Shown: piece after piece, positions 1-64,000 of the stretch
How the letters are laid out: each line of letters begins with the position of its first letter
How positions within the stretch are numbered: position 1 is the first letter of the stretch
IMG/VR virus record: IMGVR_UViG_3300032324_000909
Coordinates: 1 to 64,000 of that record
DNA: 64,000 bases
Source: a virus
Taxonomy: Duplodnaviria; Caudoviricetes
Reading direction: 5' to 3' (one strand)
Translations under genes and position numbers: made by a program
The notes under the pieces: generated by a model
Told to the model about the DNA's origin: nothing
The model's input: only the letters and a program-made list of their open reading frames with translations
The model's database searches: none

Positions 1-891
1 CAGCGTGGACAGGGAAAAACCATGTTGGCTACACAGGTGGCAAAGAACCTACGTAGCAAGACTCTAGGGCGTGTTAAACCCATGCTCACGATCAACTGCT
101 CTACGCTCAAGAACGTTCGCCAGTTTGTCGAGGACATTGCCCTGACCTACATCAGAGACCAGCACATCACGGTTTTCTTTGACGAGGCGCACGAGATGCC
201 GGAACCAGTTCAGACTTGCCTACTAACAGTTCTTAATCCTAATAAGTATAATAGAAATACTCTTAGGTTTGATGACTATAATATAGAATTTGATTTTACC
301 AAGGTGAGTTTTATATTTGCTACTACAGATCCACAGAAGGTCATTACGCCGCTAAAGGATAGGTGCAAGATGATCCACATGGAAGAGTATAACTATGACG
401 ATTTGGCAAAGATTGTCGAGCACAATTCGGATGAGCTTACTTATAGTCCAGAAGTTCTCAAGGAGATTAGTTCTACTTGCCGTGGTAATGCCAGAAATGC
501 AACCCTAATGGCAAAAGATAATCTTACTCAATTTGCCAAGCGGCACAATTTGAATGACATTGGTCGTAAAGAGTGGGAAGACGTAAAGTGCGTCCTCGGT
601 ATCCTGCCGCTAGGACTAGAGAATACTGAACTACAGGTATTGAGAATACTCAAGGATCGTGGCACTTGCTCGCTCACAAATTTGAGTGCGGTTACTGGGC
701 TTTCAGCAAATGCGATCCGTAGCGAGTTTGAGCTTTACCTTCTCAAGCATGGCCTAATGGAGGTTGCACAAGGTGGTAGAAAGATTACCCAACATGGTTT
801 GAACTATCTCAAGCAACTGGACGGATTGTGCCCACAAAACGACCAGAAAGAGTTGACTGCGCTAGCAGATGGTGTTACGATAGTGGGTTAA
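1..891 (+). CDS. ruvB: RuvB-like AAA+ Holliday junction branch-migration ATPase (5' truncated by window)
   Basis: Frame open from base 1 with Walker A QRGQGKT; Walker B FFDEAH; FIFATT...PLKDRC; CRGNAR; C-terminal winged helix ELYLLKHGLMEVAQGGRKIT. Confidence 0.8.
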   Translation, partial: QRGQGKTMLATQVAKNLRSKTLGRVKPMLTINCSTLKNVRQFVEDIALTYIRDQHITVFFDEAHEMPEPVQTCLLTVLNPNKYNRNTLRFDDYNIEFDFTKVSFIFATTDPQKVITPLKDRCKMIHMEEYNYDDLAKIVEHNSDELTYSPEVLKEISSTCRGNARNATLMAKDNLTQFAKRHNLNDIGRKEWEDVKCVLGILPLGLENTELQVLRILKDRGTCSLTNLSAVTGLSANAIRSEFELYLLKHGLMEVAQGGRKITQHGLNYLKQLDGLCPQNDQKELTALADGVTIVG

Positions 892-1016
892 TACTATGTT
901 GAAAAATGAAAACGCAGACACGATAACATTCAATTTCTTTATGTTGATAATAAATAGCATACTAGTCTATATTGCATTAAAGAAGAAATCAAATCCTTAA
1001 ATAAACAAAAACAAAA

Positions 1017-1199
1017 ATGAGATACTATAAAGTAATACTGGAAAATGGTGAGGAATATTATCATGAAAGCAAGCGGCCACTTGATGAGCCAGACCTTATC
1101 AAGGCGATGCTTGAAGAGGCAACGCTATCTCCTGCCGAGACCGACGACATCGAGATGATCGAAGAGATCGACGAGGAAGAGTATGCCGAGTGTGTCTAG
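1017..1199 (+). CDS. small acidic hypothetical protein
   Basis: 60-aa ORF with A-rich leader, in operon context. Confidence 0.6.
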   Translation: MRYYKVILENGEEYYHESKRPLDEPDLIKAMLEEATLSPAETDDIEMIEEIDEEEYAECV

Positions 1200-1200
1200 T

Positions 1201-1413
1201 ATGAAACAAACCTACTACACAATCGAGGTCTACAATCGCAGGAAGTGGTCAGACAAATACTCCTGCACCTACAGCACCCGCGAAGAGGCGGAAGAGAGGG
1301 CAAGAGAGTTTCACAAGCAAGACGAACACTATCTGAATGGCCATGCGGATCCTATCCACACTTGCTATCGTATCAAGGAAACAACTGAAGAAGTTACAAT
1401 ACACGAATTATAA
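1201..1413 (+). CDS. hypothetical protein
   Basis: ATG 1 nt after the upstream stop (start re-called to MKQTYY). Confidence 0.6.
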   Translation: MKQTYYTIEVYNRRKWSDKYSCTYSTREEAEERAREFHKQDEHYLNGHADPIHTCYRIKETTEEVTIHEL

Positions 1414-1509
1414 ACTGATTGGGTAGAGAGAGGTGAAAGACAATCATACTACAATAATAATTAAAACAAGTTCTTGACTAGAGTTCTATAATTGTATTAC
1501 TATAAATCA

Positions 1510-1833
1510 ATGAATCAAATCACTCCCTTGCTTGACGAGGTTTTTCATAGCCTAGAAACCCTTGGCGCAAACTTCGCTACCGCCCACTTCCATACTATCC
1601 ATAACGATAGTGTAGAATGGGTCATATCCATCATCAAGTATAACGATCTTGACGAAGAGGATACCGAGCAGGAATCGTTTCACGGAACCGAGCAGTCCGT
1701 CACCCTAGAGGGAAACATGGAAACAATCGCAGAGCATTTGCTTTCTAATTATCCCTTGGAGAATATAAAGTGGGGTCATTTCAATTTCCACTATAACAGC
1801 AAATCAATAACAAGTTCAGTAGAGTTCAAATAA
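1510..1833 (+). CDS. hypothetical protein, leaderless
   Basis: TTGACT-N18-TACTAT-N6-ATG at 1510. Confidence 0.6.
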   Translation: MNQITPLLDEVFHSLETLGANFATAHFHTIHNDSVEWVISIIKYNDLDEEDTEQESFHGTEQSVTLEGNMETIAEHLLSNYPLENIKWGHFNFHYNSKSITSSVEFK

Positions 1834-1846
1834 ACCAACAAAACAA

Positions 1847-2440
1847 ATGCCTAACCATTGCACCAACCTACTTTCCTGCACTAGCGGAAAGACTATCGGA
1901 GAGATCATCAAGCCCTATCTTACTAATGATGGTAAGAGCATCGACTTTAACAAGATCATTCCTATGCCAGAGGGAATCTATAAGACTACCCTAGAAGGAT
2001 CTTTCAAGATTAGAAACAAAGAAGATGAGGAGGCGTGGCAAAAGGAACAAGAGGAACTTTCCTTACAGAACGTAAAGGATTACGGATATTCTAATTGGTA
2101 TAATTGGAGTGTGGCTAATTGGGATACAAAATGGAATGCCTACTCTTGTTATACCTTTGAGGACGATACCCTTGCCCTTCAAGATATTCATGACATTGGT
2201 TTCCAGACTGCATGGAGTCCCCCTATCAATGTCGTTCGTCAGCTTGCCAAACTTACCGGAGAGTCCCTACGCATGAGCTATTACGACGAGGGGTGGATGT
2301 TCGGCGGCGAATACATTGTCGATGCCGATGGTTCCGAATCCGACAACTGCTACCAAGACATCGACGATTGTCCAGAACACCTCAAGGAAGAGCTGGACGC
2401 TCAGTATTTCCTAGATTGTAGGGATGAAGAGGAAGAATAA
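1847..2440 (+). CDS. DUF1281/YubB ferredoxin-like domain protein
   Basis: MPNHCTN, DFNKIIPMP, WYNWSVANWDTKWNA and FQTAWSPP motifs. Confidence 0.75.
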   Translation: MPNHCTNLLSCTSGKTIGEIIKPYLTNDGKSIDFNKIIPMPEGIYKTTLEGSFKIRNKEDEEAWQKEQEELSLQNVKDYGYSNWYNWSVANWDTKWNAYSCYTFEDDTLALQDIHDIGFQTAWSPPINVVRQLAKLTGESLRMSYYDEGWMFGGEYIVDADGSESDNCYQDIDDCPEHLKEELDAQYFLDCRDEEEE

Positions 2441-2488
2441 GATTAAAATACTATTGACTAAGAAATAAAAATTATACATTATAGATAT

Positions 2489-2689
2489 ATGAAGAAAAAC
2501 AAGACAAACACCAAACTAAAGAACGGCGGTATTTACGACTATTGTGGTAAGATCGTCCGACTCCGCCAGCGTGTTGGCGCAATCGTTACACTTCGTGAGC
2601 CTCACGGCGCGATCTTCTTGGGTCGGGCAGACCTTCTGAAGCGTGTTGGTAAGACCAAGGTCGAGCGTTTCGTCGCCAAGTGTTCCTAA
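2489..2689 (+). CDS. small basic hypothetical protein, leaderless
   Basis: TTGACT-N17-CATTAT-N6-ATG. Confidence 0.6.
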   Translation: MKKNKTNTKLKNGGIYDYCGKIVRLRQRVGAIVTLREPHGAIFLGRADLLKRVGKTKVERFVAKCS

Positions 2690-2697
2690 AATAAACT

Positions 2698-2958
2698 ATG
2701 GCAAACTCTAAGCACGTAGAGGAAATCTTAGACACGTTAAGGTCACACACCCTGATCGCTTGCACCAGCGGCGACACGGAAATCGGTATAATCGGAGTAG
2801 ATACTTATCCAGAGGAAACAAATAACATTATTCTTCTGAGTAATGGTAAGAAAATTACTTCTGATGATTTAGAGTTTGCTGATTTAGTAATAGGCGAGAG
2901 CGAAATAAAAATCTTATTGGGCAATTACATTTTTCACCTGCAAAGGCGAAACAGCTAG
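2698..2958 (+). CDS. hypothetical protein
   Basis: 86-aa ORF following the previous gene. Confidence 0.55.
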   Translation: MANSKHVEEILDTLRSHTLIACTSGDTEIGIIGVDTYPEETNNIILLSNGKKITSDDLEFADLVIGESEIKILLGNYIFHLQRRNS

Positions 2959-3180
2959 TCCGAAATAGCGAAATACACCGATCTAAATAAAACCTAGGTC
3001 GGTTGTATGCTATAATAAAATATGATGGTAAGTATTGTAAATATAGGATTCTAGTTGTAATAAATAAATGATCGACATTATATACTACTTACTGGAAAAA
3101 ATATTCGTATTTACCATCTTTATTTTTGCTTTATACTTATTATATAAGGGATTAGTGGATGGCCCAAGAGACAGATAGTT

Positions 3181-3258
3181 GTAAGTAACTGGGTATTAAA
3201 CACTTGCGCGAGCCGGGCTGGGCCCGGCGTCATAAGTTGCTATGGGTGAGGGGTTTAG
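3181..3258 (+). repeat. composite intergenic element R1 (core 3212-3228, dyads on both sides)
   Basis: GCCGGGC-TGG-GCCCGGC; left dyad GTAAGT..ACTTGC 3181-3207; degenerate right dyad 3232-3258. Confidence 0.8.
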
Positions 3259-3340
3259 GTAAATTGTAAAAATCCGCAGAAAGTTCTTGTGCATGGAATC
3301 AAGAAAGTCTATTATGAAGGCTCACACAATACCAAACACC

Positions 3341-5581
3341 ATGATACAAAACACCTCATACAACTCGCTCAACTCTGCTGGAATCAAGTCTGCCGTTAGC
3401 TTCGGCATCAAAGATACTGGTCTGGCGCATATCTTCAATGTTCTTCGGAACCAACTCTACACCGACAAGATCGGTGCTGTCGTGCGCGAATACTCTGCCA
3501 ACGCTTACGATGCCAATGTTGAAGCTGGCAAGCCTAATTGCCCTATTACTATCACCATGCCTAGCAAGCTGTCCAAGGTTTTCAAGATCAGGGATTTTGG
3601 TCGTGGCCTTTCAGAGCAGGACATTCAAGACATCTACTGCTTCTATGGTGAAAGCACGAAACGCCAGAGTAACGCATTTATCGGTCAACTTGGACTAGGT
3701 TCAAAGAGTGCGTTCGCCTATGGTGACAACTTTGTTATCAATTCCTTTACGGATGGCAAGGTTCGTTCTTACAATGCGTTTATTGATCCTAGCGGAATCG
3801 GTCAGATTGCCCTTCTGTCCACGCAGGACACCACAGATGAGAATGGTGTAGAGATCGTTATTCCAGTTAAGGGTGAGGATGCAAATTACTTCACGGGTGC
3901 TGTCAAGCGTTACCTCCGTTTCTTCAAGGTTCGCCCGAACATTGTAGGCGTGGACAAGGGTGAGTATGATAAGGTTTTTGCCAAGCCGATTTCCGTAGGT
4001 GCTGGCTGGGCTTTCTATGATAATCGTGAAGATCATCGCCCAATGGCAGTTATGGGCAACATCGCCTATCCGATTGACAGAAGTGCATTGAAGTTCATTT
4101 CTGGTAACGATGCAGATACGCAGATTAGTTATCTGTTCAATAGTGCTATCGTTATTGATTTTAACATTGGAGACTTGGATGTTGCGGCAAGCCGCGAGGG
4201 TCTGCAATACACCGATAGGACGATTGCGAACATCAAGAGCAAGGCAGGAGAGATTATCAAGACGCTTGTTACTGATATTCAAAAGCAGATCACGCAAAAC
4301 GCAAAGAGCGAGTATGCGGCGAAAAAGTTTATGTCCGAGATGGATAACCTTGTTAGCGGTTTCCATTATATCCGACAGATCGTTAAAAAGATTACCTTTA
4401 ACGGCAAGATTGTTACCTCTGATAATGTCGATACTACCCGAAAGAGTGCGGATCGTAGCTTGCGCTTTCATGTCATGCGCTATCGCAAGAATTGGAACGG
4501 CAATGTTCAGACTACCAACCTTAACGAGTTTGGGGCTAGGCATGACATTCAATTAGTTTTTAATGACCTTGGACATTACAACGCTGGTGCAAAGTATGGT
4601 CGTTACCTTGCTTCGCAGTCTGGTGATCGTGAGACTATTTATCTGTTCACGATTCAGCGTATGGAAGTTGTCAATGGCGCGGAAGTGCTGAAGGCTCTCA
4701 AGCCAGAGCAGTATGCGACCTACGCACAACAGATTGCGGAACTAAAAGAGGCAAATGGTTTCTGTGATGAGGATTTTATCTTCGCCTCGCAGATCAGCAT
4801 TCCCGTTAATGCAGTTGGAATAACCACCCCCAAATCAAAGCGTGTCGGTGCTTTGGTTCTTGATCCTAAAAATGCTAATTCTTGGAAGAATCGTAACGCT
4901 TGGAAGGATTGTGTTGTGGATGAGAAGAACGGCAACGGAATCTATGTCCAGATCAATAATTTCCATGCGGTCATAAATGGCGGCGATAAGATGGTAGGTA
5001 GTTTACTTCTTGATCTAGTTCAGCCTTTCAAGAACATTGATCCTGCAAACATCGTTGGCTTTACTAGCACACAACTCAAGAAAAAGATGGGTAGCGGATG
5101 GGTTCGCCTTGAGGACAAGATGCAAGAAGAGTTTGACGCTTTTATCTCTGCAAACAAAATCGACATTGATCTTTTGCTTGCAAATCGTTTAGGCAATACC
5201 ATGTTGCGCGACTCTTTCTTCTATCGTCTCCAAGACAAGAAGCATCAAGACTTGCTCATGTCACTTATCAAGAGCGACGATGATCGTGCAACTCTTCGTG
5301 ACCTGTTCGCTTGTGTTAATTCTCACAACAACGATGCAAACTCAAAGTCGAAAGAGCAAATTGCCCTTATGCTTATCAGTAAGATCGAAAGGCTTGACAT
5401 CGCCGCAGGAAACGCTTCGGGTAAAAACGAGAAGGCAGTTAAGATTGCAGAGGAAGTTGTGAATCGTGCGAAAGCCTTGCAGAAAAAGTTTCCTCTCCTC
5501 TCCTATATTGAGGAACGCAATATGCGCTGGGGCTTTAGTGCAGATTTTGCCAAGGTGCTTTCGGACTACATGAACGCATAA
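3341..5581 (+). CDS. rIIA: rIIA-like protein (GHKL/HATPase N-terminal domain)
   Basis: LYTDKIGAVVREYSANAYDA, IRDFGRGLS, STKRQSN, GQLGLGSKSAFAY; next to rIIB; promoter TTGTGC-N17-TATTAT upstream. Confidence 0.85.
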   Translation: MIQNTSYNSLNSAGIKSAVSFGIKDTGLAHIFNVLRNQLYTDKIGAVVREYSANAYDANVEAGKPNCPITITMPSKLSKVFKIRDFGRGLSEQDIQDIYCFYGESTKRQSNAFIGQLGLGSKSAFAYGDNFVINSFTDGKVRSYNAFIDPSGIGQIALLSTQDTTDENGVEIVIPVKGEDANYFTGAVKRYLRFFKVRPNIVGVDKGEYDKVFAKPISVGAGWAFYDNREDHRPMAVMGNIAYPIDRSALKFISGNDADTQISYLFNSAIVIDFNIGDLDVAASREGLQYTDRTIANIKSKAGEIIKTLVTDIQKQITQNAKSEYAAKKFMSEMDNLVSGFHYIRQIVKKITFNGKIVTSDNVDTTRKSADRSLRFHVMRYRKNWNGNVQTTNLNEFGARHDIQLVFNDLGHYNAGAKYGRYLASQSGDRETIYLFTIQRMEVVNGAEVLKALKPEQYATYAQQIAELKEANGFCDEDFIFASQISIPVNAVGITTPKSKRVGALVLDPKNANSWKNRNAWKDCVVDEKNGNGIYVQINNFHAVINGGDKMVGSLLLDLVQPFKNIDPANIVGFTSTQLKKKMGSGWVRLEDKMQEEFDAFISANKIDIDLLLANRLGNTMLRDSFFYRLQDKKHQDLLMSLIKSDDDRATLRDLFACVNSHNNDANSKSKEQIALMLISKIERLDIAAGNASGKNEKAVKIAEEVVNRAKALQKKFPLLSYIEERNMRWGFSADFAKVLSDYMNA

Positions 5582-5603
5582 AGATTGTTGTGGTGAGGGA
5601 AAC

Positions 5604-5645
5604 GGGGGCGAGGCTATGTGGTGTGGCCTCGCTCCTAACCTTTTT
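5604..5645 (+). terminator. intrinsic terminator
   Basis: GCGAGGC...GCCTCGC hairpin followed by T-tract. Confidence 0.6.
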
Positions 5646-5684
5646 AATACCAGACAGAAACGCCACGATTTTTAGTAACTAACA

Positions 5685-5731
5685 TCCGGGCGGGGCCCGG
5701 CGCTGCAAGTGCCTGATAACCAGTGGTTTGT
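5685..5731 (+). repeat. composite element R2
   Basis: tCCGGGC-GGG-GCCCGGC-gct-GCAAGT gcc TGA taa CCA gtg GTTTGT. Confidence 0.8.
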
Positions 5732-5798
5732 GACTATTCGATTTTTATTCAAAAAAATGCTTGTGGGGCTATACAAGAAAATGTATGATGAAGGAGTT

Positions 5799-6665
5799 AT
5801 GAACATCCCATACATCCTAACCGATAACTCACTAACCGCAATCCTCAACGGAACTCCTTACACGATTCAAAGTTCCCACGAGAATTGGGCAAATGTTATC
5901 GAGGCAGTCAAGCAGGGAGTCAGCGAAGATGAACTCCTTGATCTCATCGACACCGCAAGTGTAGTCTCCGATTGGTCGGAGGGTAGTGTCGAAGTCGTAG
6001 ATGGTCATGTCTACTTCAATGGTGAAGTCGTGCATGGAACTATTGTGGACAAGATTTTGGCCTTTATCAAGGAAGGAATCTCTCCTACTCCTTTGGTCAA
6101 GTTCCTTACCCGTCTGATGCAGAACCCTAGTCGCCGTAGCGTAACGGAACTCTATTCGTTCCTTGAGCATGGCAATATGCCTATCACGCCTGATGGCTAT
6201 TTCCTCGGCTATAAGAGCGTTCGCTCGGATTGGACTGACCATCACACGGGCAAGTTCTCTAACAAGGTCGGAGAGATTCTTGAGATGTCCCGTAACTCGG
6301 TTTGCGATGACGCTAATCTTGGTTGCAGTTATGGCTTCCATGTTGGTTCGCTTGAGTATGCGACCACCTTTGGAGGTAGCGACCGCAAGGTTGTGATCGT
6401 TAAGGTTGACCCTGCCGATGTTGTTTCGGTTCCTCACGACTGCGACTTCCAGAAGATGAGGACTTCTCGTTATGAGGTTGTCGGAGTGTTTGACGCTCCG
6501 CTTCCTAACGGCTACTACGATGGCTACGAGGACGAAGACGAGGACGATGGTTACGAAGAGGAATACAGCGACTACGATGGCGAGGTCTACGGACGCAAGC
6601 CTAATGGTGATCGCTTTCACAATGTGCGCGACTCCAAGGGAAGGTTTGTTGCGAAGAGGGCTTAA
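5799..6665 (+). CDS. rIIB: rIIB-like protein
   Basis: LYSFL..ITPDGYFLGYKSV, CSYGFHVG, VKVDPADVVSVP; start re-called after TTGTGG-N17-TATGAT. Confidence 0.85.
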   Translation: MNIPYILTDNSLTAILNGTPYTIQSSHENWANVIEAVKQGVSEDELLDLIDTASVVSDWSEGSVEVVDGHVYFNGEVVHGTIVDKILAFIKEGISPTPLVKFLTRLMQNPSRRSVTELYSFLEHGNMPITPDGYFLGYKSVRSDWTDHHTGKFSNKVGEILEMSRNSVCDDANLGCSYGFHVGSLEYATTFGGSDRKVVIVKVDPADVVSVPHDCDFQKMRTSRYEVVGVFDAPLPNGYYDGYEDEDEDDGYEEEYSDYDGEVYGRKPNGDRFHNVRDSKGRFVAKRA

Positions 6666-6682
6666 GAGGTAGGGGGAAACAG

Positions 6683-6722
6683 AAGTCGTCCCTAGTGTAA
6701 AAGCTAGGGGCGATTTTCTTTT
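6683..6722 (+). terminator. intrinsic terminator
   Basis: GTCGTCCCTAG/CTAGGGGCGAT stem plus T-tract. Confidence 0.7.
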
Positions 6723-6733
6723 GAAAGATTTTA

Positions 6734-6807
6734 CGGAGTGTAGCACAGCTTGGTAGTGCGCTTGCTTTGGGAGCAAGAAGTCGCAGGTTCGAATCCTGTC
6801 ACTCCGA
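6734..6807 (+). tRNA. tRNA-Pro(UGG)
   Basis: Cloverleaf; anticodon arm CTTGC-TTTGGGA-GCAAG; no encoded CCA. Confidence 0.9.
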
Positions 6808-6882
6808 AACCCTTCAATATCAATAGGTTACAACAGCCCGGCGGAGCCCGGCGCCGTAAGTCGTTCATTATCAATCATTTAT
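6805..6882 (+). repeat. composite element R3 (dyads on both sides, abuts tRNA-Pro 3' end)
   Basis: core GCCCGGC-GGA-GCCCGGC 6836-6852; dyads 6805-6831 and 6856-6882. Confidence 0.85.
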
Positions 6883-7012
6883 ACATATAAAGAATATGTC
6901 GATGCCGTAGACATGTTCTCGGAACGTGTCGATAAAACGCCAAAACGTGTACATGAACAAATTGTAAAAATACTTCTTGCCACTCTGCCCAACTAGTCAT
7001 ATAGTGAAGGTC

Positions 7013-7261
7013 ATGAAAACTCCCAAACCCAAACGTTTCTTCTACCACTATAATAAACCAGCGTCGCGCGCGCTGGGTAAAAATGTCATCACTATTCATT
7101 GGGAAGGCGCTTGCCATCTTGTTAATAAAATTAAAACAATTGGAATTGATGTCGAGAGCCATGACCAGAAGCGGCAGCCACGATGCATTATGCGAGGCCA
7201 CGCAACCAGCGTAATCTTTGCGCACAACGAAGACGGAACGAAAACCGGAATCATTTCATGA
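7013..7261 (+). CDS. hypothetical protein, leaderless
   Basis: TTGCCA-N17-TATAGT-N7-ATG. Confidence 0.65.
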   Translation: MKTPKPKRFFYHYNKPASRALGKNVITIHWEGACHLVNKIKTIGIDVESHDQKRQPRCIMRGHATSVIFAHNEDGTKTGIIS

Positions 7262-7461
7262 GACCACCCGTACTATCGCGCAAGGGTGTCACTGAAGACA
7301 TGCGTTTCTATTGCAAGGATTGCGATCACACCTATTGTGGTGATCAAGTACTGGATGGAAGTTTGGACTTGTTTATTATTCGTGAAGATAGGGCTAACCC
7401 AATGAATTCAACCTTTCGCTGCCATCTTTGCCAAGAAGATGTTGACGATTACTACAATTAA
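7258..7461 (+). CDS. small CxxC/CxxC zinc-binding protein
   Basis: ATGA overlap with upstream gene; CKDC...CHLC. Confidence 0.6.
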   Translation: MRPPVLSRKGVTEDMRFYCKDCDHTYCGDQVLDGSLDLFIIREDRANPMNSTFRCHLCQEDVDDYYN

Positions 7462-7476
7462 TTATAAACTAAAACT

Positions 7477-7971
7477 ATGGGCCAATACTACTACATCGTC
7501 AACCTAGACAAGAAACAATACCTAGACCCTCATGCTTTCGGGCACGGGATGAAGCTTCTTGAGTTCAGCTGTTCTCAGGGTGGAACTAATACCGCCTTAG
7601 CATGTCTGCTTGCTAACAGCAACGGACGTGGTGGTGGAGATCTACATTCTGAAAACCCTATCGTCGGAAGCTGGGCAGGAGATAGGATTGTTGTCGCTGG
7701 TGACTATGCAGAGATTGGAGACCGTGGCGAACTAGACGACAATGAAAATCTATACGGTAAATGCAGTAAAGGAACGTTTGAAAATATTTCTTATAAAATT
7801 ATGGTTGCTCTTGCAGATGACGCTTATATATACGAGGAGCTAGAAGCTACTGCTGTATCCTACAAGGAATGGAATGACGAACATGCAGATCGTATATTGT
7901 GTGCCCTCGCTGAATCCCAAACCGCAATTAGGAAAGAAGAAGCTAGACAGGATAATAAAGTTTCTGTGTAA
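7477..7971 (+). CDS. conserved phage hypothetical protein
   Basis: MGQYYYIVNLDKKQYL...GSWAGDRIV motif. Confidence 0.7.
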   Translation: MGQYYYIVNLDKKQYLDPHAFGHGMKLLEFSCSQGGTNTALACLLANSNGRGGGDLHSENPIVGSWAGDRIVVAGDYAEIGDRGELDDNENLYGKCSKGTFENISYKIMVALADDAYIYEELEATAVSYKEWNDEHADRILCALAESQTAIRKEEARQDNKVSV

Positions 7972-7981
7972 TGATTATAGT

Positions 7982-8076
7982 GGTGGGTTAGTGTAATTGG
8001 ATAGCACCGACAGACTTATAATCTGTGTTCCCTAGATGAGGGACGAGCATGGGTTCGATTCCCATACCCACTTCCA
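7982..8076 (+). tRNA. atypical tRNA, anticodon UAU (nominal Ile), long variable arm
   Basis: GGTGGGT/ACCCACT acceptor, ACAGA-CTTATAA-TCTGT, TCCCT/AGGGA V-arm, T-arm ATGGG-TTCGATT-CCCAT, U73, CCA. Confidence 0.8.
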
Positions 8077-8096
8077 AATTAAAACAAAATAAAAAT

Positions 8097-8276
8097 ATGC
8101 ACGTTTGGCCTAATCTATCTATATTCAAAGCAAATAATAAAACACGCAAGTTCACCGCTAATCGCCCAAAGGGTTTAAAGGACGAGGAATGGCAGGCGAT
8201 GATTGCGGAGTATCGTCTAAATAGGCAGTTGATGACAAATACTGTCCCCAAACTTTCCCGTAAGGAAACCAAATAA
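8097..8276 (+). CDS. small basic hypothetical protein
   Basis: A-rich leader, ATG 8097, lies between tRNAs. Confidence 0.5.
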   Translation: MHVWPNLSIFKANNKTRKFTANRPKGLKDEEWQAMIAEYRLNRQLMTNTVPKLSRKETK

Positions 8277-8282
8277 TTTTAA

Positions 8283-8355
8283 TGCCAAGTAGCTCAGCAG
8301 TAGTAGCGGGAAGCTGTTAACTTCTAGGTCGTAGGTTCGATCCCTACCTTGGCAG
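8283..8355 (+). tRNA. tRNA-Asn(GUU)
   Basis: TGCCAAG/CTTGGCA acceptor, loop CTGTTAA. Confidence 0.85.
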
Positions 8356-8400
8356 TAATTTGTTTGACACTCAAATAAAAAATCTTTATTATTCATCTAT

Positions 8401-8478
8401 GGCTGTGTAGTCCAACCAGGCAGAGACAAGCGACTTAAAATCGCTCAAGTGTCGGTTCGAATCCGACCACAGCTACCA
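8401..8478 (+). tRNA. tRNA-Leu(UAA), short variable loop
   Basis: AGCGA-CTTAAAA-TCGCT, CCA; promoter TTGACA-N17-TATTAT upstream. Confidence 0.85.
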
Positions 8479-8485
8479 ATTTCAT

Positions 8486-8561
8486 CCCCTTGTGGCTTAA
8501 TGGTTAAAGCGAACGGCTCATAACTGTGAGATTGCAGGTTCGAATCCTGCCGGGGGGACCA
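8486..8561 (+). tRNA. tRNA-CAU (probably Ile2/lysidine, or Met)
   Basis: loop CTCATAA, acceptor CCCCTTG/CGGGGGG, CCA. Confidence 0.8.
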
Positions 8562-8570
8562 ATTTAATAT

Positions 8571-8645
8571 GCGTCGTTCATTCAACGGATAGGATCAGAA
8601 ACTTCTAATTTCTCAATGCAGGTTCGATTCCTGCACGACGCACCA
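8571..8645 (+). tRNA. tRNA-Arg(UCU)
   Basis: AGAAA-CTTCTAA-TTTCT, CCA. Confidence 0.9.
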
Positions 8646-8651
8646 AATCTT

Positions 8652-8726
8652 GGGAGTGAAACTTTTAAGGTGAAGTATCGGTCTTTTAAACCGACTAAGA
8701 GGGTTCAAGTCCCTCCACTCCTACCA
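8652..8726 (+). tRNA. tRNA-Lys(UUU)
   Basis: TCGGT-CTTTTAA-ACCGA, CCA. Confidence 0.9.
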
Positions 8727-9219
8727 AATCTAGTCCGTTATGGTCAAACTCCCAATGATGATTGGGGCACAATAAAATTAAATTATCCTTATGATTAATA
8801 TCTGAAAGTTTTGCGTCATCTGGAAAATCTGAAATAGATTTTTTATGCGCTACTTCTGCGTGTGCATTATATCCACATATACTACAAATTTTAGGTACAT
8901 CCTTTAAAATTATCTTTCTAGCATGCCATCTTATATAGGCATAAGCCGCACCATGACTATGCTTTTCATAAACCATTTCATTTTTACTAGGGTTTCTATT
9001 ATAGAGTAAATTATCTTTTCTCTGTTGTTTGCATTCATGACAATAACAATGTCGTGGTAATTCTTTTTTGAGAAATTGTCTTTTACAGCTTTTGCATGTT
9101 CTAAATCCTGCAGTCCTTTTTGGGCTAGTTCTATTGTGGAAAGATGCCGAACAACTTTGAGAGCAAAACTTTTTTTGTTCTCGGCCTTTTAATTCTTGAT
9201 TGCAATTAAAACATTTCAT
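8695..9219 (-). CDS. HNH endonuclease with N-terminal Cys-rich zinc motifs
   Basis: CSICG..EVAHKK..NLILLCPNHHWEFD; antisense within the tRNA cluster. Confidence 0.85.
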   Translation of the reverse strand: MKCFNCNQELKGREQKKFCSQSCSASFHNRTSPKRTAGFRTCKSCKRQFLKKELPRHCYCHECKQQRKDNLLYNRNPSKNEMVYEKHSHGAAYAYIRWHARKIILKDVPKICSICGYNAHAEVAHKKSISDFPDDAKLSDINHKDNLILLCPNHHWEFDHNGLDLVGVEGLEPS

Positions 9220-9279
9220 ACAATATATTATACTGAATCGAAATACAAATCAATAAAAAAATACAAATTTCATTTTCGA

Positions 9280-9354
9280 GTCCTCATAGTGTAATGGTTA
9301 GCATACGGCTCTTTCACAGCCATGGTAGGGGTTCAAATCCCCTTGAGGATGCCA
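9280..9354 (+). tRNA. tRNA-Glu(UUC)
   Basis: loop CTTTCAC, acceptor GTCCTCA/TGAGGAT, CCA. Confidence 0.9.
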
Positions 9355-9360
9355 AATAAT

Positions 9361-9438
9361 GCGTCAGTGCCTGAGTAGCCCAAAGGAAGGGTCTGCAAAA
9401 CCCTAAAGCCGTAGGTGCAAATCCTACCTGACGCTCCA
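9361..9438 (+). tRNA. tRNA-Cys(GCA)
   Basis: AGGGT-CTGCAAA-ACCCT, U73, CCA. Confidence 0.9.
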
Positions 9439-9476
9439 TTTTTCTGGTATAATCCGGTATATATTCGGGTATAACA

Positions 9477-9523
9477 TCCGGGCGGGGCCGGGCGCTGTAA
9501 CCCGCTCACCACAAACGAGTTAC
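9477..9523 (+). repeat. composite element R4
   Basis: tCCGGGC-GGG-GCCGGGC-gct-GTAACC...AGTTAC. Confidence 0.85.
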
Positions 9524-9544
9524 AGCTTTTCCCCTTCCTGCTGA

Positions 9545-10303
9545 CTACTCCTTCTCTAAAACAAAGCTCCAGTATCGGCTATCCGTATAGCCTTGGTTCC
9601 TGTCCCACCAGATACAACGGGCGACATACGAGCTAACATTCCACATTTTGCACATTTCAATCCAATGACGCTCCATCGCGTGATACTGCTTGCTGTCTTT
9701 GGTCTGATCCAATCCGAACAACTGGAACAAGTGAGTGTCCATGCAAGTCACCTCGGCAATAGAGGGATAAACCATCTCAAGGCTAAAGCTAACTTTCGCC
9801 ATGCCAAGGCCAAGCACTTGGTCTACCAGACGATCACGAAATTCTACCCATGACTCGTCCTCTGCTTTCTTGTAGAAATCAATGTTAGCCCAATAGTGTT
9901 CAGCAAAAGCTGTAATGAATTTTGTGCGGTTTTTATGGAGGCCAGCACCACTCTCTACGATCCTACGCTCAAGCTCTTCTGACTTGTTCAGCCACTCCCA
10001 CCAGTTACGGATCATTAGATACCCGTTGATGTTGGAACGCCATGAGGTATGAACGCTCATGAATGCGAACAACCAACGCTGAAAAACTTCCGAAGCATTA
10101 CGAGGAACAACACTATCCCAATATTCGGAGTATGCGACGATCTCCTCGTCTAAAATTGAATTAAAAAACTTGTCTACTTTCGTAGTATCAAGGCGAGGGC
10201 GGTTAATAGTGATCCGATTAAAATCATTATCCCAGAATCTTGATTGTTCGATTGCATTAGTATTAGTAGTTGAGATTGAGTTCCCGATGAAGTCGAGTTG
10301 CAT
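9545..10303 (-). CDS. HhH-GPD superfamily DNA glycosylase (Ogg-like)
   Basis: HhH motif VLGLGMAKVSF followed by CMDTH; promoter TTGTGC-N17-TATTAT. Confidence 0.7.
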   Translation of the reverse strand: MQLDFIGNSISTTNTNAIEQSRFWDNDFNRITINRPRLDTTKVDKFFNSILDEEIVAYSEYWDSVVPRNASEVFQRWLFAFMSVHTSWRSNINGYLMIRNWWEWLNKSEELERRIVESGAGLHKNRTKFITAFAEHYWANIDFYKKAEDESWVEFRDRLVDQVLGLGMAKVSFSLEMVYPSIAEVTCMDTHLFQLFGLDQTKDSKQYHAMERHWIEMCKMWNVSSYVARCIWWDRNQGYTDSRYWSFVLEKE

Positions 10304-10378
10304 GGTGTTGTGGTGTTAGAGGTGAGTATTTATAATAGCCATTCTTGCCTACTAGCACAAGAACAGTTTTACAATTTA

Positions 10379-10455
10379 ATAACTCATTGGTTATCAGCAA
10401 CTTACAGCGCCTGGCCCCCTTGGTCCACGTAACCCATTGATTATCAACAATTAAC
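10379..10455 (-). repeat. composite element R5 (inverted, degenerate core, dyads on both sides)
   Basis: minus strand ...GGGGCCAGGC-gct-GTAAGTTGCTGATAACCAATGAGTTAT; second dyad 10429-10455. Confidence 0.75.
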
Positions 10456-10612
10456 TATATAATTTATACTCGTAATCACTAATACGATTCTGCGCGAACA
10501 AGTCCTGCCGCCAATTAGAGTGCGTAAACTCTATCATATGCATGAGTAGCAGTGATGGCTTGCGCTTCTCGTAACCAAGTAGGTTAATCAGTAATGTGAT
10601 GGGATCTCTCAT
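10451..10612 (-). CDS. 53-aa hypothetical protein (not in ORF track)
   Basis: MRDPITLL...; ATGA overlap with upstream ORF. Confidence 0.5.
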   Translation of the reverse strand: MRDPITLLINLLGYEKRKPSLLLMHMIEFTHSNWRQDLFAQNRISDYEYKLYS

Positions 10613-10788
10613 TTGATTATTTTGTAATGAATTAGGTTCGGTCTTGCTTTGTAGATGGTGGTATTTGAATGGTTATGTCTAGTGTATGTATTGTTTTCTA
10701 ATTTAATCCAACGCTGTGCAAAATTATATGGACTGAACTGCACAATAGTTCCAACAGGCAAGTCTCTAAAGTATAGCACATCTTCCAT
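10609..10788 (-). CDS. 59-aa hypothetical protein, leaderless (not in ORF track)
   Basis: TTGACA-N17-TAATAT-N7-ATG; MEDVLYFRDLPVG... Confidence 0.6.
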   Translation of the reverse strand: MEDVLYFRDLPVGTIVQFSPYNFAQRWIKLENNTYTRHNHSNTTIYKARPNLIHYKIIK

Positions 10789-10824
10789 GACTTTTATATT
10801 AAAAAAAGATTACTGCCGTGTCAA

Positions 10825-11061
10825 TTAGAAAGTTAGAAAATCTTTTCCTTCAGTGGAATTGATTCGTTTTACCTTGTTTTGCATTTTGCGCCAAAGAATA
10901 TGTTTAACCAATTGTTTTTCTTGTGCGGCTATCTGTTCCTCCGAAGTGGCAAGTTTTGGAGAGTAACGGAACATCGGCGTCTTGTGTGACTTGTGATCCT
11001 GATAAACAAGGAAAGAAACTATTGTTACAGATAGAACGGCAAAGAATGGGAAGTATTTCAT
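10825..11061 (-). CDS. small membrane-anchored protein
   Basis: N-terminal hydrophobic helix. Confidence 0.55.
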   Translation of the reverse strand: MKYFPFFAVLSVTIVSFLVYQDHKSHKTPMFRYSPKLATSEEQIAAQEKQLVKHILWRKMQNKVKRINSTEGKDFLTF

Positions 11062-11089
11062 TGTTTTAATTTATTGGTTTTTAACTGAA

Positions 11090-11165
11090 TGGCACACGGC
11101 GAAAGAATCGAACTTTCCCAGTCGGTTTTGGAGACCAACTCGCCAGCCTTGGAACATTGCCGTAT
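11090..11165 (-). tRNA. tRNA-Trp(CCA)
   Basis: minus strand TTGGT-CTCCAAA-ACCGA, CCA end. Confidence 0.85.
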
Positions 11166-11170
11166 AAAAA

Positions 11171-11460
11171 TTGTCCCTGCCCCTCCGTCGAGGGCTATCC
11201 TCGCTAAAGGATTCGGCGTTGCAATCGCACAGGGTGTTGCTTTTCTTTATCTCTCTGCATTCACATCGGCTTCGGAATCCGACCTCCCACGACTTGAGAC
11301 GTGCGTTTGGTAGCATTACTAAAGAAATTGTTATGACTAGAAAATCTCATTCACTTTCGCGGAGATTTATCTTATAGGCTACACGTTCCCTGTGCACTGG
11401 GATTCGCTATCACCTATCGCGGGAGTTCCTTTAGCTTTCGGAACTTGCGCCTAGTCAAGT
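11171..11460 (-). ncRNA. unidentified structured ncRNA between tRNA-Met and tRNA-Trp
   Basis: At least 6 local hairpins, two long-range helices, no convincing ORF. Confidence 0.6.
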
Positions 11461-11461
11461 C

Positions 11462-11533
11462 TGGCAGAGGTGGGAATCGAACCCACTACCTTCACGTTAT
11501 GAGCGTGACGAGATACCAGTTCTCTACTCTGCG
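11462..11533 (-). tRNA. tRNA-Met(CAU), initiator-like
   Basis: C1:C72 mismatch, A11-U24, loop CTCATAA; promoter TTGACG-N17-TATAGT upstream. Confidence 0.85.
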
Positions 11534-11839
11534 TCGAAATGTTCTGTTAAAGATCCTCCTAGATTGTGTTAGACACTGCTAGGTCAGTGCTTATTATTAC
11601 TATAAACTTATTTTCCCATAGCGTCAAACACTTTTTCAAAAAATCCAATTTACGAATGCCGTTTATTTCAAATAGGGGCGAGATTTACGAGCCATGTCCC
11701 CTTAAATAGTTTCCGATGCACTTATACCCATCCCTCATATCTGAAAAACTAACCCAAAAACTATATAACTAATTTGTGGGATTTATTAGTTTCTCACTTA
11801 TATAAGTATAACACAACTTGGATAGCTTGTCAACCCCAG

Positions 11840-11902
11840 TTAAGTTATTGAGTATCAGAGACTTACAGCGCCCGGCCCCGCCCGGCCTACCTTGTAAGAC
11901 AG
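11840..11902 (-). repeat. composite element R6 (inverted)
   Basis: dyad 11840-11866, core 11870-11886, box TTGTAAGACAG 11892-11902. Confidence 0.9.
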
Positions 11903-11914
11903 GCGCTTTCGGCG

Positions 11915-12115
11915 TTACTCGTCGCCTCCCATTGTTTGCTCCCACTCCTCATCCGTGATGCCCGTCTTGTAGAACTCGCGCTCACCATCGGAGAGTTGAG
12001 GGAAGGCGTCTTGCAACAGCCATCCGTTGTTGTACCTCGCCACCTGTACGGCAGTGATGTTGAGGTTGAGGGTGCGGGTGATGCCCGTGAAGGGCGAGGT
12101 GCGTGTTACTTTCAT
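11915..12115 (-). CDS. conserved phage hypothetical protein, leaderless
   Basis: TTGCAG-N17-TATACT-N6-ATG; LQDAFPQLSDGEREFYKTGITDEEW. Confidence 0.7.
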   Translation of the reverse strand: MKVTRTSPFTGITRTLNLNITAVQVARYNNGWLLQDAFPQLSDGEREFYKTGITDEEWEQTMGGDE

Positions 12116-12152
12116 GTGATTAGTATAAAGGAATTCAAAAGGAACTGCAAGT

Positions 12153-12401
12153 CTATTGGAGCTGTTCGGCCTTGTAGTCTCGACCGACCGGTTCCACCCA
12201 GTACTTCTTAGAGAAGTTAACGGCATAGAAGGTCCTATTCATTCGGATACCTTTAAAGACCAGATTGTTAGTCTCATCATCGCGTACGATGAATGACATG
12301 TCGTCCTTCTCGATGAGGTATTTGACCCTCTTAGCCTCCTTCAGAAGGTCTTTAACAAAGGAGGGTGAGCACATTTTAATGAACGTTTCTTTATTTTTCA
12401 T
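12153..12401 (-). CDS. hypothetical protein, leaderless
   Basis: TTGAAT-N17-TATACT-N6-ATG. Confidence 0.7.
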   Translation of the reverse strand: MKNKETFIKMCSPSFVKDLLKEAKRVKYLIEKDDMSFIVRDDETNNLVFKGIRMNRTFYAVNFSKKYWVEPVGRDYKAEQLQ

Positions 12402-12432
12402 ACGATCAGTATAAGGTACTTTAAAGGAACAT

Positions 12433-12630
12433 TCAAGCCAAGAATTTGCCGAATGTCTCCATGCTCATGTAGTATCGCCTCTGAATAGACTCAGGCACCC
12501 TCCAGAAGTTAGAATCGGGTCCATCGCACTCATCATACTCTTTCATCGCCTTCTTGGCTTCATTCATAGCTTCAAAGAAGTCCCGAGCCTTTAAGACGGC
12601 ATCCATGTCGTACTTGATCTTATTTTTCAT
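12433..12630 (-). CDS. hypothetical protein, leaderless
   Basis: TTGTGG-N17-TATACT-N6-ATG. Confidence 0.7.
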   Translation of the reverse strand: MKNKIKYDMDAVLKARDFFEAMNEAKKAMKEYDECDGPDSNFWRVPESIQRRYYMSMETFGKFLA

Positions 12631-12750
12631 ACATTCAGTATATCGCCATATTACAAAAACCACAATAAAAATCTTCAACGAATAAAAATTAATTTATTAA
12701 GAAAAGCTTGACACATATCACTAGTCATAGGTAGTAAGACATATAAGAGC

Positions 12751-12824
12751 TTGTATGACAATTGTCTTGCATTGTTGGCCGGGCGGGGCCGGGCGCCGTA
12801 AGTTGTTGACGTTCAACCATTTAC
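12751..12824 (+). repeat. composite element R7
   Basis: boxes TTGTATGACAA and TTGTCTTGCAT, core 12778-12794, dyad 12798-12824. Confidence 0.9.
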
Positions 12825-12895
12825 ACAGATTGGAATCGTACCAAGCAAAAACCGCGCCCGATGTTAGTCGGGAGCGGCTGATGTTAGGCTAGATG

Positions 12896-13684
12896 TTAGG
12901 CTTCTACAAGAACCGCATCCTGAGCCTCCACGACCTGTTGGGCCGCGATCCCTGCCAGAGGGTCGAGCAAGGCGTGAAGTGCGTCCGAGCGACGAGGCAA
13001 GGCCATTGCGTTACCGCGCAGGACATTGGTGAAGGCGTTGTGAAGACCCCACAGATTGCGCTCGGAACCCCACACCGCGTGTTCGGGTTCGTGCCATTGT
13101 GCGACCACGTCCGCAAGGGCAGTCTTGGAGACCGCGCCGCAACGATACGCCTTGACGATGGTATCGTGAGCGTCCTTGTCGTTGATAGTGCAGGACTGGT
13201 AAGCCTCCACACGCTTCGCGTGGTTGCCCCATGCAGAGGTGAGCTTGCCGAACGCTCCAGCAAGAAGCATGGGAAGGTCACGCAAGATGAACTTTGTATG
13301 ACGACGAGCGATCTTGATCTCGTTGTGAAACGCGAGGTTGTCGCACACGAAAGGCGCGGAACCAGCGTTGATGCCAGCAGGGAATGACTTGTCGTGAGAG
13401 TTACGCAAGCCGATAACAGTCCCCACGGTTTCCGCTAGGGAAAAGTTAGGAATGCCCGACACTTGGAAAAGGCCGAAGTAGCGTTGACCGTCACGAGCGA
13501 GAGCATGACGCTCCTGCACGATTTCAAGGCCAGCGGTTGCGACCGTCTCGCGCAGTCCCTCGATGATGCGAGAGTGCGGGATTGGATGCCACGACTCGGT
13601 GGCGTTAGGGGTGATGGAGTTTGCGACCTGCTCCGTGGAGACTTCATGACCGCCGCAGTGTAGTGTGAGGTTTAGTGCTTTCAT
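12896..13684 (-). CDS. DUF932-family phage/plasmid protein
   Basis: GLRNSHDKS...AG...FVCDNLAF, RRHT, LWGLHNAFT. Confidence 0.8.
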   Translation of the reverse strand: MKALNLTLHCGGHEVSTEQVANSITPNATESWHPIPHSRIIEGLRETVATAGLEIVQERHALARDGQRYFGLFQVSGIPNFSLAETVGTVIGLRNSHDKSFPAGINAGSAPFVCDNLAFHNEIKIARRHTKFILRDLPMLLAGAFGKLTSAWGNHAKRVEAYQSCTINDKDAHDTIVKAYRCGAVSKTALADVVAQWHEPEHAVWGSERNLWGLHNAFTNVLRGNAMALPRRSDALHALLDPLAGIAAQQVVEAQDAVLVEA

Positions 13685-13766
13685 TAGGTTCTAATCATCC
13701 TACTTTTTTCGGTGCGACACAATACCTTTTTTACAATTTTGTGCGATTTCATTTTCACGATTTCTG

Positions 13767-13924
13767 TTGACAGTTATAGAGCTAGTGTTTATGCGGCTCG
13801 GCTGGCTATTTGATCCGCAGCCGGTACCCCACCCCTACAGCCTGTATTCATGCGGCTTCGACGTTGTAAGACAAACCGCCCGGCGGGGCCCGGTGCCGCA
13901 AGTCGTTGATATTCAGCAACTTAC
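13767..13924 (+). repeat. composite element R8 with upstream 59-bp-period direct repeats
   Basis: TTGACA, two TASAGCYWGTRTTYATGCGGCT units, box 13864, core 13878-13894, dyad 13898-13924. Confidence 0.9.
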
Positions 13925-14050
13925 GGCGATCCGGTTCTGGCGATGTTATATTAGCGCATTTCCTTCTCCTTTTTTATCTCTTTAGATTTAAGTGAATTAT
14001 TGTGGCCACTAAAAAGCATATTAGTAAAAGTTCCATTGTATGACATCCGG

Positions 14051-14731
14051 TTAGGGCTGAAGGACAAAGCCCGAAGCGTCTTTCTTGCCCTTGCCCTTGG
14101 CGACTAGGCCGACGATCACACCCTTGTCATCCAGAAAGCGTAGATCGGTGTCGTCGCCGTTCACAACCTTTTTTCCAAGGTAGGTTTCAGGGAGTGAACC
14201 AGCAAACACCGCCGCGATGTTTCCGCCCATGCTTGCAATCAATTCAACCATTGCCTGATTATTTTCCTTTCTTGAAAAGGTAAGGTGATAATTTTTCGGC
14301 AACTCACCGCGCAAGTGTGCGATCATGCGTTTAGGGTTCGGCGTGTAGTCGTAAAAGGTGACATCTTGGAACTCTTTCATGTCGATAAGATTTTCCCAAG
14401 GGAGATCCGAAAGCACATTTAGACGCACCGCGAGCTTCATGCCCTTCCGCTTTGAGGTTTTAATTGCCGAACGGATTTCCTTGTTCAGTTGTCCAAGGAA
14501 AGTTTCCTTTTGTTCGATGAAGTAACGCGACTTTTTCAGTCGTGCCGCTTGCACATTAGAAAAAACACCCATGCCCGAAGTGTTGAGGCAAGCCGCCGCG
14601 CATCCTGCCGAAGCATGGGAACAAAAGTTTTTGCCGGAAAGATTGTAAGGTGACAGGGACAGGCCAAGCGTAAGCCAACCGAGTTTTTCGCCCTTTTTGA
14701 TTTTCGTGTTGTTTGGTGATAGGAGTTTCAT
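14051..14731 (-). CDS. GP88-family phage protein
   Basis: CSHASAGCAAAC, RLNVLSDLPW, FYDYT, NYHLTFS, DLRFLD. Confidence 0.75.
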   Translation of the reverse strand: MKLLSPNNTKIKKGEKLGWLTLGLSLSPYNLSGKNFCSHASAGCAAACLNTSGMGVFSNVQAARLKKSRYFIEQKETFLGQLNKEIRSAIKTSKRKGMKLAVRLNVLSDLPWENLIDMKEFQDVTFYDYTPNPKRMIAHLRGELPKNYHLTFSRKENNQAMVELIASMGGNIAAVFAGSLPETYLGKKVVNGDDTDLRFLDDKGVIVGLVAKGKGKKDASGFVLQP

Positions 14732-14783
14732 GGTTTATATGTTGGCAGAGTTTCGTTGTTCGGTAAAGATATTTTTTACAATT

Positions 14784-15290
14784 TTATTCATTATTGCACC
14801 AGTCACTTTGACCTTCGCGGATTGCGTGACCCTCTGGCACACGATCAGTTGACCAGCCCATGAAGTTTTCCCTTGGTAGTGCCTTGAAAGTATCCGTTGC
14901 CGCTTGTAGTGCATCCGCTTTGAACTTTTCGGCGTTGCCCTTGTATTGCGCGGAGATTGGAGAATCTTGCCAAAGCCTAATGTTTTCCCATGTAAGACCG
15001 CGCACGATGTCGGCTTCAGTTGTCAAGAAGTAGGCGAATCTCTCGCCAATGTAGTGCAGGAAACCATCTCCCAGCGTTTGCCCGTTGCTTGCCCATCCTC
15101 CCTCCTCGTCGATGTTGCTTGTGACATTTGCCCCTGCAATTCCGAGATTGAAAAAACGATTGAAAGAGCGTTCGATCTGTGTCTTGGTTCCAGAAAGGCC
15201 AAGTGCCAAGCCGTTTCCATAACATGAAATCATCTCGTTAGCGAAGGCGTGAAGGGTTGCGTGTGGGGGTTGCGTTGTGTTGGTTGTCAT
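14784..15290 (-). CDS. hypothetical protein, leaderless
   Basis: TTGCAA-N17-TAGTCT-N6-ATG. Confidence 0.7.
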   Translation of the reverse strand: MTTNTTQPPHATLHAFANEMISCYGNGLALGLSGTKTQIERSFNRFFNLGIAGANVTSNIDEEGGWASNGQTLGDGFLHYIGERFAYFLTTEADIVRGLTWENIRLWQDSPISAQYKGNAEKFKADALQAATDTFKALPRENFMGWSTDRVPEGHAIREGQSDWCNNE

Positions 15291-15368
15291 AGGTAAAGAC
15301 TACGATCAGGCGCGACGGATTGCAAAACCTTTTTCACTTTTTCTGAAACTTTTTTTGTGCGAAACTTG

Positions 15369-15527
15369 TTGACAGCCCGCAGAGCCTGTGTTTATGCGGC
15401 TCCGTGGGTTATTCAATCCCCAGCCCATGCCCTGCTTCTAGAGCCTGTGTTTATGCGGCTTCGACATTGTAAGACAACTCGCCCGGCGGGGCCCGGCGTT
15501 GTAAGTAGTTGAAGATCAGCGACTTAG
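15369..15527 (+). repeat. composite element R9 with upstream 59-bp-period direct repeats
   Basis: units at 15380 and 15439, box 15467, core 15481-15497, dyad 15501-15527. Confidence 0.9.
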
Positions 15528-15949
15528 AAAGATTGCGTCTCTCGGAGGTATGTTAGGCGATGATTAGATATTAAGTAAGCCTCTTCTAGACGCTGAAGCG
15601 GACGATTTAATCCCGTGTCGTAAATTGTTCCGTTTATGATAGCAAAAGCGTGAACATTAGTTGCGACATAGTAGCGACCAGTTGGGTTCTCTTTAATGAA
15701 CCTCCCAATCGTTACACTTTTGTAATGCTTTTTCTTATATGCTATGCCATACTCTCGTTTGGCATACTTCAAAAGTTTTTCTGGACTAAATCCTTTTTTA
15801 TTCTTGCGTCCTGCTTCCGCTCCGATCTTGTGCGCAAATTTGTATGGGATGCCTGCACTAATCGCCAAAGCTCGGATTGTGCAATCTCCTTTCTCTTCGA
15901 TTCCAGAACTAGAGCGGCCTCCGTCTGTTGCATTTGTTTTTAATTGCAT
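15524..15949 (-). CDS. conserved phage hypothetical protein (DC-xx-RA / H motif)
   Basis: GDCTIRALA...HAFAIINGTIYD; stop codon inside the R9 dyad. Confidence 0.65.
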   Translation of the reverse strand: MQLKTNATDGGRSSSGIEEKGDCTIRALAISAGIPYKFAHKIGAEAGRKNKKGFSPEKLLKYAKREYGIAYKKKHYKSVTIGRFIKENPTGRYYVATNVHAFAIINGTIYDTGLNRPLQRLEEAYLISNHRLTYLRETQSF

Positions 15950-16011
15950 TTTTATTTGTTTACGACAAAAGCCCGACTAGGGAGACGCTTCCCCCTAGTC
16001 GAGCAAGGCAA

Positions 16012-16281
16012 TTAGGCGATCAGTTCAAACCTGACAATGCGATCCAAGCGGAACCTACGGATATCATCCACAGCAGGGACATAACAGGTGATTCCCTCGC
16101 CAGCAGGAGAGTTGACACCCTTGTCCTCTTTATAGAAGAACTTTCCGAAAGGACGGGAAACATGATACTCCTTCGGCTCAAAGCGATTCGACTCTGCCTT
16201 GTAAACGATGCGGTAGGTCTTGCACAATCCGATGGCATAAGCAATCTTGATGAACATGAGGTTGAGGTTTAGTTTTTTCAT
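16012..16281 (-). CDS. small WYL/SH3-like protein
   Basis: C-terminal IRRFRLDRIV motif; hairpin terminator at ~15968-16005. Confidence 0.55.
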   Translation of the reverse strand: MKKLNLNLMFIKIAYAIGLCKTYRIVYKAESNRFEPKEYHVSRPFGKFFYKEDKGVNSPAGEGITCYVPAVDDIRRFRLDRIVRFELIA

Positions 16282-16347
16282 TGTTTTGTTTTGTTGGTTG
16301 TGTTGGTGTTTAGTGTGATTCTATTTTTACAATTTTTGTGCGTGGTG

Positions 16348-16554
16348 TCAAGAGACGATTTCGATGCTTTGTGATGCCCTATATGCGCCGATCATGTCGC
16401 GGATGCGGTTGTTCTGTAGCTTCACAAGTCCGCTAGTCGCGCCCCAGTATTTCACCGCTTCGCGACGGCTCTTGATTTCGTTCTGAATTGAAATCGCGAG
16501 GAAGGTGCGGATGTTGCAGACATTGTTGAAGTTGAGGGATGCTTTCTTTTTCAT
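16348..16554 (-). CDS. hypothetical protein, paralog of 20367-20576
   Basis: LNFNNVCNIRTFLAISI..EIKSRRE.V.YWG shared with the paralog. Confidence 0.75.
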   Translation of the reverse strand: MKKKASLNFNNVCNIRTFLAISIQNEIKSRREAVKYWGATSGLVKLQNNRIRDMIGAYRASQSIEIVS

Positions 16555-16631
16555 GATTAAAGAATACTATGCGCCCACAAAAAAACCCAGAAAAAAATGC
16601 GGCTAGGCGAAACTTTTTTTTGCGAAAAGGC

Positions 16632-16734
16632 TTGACAAGATTCGCGCACTATGATATAAGATGTATGACAATTGTCTTGCATTGTTTACCGGGCGGGGCC
16701 GGGCGCTGTAACCCTTTGATTATCAGCGACTTAT
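16632..16734 (+). repeat. composite element R10 with inward promoter
   Basis: TTGACA-N17-TATAAG, two boxes, core 16688-16704, dyad 16708-16734. Confidence 0.9.
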
Positions 16735-16980
16735 GAATACTGGCGTATACTCTCCGACATATGCGCCAAGGATGTTAAATTCAAAGTATTCTTCAGCCTC
16801 TTCGCGACTCATTCCGTCCAACATTAGTTTGAGAATTATTTTCTCGACATCGTATGCCAGAACATCAACGGAACCGCAACGAGAAGCAACGCCGATTACC
16901 GCATCATCAAAGCCGTCTGCCTTGAGAACATCGGGATCCACCCTTTCCAAAAGTTCTTCAAGATTAAACTCCATAATCAT
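16723..16980 (-). CDS. conserved phage hypothetical protein
   Basis: ADGFDDAVIG..YD..EEAEEYFEFNILGAYVGEYTP. Confidence 0.75.
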   Translation of the reverse strand: MIMEFNLEELLERVDPDVLKADGFDDAVIGVASRCGSVDVLAYDVEKIILKLMLDGMSREEAEEYFEFNILGAYVGEYTPVFISR

Positions 16981-17137
16981 CTCCTATATCAAAACGATCT
17001 TCATAGGATGCATCCAGATAATCGTCTGGCTGACTCTCCCGTGGTTCGTCCATGTCTCTCGGCGTATGACCAAGCTCATGCTCATCGTTGTAGATTTCGG
17101 GTTCGTTTTCGTCGTGGTTGGGGTCTGTCATAGTCAT
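16964..17137 (-). CDS. small acidic protein
   Basis: D/E-rich ORF in operon context. Confidence 0.55.
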   Translation of the reverse strand: MTMTDPNHDENEPEIYNDEHELGHTPRDMDEPRESQPDDYLDASYEDRFDIGDDYGV

Positions 17138-17141
17138 AGTA

Positions 17142-17360
17142 TTAGCTATTTTTATTTGAATTGCTAGACTTAAAAAGTATTTGAGCAAGCCAAGTAATGC
17201 CTATCGCTTGGAGATAGGTAATCGTCTTGATTCCGAAAATTGCGGGCATTAGCCAGTTCCAGAGAAAGGCTACCAGAACAGCGTTAAGGAATACAATTAA
17301 TCCCCCAAGACAAACTGCACTCATGAGTAATACAATTTTTTCAGAGAGTTCCTTGTTCAT
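17142..17360 (-). CDS. small membrane protein, leaderless
   Basis: LWNWLMPAIFG..ITYLQA; TTGACC-N17-TTTAAT-N6-ATG. Confidence 0.7.
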   Translation of the reverse strand: MNKELSEKIVLLMSAVCLGGLIVFLNAVLVAFLWNWLMPAIFGIKTITYLQAIGITWLAQILFKSSNSNKNS

Positions 17361-17391
17361 AATCTTATTAAAGTATTTTTTGGTTATGGGG

Positions 17392-17598
17392 TCAAGCCTC
17401 TTCGATGGTAATCTTAAACTTCTGATCGGCTGTATTCCATTGAGTCGATTCGATAAAGAATCTGGTCATCTTTGCGTTGGAAGTGACAACTGGGTTTGCA
17501 AGTGTAGCCCAGCCTACATCGTAATCAGTAATAGAAGAAATGATAAGGTCGGCAATCTCTTCCTTTGTTAGGGCTGTTGGGGCTTTCTTGTTTTTCAT
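17392..17598 (-). CDS. hypothetical protein
   Basis: own TTGACA promoter overlapping the upstream stop. Confidence 0.6.
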   Translation of the reverse strand: MKNKKAPTALTKEEIADLIISSITDYDVGWATLANPVVTSNAKMTRFFIESTQWNTADQKFKITIEEA

Positions 17599-17629
17599 AC
17601 TATGATGAGTATATTTTTTGGTTATAGTG

Positions 17630-17857
17630 TCAAGCCTCTCCGATTGCCCTTGCGAATGCGCGGAAGTCGTTAATCAGTCCAGAGACATTGCCGGTAGTCT
17701 CGCAGAACGCAAGGCCAAAGGTAATTGCCGCATCACGCTCAACCTGTATTTGCAGGAGTTTCTTTACCATCTCACGGCGAGGAACATTTGCCGTTGCCTC
17801 TTCAAAGGCATTAAGCATAAGATCAAAATCCATTTTATTAAAATTGTTTTTAATCAT
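17630..17857 (-). CDS. hypothetical protein
   Basis: start re-called to MIKNNF. Confidence 0.55.
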   Translation of the reverse strand: MIKNNFNKMDFDLMLNAFEEATANVPRREMVKKLLQIQVERDAAITFGLAFCETTGNVSGLINDFRAFARAIGEA

Positions 17858-17867
17858 ATTATTATTT

Positions 17868-18074
17868 TTAGACTTTAAGGCTATTGATTGCATTGTGCAA
17901 GGAATCATATGCACACGCTTTTTTGAATGTTGCTTGGTTGAAGTTTGGATTAATGTCCTTGAAGGTATCACAGAGGGCATCAATCATCTCTCTACCCTTC
18001 CAGTAATCCACTTCCCCACTTTCCATTAGGGGCTTTATCTTTGAAGCTATTTTAATGAAGTGTTTTTTAGTCAT
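17868..18074 (-). CDS. conserved phage hypothetical protein
   Basis: MTKKHFIKIA...NPNFNQATFKKAC. Confidence 0.7.
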   Translation of the reverse strand: MTKKHFIKIASKIKPLMESGEVDYWKGREMIDALCDTFKDINPNFNQATFKKACAYDSLHNAINSLKV

Positions 18075-18083
18075 ATTGTTTTC

Positions 18084-18350
18084 TTATTTGATACCAAGGG
18101 AACGGACGCGCTTGCTTTCAGCCTCTTCCATTTTCTTTGAATAGTAAGTGCCGTCTTGAAACGGAGCTTGTGCGAACGAGACATCGTTCCATTTGAAGCT
18201 AGGAATGCCCCAGCTATTTGTTTCATAGAATGCCGCGCCGTGCTTAATGGCGAGATGCCGCCAGTAGAGGGAAGTTGCGAGTGAGTCAACCAGTCCAAAG
18301 GAGAGGGCGACGATTGCGATGATACCGATTTGCTTTGTGGTGTTTTTCAT
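18084..18350 (-). CDS. membrane-anchored protein, leaderless
   Basis: TTGACA-N17-TTTAAT-N6-ATG; N-terminal TM helix. Confidence 0.7.
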   Translation of the reverse strand: MKNTTKQIGIIAIVALSFGLVDSLATSLYWRHLAIKHGAAFYETNSWGIPSFKWNDVSFAQAPFQDGTYYSKKMEEAESKRVRSLGIK

Positions 18351-18388
18351 AAAGTAATTAAAAAGGATTTTTATTCAGTTGTCAAGTA

Positions 18389-18520
18389 TCAGAACCAAGC
18401 ATTCGGGTTGCCATGCTCTGCGACGAGTTTTTCCATCTCGTCAATCCATGCCTCGTATTCGGCGGCATAGGCGGCGAGATCATCCATTGCTAGTTCCTTC
18501 GGGTTCATTTCGTTTTCCAT
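18389..18520 (-). CDS. small acidic protein, leaderless
   Basis: TTGCAC-N16-TATTCT-N6-ATG. Confidence 0.6.
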   Translation of the reverse strand: MENEMNPKELAMDDLAAYAAEYEAWIDEMEKLVAEHGNPNAWF

Positions 18521-18617
18521 GATTAGAGAATACCACAAAGGGATCCGTGTGCAATAATTATTTATAAAAAAATTTCGACCGGATGGGAGAAATGGCTTGA
18601 CAACACGTGGTGCGAGA

Positions 18618-18680
18618 ATGTATGACAACGCGCGCCGGGCGGGGCCGGGCGCTGTAAGTGCTTGGCTATTATGGATTTAC
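18618..18680 (+). repeat. composite element R11
   Basis: box 18618, core 18634-18650, dyad 18654-18680. Confidence 0.9.
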
Positions 18681-18952
18681 CACTCCCCCTGATCTCCTTC
18701 TATATACTCGTTGTAGTAGTCGTCGCCCCCATAGAGGTCTACGGGGTCTTCCGCTGTAGGACAAGCGGCCTTATCTGCCTCCATCATACTCGCCTCGTAT
18801 TCCGCCATTTCACGCGCATGGATCGCGTCCTCACGGGCTTGCAGCTCTGCGTGTGTGGGCTCGTAAACCTCCTCGCATTGCTGACGACAAAGGAGGTCGT
18901 CGAGAACGACAGAGGCGGCGGTGAGATCGGTGGTGGTGTTGATGTTGTTCAT
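18677..18952 (-). CDS. acidic hypothetical protein, leaderless
   Basis: TTGCGT-N16-TATTCT-N6-ATG; stop codon inside the R11 dyad. Confidence 0.65.
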   Translation of the reverse strand: MNNINTTTDLTAASVVLDDLLCRQQCEEVYEPTHAELQAREDAIHAREMAEYEASMMEADKAACPTAEDPVDLYGGDDYYNEYIEGDQGEW

Positions 18953-19028
18953 AGATACAGAATAGCAAGAGGCCACCAGAACGCAATAAAAACTTTCATC
19001 AAATTAAAAATTATTTTTTATTTTATAC

Positions 19029-19105
19029 TTGACTACTCGCTTGTCTTACAGTATACTTGCCCGGCGGGGCCGGGCTCTGTAAGTCCCTGATCCTCAACAC
19101 TTTAT
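19029..19105 (+). repeat. composite element R12 with inward promoter
   Basis: TTGACT-N17-TATACT with box TTGTCTTACAG in the spacer, core 19059-19075, dyad 19079-19105. Confidence 0.9.
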
Positions 19106-19214
19106 AGAGACAGCTCTCTCAGAATACCTAACATGTAGAAACGCCAATTTTTTGGCCTATTAATCAAGCAATTTATATGTAGTGAGATTCTATGTAGGCT
19201 CATGTTATATTATA

Positions 19215-19526
19215 TTAGTATTGATTGTTTTTGTGGCACCATTCAGTCATGGCGTTAGAGGTGTTGCTGTAAGACGCATCAAACTCCTCCCTGCTCATGT
19301 AAGACTCCTTGAGACCAAGGAGGACAGACATGTTCACCAGATTTCCGTCATGCCGAAGCAACGGAACATCACCGCTAGAAACCGACATGTTGCGAAGAGT
19401 TGCGCGGTCGTCGCCCTCGTAAACGAAAGTTTCGTTTTCGTGAGAGTAGACCTTGCCAACCACAAGCGCGGCGAGTTTCTGCTTTGCCTGTTCCCTGATT
19501 GCTTCTTTGGTGTTCGTGTTGTTCAT
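19215..19526 (-). CDS. hypothetical protein, leaderless
   Basis: TTGACA-N16-AATAAT-N6-ATG. Confidence 0.65.
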   Translation of the reverse strand: MNNTNTKEAIREQAKQKLAALVVGKVYSHENETFVYEGDDRATLRNMSVSSGDVPLLRHDGNLVNMSVLLGLKESYMSREEFDASYSNTSNAMTEWCHKNNQY

Positions 19527-19567
19527 GATTTGATTATTTCAGTTTTTGCGATTTTGTCAACAGGAGA

Positions 19568-19786
19568 TTAGAAAAAGTTTTCATGCGCCAACTGGTTTAC
19601 CAGTTCGCCATTTTCCTCGGTGAGTTGCTCTAACTCCTCGTCATCCAAGGCAGTTCCATCGTTCATCCAAACCGCCTCACCGATGAAGGCATCTGCGAAG
19701 TCTGGATAGTCAGCGCGATTCACGCCTTCAATGTTGATTGACTGGGAATCAACTTCCCTTCCGTTTAGTGTCAGTTTCGTTTTCAT
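19568..19786 (-). CDS. conserved phage hypothetical protein, leaderless
   Basis: IEGVNRADYPDFADAFI; TTGCTT-N17-TACATT-N6-ATG. Confidence 0.75.
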   Translation of the reverse strand: MKTKLTLNGREVDSQSINIEGVNRADYPDFADAFIGEAVWMNDGTALDDEELEQLTEENGELVNQLAHENFF

Positions 19787-19864
19787 GATTAAAATGTATC
19801 ATGCGCCCATGAGAAAAGCAACAGGTATTTTTTTGTTTTTTTAAATTTTTTTTGCAGAAAATGC

Positions 19865-19967
19865 TTGACACTGGCTGAGCAACTATGATATAACAAGTAA
19901 GAGATTGTAAGACAACGCGCGCCCGGCGGGGCCCGGCTTCGTAAGTCGTTGATTATCAGGGCTTTGT
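19865..19967 (+). repeat. composite element R13 with inward promoter
   Basis: TTGACA-N18-TATAAC, box 19905, core 19921-19937, dyad 19941-19967. Confidence 0.9.
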
Positions 19968-19968
19968 G

Positions 19969-20100
19969 TTAATCCCGTTCGGCCCGATGTTTAGCTCTCC
20001 TTTTATAGAGCTTTTTTGAAGCAATTAACTTCTGCAGGGGTGCAAAGCGTTGACGCTTGCGGATGTCTTTCACTTGTATGACAAAGCGTTCGGTGTTCAT
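19969..20100 (-). CDS. 43-aa basic peptide
   Basis: MNTERF...SKKLYKRRAKH. Confidence 0.55.
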   Translation of the reverse strand: MNTERFVIQVKDIRKRQRFAPLQKLIASKKLYKRRAKHRAERD

Positions 20101-20104
20101 GTGA

Positions 20105-20335
20105 TTATTCGTTCGGGCAATTTTCCCAATACCATTCATTGTATGACAACGCCCATTCCTGCTCAAAGGCCGTCATCTGCGCCCCTGTGTAAACAAAGGC
20201 CCTCATCAGTTGACGCTTGATGATCCCCAAGTCGCACTCCTCAAAGCTCCTCTCAACGAGGGTGGAAAGCTCGCGGTCGTTAACGGCGCGGAGCATGAGT
20301 TCGGAGGTGGTGTTGTGTGTGATGTCGGTTTTCAT
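20105..20335 (-). CDS. hypothetical protein, leaderless
   Basis: TTGACA-N17-GAAACT-N6-ATG. Confidence 0.6.
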   Translation of the reverse strand: MKTDITHNTTSELMLRAVNDRELSTLVERSFEECDLGIIKRQLMRAFVYTGAQMTAFEQEWALSYNEWYWENCPNE

Positions 20336-20366
20336 ATTCATAGTTTCGTCTTTTGGTGTTGCCGTG

Positions 20367-20576
20367 TCAAAACTTTATTTCGATTCCTTTCGCCGCCCTG
20401 TATGCCATGACCATGTCACGCACACGCTGATTGTGCAGTTTAGCCATTGCGCTAGATGCGCCCCAGTAAGTCACAGTTTCGCGTCGTGACTTGATTTCCC
20501 CCTTGATCGAAAGGGCGAGGTAAGTGCGGATGTTGCACACGTTGTCAAAGTTGAGAGGGGCGGTCTTGTTCTTCAT
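20367..20576 (-). CDS. hypothetical protein, paralog of 16348-16554
   Basis: start re-called to MKNKTAPL, 6 nt after -10 TATCTT. Confidence 0.75.
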   Translation of the reverse strand: MKNKTAPLNFDNVCNIRTYLALSIKGEIKSRRETVTYWGASSAMAKLHNQRVRDMVMAYRAAKGIEIKF

Positions 20577-20708
20577 GGTTTTAAGATAGGGCATGGCGGC
20601 CTTTTTTAGAAGATATTTTTTTCTTTTTTGTAAACTTTTTTTTGCGAAAAGGCTTGACACTACCGGCGAAGAAAGCCGCGCCACACGCGACCATCTTCGC
20701 TTATTATG

Positions 20709-20782
20709 TTGTCATACAATTGTCTTGCATCGTATGCCCGGCGGGGCCCGGCGTTGTAAGTCGTTGATTCTCAGGGCTTTAG
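20709..20782 (+). repeat. composite element R14
   Basis: boxes TTGTCATACAA and TTGTCTTGCAT, core 20736-20752, dyad 20756-20782. Confidence 0.9.
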
Positions 20783-20953
20783 CTATTCCACTAGCCTTAC
20801 CCTATATTCATTCTTGCACCTGAGCCGCTCATCTTGTGCGACAAGCTTATAGTATTGTAGCAGGGCCTTGGTCTCTGTGCTACCTACTAGCTCGGCACGA
20901 TAGCTCCACTTGGTGTCACCCTTCCATCTTGATTCTACTATGATCTTCTTCAT
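20783..20953 (-). CDS. small basic hypothetical protein
   Basis: start re-called to MKKIIVES; stop abuts the R14 dyad. Confidence 0.55.
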   Translation of the reverse strand: MKKIIVESRWKGDTKWSYRAELVGSTETKALLQYYKLVAQDERLRCKNEYRVRLVE

Positions 20954-20954
20954 G

Positions 20955-21104
20955 TTATACAGTGTTGTACCTTCTATTCCATTTGCGTTCCCATATACCA
21001 TACAGGCGCAAGCCGTAAGCAGGATACTTCTTAATGGGTATGCGATGCAGGGCGCACCATTCGGCAAACGCCTTCTTGCATTGCAGTTGTGTGACAATGT
21101 TCAT
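20955..21104 (-). CDS. 49-aa micro-ORF (not in track)
   Basis: MNIVTQLQCKK...; ATGA coupling. Confidence 0.5.
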   Translation of the reverse strand: MNIVTQLQCKKAFAEWCALHRIPIKKYPAYGLRLYGIWERKWNRRYNTV

Positions 21105-21247
21105 CGTGATTGGATGAATGTCTTTGTCTCAAGCAATGCCTGACTGATATAGTAGCTAACCCACATCCTGACAGGGTTTCCCCTGCGACCATGGTATGCA
21201 GAGCGATGGAAGAATTGTTGTGATAGTTTGTAGATGGCGAGGATCAT
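21101..21247 (-). CDS. 48-aa micro-ORF, leaderless (not in track)
   Basis: TTGCAA-N17-TAGAAT-N6-ATG. Confidence 0.6.
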   Translation of the reverse strand: MILAIYKLSQQFFHRSAYHGRRGNPVRMWVSYYISQALLETKTFIQSR

Positions 21248-21315
21248 GCGTTTATTCTATGCGTTGTTGTGATAGATTGCAACAGCAATCACAAAAGAAA
21301 TCAAAAGAAGTTCCA

Positions 21316-21411
21316 TTAGTGGTTACAGAGTTGGTCAGCGTAGTAAAGGATACCAGCGAAGGGAAGCATGGTGATTATGGTAAGTAAGACAAGGAAAGCG
21401 ATGCGTTTCAT
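21316..21411 (-). CDS. 31-aa single-TM micro-protein (not in track)
   Basis: MKRIAFLVLLTIITMLPFAGILYYADQLCNH. Confidence 0.5.
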   Translation of the reverse strand: MKRIAFLVLLTIITMLPFAGILYYADQLCNH

Positions 21412-21421
21412 GGTAGAGAGA

Positions 21422-21535
21422 TTAGTGTGAGAAAGCCTGCATTGCAAGGACAAGCGAGCCGACCGCAAACAGCGCGACAAGACCAAAGGCGATAAAGTCG
21501 ATGAGGATTAGGAGCGTTTTGATGTGGTGTTTCAT
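21422..21535 (-). CDS. 37-aa single-TM micro-protein (not in track)
   Basis: MKHHIKTLLILIDFIAFGLVALFAVGSLVLAMQAFSH. Confidence 0.5.
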   Translation of the reverse strand: MKHHIKTLLILIDFIAFGLVALFAVGSLVLAMQAFSH

Positions 21536-21581
21536 TTGTTCTAGTGTGGTTGTTTTGTGGTGTGTTGTAAAGTTTTTTTTA

Positions 21582-21689
21582 TTACTGATTCAAGGGATCA
21601 GCCTTGAGGTTGGCAAGGGCGATCTGTGCGGCCTTACGATTAGCCTCTGCGATCCTCTCGTCGAGCGTCTGCGTGTTCTTATTGTTCAT
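21582..21689 (-). CDS. 35-aa micro-ORF, leaderless (not in track)
   Basis: TTGCAT-N18-TAGTAT-N6-ATG; MNNKNTQTLDERIAEANR... Confidence 0.55.
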   Translation of the reverse strand: MNNKNTQTLDERIAEANRKAAQIALANLKADPLNQ

Positions 21690-21923
21690 GCGTCTATACT
21701 AGGGTCATTCATGCAAAGAATGCAAGAATTATTTTTGTTTTATTTTGAGTGTGAGTATGTATGACAACACGCACACATAGGCATACCCCCCCCTTTTTCC
21801 GAAAAATTGACGTTGTAAGACCGGGTAAGATGCCGGTAGGGTCAAATTTCAATCTCCACTAATAATAAAACTACATTATTCAGAAATCTCCGCAGCTCGC
21901 CACTGCTACGCGCGACTAATTAG

Positions 21924-21990
21924 TAAACCTAACCCAACCTAACCTAAACCTAACCCTAATCTAACCCTAATAAATCCCAGTAACCCTAAT
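21924..21990. repeat. degenerate AACCT/AACCCT short tandem array
   Basis: taaacctaacccaacctaacctaaacctaaccctaatctaaccctaat...taaccctaat. Confidence 0.8.
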
Positions 21991-22047
21991 AAAACTTTTA
22001 CTATAAGGTATATGTAATATTCATGTGTAATACTATTCAAGAAACCT

Positions 22048-23103
22048 ATGGCAAGCGTAAACAGCATAATAGCAAATAATAATATATATGATTTAGTCCT
22101 AAATGAACCACGAGGGGATTATCCATTTGGAAGGGTTATTTATACATGGGTAGAATCGAGAAACGGCGCTACCACTAGTTTTAATATAGAAGTTAACACT
22201 AGCGGGTATTGGGAGTTTTGGAGTATTTATCGTGGTGACGGTGATTTGGATGTGCTGTTACAAACCTCAACAACAACTGGCGCGATTCCTTGGCTGGTTA
22301 ATTGGCCCTCGCTGCAAGTTAGTCAGGTATCAGGCCTAGGTTATACTGGAGTTGCTGGCACTCCAAGATCTAATGTTTTGGGGTTCGGAGATAATAACGT
22401 TGGTAGGGTTAAGCTTTTTAGTGGTACAGATGGCCCTTACCCTGAAGAACCCTTGGGTGGTCCATTGTATGTAGATCTAATATGGAAAAGATGCGACAGT
22501 ACATCAACATATAATGACCAAAACTATACCGACGTTAGACATGGTTATAATACCGGAGACCGGATAAGGTTAACAAGTTATTCTATTTTTACTGGACCGG
22601 GAACTATAACTGGACAAATATCACAAGCCACGCCCACAACATTTACAACTAGATACTATGGCGGAGGTGGTGTTTATCCCGGCGGAAATTCTGTTTATAA
22701 CTCTACTAGAACATTGGCCATATTTTATTATATAAGCGGAGTGCCGACCACCCTTGACGAAAATGGTAACGGCATATGGAACAATCGTGAATATATAAGT
22801 GGTCAAATAGTACCGATTAACACGCTATATTATACAAATGCCAATGGCAACCAATTGTGGGGAACGCTGGGTAATTGGAATAGTAAAATTAACGGTGTTG
22901 GCGTTAACCCTACGGAAGTCCCATGGACCGGGCCGCAAACACGTTTTATGGATTTAAGATTAGGCACTGGTGCGGTAGTACCTAGACTCAGCGGGTCGTT
23001 TATTGGCACTGGTGGAACTATTGTTGCAAGCTGTGACGAGCCAATTGCACGGGAAATAATACAAAATGGCCTTGATATAGTTAGCCCGTTAATTTATATA
23101 TAA
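22048..23103 (+). CDS. G/T/N-rich hypothetical protein, possibly virion or adhesin
   Basis: 351 aa, beta-rich composition; GTGTAAT upstream. Confidence 0.6.
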   Translation: MASVNSIIANNNIYDLVLNEPRGDYPFGRVIYTWVESRNGATTSFNIEVNTSGYWEFWSIYRGDGDLDVLLQTSTTTGAIPWLVNWPSLQVSQVSGLGYTGVAGTPRSNVLGFGDNNVGRVKLFSGTDGPYPEEPLGGPLYVDLIWKRCDSTSTYNDQNYTDVRHGYNTGDRIRLTSYSIFTGPGTITGQISQATPTTFTTRYYGGGGVYPGGNSVYNSTRTLAIFYYISGVPTTLDENGNGIWNNREYISGQIVPINTLYYTNANGNQLWGTLGNWNSKINGVGVNPTEVPWTGPQTRFMDLRLGTGAVVPRLSGSFIGTGGTIVASCDEPIAREIIQNGLDIVSPLIYI

Positions 23104-23109
23104 ACAGCA

Positions 23110-23301
23110 TTAGAATGTCTCAAGCTGAAACTTTTCGCCGCTTTTAACTTGTTTAGCCCAAAAAATATCCGTTCCGCTATATATTTTGTATTTATTCTCA
23201 TTGATTATTTCGACAATCTTGCCATAACGCCAGTTTCTAGTACTTTTCTCTAAAAACTCAATATTATCATTTAGTTTAAATTTATTTAATGTACTTTTCA
23301 T
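23110..23301 (-). CDS. small SH3/Tudor-like protein
   Basis: FKLNDNIEF..WRYGKIVEI; start re-called. Confidence 0.45.
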   Translation of the reverse strand: MKSTLNKFKLNDNIEFLEKSTRNWRYGKIVEIINENKYKIYSGTDIFWAKQVKSGEKFQLETF

Positions 23302-23402
23302 ACTAATTATGTATAGTATAATACATTTTTTATAATATAATACATTTTGTATAATACAATACAAGGTGTCAGGTATTTCCTCACAGTGTAATATAAATTA
23401 AT

Positions 23403-25334
23403 ATGCCAGAACAAATTGGAATTTTAGGTGGAACATTTATCAGGGAACTCGGGTTGGAGTTAACTTCCCCAACTGGCGTTGGTGGTACGCCACTGGGCGG
23501 TACTGTTGATTTATCAATATTTCCTAACCTTACCGGCATTACCGCATCTGGTAATGGCATAACAGTACTCACTGGTATATCTACATCTGGCGCCCCACGT
23601 TTACAAACGCTGCGTTTTGAAAACAACTACCTAACAAAAGAGAATTTAGAGAATGTGGCAACTGGTATTTATGCCAATCGTAATTCTATCACCGGGGCCA
23701 CTAATAAAATAGTTAATTTTAATCTAACCGGGGCACAAATGGGTAAAATGGATAGAACCATTAGGGTAAATAATGTTAATAAATATCAGGCGGAAATAGA
23801 TAAGTTGGGTTTTAATGTTGGTTATAATGTCAATGGAGAAACCGATCAGACGTGGACTGGTATGGGGGGCGATAACAATTTTAGCACCGCTGCAAATTGG
23901 GCAAATTCGGTATCTCCCCTTGAGTATGACGCGCTTTATTTTCGCGGCACAACAAGATTGGGCGGCTTTAACGACTTACCTGTAGATACGCAATTAAATG
24001 GAATGATCTTTAATTCGGGTGCCGGAGCTTTTAATATTAGTGGTAATAGATTTATTCTAACCTATAGTGGAATCGTAAATAATTCCACAAGCACCCAGAC
24101 AGTTCGTAATGATATTATACTATCTGGAACGCGTAGGGGTGTAAATTGTCATAGTGGTGCAATTGTTCTTGGTGGAAATATCGGCGGCTCTGGAAATTTC
24201 ACAAAATTTGGAACAGGAGTATTATCATTGAGTGGTAATAATTCTTATACAGGACATACATTTATTCGTAATGGTACTGTGAGCGTTTTTAATAACAACC
24301 CATTCGGAACTGGGAATGTTTATTTGCAAACACCTGCACCTGAGTTTGCTCCCGCTTTTACAATAGAACAAACTGCCATACCATCAACTGTTGTTATTAA
24401 TAATCCTATTTATTTGTCTTATGTTTCAGGCACAAACTCTGTGGGATTCAGAACATACAAATCTACAACATTTAATAGTCCAATTATTTTTACTAGTGGC
24501 GGTAATCCAGTTACACCTAATCAAAATGCTGTAATTAATTTTATGGTTACTGGACTTACCGGAATATTTAATGGTGGTATTTCAGGAACACCAACTTGGA
24601 CATCAGCTCTTGTAACACTCCAATCACAAGTCGCTGCTGGTTCAACCGTTATTTTCAGTGGGTCTCCTGTAATTTTTAATGTTTCAAGTAATAATTTCAC
24701 TTTAACAAATATAAAGCCAGCAATTATAGCTGTTACTGGGAATAGGTTTGTAAGCTTAAGACTTTTTAACAGTGATGTTAGATGTGATGTTCCATTTGCA
24801 ATCAATGATGTTAATATAACTTTTGGTGGTGGCGTGGAAAGTATTGATTTAAATGGAAACGGTCAAATTTTAAAAAATATTGTCGGCGGAGGGGCGAATA
24901 CTAGAATATTTAATAACTCCTCAACCGTTGCTAATTTAACAATCAATCCCGGATTTCCCACAGTAACATACATAGGGAGCATTTCTGGTAATATTAATTT
25001 AATTAAAACAAATCAATTTAATACATTAGTTCTTTCAGGTGTCCCTGCTTTAAATGTTGGTCCGATATATACTGGATCCACAACCATAACAGGCGGTACA
25101 CTAGTAAACCGTATACCATTTAGTGACCCATTTTCAAGAATAACTTCTGGAGTGTTCAGTGCAGGCACGAGTTTAATTGTTGGTTTTCGTTCTTCCCCCG
25201 CAAGTGGAGAGTCTTTTCAACTATTCGCCGGACCTACGGTTAATAATTATTCCGTAATAACCCTACAGGGTTCAGCTGCCGGAAGAACTGCCACGTATGA
25301 TAGCGCCAGTTCCACACTAACACTAACTAACTAA
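23403..25334 (+). CDS. autotransporter-passenger (PATR) beta-strand repeat protein, probable fibre/adhesin
   Basis: FTKFGTGVLSLSGNNSYTGHTFIRNGTV, YTGSTTITGGTL, WTG..DNNFSTAANW. Confidence 0.75.
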   Translation: MPEQIGILGGTFIRELGLELTSPTGVGGTPLGGTVDLSIFPNLTGITASGNGITVLTGISTSGAPRLQTLRFENNYLTKENLENVATGIYANRNSITGATNKIVNFNLTGAQMGKMDRTIRVNNVNKYQAEIDKLGFNVGYNVNGETDQTWTGMGGDNNFSTAANWANSVSPLEYDALYFRGTTRLGGFNDLPVDTQLNGMIFNSGAGAFNISGNRFILTYSGIVNNSTSTQTVRNDIILSGTRRGVNCHSGAIVLGGNIGGSGNFTKFGTGVLSLSGNNSYTGHTFIRNGTVSVFNNNPFGTGNVYLQTPAPEFAPAFTIEQTAIPSTVVINNPIYLSYVSGTNSVGFRTYKSTTFNSPIIFTSGGNPVTPNQNAVINFMVTGLTGIFNGGISGTPTWTSALVTLQSQVAAGSTVIFSGSPVIFNVSSNNFTLTNIKPAIIAVTGNRFVSLRLFNSDVRCDVPFAINDVNITFGGGVESIDLNGNGQILKNIVGGGANTRIFNNSSTVANLTINPGFPTVTYIGSISGNINLIKTNQFNTLVLSGVPALNVGPIYTGSTTITGGTLVNRIPFSDPFSRITSGVFSAGTSLIVGFRSSPASGESFQLFAGPTVNNYSVITLQGSAAGRTATYDSASSTLTLTN

Positions 25335-25341
25335 AAATAAT

Positions 25342-25674
25342 ATGATTATAGAAAAAAATTCACAAGGATGGTCATTTAGCACAGACGACCACAAAAACCT
25401 TTGGCATCTACTTTTTGATGACAGTAAAAATATTATTTCTTATAATGTGGAATCTTTATATACATCAACACAGGCGAGTCTTTTCATCGGAACGCTAGAG
25501 GAGTGTGAGCAATATATAATTGACAACAATTTGGTTCGCCCTCCCGTGATGGAGGAAGTGCCTGTTCCTCAAGTGATAGAGGACGCGCCTCCAATACAAT
25601 GGGATATTACCGAACCAGTCACAACTGAAGAGGACGCAACCGAACCAGTCACAACTGAAGAGGATATAAATTAA
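25342..25674 (+). CDS. acidic hypothetical protein with a duplicated TEPVTTEED tail
   Basis: 30-nt-period tandem repeat at ~25608-25667. Confidence 0.6.
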   Translation: MIIEKNSQGWSFSTDDHKNLWHLLFDDSKNIISYNVESLYTSTQASLFIGTLEECEQYIIDNNLVRPPVMEEVPVPQVIEDAPPIQWDITEPVTTEEDATEPVTTEEDIN

Positions 25675-25684
25675 AACTTTCCGA

Positions 25685-25957
25685 ATGCAAGCAGAAGTCA
25701 CTAAAATCTGCGGTCTTTGTCGGACGGAAATACCCGTAATTTGTTTTAGTATTAACCGCAAGAGCAGGGATGGTTTTCACGCTTGGTGTAAAACCTGTTG
25801 CCGCAAGGTAGAGCGCGAAAGGTACGAAATAATAAAAAAGGATCGTATTGCCGAAGTCAGAGAGTGGCAAAAGAATAATTTAAACAAGGTTAGTGAGTAC
25901 AAAAAAAATTGGCGAGCCAAACAAGAGCCTGACTCGCCAACCAAAGATTCGGTTTAG
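25685..25957 (+). CDS. C4 zinc-finger protein (HNH/EndoVII N-terminal-like)
   Basis: CGLC...F...DG...CKTC. Confidence 0.6.
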   Translation: MQAEVTKICGLCRTEIPVICFSINRKSRDGFHAWCKTCCRKVERERYEIIKKDRIAEVREWQKNNLNKVSEYKKNWRAKQEPDSPTKDSV

Positions 25958-25963
25958 TATTAC

Positions 25964-26413
25964 TTACCCAACCTGTACTTTAATTTTTCTTAATTTCGCC
26001 GCTTCTAATTTACTTGCGGATACGTAAAGAACGCCGTGGTCAAGTTTGGCCGCAATGGTTTTCGCATCTAAAAAGTCAGGAAAACTTTCAGAAGAATAGA
26101 ATTTTAAACTATCCTGTTCGGCGGACACATGTAGTACGCCATTATCTATGGATACATTAATATTCTCAGATTTAAACCTTGGAAGTTCAATTTCAAGTTT
26201 GAATTTATCCTGATTGGTCTCGTCTTGCTTCCACTTATTCAACAGCTTAGAGTTGAATGATGGGCTGGTGACCGCGTCGAAGTCGTCCCAAATTCCCGAC
26301 CATTTACTGGACCATATGTCAAGTATATTAAATGGATCATAGGACGTGTTGATATTTCCAACTGTATAATTGGGCATGTTTACTATTTTTTTAGGTACTA
26401 GTGTTATATTCAT
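25964..26413 (-). CDS. small heat-shock protein (Hsp20)
   Basis: LEIELPRF..ENINVSIDNGVLHVS...AKLDHGVLYVS. Confidence 0.85.
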   Translation of the reverse strand: MNITLVPKKIVNMPNYTVGNINTSYDPFNILDIWSSKWSGIWDDFDAVTSPSFNSKLLNKWKQDETNQDKFKLEIELPRFKSENINVSIDNGVLHVSAEQDSLKFYSSESFPDFLDAKTIAAKLDHGVLYVSASKLEAAKLRKIKVQVG

Positions 26414-26488
26414 ATTGTTGTAATTTTTGTTACAATATTGAGACAAAACTTTTGTTGGAATGTTCAAAAAAACTTTGTAATATATAGT

Positions 26489-27166
26489 GTGAAAGAATAT
26501 GAGTATTTAATTGTTTCAGATTTACACCTTACGAGTTTGGTTTGTCAACATGATAAGTTTGAATGGGTTATAAAAAATATTCCGGCTAAAAATATTATAC
26601 TAAATGGTGATATAATAGATGTAAACCATACAAAAAGATTAGGCAAAAAAGATTGGCACCTGTTATCGAGTTTACGAAAACTAACTAAAAATAGCAAGTG
26701 TTACTGGAATGCCGGTAATCATGATGAAGATGTTTCAAAGATACTGTCTGAATTCATAGGATATGAGCACTCAAGGGAAGTTAGGATTAATGTTAATAAT
26801 AATAAAATTATTGTAACTCATGGCGACCAATTTGATAGTTTCATAGGAGATCATCCTATATTAACACATATAGCGGGCGGAATATATTACTGGTTACAGG
26901 CAATAGACCCAAAAGAACAGCGTGTGCCGGGTTTTTTCAAAAAGCGTAGCAAGAATTGGATACATGCCGCCAGTAGAGTGCGGCAAAATGCAATTAAGTG
27001 GGCAAAAAATCAAAATTATAATTCAATTATTTGTTCACATGTTCATCAGCACGAACACACAAATGTTGAAGATATCACCTATGCCAATACCGGATGTTTT
27101 ACCTATGCGGAATGTTCTTACATTACAATAGATAATTTAGGTAAAATTACATTACATAAAGTGTAA
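26489..27166 (+). CDS. calcineurin-like metallophosphoesterase (LpxH-like)
   Basis: SDLH, GDIID, GNHD, HGD, HVH; GTG start re-called. Confidence 0.8.
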   Translation: MKEYEYLIVSDLHLTSLVCQHDKFEWVIKNIPAKNIILNGDIIDVNHTKRLGKKDWHLLSSLRKLTKNSKCYWNAGNHDEDVSKILSEFIGYEHSREVRINVNNNKIIVTHGDQFDSFIGDHPILTHIAGGIYYWLQAIDPKEQRVPGFFKKRSKNWIHAASRVRQNAIKWAKNQNYNSIICSHVHQHEHTNVEDITYANTGCFTYAECSYITIDNLGKITLHKV

Positions 27167-27304
27167 TATATATAGTAGTGAATATATTGGCCTCCCATAG
27201 TTCGGGAATAGATTTTCAAGTGGCCAAAACTGTCTTCAGACACTTTTTCAAAACTTCGCCCCATAAATTCTCACGTTCGAGAATTTGTTCCTACAAAAAT
27301 TTTT

Positions 27305-28039
27305 ATGAAAAATAAAACAGATAAAAACAAAAAAGATACTTCTCCTTATGTTGACAAGAAAAGAACAAAAGTAAGTATTGATTTAAGTTTAAGAGAATTA
27401 CCTTGGACTGATAAACAAAAGCAGTTTTTTGAACTAGCAAATGATAAAAATACAAGGGTTATCATAATCAAGGGTGTCGCTGGAACATCCAAAACATTAC
27501 TTGCCACATACATGGCCCTGAAAAAGATAAAGGAAAAAAAGATATCAGAAATTTATTATAGCAGAGTACCTGTCGAGAGTTCAATTCATGGTATCGGATA
27601 TATAAAGGGAACAACAGATGAAAAAATGAGTCCATACATACAGCCATTAATGGACAAATTAAATGAGCTATTACCAGAACCACAAGTCAGGGCATTAACT
27701 AATGACAATCGTTTTATAGGTTTGCCACTAGGGTTCCTACGTGGTTTAAATATTGCAAACGCCGCATTTATTATGGACGAAGCCCAGAACTGCCGCGTGG
27801 AAGACTTCCTACTCGTAATGAGCCGTATGGCTAATTTTTCAAATCTATACATCCTTGGTGATGATCAACAATCAGATATTAAAAACAGCGGTTTTAACCG
27901 TGTTTATAATCTGTTTGATAATGATGTATCAAAACAACATGGTATACATACTTTCCAATTTGGAAAAGAAGATATTGTAAGATCTGAAATTCTTTCGTAT
28001 GTTATTGAAAGCTTTGAGAGCCTTAGACGGGGCGGATAA
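27305..28039 (+). CDS. phoH: PhoH-family ATPase
   Basis: GVAGTSKT, FLRG, DEAQN, GDDQQSD, DIVRS. Confidence 0.9.
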   Translation: MKNKTDKNKKDTSPYVDKKRTKVSIDLSLRELPWTDKQKQFFELANDKNTRVIIIKGVAGTSKTLLATYMALKKIKEKKISEIYYSRVPVESSIHGIGYIKGTTDEKMSPYIQPLMDKLNELLPEPQVRALTNDNRFIGLPLGFLRGLNIANAAFIMDEAQNCRVEDFLLVMSRMANFSNLYILGDDQQSDIKNSGFNRVYNLFDNDVSKQHGIHTFQFGKEDIVRSEILSYVIESFESLRRGG

Positions 28040-28040
28040 G

Positions 28041-28631
28041 TTAACTTGAGTATAGTGTACTTATAGAATTAGGTATTTCTATATAGTTAAGATGCGATTT
28101 TAATAGAACATTTGGGCAGTGATCTGCTATTGCTCTATATTTGGCGCCAGAATTCGGCCAAATGTTATTTACATATAAATAACCATATTTATAGAGAATC
28201 GCGTTAGCAAATTTGGCATACTCTTTAGTACAAAATAGTTTATTATTTTTTATTATTTTAATCGCACGTTTTTCACAGTCTAATTCTAATTTCAATAAAA
28301 TTAAAATCTCTTTCTTAAATTTTTTAGGATTACTTATAACATTTTCAAACGTAAAGTCTTGGTTATCAAACTCTTCCCAAATTTTACTATTCTCATGCCA
28401 TTGTAAAAAATGACAGTACTCATGAATTAATACGCCAACCCATTCTTCTTGTGTTTTGCCGCCAGTTGCTACTTTTATTATAGGTTGTTCTTTACTATTA
28501 AAGTAAAAGATTCCTTCGCACTTGCTATGACCAGCGCAATACTTGCCTTTTTGTATAAAAATTTTACCATCATTTTCAGCCAAATCGTTTTGTATTGTTT
28601 TAAAAATATCCGAACTAGTTAACGAAAGCAT
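28041..28631 (-). CDS. HExxH zinc metallopeptidase-like protein
   Basis: LIHEYCHFLQ...LELDCE. Confidence 0.65.
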   Translation of the reverse strand: MLSLTSSDIFKTIQNDLAENDGKIFIQKGKYCAGHSKCEGIFYFNSKEQPIIKVATGGKTQEEWVGVLIHEYCHFLQWHENSKIWEEFDNQDFTFENVISNPKKFKKEILILLKLELDCEKRAIKIIKNNKLFCTKEYAKFANAILYKYGYLYVNNIWPNSGAKYRAIADHCPNVLLKSHLNYIEIPNSISTLYSS

Positions 28632-28718
28632 TAATATAATATTACACTGCGAATATTAACAAAAGGGCATTCAAAAGAGAATTTAGAATTTTATGTGTAA
28701 TTATTTGATAATAAGTGT

Positions 28719-29258
28719 ATGAAATATTTCTGCTCCTCGTGTGGTAAGCCCACTATATATAATTTAAACATGCCAAAATTTTGTTCGGAATGTGGTGTTA
28801 GCTTTGCGACCAAACCAAATGTTCCCACTAATTTAAAAAAACTTTTTCCGCAAAATAACGTTGCGCCAGCAGAGGCAAAGTCGCCAAGTCCTGAAGAGAA
28901 TGCTCGTATAAATGCTACTCTTGAAAAGATCATGCCGCCACAATATAGGGTAAATATTTTATCCGAAGATACTTCAAGTGAGCAACAGTTCGCTAGTGAT
29001 GATATTGAATATATAGATTCTGAAGATTTTGATACTAGTAAATTTAAATACATAAAGCCACAATTTAAAGTTGAAGCACGAAGGGCCGAGGGAGTTTCTT
29101 TCGAGAATTTATTAACAAATGGTTACGTGAATAATTATAAACCATCAAGTGACTCATTTAATGATAATGCCCCAATTCATAATAGGACAGCTGATGATGT
29201 TCTGAGTGATTTTCAAAAAGAGGCGGGTTCACTTCGTGGTAATAACGGACAGGCTTAA
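28719..29258 (+). CDS. zinc-ribbon protein
   Basis: CSSCG...FCSECG. Confidence 0.7.
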   Translation: MKYFCSSCGKPTIYNLNMPKFCSECGVSFATKPNVPTNLKKLFPQNNVAPAEAKSPSPEENARINATLEKIMPPQYRVNILSEDTSSEQQFASDDIEYIDSEDFDTSKFKYIKPQFKVEARRAEGVSFENLLTNGYVNNYKPSSDSFNDNAPIHNRTADDVLSDFQKEAGSLRGNNGQA

Positions 29259-29269
29259 AATAATTTATT

Positions 29270-29962
29270 ATGACAATAAAGCCTTCATTTGAAGATAGTA
29301 TTGATATTATTGATGAAGAAATTAGTAAACGTAAAAATCGCTGGCACTTAACTGCTATTGCTTGGATGGATTTTCAAGATGTATCACAGAGGCTTAGGAT
29401 TCATATTTATAATAAATGGGATAAATGGGATGACGTAAGGCCATTAAGACCTTGGTTAAATCAAGTAATTAACCATCAGATTACGAACATGTTAAGAAAT
29501 CATTATTCAAATTTTTCACGACCATGTTTAAAATGTCCATACAATACCGGAGACCATAATTGCTCGGTATACGGGACACAGAACAATTCTTGTAAATCTT
29601 ATTCTAAATGGGAAAAAACAAAAAAGAATGCTTATGATATAAAATTTCCAGTAAGCATACATACTCCAAACACACAAAATCCAGAAACAAATTTAGAGTC
29701 TCTTATAGAAAGCAAGGAATCTTATATGGATATCGAAGGAATGATTCCATCATTTAACGATATAATGAAAAAAAACTTGTCGAATATTGAATGGAAATTA
29801 TATGATTTAATGTTTTTACAGCACTTAGAGGAGGCCGCTATAGCAAAAAAAATGGGATATAAATTAAGTTATAAAGATGGCAGGCCAGCTTATAGACAAA
29901 TAAGTAAAATTAAATCTAAAGTTTTACAAAAAGCTAGAGAACTTGCAAAGGAAATACTATGA
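29270..29962 (+). CDS. phage sigma70-family (late) sigma factor with a Cys4 insert
   Basis: region 2 DFQDVSQ..KW..LRPWLNQVINHQITNMLR; region-4-like helix-turn-helix AAIAKKMG. Confidence 0.7.
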   Translation: MTIKPSFEDSIDIIDEEISKRKNRWHLTAIAWMDFQDVSQRLRIHIYNKWDKWDDVRPLRPWLNQVINHQITNMLRNHYSNFSRPCLKCPYNTGDHNCSVYGTQNNSCKSYSKWEKTKKNAYDIKFPVSIHTPNTQNPETNLESLIESKESYMDIEGMIPSFNDIMKKNLSNIEWKLYDLMFLQHLEEAAIAKKMGYKLSYKDGRPAYRQISKIKSKVLQKARELAKEIL

Positions 29963-31077
29963 GCGAAGAGATAACTGATGCAGATTTACTGCCAGAGCAA
30001 AAACAGAGGATAAGAGAATTGGTGGCCAAAAACCCAGATGCAACAATTACTGAGTTAACTGCGTATGCATATCAGGACGATTCTATTGATAGTAGAAGTA
30101 AGGAAGGGCGGAATGTAAAGAAATTTTTACTTGATAATAAAATTACTTATAAAAACAAGTCAGTTACCCAAAGAGAGAGGGTTGAATTAACGGACGAGCA
30201 AAAGGAATTTATTAAAAATAATTATAAAGATCAGCATTATGTTGAATTAGCAAAAACACTATTTACTAATGACAGGTTAACACATGTAACTCTTGAATGT
30301 AGGGAGGTGAATGCTTACATACAGTCTTTGCAAAAGCAAGATCCAGAACATCTGGAAACTATTAATTATAACCCCGATAGGGATGCGGAAACCCCAGTGG
30401 GCGCTTACTTCCCACCCAGAAGGCAAGATCAGGTTCTGTTTAGAATAAATAAATATTTAAATTTAGGTTGGTCACTCGACGTTTTAAAAGCGTCGCAGTT
30501 AAAACAAATTGATGTACTGCAAAGATATTTAAATACTTTTAGTTTTTGTTATCAGATAAATACATATAAAACTTCTGGAGATCGGCAGTTATTTGAAGAT
30601 GCTTTCATAAGATATACGTATGACAAGGAAGCGCTTAGTCAGGAAGAGTTGGATCAGTTTATTGTTCTATGTACTGAAGTAGTTACTGCCGCAAGTGTTT
30701 TACAGCAAGTAGAAGAATTGAGAGAGATGTTAAGAAATAGTAGTGGAGATGGCGAGGGTAGAAATATTAAAATGCAACTTAATGACGCTATAAATAATCT
30801 ACATACAGAATATAACCAATGTAGATCTCGACAGCAAAAATTGTATAAATCCCTTGTTGATGATAGGTCTAAACGCCTACAGCAGCGTAAAGATGAGAAT
30901 GCCAGTATTTTAAATTTAGTACAAGCATGGAAAGATGAGGAAAGAAGAAAGGGTATCATATTACTAGCTGAAGCCCAAAAAGAAAACTTAAAGCAGGAGG
31001 CTGCGAGATTATCTTCCATGGACGAATTAAAGGCGGTTATTCGTGGAATAGATATAAATGACATGGTTAATGGATAA
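29959..31077 (+). CDS. helical hypothetical protein (possible terminase small subunit)
   Basis: position upstream of the terminase; coiled-coil C-terminus. Confidence 0.45.
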   Translation: MSEEITDADLLPEQKQRIRELVAKNPDATITELTAYAYQDDSIDSRSKEGRNVKKFLLDNKITYKNKSVTQRERVELTDEQKEFIKNNYKDQHYVELAKTLFTNDRLTHVTLECREVNAYIQSLQKQDPEHLETINYNPDRDAETPVGAYFPPRRQDQVLFRINKYLNLGWSLDVLKASQLKQIDVLQRYLNTFSFCYQINTYKTSGDRQLFEDAFIRYTYDKEALSQEELDQFIVLCTEVVTAASVLQQVEELREMLRNSSGDGEGRNIKMQLNDAINNLHTEYNQCRSRQQKLYKSLVDDRSKRLQQRKDENASILNLVQAWKDEERRKGIILLAEAQKENLKQEAARLSSMDELKAVIRGIDINDMVNG

Positions 31078-31082
31078 CAATT

Positions 31083-32021
31083 ATGAATAAATATTCTATA
31101 TACTTACAGTGCAAAATTTGCAATAAGAATTTTGAAAATGGGGATGAAATTGTAAAGCACGTAAAAATACACAAAATTACTGCAAAAAAATACTTTACAC
31201 AGTACTACCCAAAATCAGATTTCCTTGATGCGCAAAAAATAGAATATAAATCTTTTGAACAATACTATTTAAATGATTTTATCAATAAAAGAAATTTAAA
31301 AAAATGGCTAAAAGAGTCTGATTCAGAATCTTCGTGCAATTATTTAATATCTAAACTTACCGATTATTGTTTAGTTAAGGGATTAGACTGTATTCCAAGT
31401 CAGTCGCAAATAAAAACAATAGCTTGTTTGCCATCTATTGAAACATTTCATGAGTTTTGTGGAAAATCTTTTTGTGAGATTGCTAGTTCATTGAAATTAA
31501 AATGTAATTTTAATTATAAAGAAAAACATACTATAAAAGACTTAAATAACATATCATTAGATCAAATTGTTGTAGATACTAGAGAGCAAAAACCCTTACA
31601 GTTTAATGATTTAAAAATAATTTCTTCTAAATTAGAATGTGGGGATTACGCTGTATATAAAGATGATAGTTTAGTTATAGAGAGAAAAAGTATAAGTGAC
31701 TTCTTCTCTACATTAAGTGGTGGGTTTGATAGGTTTGTTAGGGAAATAGAAAGAGCTAAAAAACTTGGGATTTATATAGTAGTTTTAATTGAATCACCTC
31801 TAAATACTGCGCTTTATTGCAAAAGAACTTTCGGAATGTGCAGTGGTGACTATATAATGCACCATATGAGAAAAATATGTAGACAATTTGATAATGTTCA
31901 GTTTGTCTTTTGTGATGGCAGGGCAGATTTAACAAAAAAAGTATTATACATTTTAGATATGAAAGAAAAAGCTAAAACTACTGATTTACAATATCTATTT
32001 GATAACGAGGTAAAGCTATGA
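31083..32021 (+). CDS. ERCC4/XPF-family nuclease with N-terminal C2H2 finger
   Basis: VVDTREQ, GDY, IERKS..D; CKIC..HVKIH. Confidence 0.8.
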   Translation: MNKYSIYLQCKICNKNFENGDEIVKHVKIHKITAKKYFTQYYPKSDFLDAQKIEYKSFEQYYLNDFINKRNLKKWLKESDSESSCNYLISKLTDYCLVKGLDCIPSQSQIKTIACLPSIETFHEFCGKSFCEIASSLKLKCNFNYKEKHTIKDLNNISLDQIVVDTREQKPLQFNDLKIISSKLECGDYAVYKDDSLVIERKSISDFFSTLSGGFDRFVREIERAKKLGIYIVVLIESPLNTALYCKRTFGMCSGDYIMHHMRKICRQFDNVQFVFCDGRADLTKKVLYILDMKEKAKTTDLQYLFDNEVKL

Positions 32022-33919
32022 GCTTAATAGTAGGAAGTCAACGCAGTAAAAATCCCACTAACGTTAACGAGGAGTTATTAAAACTTACTGGTGAGCTTAG
32101 TGATGAAGACGCTAGACGGTCACTGGCTAAATTCATGCGCCATAACTTGGGCTTTACCACTGAGTTAGCACTTGGCATTACTTTAGAGTCCTATCAGGAA
32201 TTAACGATAAAATCATTTTTTAATCGTAATTATTGCATGTTGGTTTGGGGTCGTGGTTGCGCAAAAAGTTTTAGTGCAGCTGTTTACTGCGTACTAAAAT
32301 GCATTTTCGAGCCCGGTACTAAAATATTAATCGCGTCAATCAACTTTCGTACAAGTCGAAGACTGTTTAATGAAATTGAGAAATTTTTAGCAAGTCCAGA
32401 GGCATCGTTGGCAAGACAATGTTTTGGTGACAAAATGAAACGTAATGATCAATACGAATGGCTAATCAACGGTGGTAGCATTACTGCTATTCCACTTACT
32501 GGCGAAAAGATTCGCGGTATTCGTGCAAACGTTCTTATTCTTGACGAGTTTCTATTGTTGCCTCCAGATATTATTGATAACGTGCTAATGCCGTTCTTGA
32601 GTTCACCAAGAGATGTTAGTGATAGAATTAGAACTAGAAAGTTAGAAGAAGAACTTATTAAAAAGGGTTTATTGCATCCAGATAATAAACAAATTTTTGA
32701 AAACACTTCTCAAATGCTAGCACTTAGTTCTGCTAGCTATACTTTCGAGCATTTGTTTAGGGTACACGAGCAATGGGCGAATTTAATTGAAAATCCAGAA
32801 GAGCAAGAGGCAAAAGAAGGGGAATTACCCGGTACGTACTTTATATCACAGTTAGGTTATGAGGCATTACCTAATCACATGGTAGATCAGGCTGCAATTC
32901 AATTAGCCAAAAATGGAGGCAGTTCACACAACTCATTCCTTCGAGAATATTGTGCAAGATTTATTGATGGTGGTGATAGTTATTTTTCGCCAAAGAAAAT
33001 GCATGTTTGTACAATACCAGATGGAGAATATCCAACTACAAAAATTATTGGAGATGCTGATAAAAAGTATATACTTGCTATAGATCCTAACTTCTCTTCT
33101 TCTAGAAGCTCTGACTATTTTGCAATGAGCGTTATTGAGCTAGACGAGGAAAAGAAACAGGGAATACTTGTTCATGGGTATCAAGCGGCTGGCAGTTCTT
33201 TACAGGATCATATTAAGTATTTATATTATATATTTAAGAATTTTAATATAACATTCATGATTATTGACCATGCTGGTGCAGATACCTTTATTGATGCTGT
33301 AAATAATTCTCAATATTTTAAAGACATGAACAGGTCTATTAAGTTTATAGATTTTGATTCCGATGCGGAAAATGAAGATTATAGTAAAATGTTAAAAGAG
33401 GCAGCTAGGCAATATAATAAAGATATTGGAGCGATTTGCGTAAAGCAGTATTTCACATCAGCGTTTTTAGGTAGAGCCAACTCTTATTTGCAGACTTGTA
33501 TTGATCATAAAAAAATATGGTTTGCATCTAGAGCTAGTAATCACCCTGAAATTCTAGAAAATATGTTTACTATGAATTTGCCAATGGATTATGTTTATCC
33601 AAGGGGTATTGGAGACCGTGCTGATAATGAATATGAAACAAAAAAATTAACAGTTAGAGAATTTATAGAACAGCAAGACTTTATTGTTAAGGATACAAAA
33701 GACCAGTGTGCCAATGTTGAAGTTACGACCACTTCTAGGGGAACACAAAGCTTTGACCTACCTTCGCACTTAAGAAAGTCAACTAGCGTTAATCGCGCTA
33801 GAAAGGATAATTATACCACACTAATGTTAGGTAATTGGGCTGTAAAATGTTATTTTGATATGATATCTGCAGAAAATAATAAGAAAAAGAACACTGAATT
33901 TGTAGCCGTGCTGATTTAA
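32018..33919 (+). CDS. terL: terminase large subunit
   Basis: GRGCAKS, IRGIRANVLILDEF, LSSA, FLREY, AIDP..DYF, KDNYT. Confidence 0.85.
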   Translation: MSLIVGSQRSKNPTNVNEELLKLTGELSDEDARRSLAKFMRHNLGFTTELALGITLESYQELTIKSFFNRNYCMLVWGRGCAKSFSAAVYCVLKCIFEPGTKILIASINFRTSRRLFNEIEKFLASPEASLARQCFGDKMKRNDQYEWLINGGSITAIPLTGEKIRGIRANVLILDEFLLLPPDIIDNVLMPFLSSPRDVSDRIRTRKLEEELIKKGLLHPDNKQIFENTSQMLALSSASYTFEHLFRVHEQWANLIENPEEQEAKEGELPGTYFISQLGYEALPNHMVDQAAIQLAKNGGSSHNSFLREYCARFIDGGDSYFSPKKMHVCTIPDGEYPTTKIIGDADKKYILAIDPNFSSSRSSDYFAMSVIELDEEKKQGILVHGYQAAGSSLQDHIKYLYYIFKNFNITFMIIDHAGADTFIDAVNNSQYFKDMNRSIKFIDFDSDAENEDYSKMLKEAARQYNKDIGAICVKQYFTSAFLGRANSYLQTCIDHKKIWFASRASNHPEILENMFTMNLPMDYVYPRGIGDRADNEYETKKLTVREFIEQQDFIVKDTKDQCANVEVTTTSRGTQSFDLPSHLRKSTSVNRARKDNYTTLMLGNWAVKCYFDMISAENNKKKNTEFVAVLI

Positions 33920-33955
33920 AACAGATTTTGGTGTAATTAATCTTTATAATAAAAT

Positions 33956-35905
33956 ATGAGCAATAAGGCGAAAAATTTATCTTTTCCAGAACCACAGATA
34001 ATCGAGGGTTCTAGCAATGGTAAGAAAAAAAATATAGAAATCGCGGCCTCTTCTCGTGGTGAAGTGGGTTCCGCCGTTCGTAGAAACGCGGCATCTACTA
34101 TTGCCCGTACTGATAAGTATGCAAATATAGAAGGTGGTGTTATACCATTCGCTTATGGTGGCGGTCTCGGCAAGTACACTTCTACAGTAAGTATTCGTGA
34201 TGCTATCATTCTTTGCCAAAAGGCTTATTATAATTTTTCAATTTTTAGAAATACAATTGACTTAATGACGGATTTTACATGTTCGTCAATATATTTTACT
34301 GGTGGAAACTCGCAATCACTCAAGTTTTTTAAAGCTTGGGGTGAAAGAGTTAACCTATGGAAATTACAAGATATGTTTTTCAGGGAGTTTTTCCGTAGTG
34401 GAAACGTATTTTTATATAAATTAAATGCAGAGTTCAGTAAAGATGATATGATGCAGATCAGCGAAATTCTAGCTGCCCAAAATCAGGATATTCCTATAAG
34501 ATATATAGTATTAAACCCAGCTGATATTCAATCTATTGGTTCGGCATCTTTTGTGAGTCCGCGTTACGTAAAAGTATTAAATGATTTTGAAATACAGGTA
34601 ATGACTAATCCACAAACGGATGAGGATAAGGAATTAGCTCAAAAAATAAAAGAATTCGGAGAAATACGTCAGGGTGGAAAAATGAATCAGGGAAATCAGT
34701 TTCTAATGTTTAATTTAGACCCTAGTCGCGTGAAGGCGGTTTTTTATAAAAAACAAGACTACGAGCCATTTAGTGTACCAATGGGTTTCCCCGTTCTTGA
34801 AGACATCAACTGGAAACAGGAATTAAAAAATATTGACATGGCAATTAGTCGAACCGTACAACAGGCCATCTTATTGGTTACAATGGGTAACGACGAGGTT
34901 GGAATGCCAAGTAAAGAGCAGATAGTAAATTTAAGAAAAATTTTCGAAAATGAAAGTGTGGGTCGTATTTTAGTAACTGATTATACTACTAATATAAAAT
35001 TTGTCATACCAGAAATTGGTCAAATACTAGATCCTAAAAAATATGAAGTTGTTGATAGAGATATTAGATACGGACTAAATAACGTACTAGTTGGTGATGA
35101 AAAATATTCGAATACTAGCACAAAGGTAGAAGTATTTTTGTCTAGATTAAAACATGCTAGAGAGGCGTTTTTAAATCAATTTCTTGTACCAGAAATGAAA
35201 GATATTGGTAAAAAATTAGGATTTAAATCTATACCTACTGCTAGATTTACAGATTCGGATTTTAGAGATGACGCAAATCTTACTCGTATATATACAAGAC
35301 TTGTTGAGTTGGGGGCATTAACTCCAGAGGAAGGAATGACTGCAATTGAAACTGGTAGGCTTCCGTTACCCGAAGAGAGCATTGAGTCTCAGAAAAAATT
35401 TGTAGAACTTCAAGATCAGGGCTTGTATCAGCCACTACTAAATAAGGTGCAACAGACTGGCTCAAGTGGCAAGCCAGAAGAAAAAAAATCTAAAGTAGCC
35501 AATAATATGCCCGGTAGACCAGCGGGTACAGGTACGCCTAAAATTACAAACAGAATAGGTAAAATTGGCGGAAGCAGTGAAGAAAAACAGCAGTCAAAAT
35601 TAAGTGCAAAAAAATTAGCAGAGAATCTAGTTAAATTTGATTCACTTATTTCCAGTATCGAAGACTCCCTCAAGAAGTCTTATAAGAAAAATAAGTTATC
35701 TAAAGAGCAAAAAAATATAATTAAAGAAGTTGCTGAGACCATTGCAACAAATGAAACTCCAGATAAATGGAATGAGAGTATCGCGTCTTATATCAATAAT
35801 CCAGTCAAGGTTACGGATAATATGACTAAGGTTGATGAGATATCTCAAAAACATTCGGTTGATCGTAAAACAGCTATACTTTTACTACACAGCGAAATAG
35901 AATAG
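33956..35905 (+). CDS. portal protein
   Basis: follows terL; FRNTIDLM, FFREFFRSGNVFLY; C-terminal GRP motif. Confidence 0.75.
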   Translation: MSNKAKNLSFPEPQIIEGSSNGKKKNIEIAASSRGEVGSAVRRNAASTIARTDKYANIEGGVIPFAYGGGLGKYTSTVSIRDAIILCQKAYYNFSIFRNTIDLMTDFTCSSIYFTGGNSQSLKFFKAWGERVNLWKLQDMFFREFFRSGNVFLYKLNAEFSKDDMMQISEILAAQNQDIPIRYIVLNPADIQSIGSASFVSPRYVKVLNDFEIQVMTNPQTDEDKELAQKIKEFGEIRQGGKMNQGNQFLMFNLDPSRVKAVFYKKQDYEPFSVPMGFPVLEDINWKQELKNIDMAISRTVQQAILLVTMGNDEVGMPSKEQIVNLRKIFENESVGRILVTDYTTNIKFVIPEIGQILDPKKYEVVDRDIRYGLNNVLVGDEKYSNTSTKVEVFLSRLKHAREAFLNQFLVPEMKDIGKKLGFKSIPTARFTDSDFRDDANLTRIYTRLVELGALTPEEGMTAIETGRLPLPEESIESQKKFVELQDQGLYQPLLNKVQQTGSSGKPEEKKSKVANNMPGRPAGTGTPKITNRIGKIGGSSEEKQQSKLSAKKLAENLVKFDSLISSIEDSLKKSYKKNKLSKEQKNIIKEVAETIATNETPDKWNESIASYINNPVKVTDNMTKVDEISQKHSVDRKTAILLLHSEIE

Positions 35906-35938
35906 TTAAAGTTATTAATATTATGTGTAAATCATAAT

Positions 35939-36523
35939 ATGAGAATAGCATTTAATATATTAATTATATTAAGTATATTTGTACTAAGTGGTTGTACAGT
36001 TTATACCGAAAAGCAAACAGAGGCAGTAAGCCAATCTGTTTATGCTACCAAAGATTCTATTGATTTGGCTAGAATTGATTTAGCTGAAAGTTATATTAAC
36101 GAAACTGTAAAGTTAATTAATCCACCTAAAAAAAGAATTGGAATTAGTGCTATTTATCAAAATCCTATACAGGTAAATGATTCAAAACAGAGAATTGTAA
36201 TTGTTCCAGAGCAGTATAAAAGTGATAAAGTAGTGGTAGTTAACTCCACGGACTATGATAACTTATTAAAGGATAAAGATATTGCTGTTCAATTAAAGAA
36301 AGATAATGAAATTTTAACAAGGGCTAGAAGTGAGTTTGATGCTGAACGTACAAAGCAACAGGAAATGCAAAATAAGATGGTAAGGGATCTTAATGTTATG
36401 CAAAAGAAACTGCTAGAGAAAGACTTAGCTATACTTTGGAGAAATATTATTATTGCAGTTCTTATCGCAGTAATTGGTGGATATATCTATATTAGAATGA
36501 ATAGCGGATTTAGATTATTTTAA
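35939..36523 (+). CDS. unimolecular-spanin-like lipoprotein
   Basis: lipobox LSGC at Cys19 and a C-terminal TM helix; next to holin and endolysin. Confidence 0.65.
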   Translation: MRIAFNILIILSIFVLSGCTVYTEKQTEAVSQSVYATKDSIDLARIDLAESYINETVKLINPPKKRIGISAIYQNPIQVNDSKQRIVIVPEQYKSDKVVVVNSTDYDNLLKDKDIAVQLKKDNEILTRARSEFDAERTKQQEMQNKMVRDLNVMQKKLLEKDLAILWRNIIIAVLIAVIGGYIYIRMNSGFRLF

Positions 36524-36524
36524 T

Positions 36525-36962
36525 ATGCGCTTATTTGAAAATATTACGGATATTGCAAGGTCAGCTAGTGCTTTTCTACAAAATGGTAAGGCGCCCCCGA
36601 ATACTCCTGATTATTTAAAACAAAAAATGGAAGAGACTAACCACCTTTCTTCAAAAAAATTCTTTGTTATATTTACCTCAATATTAATGTTGGCTGCCTT
36701 ATATTATTCTAGTGTTGCAATACTTTTTGCGATAAGAATGCCTGAACATGTGGCGGCCTTTGTTACCTTATTTTCTAAAACTATAGAAATATTTGCAATT
36801 ATCATCGCTTCGTACCTTGGTGTTGAGGCTGTTGTTGATTTAAAATATAACAGTGCTTCTAATGCAGAGGTTAGGGGAGAGATTGCAGTTGAAAAGAAAG
36901 AAGTTATTCTTACGCATAATACAAAAGAAGATGATTACGATATTTCTGAGATATTAATATGA
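36525..36962 (+). CDS. putative holin
   Basis: two TM helices, overlaps the endolysin start. Confidence 0.6.
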   Translation: MRLFENITDIARSASAFLQNGKAPPNTPDYLKQKMEETNHLSSKKFFVIFTSILMLAALYYSSVAILFAIRMPEHVAAFVTLFSKTIEIFAIIIASYLGVEAVVDLKYNSASNAEVRGEIAVEKKEVILTHNTKEDDYDISEILI

Positions 36963-37573
36963 AAAAACCTTCACCAAAAGCACTAGATTTAATATTGAAG
37001 TACGAAGTAGGGGGTGGTAAGTCGTATTACGATAGGTTTTTAGCCAAGCCAACGTGGCCCGGTGGCGCAAGTGGTATGACGCTCGGTATAGGAGTGGATT
37101 GTGGTTACTATACTCCTGCAGAACTAGAAAAGATATTTAATTTTTTACCTAAAAAGCAATTAGACATTGTTAAAGGCGCGTCTGGCAAAAAGGGGCTAGC
37201 CGGTAAGGAGTATACAAATCAATATAAAAATAGTGGTATAATTATAACTTGGGATCAAGCTATAGATATTTTTAATGATCTTATTTGGCCTAAGTTTGCC
37301 AAGCTTGCCGAAAGGGCTTTCCCAGAACTAGATAAGCTATGTGATAATGCGTATGGTGCAATTGTCTCATTAGTTTTTAACCGTGGGTCTAGCTTAACTG
37401 GTGATAGTCGTAGGGAAATGAGGGAAATAAAAACCCTTGTGCCGAAAAAGGATTATAGAAGCATTGCCCTTGAGTTTCAAAAAATGAAACGTATATGGAG
37501 GGACAAGGGGCTAGATGGCCTATTGGAAAGACGCGATGCAGAGTCAAGTTTAATCCTTTCCTGTATAAATTAA
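36959..37573 (+). CDS. endolysin (lysozyme/GH24-pesticin-like)
   Basis: YEVGG..PTWPGGASGMTLGIGVDCG, SLVFNRG, GLLERRDAE. Confidence 0.8.
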   Translation: MKKPSPKALDLILKYEVGGGKSYYDRFLAKPTWPGGASGMTLGIGVDCGYYTPAELEKIFNFLPKKQLDIVKGASGKKGLAGKEYTNQYKNSGIIITWDQAIDIFNDLIWPKFAKLAERAFPELDKLCDNAYGAIVSLVFNRGSSLTGDSRREMREIKTLVPKKDYRSIALEFQKMKRIWRDKGLDGLLERRDAESSLILSCIN

Positions 37574-37609
37574 TTTGTTTTTATTTGTAAAAATTTATAA
37601 TATAAATAT

Positions 37610-39322
37610 ATGATAATAGAAGAAAAAGCGCAAACAGGTTTTGATTATTCTGATCTAGAATACAGACCCGGTAGTAAAACTAATTTATGTGCATTTGAAT
37701 TTGCAAATAATGCAAATAATGAATTATTAGTAAATCGTAAATTAAAAAATATTGCGCATATTCAGGCAGACAGTGTAAATTTTAACATGGATAAATTTAA
37801 ATACCAAGTAAAGTTTGATGGCATTATAGTACAGGCAATGGTTCCATTTGAGGAAGATAAGTATTTAGCTGTAGCATCTATTGATCAATTAAAATCATAT
37901 CTGCCACAAAAAGTTGATTTGGATATAAATAAAGACTTAATGGGCGTAGCTTTTGACGCATTTGTTGTAAATCGTGGTAACAAAAATGGTCATATCATTA
38001 GTACAGAAGTAGCACTAGCTATGGTTGAAAATTTTGTTAATAAGCCTTTTAATATTGAGCATAATAGAAAAACTGTTGTAGGTTTTTGTACTGGTTATGG
38101 TTTTAGTGAATTTGGTACTAGCAATCCATTAACTCTTGAACAGGTATCTGCAAGTAACGAGCCTTTCAACGTAGTTCTTTCTGGCTATGTATGGAAAATT
38201 GTTAATCCAGAGTTTGCGGAAGAACTTGTTAAGAGCAGTGATCCAAGCTCTACAGACTATCTATCGGTTAGTGCGAGTTGGGAACTTGGTTTTAACGAGT
38301 TTAATATAGCTAAAGGAAGCAAGAATTTAGCTGAAGCCTATATAATAGACGATGAGGAAGAAATTTTAAAATTAAAAGATTCATTAAGAGTCTTTGGCGG
38401 AAAGGGTTCAGATGAGGACGGTAATTTACTTTTACTGAATCTGCAAGGAACAGTATTGCCATTAGGAATAGGCTTCACTAACAACCCGGCAGCGGAAGTT
38501 AAGGGTGTAGTTATTTCCTATGATAAGCAAGAAATTGAGATAGTACAAGAAGACGCTAATAATAAAAATGAAAATCAAGAGAATGAAATTAATAAAAAAA
38601 GTGTCCCTTGTGATAATTATGATGTAAAAAGTACTATGCAAATTAATAAGATTGAAGACATCACAGAAGATTCCATTAAGGAAGTTTCTGCAAGCGCAGT
38701 TCGTGAATTTATTTCTAATAGTATTGCTGACCTTTCAAGAGATTGGCAATCCAAAGTAGAAGAAAAAGATAACGCACTAGTTAATGCCGAAGAAAAAGTT
38801 AACATGCTTAAGGGCGAGCTAGAAGCGATGAAGACTGAGAGCGAAAAGCTTAAAGAAGAATTCAATTCCATTCAGGACGCTATCAAGGCTCAGGAAATTG
38901 AAGCAACTTTCCAGCGTCGTATGTCGCTTGTTGATGAAGAGTTTAATCTATCCAACGAGGATCGTGAAATTATTGCAGAAGATTTACATGCTATCGAGAA
39001 TGACGAGGCTTTCGAGAAGTGGTACAATAAATTCAGCACAATTGCTTCCGCTAAGAAAAAAACAAATAAAACAGTAGAAGTAGTTGCTAGTACCGTTGAG
39101 GAAGAAGCTGCTGTTGAAGCTCCTGCCAAAGAGGTCGCTGAAGAAGCTGTTGTTGTAGAAACCGAAGAGTCTCCATCAGAAGAGAAGTCTGTTGAAGAGA
39201 TTGTTTCTTCGGTAAAAGAAGAGAAACAAATCATCCCAAACACATCTAGCACACAAGAAATTAGCTTAGTTGAAAAAATAAGTGCCGCTTTCAATAAAAA
39301 TAGTGTAAAGATCAATAGATAA
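37610..39322 (+). CDS. prohead protease-scaffold fusion
   Basis: NKNGH, PFNIEH, SASWE, TNNPAA; acidic coiled-coil C-terminus. Confidence 0.7.
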   Translation: MIIEEKAQTGFDYSDLEYRPGSKTNLCAFEFANNANNELLVNRKLKNIAHIQADSVNFNMDKFKYQVKFDGIIVQAMVPFEEDKYLAVASIDQLKSYLPQKVDLDINKDLMGVAFDAFVVNRGNKNGHIISTEVALAMVENFVNKPFNIEHNRKTVVGFCTGYGFSEFGTSNPLTLEQVSASNEPFNVVLSGYVWKIVNPEFAEELVKSSDPSSTDYLSVSASWELGFNEFNIAKGSKNLAEAYIIDDEEEILKLKDSLRVFGGKGSDEDGNLLLLNLQGTVLPLGIGFTNNPAAEVKGVVISYDKQEIEIVQEDANNKNENQENEINKKSVPCDNYDVKSTMQINKIEDITEDSIKEVSASAVREFISNSIADLSRDWQSKVEEKDNALVNAEEKVNMLKGELEAMKTESEKLKEEFNSIQDAIKAQEIEATFQRRMSLVDEEFNLSNEDREIIAEDLHAIENDEAFEKWYNKFSTIASAKKKTNKTVEVVASTVEEEAAVEAPAKEVAEEAVVVETEESPSEEKSVEEIVSSVKEEKQIIPNTSSTQEISLVEKISAAFNKNSVKINR

Positions 39323-39353
39323 TTATATCTAACAAAAATTTAAACAAAAACAT

Positions 39354-39890
39354 ATGAGTAACTTAAAACCATTCCGTGATTATAGTGAACACGATGTTAT
39401 TAACCTATTCGCTGTCTCTGGCGCAAGTGTCGATAAGGGCACTGTCGTCGTAGCCAACGGGCAGGGTATTAACCTCAAAGATTCAACTTTAGTTGATAAC
39501 ATTTCCGTATTTGGAAATAGCGTTTCATCCCACCTAGGAGTTCCTTGGACAGTTTCTCCAGCACCATCTGGCGCAGCAAAGGGCCAGATTGTTGGTCTTC
39601 TTCTAAAGGACGTTCGTAGCGTTGATGAAAATGGCGAAGCACTTCTATTTAAGCCCCGTAAGGCCGCTGAAATGGACGTAATTATTAGTGGACAGGCAGC
39701 CCCAATTCTAACAAAGGGTGTTGTACTAGTTGGCCCTATCGTTGGAACACCAGCTTTCGGCAGTGGAGCAGCAGTTTCCGATTCCGGAAATGGCGATATC
39801 AAGGTTGTTACTTATGGTAATGCAACTGTAGGTAAGTTCCTTGGCCCTAAGAATGATGAAGGTTTCGCTCTTCTAAAAATCGAGCTATAA
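39354..39890 (+). CDS. head decoration/minor capsid protein
   Basis: between the scaffold and the MCP. Confidence 0.6.
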   Translation: MSNLKPFRDYSEHDVINLFAVSGASVDKGTVVVANGQGINLKDSTLVDNISVFGNSVSSHLGVPWTVSPAPSGAAKGQIVGLLLKDVRSVDENGEALLFKPRKAAEMDVIISGQAAPILTKGVVLVGPIVGTPAFGSGAAVSDSGNGDIKVVTYGNATVGKFLGPKNDEGFALLKIEL

Positions 39891-39909
39891 TATCTAAAAA
39901 TTTAAAAAT

Positions 39910-41019
39910 ATGAAAATCCAATTCGAAAAAAATCCAGAACAGGTTGAGCTAATCAAGGCTCTTGCCTCGGACAATAAATCAACAGCCCTAGAGGCTCAGG
40001 AAGCTTTCGCAGCTTTCATTAGTCAGGTAGTTCAGCAAGTGCTACTACAGACTGGTACTGCTAGCGCTATTTATCGTGATATTGAGTTTGATGAAGATGA
40101 TTCTCCATCAATCCCTCTAGATCTATACTATGGAGCACAGGAAGGAACCATTAGTGTCTGGAGTCAGACAGTAGGTGGTGGTCTACCAACTAACTTCGTA
40201 CAGGGCACTCAGGAGATGAAGGTTAGTACATATCGCTTAGATAGCGCAATCTCCATGGAGAAGCGTTATGTCCGCAGAGCACGTTTAGACGTTGTTGCAG
40301 CTGGATTAGAGCGTATGGCCAACGAGCTTCTTGTTAAGCAGGAGCGTAATGCGTGGGCAGTTGTCCTAAAGGCTCTTGCCGAGGCTTCTACTCAGTCCCA
40401 GAAGCACATCATCCGCTCTGGAACAGCTGGTACATATCAGCTAGACGACATGAACAAGCTATGGACACTAGTTCGTAGATTGAATGCCGCCTACACTGGT
40501 GGAACACCTTCCGCACTACAGAGCCGTGGTCTAACAGACTTATTCGTAAGTCCAGAGGTCAAGGAGCAGATCCGTGGGTTTGCTTATCAGCCAATGAATA
40601 CTCGTACTGGTTCCACTGGATCCACACAGAGTAACACAGCCATTGCACTACCTGATAGTATCCGTGAGGAAATCTATCGCAGTGCTGGAACAAGTGAGAT
40701 CTTTGGTGTTACAATCCATGAGTTACTAGAACTAGGTGTTGGACGTAAGTACAACGATCTATTCGCCGCCTTCGCTGGTGGAACTTCCTACGGTGGAAGT
40801 ACTTTCAATGGATCCACAAGTCAGGTAATCGTTGGTGTGGATTCCACACGTAACGCTTTCTTACGCCCAGTTTCCATCCAGAGTGAGACACGTGGACAGG
40901 TTAAGGTTCTTCCTGATGACCAGTTCCTAGCTCGCAGTCAGAAGGTTGGCTTCTACAGTTATGTTGAAGAGGGCCGTGTAGTAACTGACGCTCGTGCAGT
41001 TTGCGGTTTAATCGTCTAA
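39910..41019 (+). CDS. major capsid protein
   Basis: 369 aa, biased codon use, position, terminator downstream. Confidence 0.8.
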   Translation: MKIQFEKNPEQVELIKALASDNKSTALEAQEAFAAFISQVVQQVLLQTGTASAIYRDIEFDEDDSPSIPLDLYYGAQEGTISVWSQTVGGGLPTNFVQGTQEMKVSTYRLDSAISMEKRYVRRARLDVVAAGLERMANELLVKQERNAWAVVLKALAEASTQSQKHIIRSGTAGTYQLDDMNKLWTLVRRLNAAYTGGTPSALQSRGLTDLFVSPEVKEQIRGFAYQPMNTRTGSTGSTQSNTAIALPDSIREEIYRSAGTSEIFGVTIHELLELGVGRKYNDLFAAFAGGTSYGGSTFNGSTSQVIVGVDSTRNAFLRPVSIQSETRGQVKVLPDDQFLARSQKVGFYSYVEEGRVVTDARAVCGLIV

Positions 41020-41042
41020 TAAGACTTAAACAACTATCAAAG

Positions 41043-41074
41043 AAAAGCCGCCAGAAATGGCGGCTTTTTCTTTT
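41043..41074 (+). terminator. intrinsic terminator
   Basis: AAAAGCCGCCA-GAAA-TGGCGGCTTTTT. Confidence 0.85.
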
Positions 41075-41117
41075 GTAATTAAAATTGATAATTAATATTA
41101 ATCAGTTAATAATATAT

Positions 41118-41492
41118 ATGAGCAAAACTAAAAAGAGTTCCGTAAAACTAGATAAACAGGCACAACTAGATGGAAAGTGCGATGAAAAACCACAAGTTCA
41201 GATTGCTGGTTCTTTAGATTCGATTATGGGTGAGTGCTTGTCCTTGTATTCAGTTACAAATATAGAAGATTATAAAAATCAGATTTCCGAAATGAATCAA
41301 ACAGACCTGCAGACCCATGCCTATAAAATTGGATTAGTTCCAATAGAAGATCGCAGGGTTTTGATTTCAAGGCTATGTACGGAATTTGAACGCTGGAATA
41401 CTCGTATGACTCCACACGATGTTGGTGGGCTATCTAAGACAATTAACGATATTAACCAAAGAGCGCAAAAGATACTTAGAGAAGGTGCGTGA
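41118..41492 (+). CDS. hypothetical protein
   Basis: start re-called to MSKTKK. Confidence 0.6.
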   Translation: MSKTKKSSVKLDKQAQLDGKCDEKPQVQIAGSLDSIMGECLSLYSVTNIEDYKNQISEMNQTDLQTHAYKIGLVPIEDRRVLISRLCTEFERWNTRMTPHDVGGLSKTINDINQRAQKILREGA

Positions 41493-41521
41493 TTGCAACG
41501 ATATTATGTGTAAAATAGTAT

Positions 41522-42052
41522 GTGAGCAATAATTATTTAGACAACTTTGTAAATAGTATTTATGGGCAGATTGGGGAACCTACCGCTTATTCTTTAAGTA
41601 GAGTAAGTGGATGGGTGTTGGATAATTCAAATTTAGGTAAACTAAATAACCTAATTGGGACAAATTATATTTCAGAATATATAACTGGGGTAACTGGATA
41701 TGCAATAACCCCACAGCCGGGCAATAATGAGTTAGCAATTTATTCTTTAGTATTTGAATATAATTATTATTCACAACTAGCTAGAGACACGGCAATTAGC
41801 GCTAGCACAGCGGCTGGAGACTGGACATCGCTTGCTGAGGGAGATAGTAGAATAAGTCGCGTAAATAAAAATGAAGTAAGTAAAACCCTCAGGGGTATTG
41901 CGTCCGACACCAAGCAGAATTTAGATAAATCTGTAAAAATGTATCTAAAGTATGAAGCTACCCCAAATCAGGTGGTTGGAGATGATACAGTGGCTTTAAA
42001 TAATTATGTTATTGTAGAATATAATAGAAATTATTATAGGGAATTATATTAG
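41522..42052 (+). CDS. putative head-tail adaptor
   Basis: synteny. Confidence 0.45.
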   Translation: MSNNYLDNFVNSIYGQIGEPTAYSLSRVSGWVLDNSNLGKLNNLIGTNYISEYITGVTGYAITPQPGNNELAIYSLVFEYNYYSQLARDTAISASTAAGDWTSLAEGDSRISRVNKNEVSKTLRGIASDTKQNLDKSVKMYLKYEATPNQVVGDDTVALNNYVIVEYNRNYYRELY

Positions 42053-42053
42053 T

Positions 42054-42491
42054 ATGGATTTATTAACACTGGGCGAAAAAAATGCATATAGTCAAGTATT
42101 TGTTAATATACATGATACTTTTTCTAGGCCTATTATAGTATGGAAAATACCAAATAGGACAATTATATCCACAACTCAAAACTATAATTTTTTATATCAA
42201 GAACAGCCAGATATTGACCAGTCTTTTGTTCCATCAAGTGGCGTCTTTAATGCCCGCATAAAGTGGAGTGATCAAGCTATTACACACGACCAAAAAGATA
42301 TAAGAGAAAACATACTTGGAAATACTTGTAGAATCAAAGTTCAGGCCGATGCTGTTGCCTATATAAGTGGTTCGGAAAAAATAGAAATAGATGGAAGGGC
42401 ATTTAGTTTAGTTAGTGCAAATAAAATAGGTAAATCACATGGTCTATTCACTGGTGATTTCTATACTTTATATTTAGAGGAGTCGCTATAA
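42054..42491 (+). CDS. putative head-closure protein
   Basis: synteny; beta-rich, KIEIDG motif. Confidence 0.45.
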   Translation: MDLLTLGEKNAYSQVFVNIHDTFSRPIIVWKIPNRTIISTTQNYNFLYQEQPDIDQSFVPSSGVFNARIKWSDQAITHDQKDIRENILGNTCRIKVQADAVAYISGSEKIEIDGRAFSLVSANKIGKSHGLFTGDFYTLYLEESL

Positions 42492-43069
42492 TGGCAAAGG
42501 GTACGATAAATCTCAAGCAACTTAATAGGGAAATTTTTTCCGATAAGGAGCTTCAGGCATATATACAAACACAAGCAGAGAAAATTCTTGTGGTAAATAA
42601 AAACAATTTACAAAAAGAGTTTAATGATCATCCAGTTACTAAGGAAATTCAGGCTGGGCCAGATACTTTAAATTCTTCGGGTACTTTGGGTGGGATAGGA
42701 AATTTATTTTCATTTATAGGTTTTAATAGGGGATCAAATCCAATAAAACCAGTTAGTGATTTAATCAGTAAAATAACATTAGGTAAATTATCAAAGACAA
42801 GCGATGATGGAGTGTTTACTTTTACCGTTAATATACCTGCAAAGTCAGAGTTTGAAGCGGTTACTAAAATGCCTTGGGAGACTGGTAGGAGTTGGTTGTA
42901 TGATGTAGAGAGATCGATATCTGGCTTGGGTCAGTATCTTTATGGTAAATATAATAAATCAAGATCTGGCTCTGGAGTACAATCCGAAAAAAGTGTAAGA
43001 AGTACGGGTTTTAAGCCCGTGCCATACTTTTCTAGTATGCTTGAAAACTTCGTAAAAAGACTAAAATGA
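42491..43069 (+). CDS. putative neck/tail completion protein
   Basis: synteny; C-terminal KPVPYF. Confidence 0.45.
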   Translation: MAKGTINLKQLNREIFSDKELQAYIQTQAEKILVVNKNNLQKEFNDHPVTKEIQAGPDTLNSSGTLGGIGNLFSFIGFNRGSNPIKPVSDLISKITLGKLSKTSDDGVFTFTVNIPAKSEFEAVTKMPWETGRSWLYDVERSISGLGQYLYGKYNKSRSGSGVQSEKSVRSTGFKPVPYFSSMLENFVKRLK

Positions 43070-43920
43070 AACCTACTTATTTAAATAGTTTAACATCTAG
43101 TTTTTATTTATGGTTAGACCATGAAATGCTTTATAATGGAGAGGCCTTTCAGAATTTTAGTGGTAAGTTATATTTATCTCAAGACCCAACTTTTTCACAA
43201 AATACAATTTATGGCTCGCCTTTTAAGCAGTGGGTTTTAGACACTAGTGTACAGAACGCCTTGGTTCCTAGTGGCGTTTTTTCAAGTGGCAGTTTTATTC
43301 CTAGAGGGGTAAGTGGAACTGCTTTAGATTTTAATAGAGGAAGAGTGTTATTTAATAATACGGTATCTCAAAATTTACAAAACTTATCTATTGCCTATTC
43401 TTTTAAGGAATTCAATCTGTACTATACAGATGAAAAAGAAGAAAACTTACTATTTGAGAAAAGATATGACCCAATGCCGAAAGTAACTAGAGTTACTGGC
43501 GCATTAGCTTGGAATGATGATCCATATCCCTGTATATTCTTTAAGAATACAAGTATTCAAAATAAACCATTTGCTTTTGGTGGGCAGGATAATACGATGA
43601 GTTCTATGAGATGTGTTATTTTGGCGGAGAACATATATTCGCTAGATGGTGCAATTTCTATTATGGCGGATAGTGCTAGAAAAACATTCCCACTAGTATC
43701 ACCGCAAAAATTACCATATAATATATATGGAGATTTAAAATCTGGATTATCTAGTTATAATTATTTTGATTTATGTACTGGACAAAATGATTGGGTTTAC
43801 GTAGATAGGGTGACTGTTTCTAGATTGTCTGAAACAGAAAATAAAAAAATGAATAGCAAGTTAGTGGCGGCAATCGTTGACTTCGAGCTATCTGACGTAA
43901 GAACCCCAAGATTTAATTAA
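43066..43920 (+). CDS. putative tail terminator
   Basis: synteny; YPCIF motif. Confidence 0.45.
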   Translation: MKPTYLNSLTSSFYLWLDHEMLYNGEAFQNFSGKLYLSQDPTFSQNTIYGSPFKQWVLDTSVQNALVPSGVFSSGSFIPRGVSGTALDFNRGRVLFNNTVSQNLQNLSIAYSFKEFNLYYTDEKEENLLFEKRYDPMPKVTRVTGALAWNDDPYPCIFFKNTSIQNKPFAFGGQDNTMSSMRCVILAENIYSLDGAISIMADSARKTFPLVSPQKLPYNIYGDLKSGLSSYNYFDLCTGQNDWVYVDRVTVSRLSETENKKMNSKLVAAIVDFELSDVRTPRFN

Positions 43921-43978
43921 TTCTATAGTGTCTATTTTAGGTAGATGAATGTAATTAATAGTAACCTTTTAAAACTTT

Positions 43979-45070
43979 ATGCCAAGAAATCGTACAATAT
44001 ATAATGTGTTATCACTCTTTGCGGGGCAAGTTACTGGTAGCGCTACAGGTCAACATACTGGAGTTGGTGCTATCAAGCAACTAACTCGTGTTCAATCTTT
44101 TGATGAAGACTTTTCAAGAAACTTCACTGATGTTAACCAATATGGAAATCTTGCCGCTATAGACCGTGTTGAAGTTGAAGCACCAACCGTAAGTTCTAGT
44201 TTCAGTTACTATCCTACAGATGGCAGTAATGAAAAATATCTTGGATTAACTGTAACAACTGGTTCGCAGGCAGCAGTTTCTTGCTTATCGGGTATCTTGA
44301 ACAAGACAAGTGACGAAAAGAATTACTTCCTCTTGATTGCTGACGAAGGAAATGATGCCGTTGGGTATGCTGGAACACGCAGTGGAGTTATAGGTGTTGG
44401 AAATGCTTTCATTACCTCCTATTCGATAGAAGGTGCCGTGGGTGATATCCCAACTACAAGTGTTGACTTAGAGGCCCTAAATATTAGAGTTTATTCAGAT
44501 ATTACTGCATCAACTGTAATCCCAGCTATTAATGCAGCTAATGGTCAGCCAGTTACAGGATCGTTTTTCAAGTTGCCAGTTGCAAGCACTAATGACAATG
44601 CTTCACAAGTAACAGCCCTACAGCCCGGAGATATTACTTTAAATATTGATGGTTTAACTGGGGTTAATATGAATGATTTAAAGATTCAGAGTTTTACATT
44701 AAGTTTTGATCTAGGCAGAACCCCGCTACAAAGACTTGGTAATAGATTTGCCTTCTCTCGTGAAATTGATTTCCCTGTAGAGGCGACTCTTTCTGTAGAC
44801 GCAATTCTTGGGGATTTACAAGATGGTAATTTAGCAGATATGATCTGTCAGACTGGAACTTATGACTTATCTGTTATCATGAGAAAGCCAGCATGTGGAG
44901 CACTAGGAACACCTGCATTAGCCTATACGCTAAAGGGTGCTAAAGTAAATTCACAATCGATCTCTACCGCGATTGGTGATAATGCCACATTTACTGCAGA
45001 ATATCAGGTACAAATTGGCGGACCTCAGGATTTAGATAGAGGCGTTTTCATCTCTGGAAGTTACATTTAA
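43979..45070 (+). CDS. major tail tube protein
   Basis: beta-rich, position, terminator downstream. Confidence 0.7.
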   Translation: MPRNRTIYNVLSLFAGQVTGSATGQHTGVGAIKQLTRVQSFDEDFSRNFTDVNQYGNLAAIDRVEVEAPTVSSSFSYYPTDGSNEKYLGLTVTTGSQAAVSCLSGILNKTSDEKNYFLLIADEGNDAVGYAGTRSGVIGVGNAFITSYSIEGAVGDIPTTSVDLEALNIRVYSDITASTVIPAINAANGQPVTGSFFKLPVASTNDNASQVTALQPGDITLNIDGLTGVNMNDLKIQSFTLSFDLGRTPLQRLGNRFAFSREIDFPVEATLSVDAILGDLQDGNLADMICQTGTYDLSVIMRKPACGALGTPALAYTLKGAKVNSQSISTAIGDNATFTAEYQVQIGGPQDLDRGVFISGSYI

Positions 45071-45094
45071 TTAATAAAAATTAAACTATAATTA

Positions 45095-45129
45095 TAGTGG
45101 GCACCGTAAAAGGTGCCCATTATTTTTTT
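45095..45129 (+). terminator. intrinsic terminator
   Basis: TGGGCACC-GTAAAA-GGTGCCCA plus T-tract. Confidence 0.85.
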
Positions 45130-45176
45130 ATAGGTGTAATTATATTTGGTATAATAAGGTATACAAAGGTAAAAGG

Positions 45177-45401
45177 ATGAGTTTTGATATTAATAATTTT
45201 GTCATTGGCGCGACCTCACGTGAGGTGAAAAAGCTATACTTGTCACTTCTATACACAATAGAAGATTTGAAAAATAAAGATAAGATAAGCGAAGAAGATT
45301 TTCAATATACCAGAAAGCGTATATTAGATTATGGAAATAACTGCATTCGTAATATGGAAGAACAGTTAGATAATTTTGATTTCACGTTTAAACAGAAATA
45401 G
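45177..45401 (+). CDS. hypothetical protein
   Basis: ORF after GTGTAAT. Confidence 0.6.
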   Translation: MSFDINNFVIGATSREVKKLYLSLLYTIEDLKNKDKISEEDFQYTRKRILDYGNNCIRNMEEQLDNFDFTFKQK

Positions 45402-45409
45402 TATATTAT

Positions 45410-46171
45410 ATGCAACAAAATAACAAGAAATGGTATTATAAATTTAGTACTGAAAAAGAAGTAAAAAACTCGGACGGAACCTCTAATAAGGAAGTTTTAA
45501 ATTTTGCTCTGCTTAAACCAAATAGGAGACTGCGTGAGGATGGCGAATTATTTTTTGCTAGTGAAGTTTCTAGGTTTGCAAAAGCTGGCGTTTTACCAAA
45601 GGCCGCTTGGAATACAATTTTGTCAAATGGTGGTGGAAGCATAAGCGAGCAAGATAGGGAAGTATATGGAGAACTATTAACCGCATTTCGTGATAAGACT
45701 TTTGACATTCAGTCTCTTTTGATTAAGACCGATGGTGTTCGTACGGAAGAAGACAAGCAATTATTAAATAAACTAACAACAGAATTAGATGAGGTTAGAA
45801 GGCAAATTCAATCTTTTGAAAGTGCGCAGATTAATATTTTTGAAAACACTGCCGAAGCAAAGGCTAGAAATCGCACTATCCTATGGTGGATTACAAATCT
45901 ACTTTATCAAGAAAAGGGCACTGATTTTGCTAAATTCTTTGACAAGAATACGTTAGATGAAAATCTTGATAGATATGATGAGATTGAAGAGTCCGACGAC
46001 GAGGCATTACAATCATCAATTAGACGTGTTTCTTACCTAATTACTTTATGGTTCCTAGGTCGCGCAGAAACCGAAGAAGACTTCAAGGAACTAGATGAGG
46101 CCGCTAATAAACAGCCAGATAAAACCGAAACTAAGGAGTTGGAAAATACCACCCCTGAAGGTAACTCTTAA
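45410..46171 (+). CDS. putative tail assembly chaperone
   Basis: between the tail tube and TMP genes. Confidence 0.5.
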   Translation: MQQNNKKWYYKFSTEKEVKNSDGTSNKEVLNFALLKPNRRLREDGELFFASEVSRFAKAGVLPKAAWNTILSNGGGSISEQDREVYGELLTAFRDKTFDIQSLLIKTDGVRTEEDKQLLNKLTTELDEVRRQIQSFESAQINIFENTAEAKARNRTILWWITNLLYQEKGTDFAKFFDKNTLDENLDRYDEIEESDDEALQSSIRRVSYLITLWFLGRAETEEDFKELDEAANKQPDKTETKELENTTPEGNS

Positions 46172-46176
46172 GCGAT

Positions 46177-47196
46177 GTGGATAAATCTACAGAGTACGGC
46201 AGGATTTATAATGAAATAGCCTGTGGGTTTTCCAAGAAAACGATAAATGGTGTAGACTATTTCTTTAAACACCCAAGTCAAGCCGAGCACTTTAGTATAT
46301 ATGATAGGTATGATGTAATCTATAAAGATGCAAAAAATCGCGGCTTAGAGACAGAAGCAGAGAAGTTGGAAAGAGCTATTGCTGAAGGGTGGTGGTCGTC
46401 ACAAAACGAAGTTACCATAGATTTCTTAAAAAAGACTGTTAAAAACTTATATAAAACAAAAGAAAAGTTATTATATAAATCGCAAAAAGAAGATATTCAA
46501 AAACAGATAGTTAGAAATGAAAGGGTGTTACTTACTTACCATAAGCAAAGAAATGAGGTTGTGGGCTATACTTTGGAGAAGTATGCTAACGATAAATTTT
46601 ATGATGAAACAATCTTGAAATTAACCTATAAAAACGAAGGTTTGACAGAAAGGGTGTTCGAGTCAGAGAATGATTATTATTATTTATCTGAAGACGTTGT
46701 GGAGGATATACGGACGGGTTTTAATGGACATATATCAAGATTAAGTCTAGAAAATATCAGATTAGTATCTGCTTGTATGTTTTTTCAAAATTTAATTTAT
46801 ATTACAGACTGTATTCCCATGAATTTTTGGGGTAAGGCGACGGCTCTTTGTACAAAGTATCAAATAGATTTACTTATTTATGGTAAAATGTTTAAAAATA
46901 TAATACAAAATTCTGCGGAGGGTGGCAAACCGATCAATGATGAAATACTGTCTGATCCAGAAAGGCTTGTGTCTTGGGTGGATTCACAATCTAGTGGTTC
47001 TAGCGCAAAAAGTAAACAAAACTTAAAAAATAGTTCTACCAGAGTAACTGGTCATGTTGGCGCCACCCAATCAGATTTAAGGGACTTGGGAGTAAAGGTT
47101 GAAAAAATTGGCGGTAAAAGTTTATTACAGTTGGCCGAAGAAAGTGGTGGTACACTTGAAAAATCCGAATATCTTAATGCGCGTGATAAGTTGTAA
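46177..47196 (+). CDS. putative tail assembly chaperone
   Basis: directly upstream of the TMP gene. Confidence 0.5.
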   Translation: MDKSTEYGRIYNEIACGFSKKTINGVDYFFKHPSQAEHFSIYDRYDVIYKDAKNRGLETEAEKLERAIAEGWWSSQNEVTIDFLKKTVKNLYKTKEKLLYKSQKEDIQKQIVRNERVLLTYHKQRNEVVGYTLEKYANDKFYDETILKLTYKNEGLTERVFESENDYYYLSEDVVEDIRTGFNGHISRLSLENIRLVSACMFFQNLIYITDCIPMNFWGKATALCTKYQIDLLIYGKMFKNIIQNSAEGGKPINDEILSDPERLVSWVDSQSSGSSAKSKQNLKNSSTRVTGHVGATQSDLRDLGVKVEKIGGKSLLQLAEESGGTLEKSEYLNARDKL

Positions 47197-47235
47197 AGTG
47201 TAAATAAGTGTGAGTGAAATCACTCGGAACAAGGT

Positions 47236-50200
47236 ATGGCCGCACAAGCAACAATTAATATTAATGCCAATGTATCGTCAGCGCAGGCTGCAATACAAAA
47301 ACTAGTTAATCAACAGTATAATCTTAATTTAAATTTAAGTACTAAGGGAAACCAGCCATTAGGTAGAATTACTGGACAACTTTCTGAATTTAATAAATCC
47401 TTAGATGCGGCAAACGCGCGTGTTGTTGCTTTCGGTGCTAGTGCAACTATTTTATATGGTTTAAACAAAGCTTTCGAGTCGTTAATAACATCTACTATCG
47501 AAGTACAAAAATATCTTGCAGATATTAATGTAATTTTAAATGTTTCTGATAAACAGATAAGTAAATTTGGCGACTCTCTTTTTAATGTTGCAAAAAATAC
47601 CGGCCAGTCGTTTGCGGAAGTTGCAAAGGCGGCTACAGAATTTTCACGTCAGGGTCTTGGCGTAGAAGAGACCTTAAAACGTACTAGCGAGGCCCTAATT
47701 TTATCAAGATTAAGTGGTTTAGATACGGTAAAGAGCGTTGAGGCGTTAACGGCAGCTGTTAACAGTTTTGCTTCTCAATCTGTAACTGCAACGCAAATAG
47801 TTAATAAGTTTGCAACAGTTGATGCGGCATTCGCGGTTAGTTCCGCTGACTTGGCAGAGGCAATTAGTCGTGTTGGTAGCAGTGCTTCGCAATCTGGTGT
47901 TCAGTTAGATGAACTTATTGGTTTGGTTACCTCTGCACAGCAGACAACTGCCCGTGGTGGTGCAGTTATTGGTAACTCATTTAAGACAATTTTTACAAGG
48001 CTTCAGCGTGGTAAGGTTGTTGACTTGCTTGGTAGTCTCGGTATTGAAACCACGGATGCAAGTGGTCAACTAAGATCAACTATTGATTTATTAAAAGATC
48101 TTGGAAGGGTTTATGATACTCTTGGCTCTCAACAACAGGCTTCGGTTGCTGAAGCTGTCGGTGGTGTTTTCCAGATTAACATTTTAAAGGCCGCTTTATC
48201 TGATTTGGGTAAAGAGTATTCTATTTATAATAATGCCGTTCAAATATCTTCTACGGCAACAAACGAAGCTACTGTAAGAAATGATCAATTAAACAAAACT
48301 TTAGCTGCGCAAGTTAACGCCCTAAAGCAAAATGCAACCCAGTTTGCCGCAAAATCTGGAGAGTCTCTTTTTGGCCCAGCGCTAGAAAATTTAGTTGGTG
48401 GTGGAAATAGTTTGTTAGAGTCTTTAAATAATGTAGATAGCGAAAGTGTTGGTGGCAAAATTGGAAATGGCATCTTAAAGGGGCTAGGAGATATTATCGC
48501 TGGTCCCGGTTTGGCACTTGTTGGTGGTGTTTTATTAAAACTTTTTGGAGACTTCGCGAAATTTTCAGCAGGAAGTGTGAAGGAGTTGCTAGGTTTAAAC
48601 GCAACGGCATCTCAACAGCAAGGTATTCAAGCTAGTATTTCTGCAATATTAGCAAAAAATCCACAGTTGTATCAACAAATGGCAAGTGGGGCAATGAGTG
48701 TCAATCAGGCTTCTCAAGTTTTATTAACAGTTCTTCAGCAACAAACTACACAAATGCAGCAACAGGCCGCATTAACTTCCCAAATATCAAAAAATTTATT
48801 TGGCGCTGGTGTTAGAGTTCCAAAGGGCAGTCAAGTCCCAGTAACTACAAAAGCCGCTGGTTATATTCCAAATTTTGCTGATCAGTACGCAATGGAAGAA
48901 GCTCAAGCTAAAGCATTAGGTGCTAAAAATCCAAGGGCGCAATTAAGTAGAGGAACTATTGATGGTAAGAAATTTATTAAGAATAGTGAAGAAGTGGAAA
49001 TACCAAGATTTGGTAAAAATGGTGATTCTGCTGTTATTCCAATGTATGGTCGTGGATATATTCCTAATTTTGCAGAATCTAATGCAAAAACTAGTATAAA
49101 CTCTAATGCAAGCGTGTTAGTTCCAGAATATGGAACATTTCCGAACGCAAATTCAGTTGGAAAAAATAATAGAGATATATTAGTAACGGATATACCAATC
49201 CGTGGATATACAAAGGGCGCAGTAAAACCAGCTGGTAATTTAAATGAGTTGATAAAAAAACAAGGATTACAGACAGTTGCTGATTATATAAAAACTTTAC
49301 AACCACTTGGTCAGGGTGTTGATGAATCAGTTCTGAGTCAGAGTTTTTTAAGTGAAAAAGATGGTGGGTCTAGGGGTGCTTATGGCGCTTTGCAGGGTTT
49401 TGTTGGGTCTGCGTTTGAAGTTGCTATATCTAAATCGTTAGATTATATAGCGGCAAAATCTACAGCAAATATGGCAGATTTTGACGTAAGGGGTGGACAA
49501 AACGCTGATAAATTAAAACAATTATTTGGTTATGCTGGAAATCTTGCTGATTTTAAAGTATCCGCATCTTCTGGTAATCTTTTAAGTTTTGCTGATAAAG
49601 TTATTAAAGAAAGGGGTGGTAGAGATGCCATACTTGGAAGCAGTGCCGAACAGCGAACGAAAAGAAAAGCACCCGGTAAGCCAGCAAGAAGAAAGCCCGG
49701 ATTTGCAAGTGGCTATATTCCTAACTTTGCAAATGCCTTAAACGAATCAATATCACGCGAAATTGGCGCTGGAGTACCGAAGAGCGGCATATATACCAGA
49801 CAGTATCCAGAGCTAGTAAATTCTAGTAATCCAATGGGTGTTGGCGTGTTTAACAAGCGAGACGAGGGCTCTACCTCAGCCGATAAACGCGCGATGTCAA
49901 ATCGTGGTTATGCAAAGGGATATATACCAAATTTTGCAGAGGGAGATGGTACTAGTATTAGTTCAACTGTTACAGCTGTTGGCGCGCAACTTACAAGTTT
50001 TGCAACACTGCTAGCTTTTCAAATTCCAAATGTCAAGCGCTCGTATCAAGAAGAAATTGCCACAAGAAAAGCGGCTTTAATACAGGTTACTACCGAAGAA
50101 ATTTCCCAGAGGCGTGAGGCGGCAAAACAATTAAGCGCAACACAGACGCAGGAAAGAAATCAGCTTGCCCAAGAAATTAAAGACAGGCGCGCAAAACTAA

Positions 50201-53025
50201 AAACAATTCAAGCTGGTGGTGCCGAAACACTGAGTCGTGGCGCCCGTAACGCATCAAGGCTACAGGCTGGTGCTGGCGCTGCTGGAACAGCGTTGGCTTT
50301 TGCACCGATTATAGCTGAAACCGTTGCCTCATCTATAGATACCACAAATAAAGAAGGTAGAGTTAAATCTGCCGCAGTTACTGGCATTGGAACCGCCCTA
50401 TCTGCCGCTGGTACTGGGGCTTTAGTTGGTAGCGCCTTAGGGCCTGTCGGAACCGCTATTGGTGGGGCGCTTGGTTTGGCTGTCGGCGGATTAACTGCTT
50501 GGACTAAAGCGTTAAATGAGTCGAGGACAAACCTTCCAGAATTGCAGGCATCCACCAAAAAAACATCGGAAGAGCAATCAAGGCTTGCCGAAGTTACTCA
50601 AGCTGTACTTCCAAAATTAGAACAACTGCAAGAATTAAGACAAGGTGGTAATGCTGGTTCTAGAGAGGCCGTAGCGTTAGAAAAAGAAATTAGAGCTATC
50701 GCAAGTAATGCAAGTCCAGAAGCACAAAAGGCTATAAGTGCTGGTGGTCTTGATTTCGCAAAAACTCAAAAAAATCTAACTGATGTATTAAAAACTTTAA
50801 GTGATAGACTAGCAAAACAAGGAGCGGCAGTTCAGTCAACTTCTATTGCTGAAGCCGCTATTGGCGGAAAAATTAATAAAGAACAATTTGGTGCGCAAAT
50901 ATCAAAGCAAGCTATTAGCGGAAAGACTGACGCTGAACTTAAGGCAATGGGTGATGAATTATCATCTGCAACTATTGATTTAAGTAAATTGAGAGGTGCC
51001 CTAGGACTTACTGAGGAGCAAGCTGGAAAATTAGAAGAACAGTTTGGAAATTCTTGGCAGAGTTTTGCACAAGATTTAGCCAAGGCAATTTCAGAAGAAA
51101 AAAGAATAAGACTAGATGGGGCTAGGAATACGGCCAAGGGTTTTGTGGATCGTAATCAGGCGGCCGTAAAAGCCTTACAAGATTTTGAAAACAAGTTGAA
51201 AAAAGTAATATCAAGTATGGATATTGCAACGAGAACAAGCATTGCAACTTCAGGTGCAGAATTTGCTTCGGATTTTAAAAGAACAAAATCAACTGGACAG
51301 GTTGATATTTTAGAGGCACTTGGGTTTGAAAAAGCTGCATCAAACCTTAAAACAAAAAATATATATCAAGATACTATTGGCGCACAGCAAACTAAATCTG
51401 CGGCAGACATAGATGAGGCCATTAAACAGTCTTTAAATACAGCGTTCGAAAAAGCAATACCAACAGCCACTGGAGTTAAAGATGTTAGTCAGTATAATGA
51501 TATAAGAGGTCAGTTAGGTGACTTATCTGGAGTGACTGGCAATCAAGATTTTTCAAAAAAAATTCAAGATATATCTGCTAAAATTGGGTCAGTTAAAACT
51601 AATACAATACAAGGGCCCTTGGGACCATTAGAGCAATATGATACTGAGGGAATGATTTCTGCATTAAAAGAAAATGGGGTTAAAGATGAGGAGCAGCTTA
51701 ATAAACTTAGAGAAACATTCAATAGTAATAATAAATTACTATTCGCTGCGCAAAAAGATGCTGCTACCAAAACTGTTCAGCGTCTGGACGAGTTAATTAA
51801 AGTAACTATTCAGGAAATGGATAAATTGGGTGGAACGATGGATCAGATGTTTAACGATGGCGGAATGGGAGACAATTCAGTGTCAGATAAATTTACAGAG
51901 GCCACAGATAATTTTATTGCCGTACAAAAAGACACGACAGCTACGGACGAACAAAGGGGACAGGCCGCTAGCGATTGGATAAAAGCCTATCAAGCCACAG
52001 GAGGCACTATAGACACAAGCAATCCAATGTATCAAATGGCGGTAGAATCTATGGCTAAAATTGGTCAAAAACAACAGGCGTCAATTGAGGCTAATTTAGC
52101 GAAAGTTGGTTTGGATCCAGCAATGGCTGCAAGAACCGTTAGGCAAACCACTGGTGCGCTTACTTCAGAACAGGGCTTGATGGAGGCGGCAAAGGTTAAG
52201 GCTGGTATAGCATTTAAGCCAACTGATGCTAATATACAAAGCGCGCGAGTTGAACAACTTAGGGGCAAGCAATCTGATATAATAAGCAAACTAGGTCCGG
52301 AAGGCGCTGCTTTATCGGCAACATACGGCGCGGCTACAGAAGAGGCCAATAAAATTCCAGACGGAATAAGAAGTCTAGGAGATGTTTTTACAACGCAGAT
52401 AGGAATGTCAAATGGCTATCTTTCTAATATGGTAAGTATTTTGGGAGGGTTAGCTGGACAAGGTGCGCAGCTTCCGGGCATGGCGGCACAAGAAGTACAA
52501 AAAGGGGGAGACTTGTCAACAATATTTAATCCAGCTGTTGGCATGAATAGTGCGGCTTTAATGGGTGGGCGTAATTTACTAGAATCAGCACCTAACCAAA
52601 TGTATAGAGAAAGGTTCACAATGCCAGATGCCGCACTTGAATCACAAAGGGCTCAGGCCTTACCGGGTTCCCCTCTAGCAAATCCATATCAGGGTATGAT
52701 GCTAAGTACTCAGGGGGAAATGGATGTTATACAAAGACAAAAAGAAGAAACTCAAAGAAATATGACTCAAGCACAAGCGGGCGAATCATCTCTTAGTTTT
52801 AATTCTCCAATTACAATCGCAATAAATGCCGCATCACAAGCTCAGGGGCAACAAATTCAACAAGAGCTTCAAGGTGTTGATCAGGAAATTATTGATGTTA
52901 TACAGGGAAGATTAGCCAAAGTAGAGGCAATAGCAGCCGCAACCGTAACTAAGGATCCAAGTTTAAATCCGCCGCCAAAAAAACCAAAACCTCTTTTCAA
53001 CGTTCTTGGTCTTGACATCACTTAA
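47236..53025 (+). CDS. tail tape measure protein
   Basis: TP901-type core (EFSRQG, IGNSFKTIFTR), Ala/Gly-rich TM segments, 1929 aa. Confidence 0.9.
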   Translation: MAAQATININANVSSAQAAIQKLVNQQYNLNLNLSTKGNQPLGRITGQLSEFNKSLDAANARVVAFGASATILYGLNKAFESLITSTIEVQKYLADINVILNVSDKQISKFGDSLFNVAKNTGQSFAEVAKAATEFSRQGLGVEETLKRTSEALILSRLSGLDTVKSVEALTAAVNSFASQSVTATQIVNKFATVDAAFAVSSADLAEAISRVGSSASQSGVQLDELIGLVTSAQQTTARGGAVIGNSFKTIFTRLQRGKVVDLLGSLGIETTDASGQLRSTIDLLKDLGRVYDTLGSQQQASVAEAVGGVFQINILKAALSDLGKEYSIYNNAVQISSTATNEATVRNDQLNKTLAAQVNALKQNATQFAAKSGESLFGPALENLVGGGNSLLESLNNVDSESVGGKIGNGILKGLGDIIAGPGLALVGGVLLKLFGDFAKFSAGSVKELLGLNATASQQQGIQASISAILAKNPQLYQQMASGAMSVNQASQVLLTVLQQQTTQMQQQAALTSQISKNLFGAGVRVPKGSQVPVTTKAAGYIPNFADQYAMEEAQAKALGAKNPRAQLSRGTIDGKKFIKNSEEVEIPRFGKNGDSAVIPMYGRGYIPNFAESNAKTSINSNASVLVPEYGTFPNANSVGKNNRDILVTDIPIRGYTKGAVKPAGNLNELIKKQGLQTVADYIKTLQPLGQGVDESVLSQSFLSEKDGGSRGAYGALQGFVGSAFEVAISKSLDYIAAKSTANMADFDVRGGQNADKLKQLFGYAGNLADFKVSASSGNLLSFADKVIKERGGRDAILGSSAEQRTKRKAPGKPARRKPGFASGYIPNFANALNESISREIGAGVPKSGIYTRQYPELVNSSNPMGVGVFNKRDEGSTSADKRAMSNRGYAKGYIPNFAEGDGTSISSTVTAVGAQLTSFATLLAFQIPNVKRSYQEEIATRKAALIQVTTEEISQRREAAKQLSATQTQERNQLAQEIKDRRAKLKTIQAGGAETLSRGARNASRLQAGAGAAGTALAFAPIIAETVASSIDTTNKEGRVKSAAVTGIGTALSAAGTGALVGSALGPVGTAIGGALGLAVGGLTAWTKALNESRTNLPELQASTKKTSEEQSRLAEVTQAVLPKLEQLQELRQGGNAGSREAVALEKEIRAIASNASPEAQKAISAGGLDFAKTQKNLTDVLKTLSDRLAKQGAAVQSTSIAEAAIGGKINKEQFGAQISKQAISGKTDAELKAMGDELSSATIDLSKLRGALGLTEEQAGKLEEQFGNSWQSFAQDLAKAISEEKRIRLDGARNTAKGFVDRNQAAVKALQDFENKLKKVISSMDIATRTSIATSGAEFASDFKRTKSTGQVDILEALGFEKAASNLKTKNIYQDTIGAQQTKSAADIDEAIKQSLNTAFEKAIPTATGVKDVSQYNDIRGQLGDLSGVTGNQDFSKKIQDISAKIGSVKTNTIQGPLGPLEQYDTEGMISALKENGVKDEEQLNKLRETFNSNNKLLFAAQKDAATKTVQRLDELIKVTIQEMDKLGGTMDQMFNDGGMGDNSVSDKFTEATDNFIAVQKDTTATDEQRGQAASDWIKAYQATGGTIDTSNPMYQMAVESMAKIGQKQQASIEANLAKVGLDPAMAARTVRQTTGALTSEQGLMEAAKVKAGIAFKPTDANIQSARVEQLRGKQSDIISKLGPEGAALSATYGAATEEANKIPDGIRSLGDVFTTQIGMSNGYLSNMVSILGGLAGQGAQLPGMAAQEVQKGGDLSTIFNPAVGMNSAALMGGRNLLESAPNQMYRERFTMPDAALESQRAQALPGSPLANPYQGMMLSTQGEMDVIQRQKEETQRNMTQAQAGESSLSFNSPITIAINAASQAQGQQIQQELQGVDQEIIDVIQGRLAKVEAIAAATVTKDPSLNPPPKKPKPLFNVLGLDIT

Positions 53026-53028
53026 TAA

Positions 53029-54564
53029 ATGAACTTTAATAATGCTACATTACTTTCTGTTTCCAGAACTTCTGAGTTTTTTTCAGATACAGTTCGTTAT
53101 AGAACAGTTAAAAAATTAGCTATAGAAGGTTTATTATTAGACCTGACAAATTCTGATGGTGTTACTGGTATTATTACTGATTTAAAATCTTTTGAACTAG
53201 ATTCTGAAAATTGGCAACCAATAGTAATTAATGGTAATGATTTTGGACTTGGTACAATAACAAGTATTAGTTTTGCCAATGGTAATGATGTAAGAACAAA
53301 AACTTATACTGTCAATATAGACATTCCAGAAGAAGGGGATTTTTCTAGTTTATTGGGAACTGATTATGGTGGACTAACATTTACTTATTCCAAGTACTTG
53401 GAGAACTTCTCCGAATCTAGTACGTTTGATCGTAACTTAAATAAAGATAATTATTCGCAGTCAATTAATTTTAGTTTAAGGGGGCCGTATTCTTTGGACG
53501 CAGTTACAGCGGCCAAAACAATGGCCGAAAACTTCTTTAACAATAATAATTTAATTAATACTGTTGGAAATAAATACAACGATTCGCAGATTAAAAAATA
53601 CTATGATGAAAGTTATGATAGTATTAATAATGAGTATCAATTCTCAAGAAATTTTGAAATAAATAAAGACTCTAATTCTGTTTATTCTTTAAGTTTAAGC
53701 CATAGTATTGATTTTGATAACGCTGGCGTTGGTAAAATAACAGAAAAAGCTGAATATCTTGGACATACAACAACTGCATTTGATACTGCAAACACTCAGG
53801 CAAAAGCTGATATTGCTAATGCTTATTCAAGATGTAATGCTATTTTTACAAACTACCTACCAACTGCTAGTAATAATACTTTAGCTACAAATCCAATAAC
53901 TAAATCTTGGACAGCGGCCCCATTTGAGGGCACTGTTAGTTATACTATAGTTTTCTCTAATACAGAAAGAATTCAAAGCTCTTATTATTGGCAATATGAA
54001 ATTACAGTAGATAAATCGGAAGCTGGGCAATATACACTGACAGAACAGGGAAGTGTTGTTGGTTTTGACCATATTATAGATGTAAAATATCAAAATGCTA
54101 GAAACGGTTGGCTAGCAATTAGTCCAGATATATCTTCAAGATTATCTTCTTATATTAATGGTATTAAGATTGTTACACAGTCAACTACATTTAATAAGGT
54201 TGCTGGAAAAGTAGATTATACTGTAAAATATACAAATTCTGATTCTAATTTGGGTGACAATATAAATATAAGAAAAGCTCTAATAACAATTAGTAAAACT
54301 TTTAATAGAAACTTGGCTAGTACTTTTAATATTATTAATTATAAGGAAATATTACAAAAACAGCCAAATTTATTACCAAATACAATTTCCTATACTGTAA
54401 ACTTGAATGGTAAGGCTACAACCAGTTTGGGGACTTACTTGGCGGCCGCAAGGTCTTATATATCGTCATTAAGCTCTAACGAGTTTTTGTCTGATGTTAG
54501 CTATACTTATAACCCATTTTCAAGAAGTTTTTCTCTAAATGTGTCGATAACTTCATTGCCATAA
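53029..54564 (+). CDS. tail tip/distal tail-type structural protein
   Basis: after the TMP; beta-rich repeated domains. Confidence 0.55.
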   Translation: MNFNNATLLSVSRTSEFFSDTVRYRTVKKLAIEGLLLDLTNSDGVTGIITDLKSFELDSENWQPIVINGNDFGLGTITSISFANGNDVRTKTYTVNIDIPEEGDFSSLLGTDYGGLTFTYSKYLENFSESSTFDRNLNKDNYSQSINFSLRGPYSLDAVTAAKTMAENFFNNNNLINTVGNKYNDSQIKKYYDESYDSINNEYQFSRNFEINKDSNSVYSLSLSHSIDFDNAGVGKITEKAEYLGHTTTAFDTANTQAKADIANAYSRCNAIFTNYLPTASNNTLATNPITKSWTAAPFEGTVSYTIVFSNTERIQSSYYWQYEITVDKSEAGQYTLTEQGSVVGFDHIIDVKYQNARNGWLAISPDISSRLSSYINGIKIVTQSTTFNKVAGKVDYTVKYTNSDSNLGDNINIRKALITISKTFNRNLASTFNIINYKEILQKQPNLLPNTISYTVNLNGKATTSLGTYLAAARSYISSLSSNEFLSDVSYTYNPFSRSFSLNVSITSLP

Positions 54565-54598
54565 GTGTTCAAAAAAGTGTAAATAAGTATTGGTACTT

Positions 54599-56191
54599 AT
54601 GGTAAAGGTTTTTTACAATGGAATTGATGTTTTTAGTGGCGTAGCACCTACGCCATTCATAGGTATTGATGACGAGTTTATTAGTTATGGTCAGAGATGG
54701 GGGGTGTCAAAAAAGATAACATTACAGGGAATGGTTACTGGTATATGCTCTGATTCTTACTCGGATTTAATATTTAAACAAAACAAGGTTTTTTCTGGTT
54801 TTCGTGAGGATTTTAAAAATCTTGAAATCAAAGAAGATGGGCAATCTCTTTTTAGTGGCAAATATATAAAAATAAACTCTATTGACTTTGATCAGTCTAA
54901 TTATGTTGGTATGTTAAATTTTACTATAGATTTAACATCTTATTCGGAAAACTTATTTACGGGTACGTATGGAGTTTTAGATCCGGTCTCGACTATTAAA
55001 TATACGGAACAGCAAGATGGAACAGTGGCAATTACTAGATCATTTTCAGCGCGAGGATTTAATACTTCAAATGGTACAAATAATGCCCTAAGTAATGCTA
55101 GGTCTTATGTACAATCTTTAACTGGCACTAGTTCTTTAATTCTACCGAAATTTATTAGCGTCACGCCATCGGGATCTAACCTATGCCCAAGAAAAATTTC
55201 AGAAACGGTCAATAGATTTAATTCCGAGTACAGTATTGATATTGATTATCTTTTAAGAAAATGCGCGAAAACTTCTAGTATAATATACTATAATATAGAT
55301 GCAGATTACGATGACGAGAGGGGTTTATATACCGCATCTATTAATGGTAATTTAGATGGTGCTTCGTGCAAAACAATGGCAGAATTAAGGGCGGAATTTG
55401 CTAATTTTAAACCGTATGATATAACATTAACTAATTTTAATAAATTAACTAATTATAACTATTTAAATATTGAACCAGAAAGTTTCTCAATTAATGAGAA
55501 TGATATTGATAACAAGATAGATTTTAATTATAGTTATACAAGTGATCCTCAAAATGTAAAATTTGATTATAGCATAGATATTAATAATGAATTTCTAACC
55601 GATCAGGTTTCAGTTGGTTTTAATGGAACTTTAACAGCAAGGGGGCCAGAGTCTGGCAGGCTGGACAAAGCAGAGGCCGCTTTAAATAATTTGAATATAA
55701 CACCACTATGTCAACAGTTTTATTTACAAAACGTAACTAATCCCAGTTTGCCGATGAATACCAACGCTAAAAATTATAGCGTTAAAAGAGATAAAATAAA
55801 TGGAACTATTTCTATTCAGTCAAGTTTTGATAACAGTCAGATTCCGCCAGCTGGTTTTAAAACTTTTGAATGGAGTTTGTCAATAACCCCTTCAATAAAT
55901 AAATATAATCCAATACAATATCTTAATGGCAATAATGGTGCTTTTAATTTAAACATGTTTAGTCGTGGACAAATTTCAGTACAGGGTAGCGCAACTTTTG
56001 AAACTTCGGATGACAAAACTTCGTTAGTAAGAAACAAGGCAATAGAAATTTTAAATTTATATACTGTGGATTTTAGCAATAGATTAAGAGTTGAAGATAG
56101 GGTTGAAAGAAATTTGCGAGCAGAAGATAATGGATATACATATTCTTTCACTATAAGCGATACCGCAGAAACATCAATTTTTTCAATATAA
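54599..56191 (+). CDS. tail tip structural protein (architecture similar to the previous gene)
   Basis: beta-rich repeated domains; GTGTAAAT upstream. Confidence 0.55.
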   Translation: MVKVFYNGIDVFSGVAPTPFIGIDDEFISYGQRWGVSKKITLQGMVTGICSDSYSDLIFKQNKVFSGFREDFKNLEIKEDGQSLFSGKYIKINSIDFDQSNYVGMLNFTIDLTSYSENLFTGTYGVLDPVSTIKYTEQQDGTVAITRSFSARGFNTSNGTNNALSNARSYVQSLTGTSSLILPKFISVTPSGSNLCPRKISETVNRFNSEYSIDIDYLLRKCAKTSSIIYYNIDADYDDERGLYTASINGNLDGASCKTMAELRAEFANFKPYDITLTNFNKLTNYNYLNIEPESFSINENDIDNKIDFNYSYTSDPQNVKFDYSIDINNEFLTDQVSVGFNGTLTARGPESGRLDKAEAALNNLNITPLCQQFYLQNVTNPSLPMNTNAKNYSVKRDKINGTISIQSSFDNSQIPPAGFKTFEWSLSITPSINKYNPIQYLNGNNGAFNLNMFSRGQISVQGSATFETSDDKTSLVRNKAIEILNLYTVDFSNRLRVEDRVERNLRAEDNGYTYSFTISDTAETSIFSI

Positions 56192-58335
56192 TGTCAAATC
56201 ACTCAGTTCCATATTTTTTAAACTTATATAATAGCGTTGCAAACGATAATTGCAAGGTGTTTTTTGATTTTAATTTAACTGGAAATTCTATTACTAATAT
56301 TAGTGGAATTGGTCCGGAAGTTAGTGGGCAGATAGTTCCAACATTAAATGGTTTCTGGAATAATTCTGGAAATGGATTTTTTTCTGGTAATTCCGTTAAG
56401 ATAACAAATACTGGAAATAATATTAATTTATCAGATAGTACTTATGTAGTAGTTTATGAAAATTTGGCTAGTGGAGGAGGGACTTTAATATCAACAGTAG
56501 ATACCGGAAATAACGGCTCAGGATTATATTACAAGGGCTTTGAATTTGGTTTCACTGCTAATAACACTTTATATTTTGAATATTATACAAATAATGGCCC
56601 TCAGGTTTTCACTTCTAGTTCCACGCTATCGGATAAGGGTTCTGTATATTTAACGGTAACCAATAATGAAATTTCATTTGGTGATTATAATTATTTTTAT
56701 AACAAACTAAATTCTAATAATTTTTTAATTGATAGTAATTATATTTTTGATCCTAAAAATATATACTTAGGTTATAATAGCAATGTAGTAAATAGTTATA
56801 ACTATAATAAAAGATTCACTGGCTATATGCAGCAGTTTATGCTATTTAGTCCTTATGTTTATCTAAATGATATTGTATACTTAAATACTGGTTTTGCGCA
56901 TACTTTTATACCAGATATTACCTATGTGGAACAGGTTACTATTAATGAAATAACTGGATATTCTACTGGCATAGTTCCGTATTATTCAGGTGTAACCGGC
57001 TATTCAATTGTTCCTACTGGTGTTCTTGCTGATGATTTTTGTATTGAGTATACTGGCTATTCCCAAATAGCACTTACTGGTGCAGAATATGGTACTGGAA
57101 TAATACCTCTTTCTGGACAAAGGGTAGTTCAGTCAACTGGATATAGTGGTGCATACGTTGTTTTTAACAGTAATTTTGTTAATTCTTTTGGTAGATCGAA
57201 TATTAATGTATTAAAGAGTATAAAAGATAATGCAGTTGTTGATATGAGTATACCAACTGGTAATTATGATTATACGTATAGAACAAATTTAAGGGGTCAA
57301 TATGACTATGTCAAAAACTGTTTTTTTAATAATTATGACGCTAATTATTTTTACTATATTTCGAAAAATGGATTGGCAAAAATTTCTGGAATAAATATTA
57401 CGAGTGGTTCTGTATATAATACAAGCAACAGTATATCAAATGACTACTTAATTAATTCTAGAAATGAAGTTTTTTTTAGTGATAATTCTAGTGATAATGA
57501 CATGGTTATAATTGATAGCGCTGAAAACGCTTATAATACTAATTTATATATAAAAGATTTTAGTTTGGGCGACTGTTATTCCGAATCCGCAGAAATAAAA
57601 ACTGGATTTTTAGCAACCGGACAGTCAGTAGGTTTTACTGGTGATTGGGTTGACGTATCTTCAGGGGAAAGTTCCTTAATATTTATATATGCTAGTGGCA
57701 CTGGAAGTGGATCATTATCTTTAGAAATTTTAAGTGAGATAAGCGGACTTCAAAGTGGAATTAATATAGCATTAATTAATAATATATCTGGTGGATATTC
57801 GAGTATTATACCTAGATTGAATAATAATTTCAGTAAAATAAGAGCAATTGGTAATGGTTCTTCGCTCAACATGTGGTCTTGGATTACATATAGATTAATT
57901 AATTCTTCCGGCTGCGTGACTTCTGGTTATTACCCATCTGGACTTGGATTTATTCTTGATTGGCCGACCAATAATAGGCTATTCTTTTCTGGCAGGAAAA
58001 TGATTTCTGGAAAAATTGAAAATATTGGAATTAATTGTGATTATGCTGTAACCCCATCGGGTTTATATTTTGATGAATATAATGGGATTTTTTCTTACGG
58101 CTCTGGAGATTTGTTATTACTGCCAACCATATTTGATTATAATATCACTGGAAATAGTAATTTACTTAAAGCTAAAAATAGATATTATACTAACTATTCG
58201 GAAGTATATTTATCTGGAAAACGTTTAAATATTGGAATGGATTATTTAGAGCTACCTAATTTTGACAGTAATGCTGGCAGTGGTATTTTTGATATAAATA
58301 CTGATATATTGTATAATAGTAATATACTCCTCTAA
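56191..58335 (+). CDS. tail protein with a LamG/ConA-like N-terminal domain
   Basis: IYLG...FTGYMQQFMLF motif. Confidence 0.5.
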   Translation: MSNHSVPYFLNLYNSVANDNCKVFFDFNLTGNSITNISGIGPEVSGQIVPTLNGFWNNSGNGFFSGNSVKITNTGNNINLSDSTYVVVYENLASGGGTLISTVDTGNNGSGLYYKGFEFGFTANNTLYFEYYTNNGPQVFTSSSTLSDKGSVYLTVTNNEISFGDYNYFYNKLNSNNFLIDSNYIFDPKNIYLGYNSNVVNSYNYNKRFTGYMQQFMLFSPYVYLNDIVYLNTGFAHTFIPDITYVEQVTINEITGYSTGIVPYYSGVTGYSIVPTGVLADDFCIEYTGYSQIALTGAEYGTGIIPLSGQRVVQSTGYSGAYVVFNSNFVNSFGRSNINVLKSIKDNAVVDMSIPTGNYDYTYRTNLRGQYDYVKNCFFNNYDANYFYYISKNGLAKISGINITSGSVYNTSNSISNDYLINSRNEVFFSDNSSDNDMVIIDSAENAYNTNLYIKDFSLGDCYSESAEIKTGFLATGQSVGFTGDWVDVSSGESSLIFIYASGTGSGSLSLEILSEISGLQSGINIALINNISGGYSSIIPRLNNNFSKIRAIGNGSSLNMWSWITYRLINSSGCVTSGYYPSGLGFILDWPTNNRLFFSGRKMISGKIENIGINCDYAVTPSGLYFDEYNGIFSYGSGDLLLLPTIFDYNITGNSNLLKAKNRYYTNYSEVYLSGKRLNIGMDYLELPNFDSNAGSGIFDINTDILYNSNILL

Positions 58336-58337
58336 TC

Positions 58338-60920
58338 ATGTCAAATAAAATTTTAACAGTTAGCGATATTGGGGGGAATTTTTTTGGAGGACTTCCATAT
58401 AATATATCTTGGGATTTTAATGATGGGTCATCCCCATCCACGCTATCTGTAAGTGTAATAACTGAAAATGGCCAATATCCGGATATTGATGGTCAATTAA
58501 CTTTTAATAATGTGGCTAGAGTTACGATAGGTAATTTTATTTTTAATGGGTATCTAGTCGCTTATGATATAAGCAAGTCACCAGATCAGAAAATATTAAA
58601 TTTAAAATATATAGATAAGAGTGCGGACTTGGAAAGATGGTATGTTGGTCTTCGTAAGAGGCATGGAAGTCAGACAGGTACTTCTGGAAAACGTTTAATA
58701 ATTGTTGGAAAAGAATATCATCCGTGTGATCAAAATTATGATTCCACTGTAAGTTATCAAGAATTAAATTCAAATATTATAGACCCTTGTGATCCTTGTC
58801 CTTTTACTCCAGAAAATAAATATCAAAACACATGCGATCAAACTTTGGCAGATTTTCAAATCTTAGAAGTGTATTATACATTTAATGAGTTACTAAATCA
58901 ATTGCCACTACCCTACGATGCGCCCTCTAATATTAATAATAGATTTCGCGCACAACATACCGGCAAATTAAAGGATGTTTTGGGTGCATGGTGTTCTGAT
59001 TTGGGATTGGCTTATTATTGGGATCCAATAAATAATAAGTTGTTTTTTGTAGATAGAAAACACCCATTAAAAATCCCCGCAATTTCGGAGTTAGAAGGAA
59101 TTAGTAATGTTATTGATTTGCAATATGGGGGTAGTAAACAAAATACATTTAGTAGGGGGTTCTTAGGTTACTTTGCCAAAGAAGGTAAAGTACAAAACTA
59201 TACATGCGAATTATCTCAAAGCCAATCTTTCCAAAATCTCAAGTGCTTAACAATGAAGGATCTGCTTAATCCAACAGTTTCTGCAGAACAAAATCCTGCG
59301 GGAGTTAATTTTTTAAAAATGAAGGAATTTCAAGCTATGCTATCTCAGTATGGTAGGGCAACTAGGGATGCTGTTTTATGGTTTTACTCTTATAGGATAC
59401 TAAATGCAGCTAATTTAAATGCATATAAGTATAGTTCAGGTGGTGGTGGTCAGGAACAGTTAAAAATATTGCAGGAACTTGGTAATATGAAAATATTAGA
59501 TATTTATTCAATTAATAATAATAGTGCTAATTTTATTTCATGTAAGAAAAAACTTTCAAAAGAAGAGATAAATGCATTAAAAGAGTTCGATATAAGTAAG
59601 GGAAGAGATCCGGCCACAAATCCTTCTTATTATTTTTTTGTTGCTGAACTTAGTGAAGATTTGGCGGAGCAGCAGTTTAATGATTCTGAATATATAGCCA
59701 AAAACTTTTTGGGTAAATTCTGGCTTAAAAAATTTAATACCCCAATACCCGGAGCGACTAACAGTAGCACTCAAATGACAGCAGAAGGTCCAGACGGTAA
59801 TGTAAATTGGTATCCAGCGCGTGAAGACTTGAGCGGCTTGGATATTTTTAATTTTGGACATCAGACTGGTTCTTTAGTTGGTAATTTAAAGGATGCTTTA
59901 CAGTCAGAACAAATAAGTAATCAAAACCCATTTACTCAGGCTAATGGCGGAGACTCGGCTAAAAAAATTCGTGCAAATAGTTCTTTTTTATTGTTAAATA
60001 GAGATGCTAAATGGAGTCCAAGTGGTGATAATTTAAAATATTATGATACTCTTTTTAAATGGTACGAAGAGCACGTACCGAAGGTATTTGGCAATGCAGA
60101 GGGAAGGCCAGATTTTCTTTATAAGTTATATCCAGAAGCAAAAAAAAATCCAAATATTAAATTATTCTTTGCAAGGGAATTACCATCCTTCAATGTAACT
60201 GTGGCTGATAGCAATCACCCTTTGGACACACCAAGCCCAACCGATAAAACAGTATCGCTAGAGGCAACTGATGGGTCACAAGTAACCAGATCCTTGGGTA
60301 GGTATGGCCTCAGAAGCAATAAATGTGTTAAAATTACATTACCGGGCATGGAAATATTTACTCCATCGCAATGTTTAAGTGATGCATGGACTAATATTAA
60401 TGATGGGGATTCTGGTTATGATATTTATTTGGAAGCTCGTACTAATTTCCCTAAAGTAATACCAAAAATTCAATATACTATAAATAGGGATATAAATAGT
60501 GAAGATGCGGCACAAATTGATTATTATTTAAAAGAAATTAGAGAAGATAACTTAAACTCAATAAGAGGTCCTAATACAAATTGTATTATACCAATAGATG
60601 ATATCAAAAGATATGTAGATTCTATTTATGAAAACTCTAACTATGAAATGACAGAAGTGCAAAAAACGGCATCATTTAAGGTAGCTGGTTTAATGCCAGT
60701 TCAGAATTATGGTGTAAGCGATGGACTTTCTTCCGTACAGATAACTGTATCAGATAATGGTATATATACTTCTTATTCATTTGAAGATAAAGTAGTACAA
60801 CCGCCAAGTGAAGACTATATAATGCAGAATTTAATAGATAAAACTAAACCAATTGGTAGTCTAGATGGCAATATGCCCACAACAAATCACATTAACTTCC
60901 TAAGAGATTCTGGTGTATAA
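58338..60920 (+). CDS. putative baseplate hub/tail protein
   Basis: FNGYLV.Y, WCSDLGLAYYWD; position. Confidence 0.5.
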   Translation: MSNKILTVSDIGGNFFGGLPYNISWDFNDGSSPSTLSVSVITENGQYPDIDGQLTFNNVARVTIGNFIFNGYLVAYDISKSPDQKILNLKYIDKSADLERWYVGLRKRHGSQTGTSGKRLIIVGKEYHPCDQNYDSTVSYQELNSNIIDPCDPCPFTPENKYQNTCDQTLADFQILEVYYTFNELLNQLPLPYDAPSNINNRFRAQHTGKLKDVLGAWCSDLGLAYYWDPINNKLFFVDRKHPLKIPAISELEGISNVIDLQYGGSKQNTFSRGFLGYFAKEGKVQNYTCELSQSQSFQNLKCLTMKDLLNPTVSAEQNPAGVNFLKMKEFQAMLSQYGRATRDAVLWFYSYRILNAANLNAYKYSSGGGGQEQLKILQELGNMKILDIYSINNNSANFISCKKKLSKEEINALKEFDISKGRDPATNPSYYFFVAELSEDLAEQQFNDSEYIAKNFLGKFWLKKFNTPIPGATNSSTQMTAEGPDGNVNWYPAREDLSGLDIFNFGHQTGSLVGNLKDALQSEQISNQNPFTQANGGDSAKKIRANSSFLLLNRDAKWSPSGDNLKYYDTLFKWYEEHVPKVFGNAEGRPDFLYKLYPEAKKNPNIKLFFARELPSFNVTVADSNHPLDTPSPTDKTVSLEATDGSQVTRSLGRYGLRSNKCVKITLPGMEIFTPSQCLSDAWTNINDGDSGYDIYLEARTNFPKVIPKIQYTINRDINSEDAAQIDYYLKEIREDNLNSIRGPNTNCIIPIDDIKRYVDSIYENSNYEMTEVQKTASFKVAGLMPVQNYGVSDGLSSVQITVSDNGIYTSYSFEDKVVQPPSEDYIMQNLIDKTKPIGSLDGNMPTTNHINFLRDSGV

Positions 60921-60938
60921 AAAGTGTAAATAATTTTT

Positions 60939-62876
60939 ATGGTAATTACAGGTGAAAGGCATAGGACAATCTATCCACAAAAAAGTATAAATTGGACTTC
61001 TTCATATGAAATTACAAACACTTATGGAAGATTTTCGGCATCTTTTTCTGGGATCGGTGGTAATTGTAATGTATTTACTCTTCATAACGGTAAGGTTCTT
61101 TCGCCAAAAAATGAAATGGTTGGTTCGTATTTAAATAATGAAACCTTGTCGTTATCAGGAAATATTGGCACAAAAACATTAGATTTATATAAGAATAATG
61201 TGCCCTTATATTTGGGCCTAGAAAGAACCACTACTGGAGATTTAAATACAGTTATTCTTAATGATGTGAGTGGACAGTCTGTTACTCTTAACAATCTAAC
61301 GCTGATTGGTGGAGTTCCAGAACTAATATATAATAAATATTTGACTTTTAATACTGGAGACACTATACCATTTACTATATATAATACAGGTTTAAATAAT
61401 TTAACTATTTTTTCGGGAGCTGTTAATAACAGCAATTTTACATTAATTGGTATTGAAAATTTAACAGTTCCAGCTAGTGGTAGTGGTACTTTTTTTGTTC
61501 AGAGTTTGTTAAGTGGAATAACTTATACTCCGCAGGATATTCCAATATTAATTGATAGCAGCATTGGTAAAAAAAACTTATTATTACAAATATCTGGTAT
61601 ATTACCTCAAGATAATTTATATTACATATCTCTTGGACCGGAAGATGGTAGTGTATATGATGCTACGTATAATACATATAACGTATCCATTGGTAACCCT
61701 TCGGGAGTTGGTTTGTCAATTGGTTTGAATTATATTAGTGGTATAACTGGAGACTATTACCGTATTACTGAAGCCACTGGATTCAAATCTTCTGGAATAG
61801 TATCTGGATTTATATCTGGCACTGGCTATTTAAATGGCAATATTACTGGCGTGATTAGCGGTTTTAATACATTAAACTCACAATATGAATTTGGTGTCGG
61901 AACGGGAAATGCCTATTCTTTATATAAGATATCTGATGATAAGCTTGTTACTGGGTTTTATAGTGTATTAGGAACTGGAATTGGAAATATAAGTGGCCAA
62001 TCAGGGGTGACTGGATATTTTTATTTAACTGGTATTACTGGGGGGCTTTCTGAAACTGGTTATTACAAAAAATCTTTTATAGTTACTGGTAGTGGATACT
62101 ATGTTGATAGTGATAATTATCCATATTACCCATTAGTGACTGGAACTAAACAAGCCAGTGGGATTGTTTTTGTAGATGAAATAAAATTAAATAGTTTTGA
62201 TTATATATCTATAAATAATAGGCCTATATATTATAACAGTGGTACAAATTATTTGCCTCCAAATTATTTTAATAGTAGAACTGGTTTAATTAATATTGTT
62301 AATAACTATACTGGGATTTTTTTATGTACTGGATTTTCTTTTGGGTCTAGTGGTGTAATTTTGAATTCATTACTTATTGGTAATTCAGGTAATTTTATTG
62401 GTTTGGCCGCAAGTGGCTCGGGAGTCAGTACTTCAAGCCCAACATTAATTGATGGTAAAACTTATTATCTACAAATGTCTCCATCTGGTAATTTTTCAGG
62501 GATTGCATCTGTATCATTTGCTTCAACAGGTTACTATACTGGATATAGTTCTGGCAATATAACAGGATATATTAATAAATTTACTGGAGTAAGGCGTTTT
62601 ACTGGTATTTGGGATATACAAACTGGATCAAATTTTAATTTTATTTCATATAGAGATAATAATCTTTTAAGCGGGATAAATTATTATAATTCTATACAGC
62701 CAAGTCCAACAGGTAGCAATTCCGCATTAATTCAGGTTAGATCTTTTTATTCTAATAGTTTAAATACCTTACAAAGCGAGCAAACAGATGTAGCAGATAT
62801 AGTTATTAGTGGTGTAAATTTTGGCCCTTCTGGCAGTGGGATTAATTTTAGATTAGTTGGTATAAAAAATTTATAA
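60939..62876 (+). CDS. TG/SG-rich tail-associated protein
   Basis: repetitive TG/SG beta-strand composition. Confidence 0.5.
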   Translation: MVITGERHRTIYPQKSINWTSSYEITNTYGRFSASFSGIGGNCNVFTLHNGKVLSPKNEMVGSYLNNETLSLSGNIGTKTLDLYKNNVPLYLGLERTTTGDLNTVILNDVSGQSVTLNNLTLIGGVPELIYNKYLTFNTGDTIPFTIYNTGLNNLTIFSGAVNNSNFTLIGIENLTVPASGSGTFFVQSLLSGITYTPQDIPILIDSSIGKKNLLLQISGILPQDNLYYISLGPEDGSVYDATYNTYNVSIGNPSGVGLSIGLNYISGITGDYYRITEATGFKSSGIVSGFISGTGYLNGNITGVISGFNTLNSQYEFGVGTGNAYSLYKISDDKLVTGFYSVLGTGIGNISGQSGVTGYFYLTGITGGLSETGYYKKSFIVTGSGYYVDSDNYPYYPLVTGTKQASGIVFVDEIKLNSFDYISINNRPIYYNSGTNYLPPNYFNSRTGLINIVNNYTGIFLCTGFSFGSSGVILNSLLIGNSGNFIGLAASGSGVSTSSPTLIDGKTYYLQMSPSGNFSGIASVSFASTGYYTGYSSGNITGYINKFTGVRRFTGIWDIQTGSNFNFISYRDNNLLSGINYYNSIQPSPTGSNSALIQVRSFYSNSLNTLQSEQTDVADIVISGVNFGPSGSGINFRLVGIKNL

Positions 62877-62887
62877 TTTAATATATT

Positions 62888-63979
62888 ATGTCTTATTTTA
62901 GAAGAAAGAGTTCTATACCGGAACAGCCTAGTGCCGCTAGGTTTCAATTGTCGGTTGTTTCGGTCACGCAGGGTGGCAATGACATAAGTAAAATTAAGGT
63001 TCATTACGGAGAGATTGATGGAGTTCCACCAGAAGGTCTAACGCCAGAAGAAGAAGAGTTAGATTATCTTATTGAACCGGGCAATTCCTTTATTTATTTA
63101 ATAGTAACATTTGATGGAGATGGAAGGATTAATAGTAGGACTATTGGGTTTGATAATCCAGTGCCAGACGATACGGACGATCAGAAACACATCGTTATTG
63201 GGGAAGTAAAATATGAAGATGGACAGTATACAATTATCAGCCAAAATATAACACAAGATATTTATCCAGAAAAAGCGGTAGTTGTGGACAGAAGCAATGA
63301 CGCATTCGTTTATTCGCTATTTGCTGATCCAAGGAGAATTCACATTATTAATGAACGTGAGATTTTTGGCGTGGATGTTAATGGGGATGGGGCGGTATCT
63401 AAAGTTTATTTAGCAGATCAAGATTATAGGGATTACATTGAAATTAAAAAAAGTTCTTTTGGCGCTCAGGAAGAGGTCTCTGTTAATGGGTACGTAGTGG
63501 ATGCAGGAGAAAATTTTATTTTAAACGCCAAAGCGGATGAGTCTGCTCTCACATTATTTAATGGAGGGAGTAGTTCTTATGTAAAATTAAAACAATCAGT
63601 GCAAGAAACTTCATTATATGGATACGTTGCAAGCGAAGCTGAGTATTTTATATTAAAAGCAGAACTGGAAGGGGCTAGCTTGTATTTGACTAGAGGTACA
63701 AGTGACAGTAATTTAGATGGAGAATCGCTTGTGTTTAATGAAGAAGGAGGCACTACAGCAAGTATTTCGGCGCAGATCCTTAACTTTCAAGGAAGTGAGC
63801 AAAGTACAAGTATCAACAGATCTTCAATATCGATAGATGACTTGTCATCTAGCCGTAGTGTGTACATAAATGTTCCTACTGCTGATGGATCTTCAGTGAG
63901 CGCAACTTGGAAGGAGATTGACGTTTGCGTTAACGGAGTTACAAAGAAGATGCAAGTCCTTGCCACAGATCCTTATTAA
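62888..63979 (+). CDS. putative tail spike/tip protein
   Basis: acidic beta-strand repeats, C-terminal EIDVC. Confidence 0.4.
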   Translation: MSYFRRKSSIPEQPSAARFQLSVVSVTQGGNDISKIKVHYGEIDGVPPEGLTPEEEELDYLIEPGNSFIYLIVTFDGDGRINSRTIGFDNPVPDDTDDQKHIVIGEVKYEDGQYTIISQNITQDIYPEKAVVVDRSNDAFVYSLFADPRRIHIINEREIFGVDVNGDGAVSKVYLADQDYRDYIEIKKSSFGAQEEVSVNGYVVDAGENFILNAKADESALTLFNGGSSSYVKLKQSVQETSLYGYVASEAEYFILKAELEGASLYLTRGTSDSNLDGESLVFNEEGGTTASISAQILNFQGSEQSTSINRSSISIDDLSSSRSVYINVPTADGSSVSATWKEIDVCVNGVTKKMQVLATDPY

Positions 63980-64000
63980 CCTATTTATGGCAATTTATAT

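Follow-up and report, generated by a model that had tools for sequence, protein, structure and literature searches.

The promoter-early stem-loops (PeSLs) of T4-type phages are the nearest known counterpart of the element described here. PeSLs are stem-loops that are read as terminators and lie just upstream of a promoter (PMC2839356, PMC4122927). The present element resembles them in that short composite motifs recur intergenically in a variable region crowded with small orphan genes, a sigma-70-type promoter is accompanied by a GC-rich palindrome, and the junctions of some differences between close relatives fall at the motif, with no dedicated recombinase known. A first-pass annotation of this DNA had drawn the same comparison, which is apt, as the elements are located between small genes of a variable region near sigma-70-like promoters and one 425-bp cassette is joined within an element. 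The PeSL layout (palindrome upstream of promoter) is present in the copies of the rII block and in distant relatives, with U-tract and covariation absent; in the minus-strand block, transcription from the strong promoter would enter the element. However, the palindromes here carry no RNA signal or U-tract, and relatives have separate terminators; PeSLs lack the rigid spacing and the IHF-like 27-bp palindrome; and half of the present copies have a strong promoter reading into the element. An intrinsic terminator (GC hairpin with a direct U-tract) was rejected as a description of the element, because a T-run was found after neither core nor dyad on either strand, except in the variant at 9477, and the core centre is mispaired in two thirds of the copies. 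No published description of the element was found in the literature.

Mu Pe and lambda pL are IHF-assisted phage early promoters. As in these, the dyad of the present element fits the IHF consensus WATCARNNNNTTR and precedes a promoter by a few turns, at discrete distances, but here a perfect mirror pair of overlapping consensus sites is predicted, joined to a GC block and repeated 14-fold. RIB/RIP (BIME-1) of E. coli and the Correia elements of Neisseria are repeats with IHF sites. They are likewise GC-rich palindromic units with an IHF site, intergenic, multicopy and found at the ends of transcription units; however, they are host chromosomal repeats with no sequence similarity to the present composite, which gave 0 matches in 185,579 bacterial and archaeal species genomes. 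A REP/BIME-type host repeat with many copies per chromosome was rejected on that count, and the earlier caution that the motif might be an ordinary host repeat applies to the dyad alone, which is highly amplified in a few genomes, and not to the composite. N4-type hairpin promoters, which are used by a phage single-subunit RNA polymerase, have a stem of 5-7 bp whose 3-nt purine loop lies on the template strand. The core is of this shape, and the strand with its G-rich loop would serve as template in the minus-strand block and as non-template in the rII block. A search with PF00940 (single-subunit RNA polymerase) returned nothing, as did its control.

The element is carried by an uncultured phage (record of 140,531 bp) and was studied within the first 64,000 nt of that record (the window) and then genome-wide. 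No cultured close relative of the phage was found, and its lineage differs from the T4-type phages. The element is a rigid 47-bp DNA unit composed of a GC-rich double heptamer (the core) and a palindrome (the dyad). The core pattern GCCSGGC-N3-GCCSGGC, with at most one mismatch, has 13 matches in the window (0.01 expected in shuffled sequence), and the whole record contains the same 13 cores only, all at 3,212-20,752. The statement that none occurs in 22-64 kb can accordingly be extended to the 140.5-kb genome, in which no core lies beyond 20.8 kb. Fourteen cores had been annotated; 13 are intact, and the one at 10409 (minus strand) is real but decayed, giving 14 copies at 3.2-20.8 kb. The cores are intergenic, as had been noted, and several dyads run into the stop codon of the upstream minus-strand gene. 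The copies sit among small orphan genes that differ between relatives, with promoters adjoining the elements, and the region codes for ~30 small proteins outside any known family. The following features were located.

3182-3258, plus strand: element 1, with decayed upstream palindrome (3182-3208), core (3212-3228) and dyad (3232-3258), 28 nt 5' of the rIIA promoter
3287-3315, plus strand: rIIA promoter-like site, TTGTGC-17-TATTAT; -35 starts 28 nt past the dyad; CA-rich leader; ATG at 3341
5685-5731, plus strand: element 2, flanked by the rIIA terminator (5604-5636) and the rIIB promoter
5761-5789, plus strand: rIIB promoter-like site, TTGTGG-17-TATGAT; -35 starts 29 nt past the dyad; ATG at 5799
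6836-6882, plus strand: element 3, 28 nt past tRNA-Pro; loop GGA; IHF-like half arm upstream
9477-9526, plus strand: element 4, past tRNA-Cys, at the convergence with a minus-strand Ogg-like gene; variant with arms GTAAC/GTTAC kept and centre replaced; TTTT next
10379-10455, minus strand: element 5, decayed core (10409-10425) between dyads 10379-10405 and 10429-10455; the ancestral double-dyad layout
11840-11886, minus strand: element 6, dyad end 6 nt before the minus-strand promoter TTGACA-17-TATACT (11833-11805)
12778-12824, plus strand: element 7, downstream of a DUF932 gene and its terminator; plus-strand promoter 12708-12737
13878-13924, plus strand: element 8, between the GP88 and DUF932 genes; plus-strand promoter 13767-13794
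15481-15527, plus strand: element 9, dyad overlaps the stop codon of the minus-strand gene 15524-15949; plus-strand promoter 15369-15397
16688-16734, plus strand: element 10, dyad overlaps the stop codon of the minus-strand gene 16723-16980; plus-strand promoter TTGACA-17-TATAAG (16632-16660)
18634-18680, plus strand: element 11, left end of the 425-bp cassette missing in the relative G003; plus-strand promoter 18597-18626
19059-19105, plus strand: element 12, right end of the 425-bp cassette; plus-strand promoter TTGACT-17-TATACT (19029-19057), ending 1 nt before the core
19921-19967, plus strand: element 13; plus-strand promoter TTGACA-18-TATAAC (19865-19894), T-rich tract upstream
20736-20782, plus strand: element 14, the last, abutting the stop codon of the minus-strand gene 20783-21097
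12752-20718, no single strand: TGTAWGACAA motifs at 12752, 13865, 15468, 16662, 18619, 19041 (minus strand), 19906 and 20709 (minus strand)

The TGTAWGACAA motif occurs singly or as 20-bp palindromes and overlaps the plus-strand promoters. Eleven of its 12 genome copies lie within the first 22 kb, and a relaxed pattern places the motif at 11.8-21.8 kb.

The layout of the element is core, 3 bp and 27-bp dyad, YAANNNNYTGATWATCARNNNNTTR. The fixed spacing claimed earlier was confirmed with one exception, the copy at 9477, in which the arms are kept and the centre is swapped for an unrelated 15-nt segment. The decayed core at 10409 (minus strand) reads GACCAAGGGGGCCAGGC and has a palindrome on either side; in this element and in that at 3212, a second, decayed palindrome lies across the core from the first. 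The two central bases of the core had been thought to switch between C and G independently, which fails: among 172 unique copies, G/C was found 58 times, G/G 57, C/C 54 and C/G 3 (chi-square p = 2.6e-8 for dependence). Many copies are orthologues, so that the copy counts given here and below overstate the independent evidence. Orthologous copies retain even the variable dyad positions, with diverged flanks. Neighbouring copies in one genome share core variants where orthologues differ, which suggests concerted evolution of the cores.

Both arms of the dyad fit the 13-bp IHF consensus (10.1101/382655) in 160 copies, in which the R, Y and W positions vary within their class only. A23 and A24 are present in 100% of these copies and T30, A38, T44 and T45 in 95-96%, with a pyrimidine at Y22 (100%) and Y29 (96%) and a purine at R39 (96%) and R46 (95%). 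Conservation of the dyad also extends past the consensus, for example at G21, G25 and T26.

Predicted strong promoters within ~100 nt of an element comprise 27 upstream and 19 downstream in the same sense, versus 3 and 1 in the opposite sense. The -35 box starts 6, 9-10, 15-19 or 28-31 nt from the dyad end, and none starts at 20-27 nt. Nearly all small genes have their own promoter-like site ~35 nt before the ATG, and an attC/sfx-type array of promoterless cassettes in one orientation under a common promoter was rejected for this reason. In the block of minus-strand genes, strong plus-strand promoters precede the element by 0-50 nt and are directed into it, and then antisense into the preceding gene. 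An operator or roadblock fits this arrangement better than an upstream activator does, and this counts against the explanation preferred below. One class of 13 copies has the -10 box directly against the core, so that the transcript would start inside the core and lack its 5' arm.

Five related viral contigs carry the element in 4 to 15 copies each, and it was also found at 68 metagenome loci. The statement that 12 of 14 copies are co-oriented is true of this phage and of G003, a relative with 97% identity, but three others (G001, G002 and G004) have the rII segment in reverse, elements included, so that element orientation tracks the local gene block. A polar scaffold for first-injected DNA, as had been suggested, was not borne out, since relatives do not share the common direction and the elements are oriented like the promoters next to them. 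Distant contigs, with DUF932, GP88 and RuvB-like homologues 41-50% identical, have a palindrome, a GC spacer of 13-25 bp and a second palindrome, with separate canonical terminators on the other side of the element. Two IHF-like palindromes around a GC-rich spacer, placed between early cassettes and close to early promoters, are present at eight loci (L024, L052, L066, L072, L096, L103, L115 and L130), and the centre-to-centre distance of such double dyads clusters at 41-43 and 49-51 bp. By eye, four lineages (L024, L072, L115 and L130) have exactly 28 nt from the element to the -35 box of a leaderless promoter. As reconstructed from these comparisons, the putative ancestral form is palindrome, GC spacer and palindrome with a promoter at fixed distance, which 2 or 3 copies here appear to retain. 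In the present lineage, one palindrome has apparently mostly decayed, the spacer has been frozen as GCCSGGC-N3-GCCSGGC with its heptamers 10 bp apart, and an operator-like motif and an inward-facing promoter have probably been gained.

The best explanation, held with about even confidence, is that the element is an architectural module of double-stranded DNA at the edges of early transcription units, carrying an IHF/HU-type site, with exchange as a by-product. It rests on the conservation of the element, the lack of RNA covariation, the consensus fit, the promoter link, the relatives and one exact recombinant; the identity of the binder, the bending and the effect on transcription are what we infer. 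The 27-bp dyad would be a strong site for an IHF/HU-type DNA-bending protein. No HU/IHF family gene was found in the phage, so that the host is the most likely source of this protein. The GC block of 17 bp, which is invariant and lies 3 bp away from the dyad, could act as a stiff, melting-resistant clamp or as the seat of a second factor. Once bound and bent, the module would set the geometry of the neighbouring sigma-70-type promoter, and it may also insulate the small cassettes from each other; cassettes would occasionally be lost, gained or flipped at the elements, as at PeSLs. Conservation past the consensus, the patchy bacterial dyad and the near-absent C/G core count against the IHF/HU-type reading.

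If this reading is right, a whole clade of large environmental phages arranges its early promoters and cassette boundaries around an undescribed rigid protein-DNA fold. It would offer a handle on how dozens of small, fast-evolving early genes, many of them probably anti-host, are timed or insulated, a sequence tag for locating the early regions of uncultured phage genomes, and a candidate high-affinity site, amplified a thousand-fold in some bacteria, of an IHF/HU-type or unknown protein. The exchange seen here also indicates that cassette turnover in the variable regions of phages can ride on regulatory repeats with no dedicated recombinase, which extends the PeSL idea past T4-type phages. 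A broader version is more tentative and rather doubtful: a large clade of uncultured phages might share an undescribed nucleoprotein boundary element, composed of a GC clamp and one or two mirror-symmetric sites of 27 bp. By recruiting a DNA-bending protein, it would fold all early promoter regions and divide the early region into micro-domains under separate regulation. The same palindrome, found ~1000-fold in some bacterial chromosomes, would then mark a widespread DNA-binding protein with an unrecognised site.

The element may instead be bound by a dedicated, as yet unrecognised phage or host protein outside the IHF/HU family. It would then switch off converging early promoters or keep them apart, as an operator or roadblock, and its IHF likeness would be coincidental. 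The excess of conservation over the IHF consensus points this way, as do the minus-block elements 0-50 nt past strong promoters that are themselves overlapped by the palindromic TGTAWGACAA, the ~30 small family-less proteins encoded in the region and the patchiness of the dyad across bacteria. This reading is nevertheless rather unlikely, since the R/Y variation matches the IHF consensus exactly, the dyad occurs in many bacterial phyla that lack these phage genes, and a DNA-binding domain was found in none of the early proteins. It is distinctly improbable that the core and dyad act as two RNA hairpins in the termination, stabilisation, processing or antitermination of early transcripts, in the manner of T7 RNase III or lambda nut sites. 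Both parts can pair, the neighbouring promoters are of the same sense, and the 9477 variant has two compensatory arm changes between relatives and TTTT after it. Across 150 copies, however, 77.4% of cells are paired versus 78.5% with partners shuffled (500 of 500 shuffles at or above the observed value), the covariation score falls below shuffled values, and fold z-scores of typical copies are -1.4 to +0.9. One perfectly paired core combination is avoided, two thirds of the copies have a mismatch at the central core pair, neither hairpin is followed by a U-tract, RNA would start inside the core in the 13 copies with an abutting -10 box, and relatives have canonical terminators beside the element. 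The R and Y positions in the IHF consensus account for the excess of G-T over A-C on the sense strand (129 versus 76). The earlier proposal that these are protein-binding sites at the DNA level is supported by the lack of compensatory covariation, the weak folds and the -10 box against the core, and the elements behave as such sites rather than as RNA structures.

Dedicated site-specific recombination of the integron or shufflon kind, as previously suggested, is hardly probable at all as the means of moving cassettes. Signs of exchange are present: G003 has a single hybrid element in place of the two elements and the 425 bp between them here, with an exact join inside the element, between core and dyad start; G004 has a truncated promoter directly against the core; and the flipped rII segment of some relatives has elements at its edges. 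About 5 of ~30 alignment ends against G003 fall at elements, with ~2 expected. Synteny is broken at 73 of 125 junctions with an element (58%) versus 77 of 171 without (45%; p = 0.026, the cases not being independent), so that the expected association of breaks with elements exists in mild form, but most breaks lie at junctions without one. Elements are also kept within fully conserved gene orders (in every relative at the DUF932, GP88 and neighbouring junctions), cassettes have their own promoters, and a six-frame search of the whole genome gave no match to PF00589 (tyrosine recombinase) or PF00239 (serine recombinase), whereas controls matched. An identity of 17-50 bp suffices for ordinary recombination, as argued for PeSLs (PMC4122927), and the elements would be substrates for homologous exchange of this kind because the same ~50 bp are repeated at intervals of 0.4-2.6 kb. 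Cassettes are indeed exchanged at the elements, though to a modest extent.

The chance is very small that the element is a selfish REP- or MITE-like repeat that spread through intergenic spaces with no role in the phage. The same gene junctions carry it in relatives at 41-50% protein identity, promoter distances are fixed, copies are limited to one 18-kb region rather than all intergenic spaces, and no transposase or recombinase was found. The sharing of core variants by neighbours where orthologues differ would suit such a repeat, as would the distribution of the dyad in bacteria. On its own, the dyad occurs non-randomly between genes across many bacterial phyla, which speaks for a host-type site; it is almost always intergenic and often arranged in tandem composites. 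In one phylum, it was present in 2 of the 121 genomes sampled. Such sporadic, huge amplification is more in keeping with a mobile repeat or a specialised protein than with a universal nucleoid protein. The amplification of the palindrome alone, about 1000-fold in a few bacterial genomes, is new here; a Microscillaceae MAG has ~1000 copies on each strand and a WOR-3 MAG ~190.

The core pattern GCCSGGC-N3-GCCSGGC was searched for in the complete viral record, which is 140,531 bp long, has two ends that overlap by 123 bp and contributes its bases 1-64,000 to the window. When one mismatch was allowed, 13 matches were found against 0.01 predicted from shuffles, and the whole genome holds just those 13 cores even with three mismatches allowed. 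The copy at 10409 (minus strand) is the fourteenth; its core has decayed and is flanked by two palindromes. The 13 cores lie where the first-pass annotation placed them and its observation is confirmed, as is the fixed layout that it described: in a fixed-register alignment the element is 47 bp long and consists of a 17-bp core, a 3-bp stretch (mostly GCY) and a 27-bp dyad, in which A23, A24, T30, A38, T44 and T45 are invariant. The central bases of the two heptamers were also said to switch independently, which was not borne out. The combinations G/C, G/G, C/C and C/G occur 58, 57, 54 and 3 times, respectively (p = 2.6e-8, far from independent), and one perfectly paired form of the core centre is avoided. 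The first 22 kb has a G+C content of 44.6%, compared with about 35% for the remainder of the genome.

Whether the element works as RNA or as duplex DNA was examined by pooling 150 distinct copies, taken from six viral loci and many metagenome loci, under a two-hairpin pairing model. Paired cells amounted to 77.4%, versus 78.5% when the 3' partners were shuffled among sequences; all of the 500 partner shuffles paired at least as well as the real copies, and the covariation score was lower than in the shuffles. The palindromes are thus kept as sequence and not by compensation. Single-sequence folding gave unremarkable z values (-1.4 to +0.9), with the variant at 9477 as the exception, and the two bases at the centre of the core fail to pair in two thirds of the copies. 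No U-tract follows the core or the dyad palindrome, and an Rfam search over 1-24 kb returned tRNAs only. In 13 copies a near-consensus promoter stops 0-1 nt short of the core, so that the transcript would start within the core. The RNA hairpin reading is rejected on the covariation and folding results, and it is concluded that the element acts as duplex DNA. Lack of covariation, unremarkable folds, mismatched centres and the missing U-tract all support the protein-binding site at the DNA level that had been proposed for it.

The dyad reads as a predicted IHF-type site. The published IHF consensus, WATCARNNNNTTR, places WATCAR between two kinks that are 9 bp from each other (10.1101/382655). 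Both dyad arms fit this consensus in 160 copies, in which the fixed consensus letters are 95-100% conserved, the pyrimidine share is 100% at Y22 and 96% at Y29, and the purine share is 96% at R39 and 95% at R46. At the R and Y positions the changes are transitions, without covariation, which explains the preponderance of G-T over A-C without recourse to RNA. Since the two consensus sites of each dyad overlap at one central W, one protein could sit either way round, or the centre could be occupied by a symmetric dimer. A six-frame search of the whole genome detected no HU/IHF gene (Bac_DNA_binding), and no description of the element was found in the literature on the dyad words, DUF932 and IHF-type phage intergenic repeats.

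The IHF assignment is tempered by the patchy occurrence of the dyad in bacteria. The composite element is absent from 185,579 species genomes, whereas the dyad alone was detected at no fewer than 120 loci in many phyla. The idea that the motif is an ordinary host repeat fails for the composite and applies in part to the dyad alone, which is amplified in a few genomes. With up to two mismatches, it occurs about 1000 times per strand in a Microscillaceae MAG of 6.8 Mb, about 190 times per strand in a WOR-3 MAG of 1.8 Mb and 7-22 times per strand in three other genomes; reversed-pattern controls gave 0 or 1. Only two of 121 sampled genomes from the phylum of the Microscillaceae MAG carry it with one mismatch or fewer. 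Intergenic DNA accounts for 23 of 24 dyad sites in the two rich genomes, where dyads frequently form tandems at intervals of 46-51 bp, the spacers being AT-rich and about 19 bp long. This distribution points to a specialised binding protein or to the amplification of a repeat that formed around a strong protein site. The two MAGs with amplified dyads are unrelated bacteria, and the loci of the dyad-only scan are catalogued as L019-L138.

The coding strand was judged from protein-level conservation in relatives, and the genes are arranged as follows.

Gene blocks by coding strand
1 to 8 kb, plus strand: genes including rIIA, rIIB and the tRNA cluster
9.5 to 21.5 kb, minus strand: minus-strand genes
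From 22 kb, plus strand: plus-strand genes start again

Elements 3212-9477 have the same sense as their genes, as do 10409 and 11870 (both minus strand), and elements 12778-20736 are antisense to the surrounding genes. Five related viral contigs contain 4 to 15 copies each, within about 20 kb. In three of them (G001, G002 and G004) the rII segment is inverted together with its elements relative to this genome and the arrangement of the small-gene block is unchanged, so that element orientation is a local property and not a genome-wide polarity. A scaffold organising the first-injected DNA, as envisaged earlier, is not supported by this pattern. Comparison of window 3212-7300 with loci L012, L013 and L017 revealed that the rIIA-rIIB segment and the next segment are each inverted in place in the same three contigs relative to this genome and the 97%-identical relative G003, with elements at the segment edges.

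Where a near-consensus promoter lies no more than about 100 nt from an element, it nearly always has the element's sense (27 upstream and 19 downstream); 3 upstream and 1 downstream have the opposite sense. Under a looser promoter definition, the -35 box starts 6, 9-10, 15-19 or 28-31 nt after the dyad and never at 20-27 nt, and a control stretch 300 nt away contains about a fifth as many -35 boxes. The rIIA and rIIB promoters lie 28 and 29 nt past the dyad, respectively, and the promoter beyond element 11870 begins 6 nt past it. The rIIA leader is CA-rich, about 25 nt long and kept in relatives.

In the minus block, the order in gene sense starts with a stop codon (often in the dyad), which is followed by the dyad and then the core; after these come one or two copies of TGTAWGACAA, a strong plus-strand promoter facing the element, and the next gene's own promoter. 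The strong plus-strand promoters are preceded by a T-rich upstream tract. TGTAWGACAA, with 11 of its 12 genome copies within the first 22 kb, overlaps these inward-facing promoters in an operator-like manner and is a candidate operator of some repressor. It is found at window 11894-21767, singly or as a 20-bp palindrome. Weaker minus-strand promoter-like sites occupy the same DNA, and each junction may consequently hold a pair of mutually exclusive promoters. The inward-facing promoters are the main feature left without explanation. N4-type hairpin promoters were considered and set aside, as their orientation relative to genes is inconsistent; a search of the genome for an N4-type polymerase gave no match, with the control likewise blank.

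Distant contigs were identified by a dyad-only scan and encode DUF932, GP88 and RuvB-like homologues 41-50% identical to those of this phage. Their layout is a palindrome, a GC-rich spacer of 13-25 bp and a second palindrome. In four lineages (L024, L072, L115 and L130) the distance from element to -35 box is, by eye, exactly 28 nt, and the promoter is placed for a leaderless start. A canonical hairpin-plus-T-run terminator is often present on the other side. Because a separate promoter and terminator flank the element, it is a third part between them and neither of the two. Measured from centre to centre, the dyads of pairs with a GC-rich spacer fall into two clusters, 41-43 and 49-51 bp, the 50-bp form being that of this phage's element family. 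No helical phasing is claimed for the double dyads, since the 42- and 50-bp clusters are not whole turns apart. Homologues of the early genes occur together with double-dyad arrays in contigs L024, L052, L066 and L096, which are binned in an 'Enterobacterales' MAG, and in L072 (210 kb, from a Cellvibrionales MAG); all of these are thus probably phage DNA in bacterial bins. The element is a lineage-specific variant of a widespread and apparently undescribed phage module.

A cassette array recombining at the elements, integron-like or comparable to the PeSLs (promoter-early stem-loops) of T4-type phages, had also been proposed. This genome contains an extra 425 bp relative to G003, exactly between elements 18634 and 19059, where G003 has just one element, flanked on the left as 18634 is and on the right as 19059 is. 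In the related contig G004, one core adjoins a truncated -35 box. Gene-order breaks are only mildly enriched at elements. In a comparison with 17 related sequences, 73 of 125 junctions with an element were broken versus 77 of 171 without (odds ratio 1.7, p = 0.026, cases not independent). In all relatives examined, the DUF932/GP88 junction and the next downstream retain both their neighbours and their element. Variants of the core are common to neighbouring copies in one genome, whereas orthologues differ, which points to exchange among element copies. Six-frame searches of the whole genome detected no tyrosine or serine recombinase (Phage_integrase, Resolvase), RecA or RecT; this result and the intact DUF932/GP88 junctions do not support an integron-like system. 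Together, the 425-bp indel, the mild junction breakage, the missing recombinase and the shared core variants are consistent with sporadic homologous exchange at a regulatory motif present in many copies, and not with a dedicated cassette system. Such exchange has been proposed for PeSLs (PMC4122927), with which the pattern at the present elements agrees, and that comparison is apt.

Pfam scans of 30 early proteins identified DUF932, GP88, an Ogg-like domain, a RuvB-like AAA domain and HNH only, and no cultured relatives were found by DNA and protein search. With 90-97% identity in relatives, the DUF932 gene (12896-13684, minus strand) is the most conserved of the region, and its G+C content is as high as 57%. 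An HNH endonuclease gene (8695-9219, minus strand) is located within the tRNA cluster, and the tRNA region measures 800 bp in this genome versus 1142 bp in G003. A conserved leader of about 110 nt precedes some elements (window 13767-13877 and 15369-15480, with paralogues in L012, L013, L017 and L018). AGAGCYWGTGTTTATGCGGCTCC occurs in it twice, at a distance of about 56 nt, and the two copies enclose a short inverted repeat, UCUACRG ... CYGUAGA, whose 12-nt centre is variable. Consensus folding of the leaders upstream of 13878 and 15481 and their paralogues gave only part of the core and no supported structure.

A restriction-site role for CCSGG was rejected, as 52 of the 80 CCSGG sites lie beyond the first 22 kb and are not limited to elements. 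CCWGG occurs 6 times in 140 kb versus roughly 85 from base composition, and GCCGGC has zero occurrences in the whole genome, which suggests that host restriction sites are avoided. Many small minus-strand genes at window 9545-21500 lack a Shine-Dalgarno sequence and are preceded by a TTGACA-like box, located about 35 nt upstream of the ATG; this box and the TGA stop of the preceding gene often overlap (gcTTGAca). No Shine-Dalgarno was seen upstream of the plus-strand genes at window 22000-64000, where the word GTGTAAAT / TTGTAAAAAT recurs upstream of many start codons, at a distance of 10-25 nt, as a candidate motif of late promoters.

Follow-up and report, generated by a model that had tools for sequence, protein, structure and literature searches.

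We found that the spacer between the tRNA-Met and tRNA-Trp genes of a tailed phage holds three separately folded RNA modules on the minus strand, and that the central one is a twister ribozyme, a newly recognised representative of an established class, here set in a previously undescribed organisation of a tRNA operon. The DNA that we analysed, called the window here, comprises 64,000 nucleotides (positions 1 to 64,000 of IMG/VR record IMGVR_UViG_3300032324_000909); the full virus record is 140.5 kb long, is complete and carries direct terminal repeats. The spacer is 296 nt long (11166–11461) and lies within a run of minus-strand genes. We consider it probable that its transcript contains three independent domains (module A, the twister and module C), that the twister cuts itself between A and C, and that the tRNAs are freed by host enzymes. 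A preliminary description of this DNA had noted structure in the spacer; comparison with relatives indicates that this structure is real and belongs to the minus strand, but that it is a composite of three folded modules.

The phage has genes for a large terminase and an RIIA-like protein. Among deposited phages, a megablast search with 25 kb turned up none closely related, and when the locus was compared by blastn with 50,697 phage records, the tRNAs alone gave matches. The relatives' loci discussed below, which carry L-numbers (L004, L005, L012 and so on), were collected from viral contigs. Modules A, twister and C each occur once in the phage genome, and none of the three open reading frames overlapping the spacer matched Pfam or PHROG. 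A consensus scan placed a putative sigma-70-like promoter of the transcription unit (TTGACG, 17 nt, TATAGT; 10 of 12 positions matching) at 11599–11627 on the minus strand. On the same strand, an inverted repeat at 11574–11589 forms a 5′ leader hairpin that is kept in relatives. The leader sequence is also found upstream of the twisters in L177, L173 and L020, and in L177 both promoter and leader are as in the window and stand directly before the twister. Between two promoters, at 11648–11715, we noticed by eye two copies of an element with the form ATTTACG, 13–14 nt, AAATAG, which an automated repeat search did not return; L173 and L177 have three or four copies. These could be protein-binding sites.

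Both flanking tRNA genes, on the minus strand, were identified by ARAGORN. The tRNA-Met gene (CAU anticodon; 11462–11533) scored 59.4 bits with the Rfam tRNA model. By our own reading it has a C1–C72 mismatch, A73 and no encoded CCA, and the Rfam alignment marks its first acceptor pair as non-standard; the same type of tRNA-Met precedes the non-coding arrays of L010 and L019. The tRNA-Trp gene (CCA anticodon; 11090–11165), which is conserved in L005, is unusual in its D arm and encodes the CCA end. It lies under the Rfam tRNA cut-off, and its sole Rfam match is a 27-bit one to tRNA-Sec.

The minus strand of the region folded with an energy of −87.7 kcal/mol, compared with −77.1 ± 5.5 kcal/mol for shuffled sequences (z = −1.9), and the plus strand gave z = −0.9. 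Folding energy alone is modest to weak evidence for structure. The minimum-energy fold of the region consisted of three separate closed domains.

The Rfam scan that the preliminary description had called for reported tRNAs only at gathering thresholds. When the threshold was relaxed to E ≤ 10 over 10900–11700, the scan returned a match to twister-P1 (RF03160) at 11322–11247, which covered the full model length and scored 23.6 bits (E = 0.018) against a gathering cut-off of 67.2 bits. The same model matched L005 (25.8 bits) and L004 (21.9 bits). These scores are low because P3 is missing, P5 is inserted and the pseudoknot positions depart from the consensus. The idea that the spacer holds a variant of a known family was thus right for its central third, in a family that had not been considered. 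Of the flanks, neither A nor C matched any Rfam model at E ≤ 10.

The ribozyme occupies 11242–11327 on the minus strand. Its helices P1 (11320–11327 with 11242–11249), P2 (11312–11315 with 11256–11259) and P4, the last with loop L4 (11288–11303), follow the canonical twister order, and an optional P5 hairpin lies at 11265–11284. Two hairpins noted earlier, at 11266–11282 and 11288–11303, correspond to P5 and to P4 with L4, and relatives support both on the minus strand. The conserved core expected of a twister is present, namely the U-A step, the general-base G, AA in L4 and the A-rich joiner. In the rice twister, cleavage occurs between U6 and A7 and G45 is the general base (PMC6154101). In the window copy, the U-A step and the leading G of the GAGAG segment (11251–11255) align with these positions, which places the predicted cut at U11318/A11317 and the general base at G11255. 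The whole order of elements is that of type-P1 twisters (Roth et al. 2014; RF03160; PMC6154101), from P1 through the U-A-A loop, P2, L2, P4 with its 10-nt loop, the A-rich joiner and the P2 3′ strand to the GAGNG segment and the P1 3′ strand, and the general-base G and cleavage-site A are shared. P3 and P5 are both optional in the family; P3 is found in 78% of twisters and P5 in 1% (PMC6154101), whereas the window copy lacks the common P3 and carries the rare P5.

Both twister pseudoknots can form in the window copy. L4 is a partner in each, pairing with L1 in T1 and with L2 in T2 (PMC6154101). In T1, L4 contributes CUC and the 3′ segment GAG, in place of the CCC/GGG of the Rfam consensus; in T2, the first base of L2 is A instead of the consensus G and a U in L4 replaces the consensus C, which gives AC/GU rather than GC/GC. 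Because the changes are matched on the two strands, T1 and T2 both keep pairing, and these compensations are independent evidence for the assignment because the covariance model does not score pseudoknots. Among 19 distinct twisters, 100% of the cells in T1 and T2 were paired and the sequences were invariant within the subfamily, because our search patterns fixed L4; the support for T1 and T2 is the comparison with the Rfam consensus only. This double pseudoknot inside the twister is the genuine one in the spacer and had no place in the preliminary description.

Two pattern scans of viral contigs yielded 18 distinct full-length twister copies, and a model (R2) built from 11 copies gave 25 matches, 19 of them distinct. 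Across these 19 relatives, all nine P1 pairs, three of four P4 pairs and one P2 pair had changed on both sides; P4, for example, reads CAC/GUG, CCG/CGG, CUG/CAG, ACG/CGU or AGA/UCU, among others. The covariation score was 0.321, compared with 0.092 in shuffles (0 of 500 reached the observed value). All five measures that we used were above the shuffles: four were reached by none of the 500, and the count of pairs changed on both sides by 5 of 500. Slid controls were all far lower. The pair-count alignments for A, the twister and C were each fitted to their own models, which favours the proposed pairs. MAFFT misaligned the P3 and P5 variants of the twister, and the model alignment mishandles P3-containing copies; P1, P2 and P4 were also tallied by regular expression. 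In the 18 copies parsed in this way, U11318–A11317, G11255 and the CAAG of L4 were invariant. The base before the scissile A is C in one copy (L019) and A in another (L120).

One alternative is that the twister-like module is a catalytically dead relic with a structural role, and that host RNases process the transcript at its A/U-rich linkers. The low Rfam score is consistent with this, as are a U-U at the fourth P2 pair, a G-A at the P1 pair next to the cleavage site and the common A/U-rich form of the linkers between modules. However, the core nucleotides are kept across 19 distinct copies on unrelated contigs and the stems covary, as expected under selection on catalysis. P1 has been reported to be dispensable for cleavage (PMC6154101), and the same L4 variant occurs with good P1 stems in metagenome-assembled genomes classified as Lachnospiraceae and as the marine bacterium TMED88. 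We therefore regard a dead relic as very unlikely.

Many phage contigs contain the L4 variant, as do several metagenome-assembled genomes, of which at least three are bacterial. P3-bearing members of the subfamily likewise go unreported at the Rfam gathering threshold, which indicates that the cut-off shuts out the whole variant and not just copies of the window type. The L4-variant twister is thus a widespread subtype that the Rfam threshold misses. As a separate observation, the 5-kb viral contig L013 contains three twister-like elements (2495–2554, 3097–3152 and 4510–4576). One exceeds the Rfam Twister-P5 cut-off (55 bits), and two are weak R2 matches (17.7 and 21.9 bits), one of which shows a matched change in P2.

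Module A, the first of the two flanking folds, is a four-way-junction RNA of about 126 nt at 11332–11457 on the minus strand. It is closed by a 7-bp stem, P1 (11451–11457 with 11334–11340), from which arms P2, P3 and P4 extend, and P4 is capped by a GAAA loop. P1 had been described before as a long-range helix, and six of its seven pairs had changed on both sides among relatives; the hairpins seen at 11425–11444 and 11342–11368 are P2 and the GAAA-capped P4, both likewise supported by relatives on the minus strand. A pattern taken from the conserved internal loop of A, and therefore fixing the P3 internal loop, identified 20 viral loci, and a model of A (R1) matched 21 copies in phage contigs at 69–149 bits. 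In the model alignment of these 21 copies, 97.8% of cells were paired and 17 of 36 pairs had changed on both sides. No measure was reached by any of 500 shuffles, and slid controls gave at most four pairs changed on both sides. The exact core pattern of A was absent from all 185,579 species genomes scanned. The first modules of L004, L010, L015 and L008 resemble A and were undetected by R1, so we treated them as a separate family.

Copies of A occur in three genomic contexts. In the window and L005, A directly follows tRNA-Met. In L012, L017, L023, L030 and others, it opens non-coding arrays whose last elements are a twister and a terminator, and a conserved promoter-like sequence precedes it. 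In L029, L034, L035, L039, L040, L042 and L031, it occupies intergenic positions some 49 nt ahead of the start codons of small, unrelated open reading frames, suggesting a function in processing or at the 5′ ends of mRNAs. The reading frames beside these copies, and those beside C, gave no functional clue. The P3c loop of A (11391–11398, minus strand) carries the palindrome GUGCAC in the window, and by lineage the loop is GUGCAC, GGCC or GUAUAC, each self-complementary. A different palindrome in each lineage suggests loop–loop pairing between two copies of A, so that A may self-associate through this loop.

Module C is a second four-way-junction RNA, of about 64 nt, at 11173–11236 on the minus strand. 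It consists of P1 (11230–11234 with 11175–11179) and three arms: Pa (11216–11228), whose loop carries the palindrome UUGCAA, Pb (11199–11210) and Pc (11181–11194), which has a GACG loop. The hairpins previously placed at 11197–11212 and 11179–11195 are Pb and Pc, and both helices are upheld by relatives on this strand. A model of C (R3) finds seven copies from about four lineages (the window, L005, L004, L020, L025/L120, L173 and L177), in which 106 of 106 cells were paired. Changes on both sides had affected six pairs, located in Pa, Pb and Pc; P1, the junction nucleotides and the GACG hairpin were invariant. MAFFT misaligned the arms of C. A pattern for C was too loose for metagenomes, giving at least about 120 chance matches, and among the matches listed there was one true copy, identical to that of L025. 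Two further patterns applied to viral contigs added only L173 and L177, which indicates that C is a small family.

Several candidate identities for the flanking modules were considered and rejected. A and C share their junction topology with a tRNA cloverleaf and have neither a T-loop nor a CCA end. Inspection by eye found that C lacks the CUGANGA and GAAA core of a hammerhead, and searches for hammerhead, hatchet, pistol, twister-sister and hairpin ribozymes gave no match at E ≤ 10 in the window or at E ≤ 5 in L005 and L004. A 5-nt match between the A P2 loop and the C Pb loop is at about the level expected by chance.

C lies downstream of a twister in all seven copies, including all three that were found independently by C-only patterns (L025/L120, L173 and L177). 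This raises the alternative that C is coupled to the twister, either as a ligand or protein sensor that switches cleavage or as a second self-cleaving ribozyme, with A perhaps a new ribozyme as well. In L173 and L177, C P1 begins 1–2 nt after the 3′ strand of twister P1, so coaxial stacking would be possible, and the invariant junction nucleotides and GACG hairpin of C are further points in its favour. In addition, new ribozyme classes have reportedly been discovered adjoining twisters and hammerheads (Weinberg et al. 2015). Against this, the gap between the two modules is 7 nt in the window and is filled by an extra hairpin module in L005, L020 and L120; a gap that varies in this way argues that no rigid communication helix is conserved. 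Moreover, C matched no Rfam ribozyme or riboswitch at E ≤ 10. We consider such coupling unlikely.

The arrangement of modules in relatives bears directly on whether the spacer encodes one RNA or several. L005 is 97–99% identical to the window in A and the twister core, and carries a 220-nt module between A and the twister and a 90-nt module before C. L012, L017 and L023 have A, the 220-nt module, a twister and a terminator, without C. Conversely, L177 has the promoter and leader of the window followed by a twister, C and a terminator, without A; L173 and L020 are arranged similarly (leader, twister, C), and no A lies upstream of C in L177, L173, L020 or L120. This shuffling indicates that A, the twister and C are independent units. 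The stand-alone leader–twister–C genes indicate that twister–C is the ancestral unit; in the window, tRNA-Met and A are inserted ahead of it, and tRNA-Trp stands behind.

The preliminary description had instead seen a single RNA of about 290 nt, in which two long-range helices cross and may form a pseudoknot; in one reading of this the spacer would be a new large class of RNA released whole by tRNA processing. The 8-bp complementarity between 11227–11234 and 11388–11395 is indeed perfect, and CAGGG-type segments in A, the D module and C make alternative pairings with the 5′ strand of C conceivable. The complementarity is kept in L005, but this relative is nearly identical to the window and hence uninformative on the helix. 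Other copies of A carry GGCC or GUAUAC loops at this place with no C nearby, and where the loop is GUGCAC, in L033 and L041, the 220-nt module follows rather than C. C, in turn, exists without A. The two halves of the helix do not co-occur in other genomes, and its formation would disrupt three supported local helices (A P3c, C P1 and C Pa). The homologs thus supported the helices of A, the twister and C, including the closing stem of A, but not the second long-range helix, and with it the crossing pseudoknot falls away. Given also the 220-nt and 90-nt inserts at module borders and the insertion, deletion and shuffling of modules among relatives, we judge a single large RNA to be highly improbable.

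We also noted further modules in these arrays, all joined by similar A/U-rich linkers. The ~220-nt module, which precedes the twister and follows A or another first module, is missing from the window and present in L005 (876–1098) and most relatives, among them L004, L008, L010, L012, L015, L017, L019 and L023; it contains long-range complementary segments and had no Rfam match at E ≤ 5. The ~90-nt module lies between twister and C (L005, 1172–1263; L020, 9121–9210), and includes a hairpin with GCAGGGAAC in its loop; this further CAGGG segment might compete for the 5′ strand of C. Some arrays also have, after the first module and before the 220-nt one, a module of ~100 nt that is closed by GAUUACUG/CAGUAAUC (L004, 3440–3545; L017, 1024–1130). 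Related lake-phage contigs encode a tmRNA (111 bits) and group I introns (78–86 bits) within a few kilobases of twister arrays (L015, 9154–9600; L008, 5756–5988; L012, 3301–3525).

These observations are consistent with the following order of events, in which three independent domains are processed from one transcript. Transcription would proceed from the promoter through the leader, tRNA-Met, module A, the twister and module C to tRNA-Trp, and the twister would cleave itself co-transcriptionally between U11318 and A11317. The upstream piece, tRNA-Met with A, would then end in a 2′,3′-cyclic phosphate, and the downstream piece, the twister core with C, would start with a 5′-hydroxyl. Thereafter, host RNase P would cut the 5′ end of tRNA-Trp, and 3′ trimming would take place after tRNA-Met. 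The expected products are two small RNAs that may be stable, A (~140–150 nt) and twister–C (~150 nt). The earlier proposal of a new non-coding RNA released by tRNA processing is therefore plausible at the outer ends, but for the internal cut, self-cleavage is the most likely route. Family searches of the phage detected neither RtcB nor an Rnl2-type ligase; in the Rnl1 search, the control itself had no match anywhere.

As to what the flanking modules do, our best guess is that A and C are structural RNAs that self-associate or bind protein, and one option is that C regulates the twister or is a new ribozyme. We give some credence, although we doubt it, to a scheme in which twister–C is a two-domain gene, C represents a new twister-tied class that is either a cleavage-gating sensor or a ribozyme, and A self-dimerises by a kissing loop.

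Self-cleaving RNAs are known beside phage tRNAs. Theta ribozymes, which are minimal HDV-like ribozymes, adjoin phage tRNAs, cut about 1–5 nt from the tRNA 3′ end (Kienbeck et al. 2024, PMC10879173) and have been proposed to stand in for host RNases, or to help them, in processing (PMC10879173). The predicted ribozyme in the window is similar in being a small self-cleaving RNA in the tRNA region of a tailed phage. However, it belongs to another class, and Rfam found no HDV-family match in the region at E ≤ 10. Its predicted cut, 144 nt downstream of tRNA-Met and some 150 nt upstream of tRNA-Trp, would separate two non-coding RNA modules rather than trim a tRNA. Known twisters, for their part, differ in setting from this one, which has a folded RNA on either side and forms part of a phage tRNA operon.

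The preliminary description had also pointed to GOLLD and ROOL, large RNAs of lake-derived phages that adjoin tRNA genes and multimerise by loop–loop contacts (Rfam; cryo-EM, PMC12286853). The window shares the lake-phage origin and the tRNA neighbours, and the palindromic loop of A hints at similar self-association. The likeness does not extend to size or architecture, as GOLLD and ROOL measure 580–800 nt whereas the modules of the window measure 64–126 nt and recombine independently. The GOLLD, ROOL, RNase P and tmRNA models gave no match over 10900–11700 at gathering thresholds or at E ≤ 10, and ARAGORN found no tmRNA in the window. In phage T4, species 1 and 2 (rnaC and rnaD) are stable structured RNAs of 120–140 nt that are co-transcribed with the phage tRNAs, and we know of no ribozyme in that cluster. 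A and twister–C would be of a similar type; no sequence similarity to the T4 RNAs was detected by blastn among 50,697 phage records. For the folds of A and C, and for the order tRNA, A, twister, C, tRNA, we found no Rfam match and no published description.

To our knowledge, the natural role of twister ribozymes is still largely unknown. A twister at a defined place in a transcript of tRNAs and non-coding RNAs, with clear predicted products, makes such a role testable. The variant also exposes a gap in annotation, since a twister with compensated pseudoknots escapes the Rfam cut-off, and it is flanked by two four-way-junction folds outside Rfam, one of which, C, always accompanies a twister. 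The other, A, occurs across lake phages in three genomic contexts with lineage-specific palindromes, which fits recent findings of self-assembly among small phage-associated RNAs.
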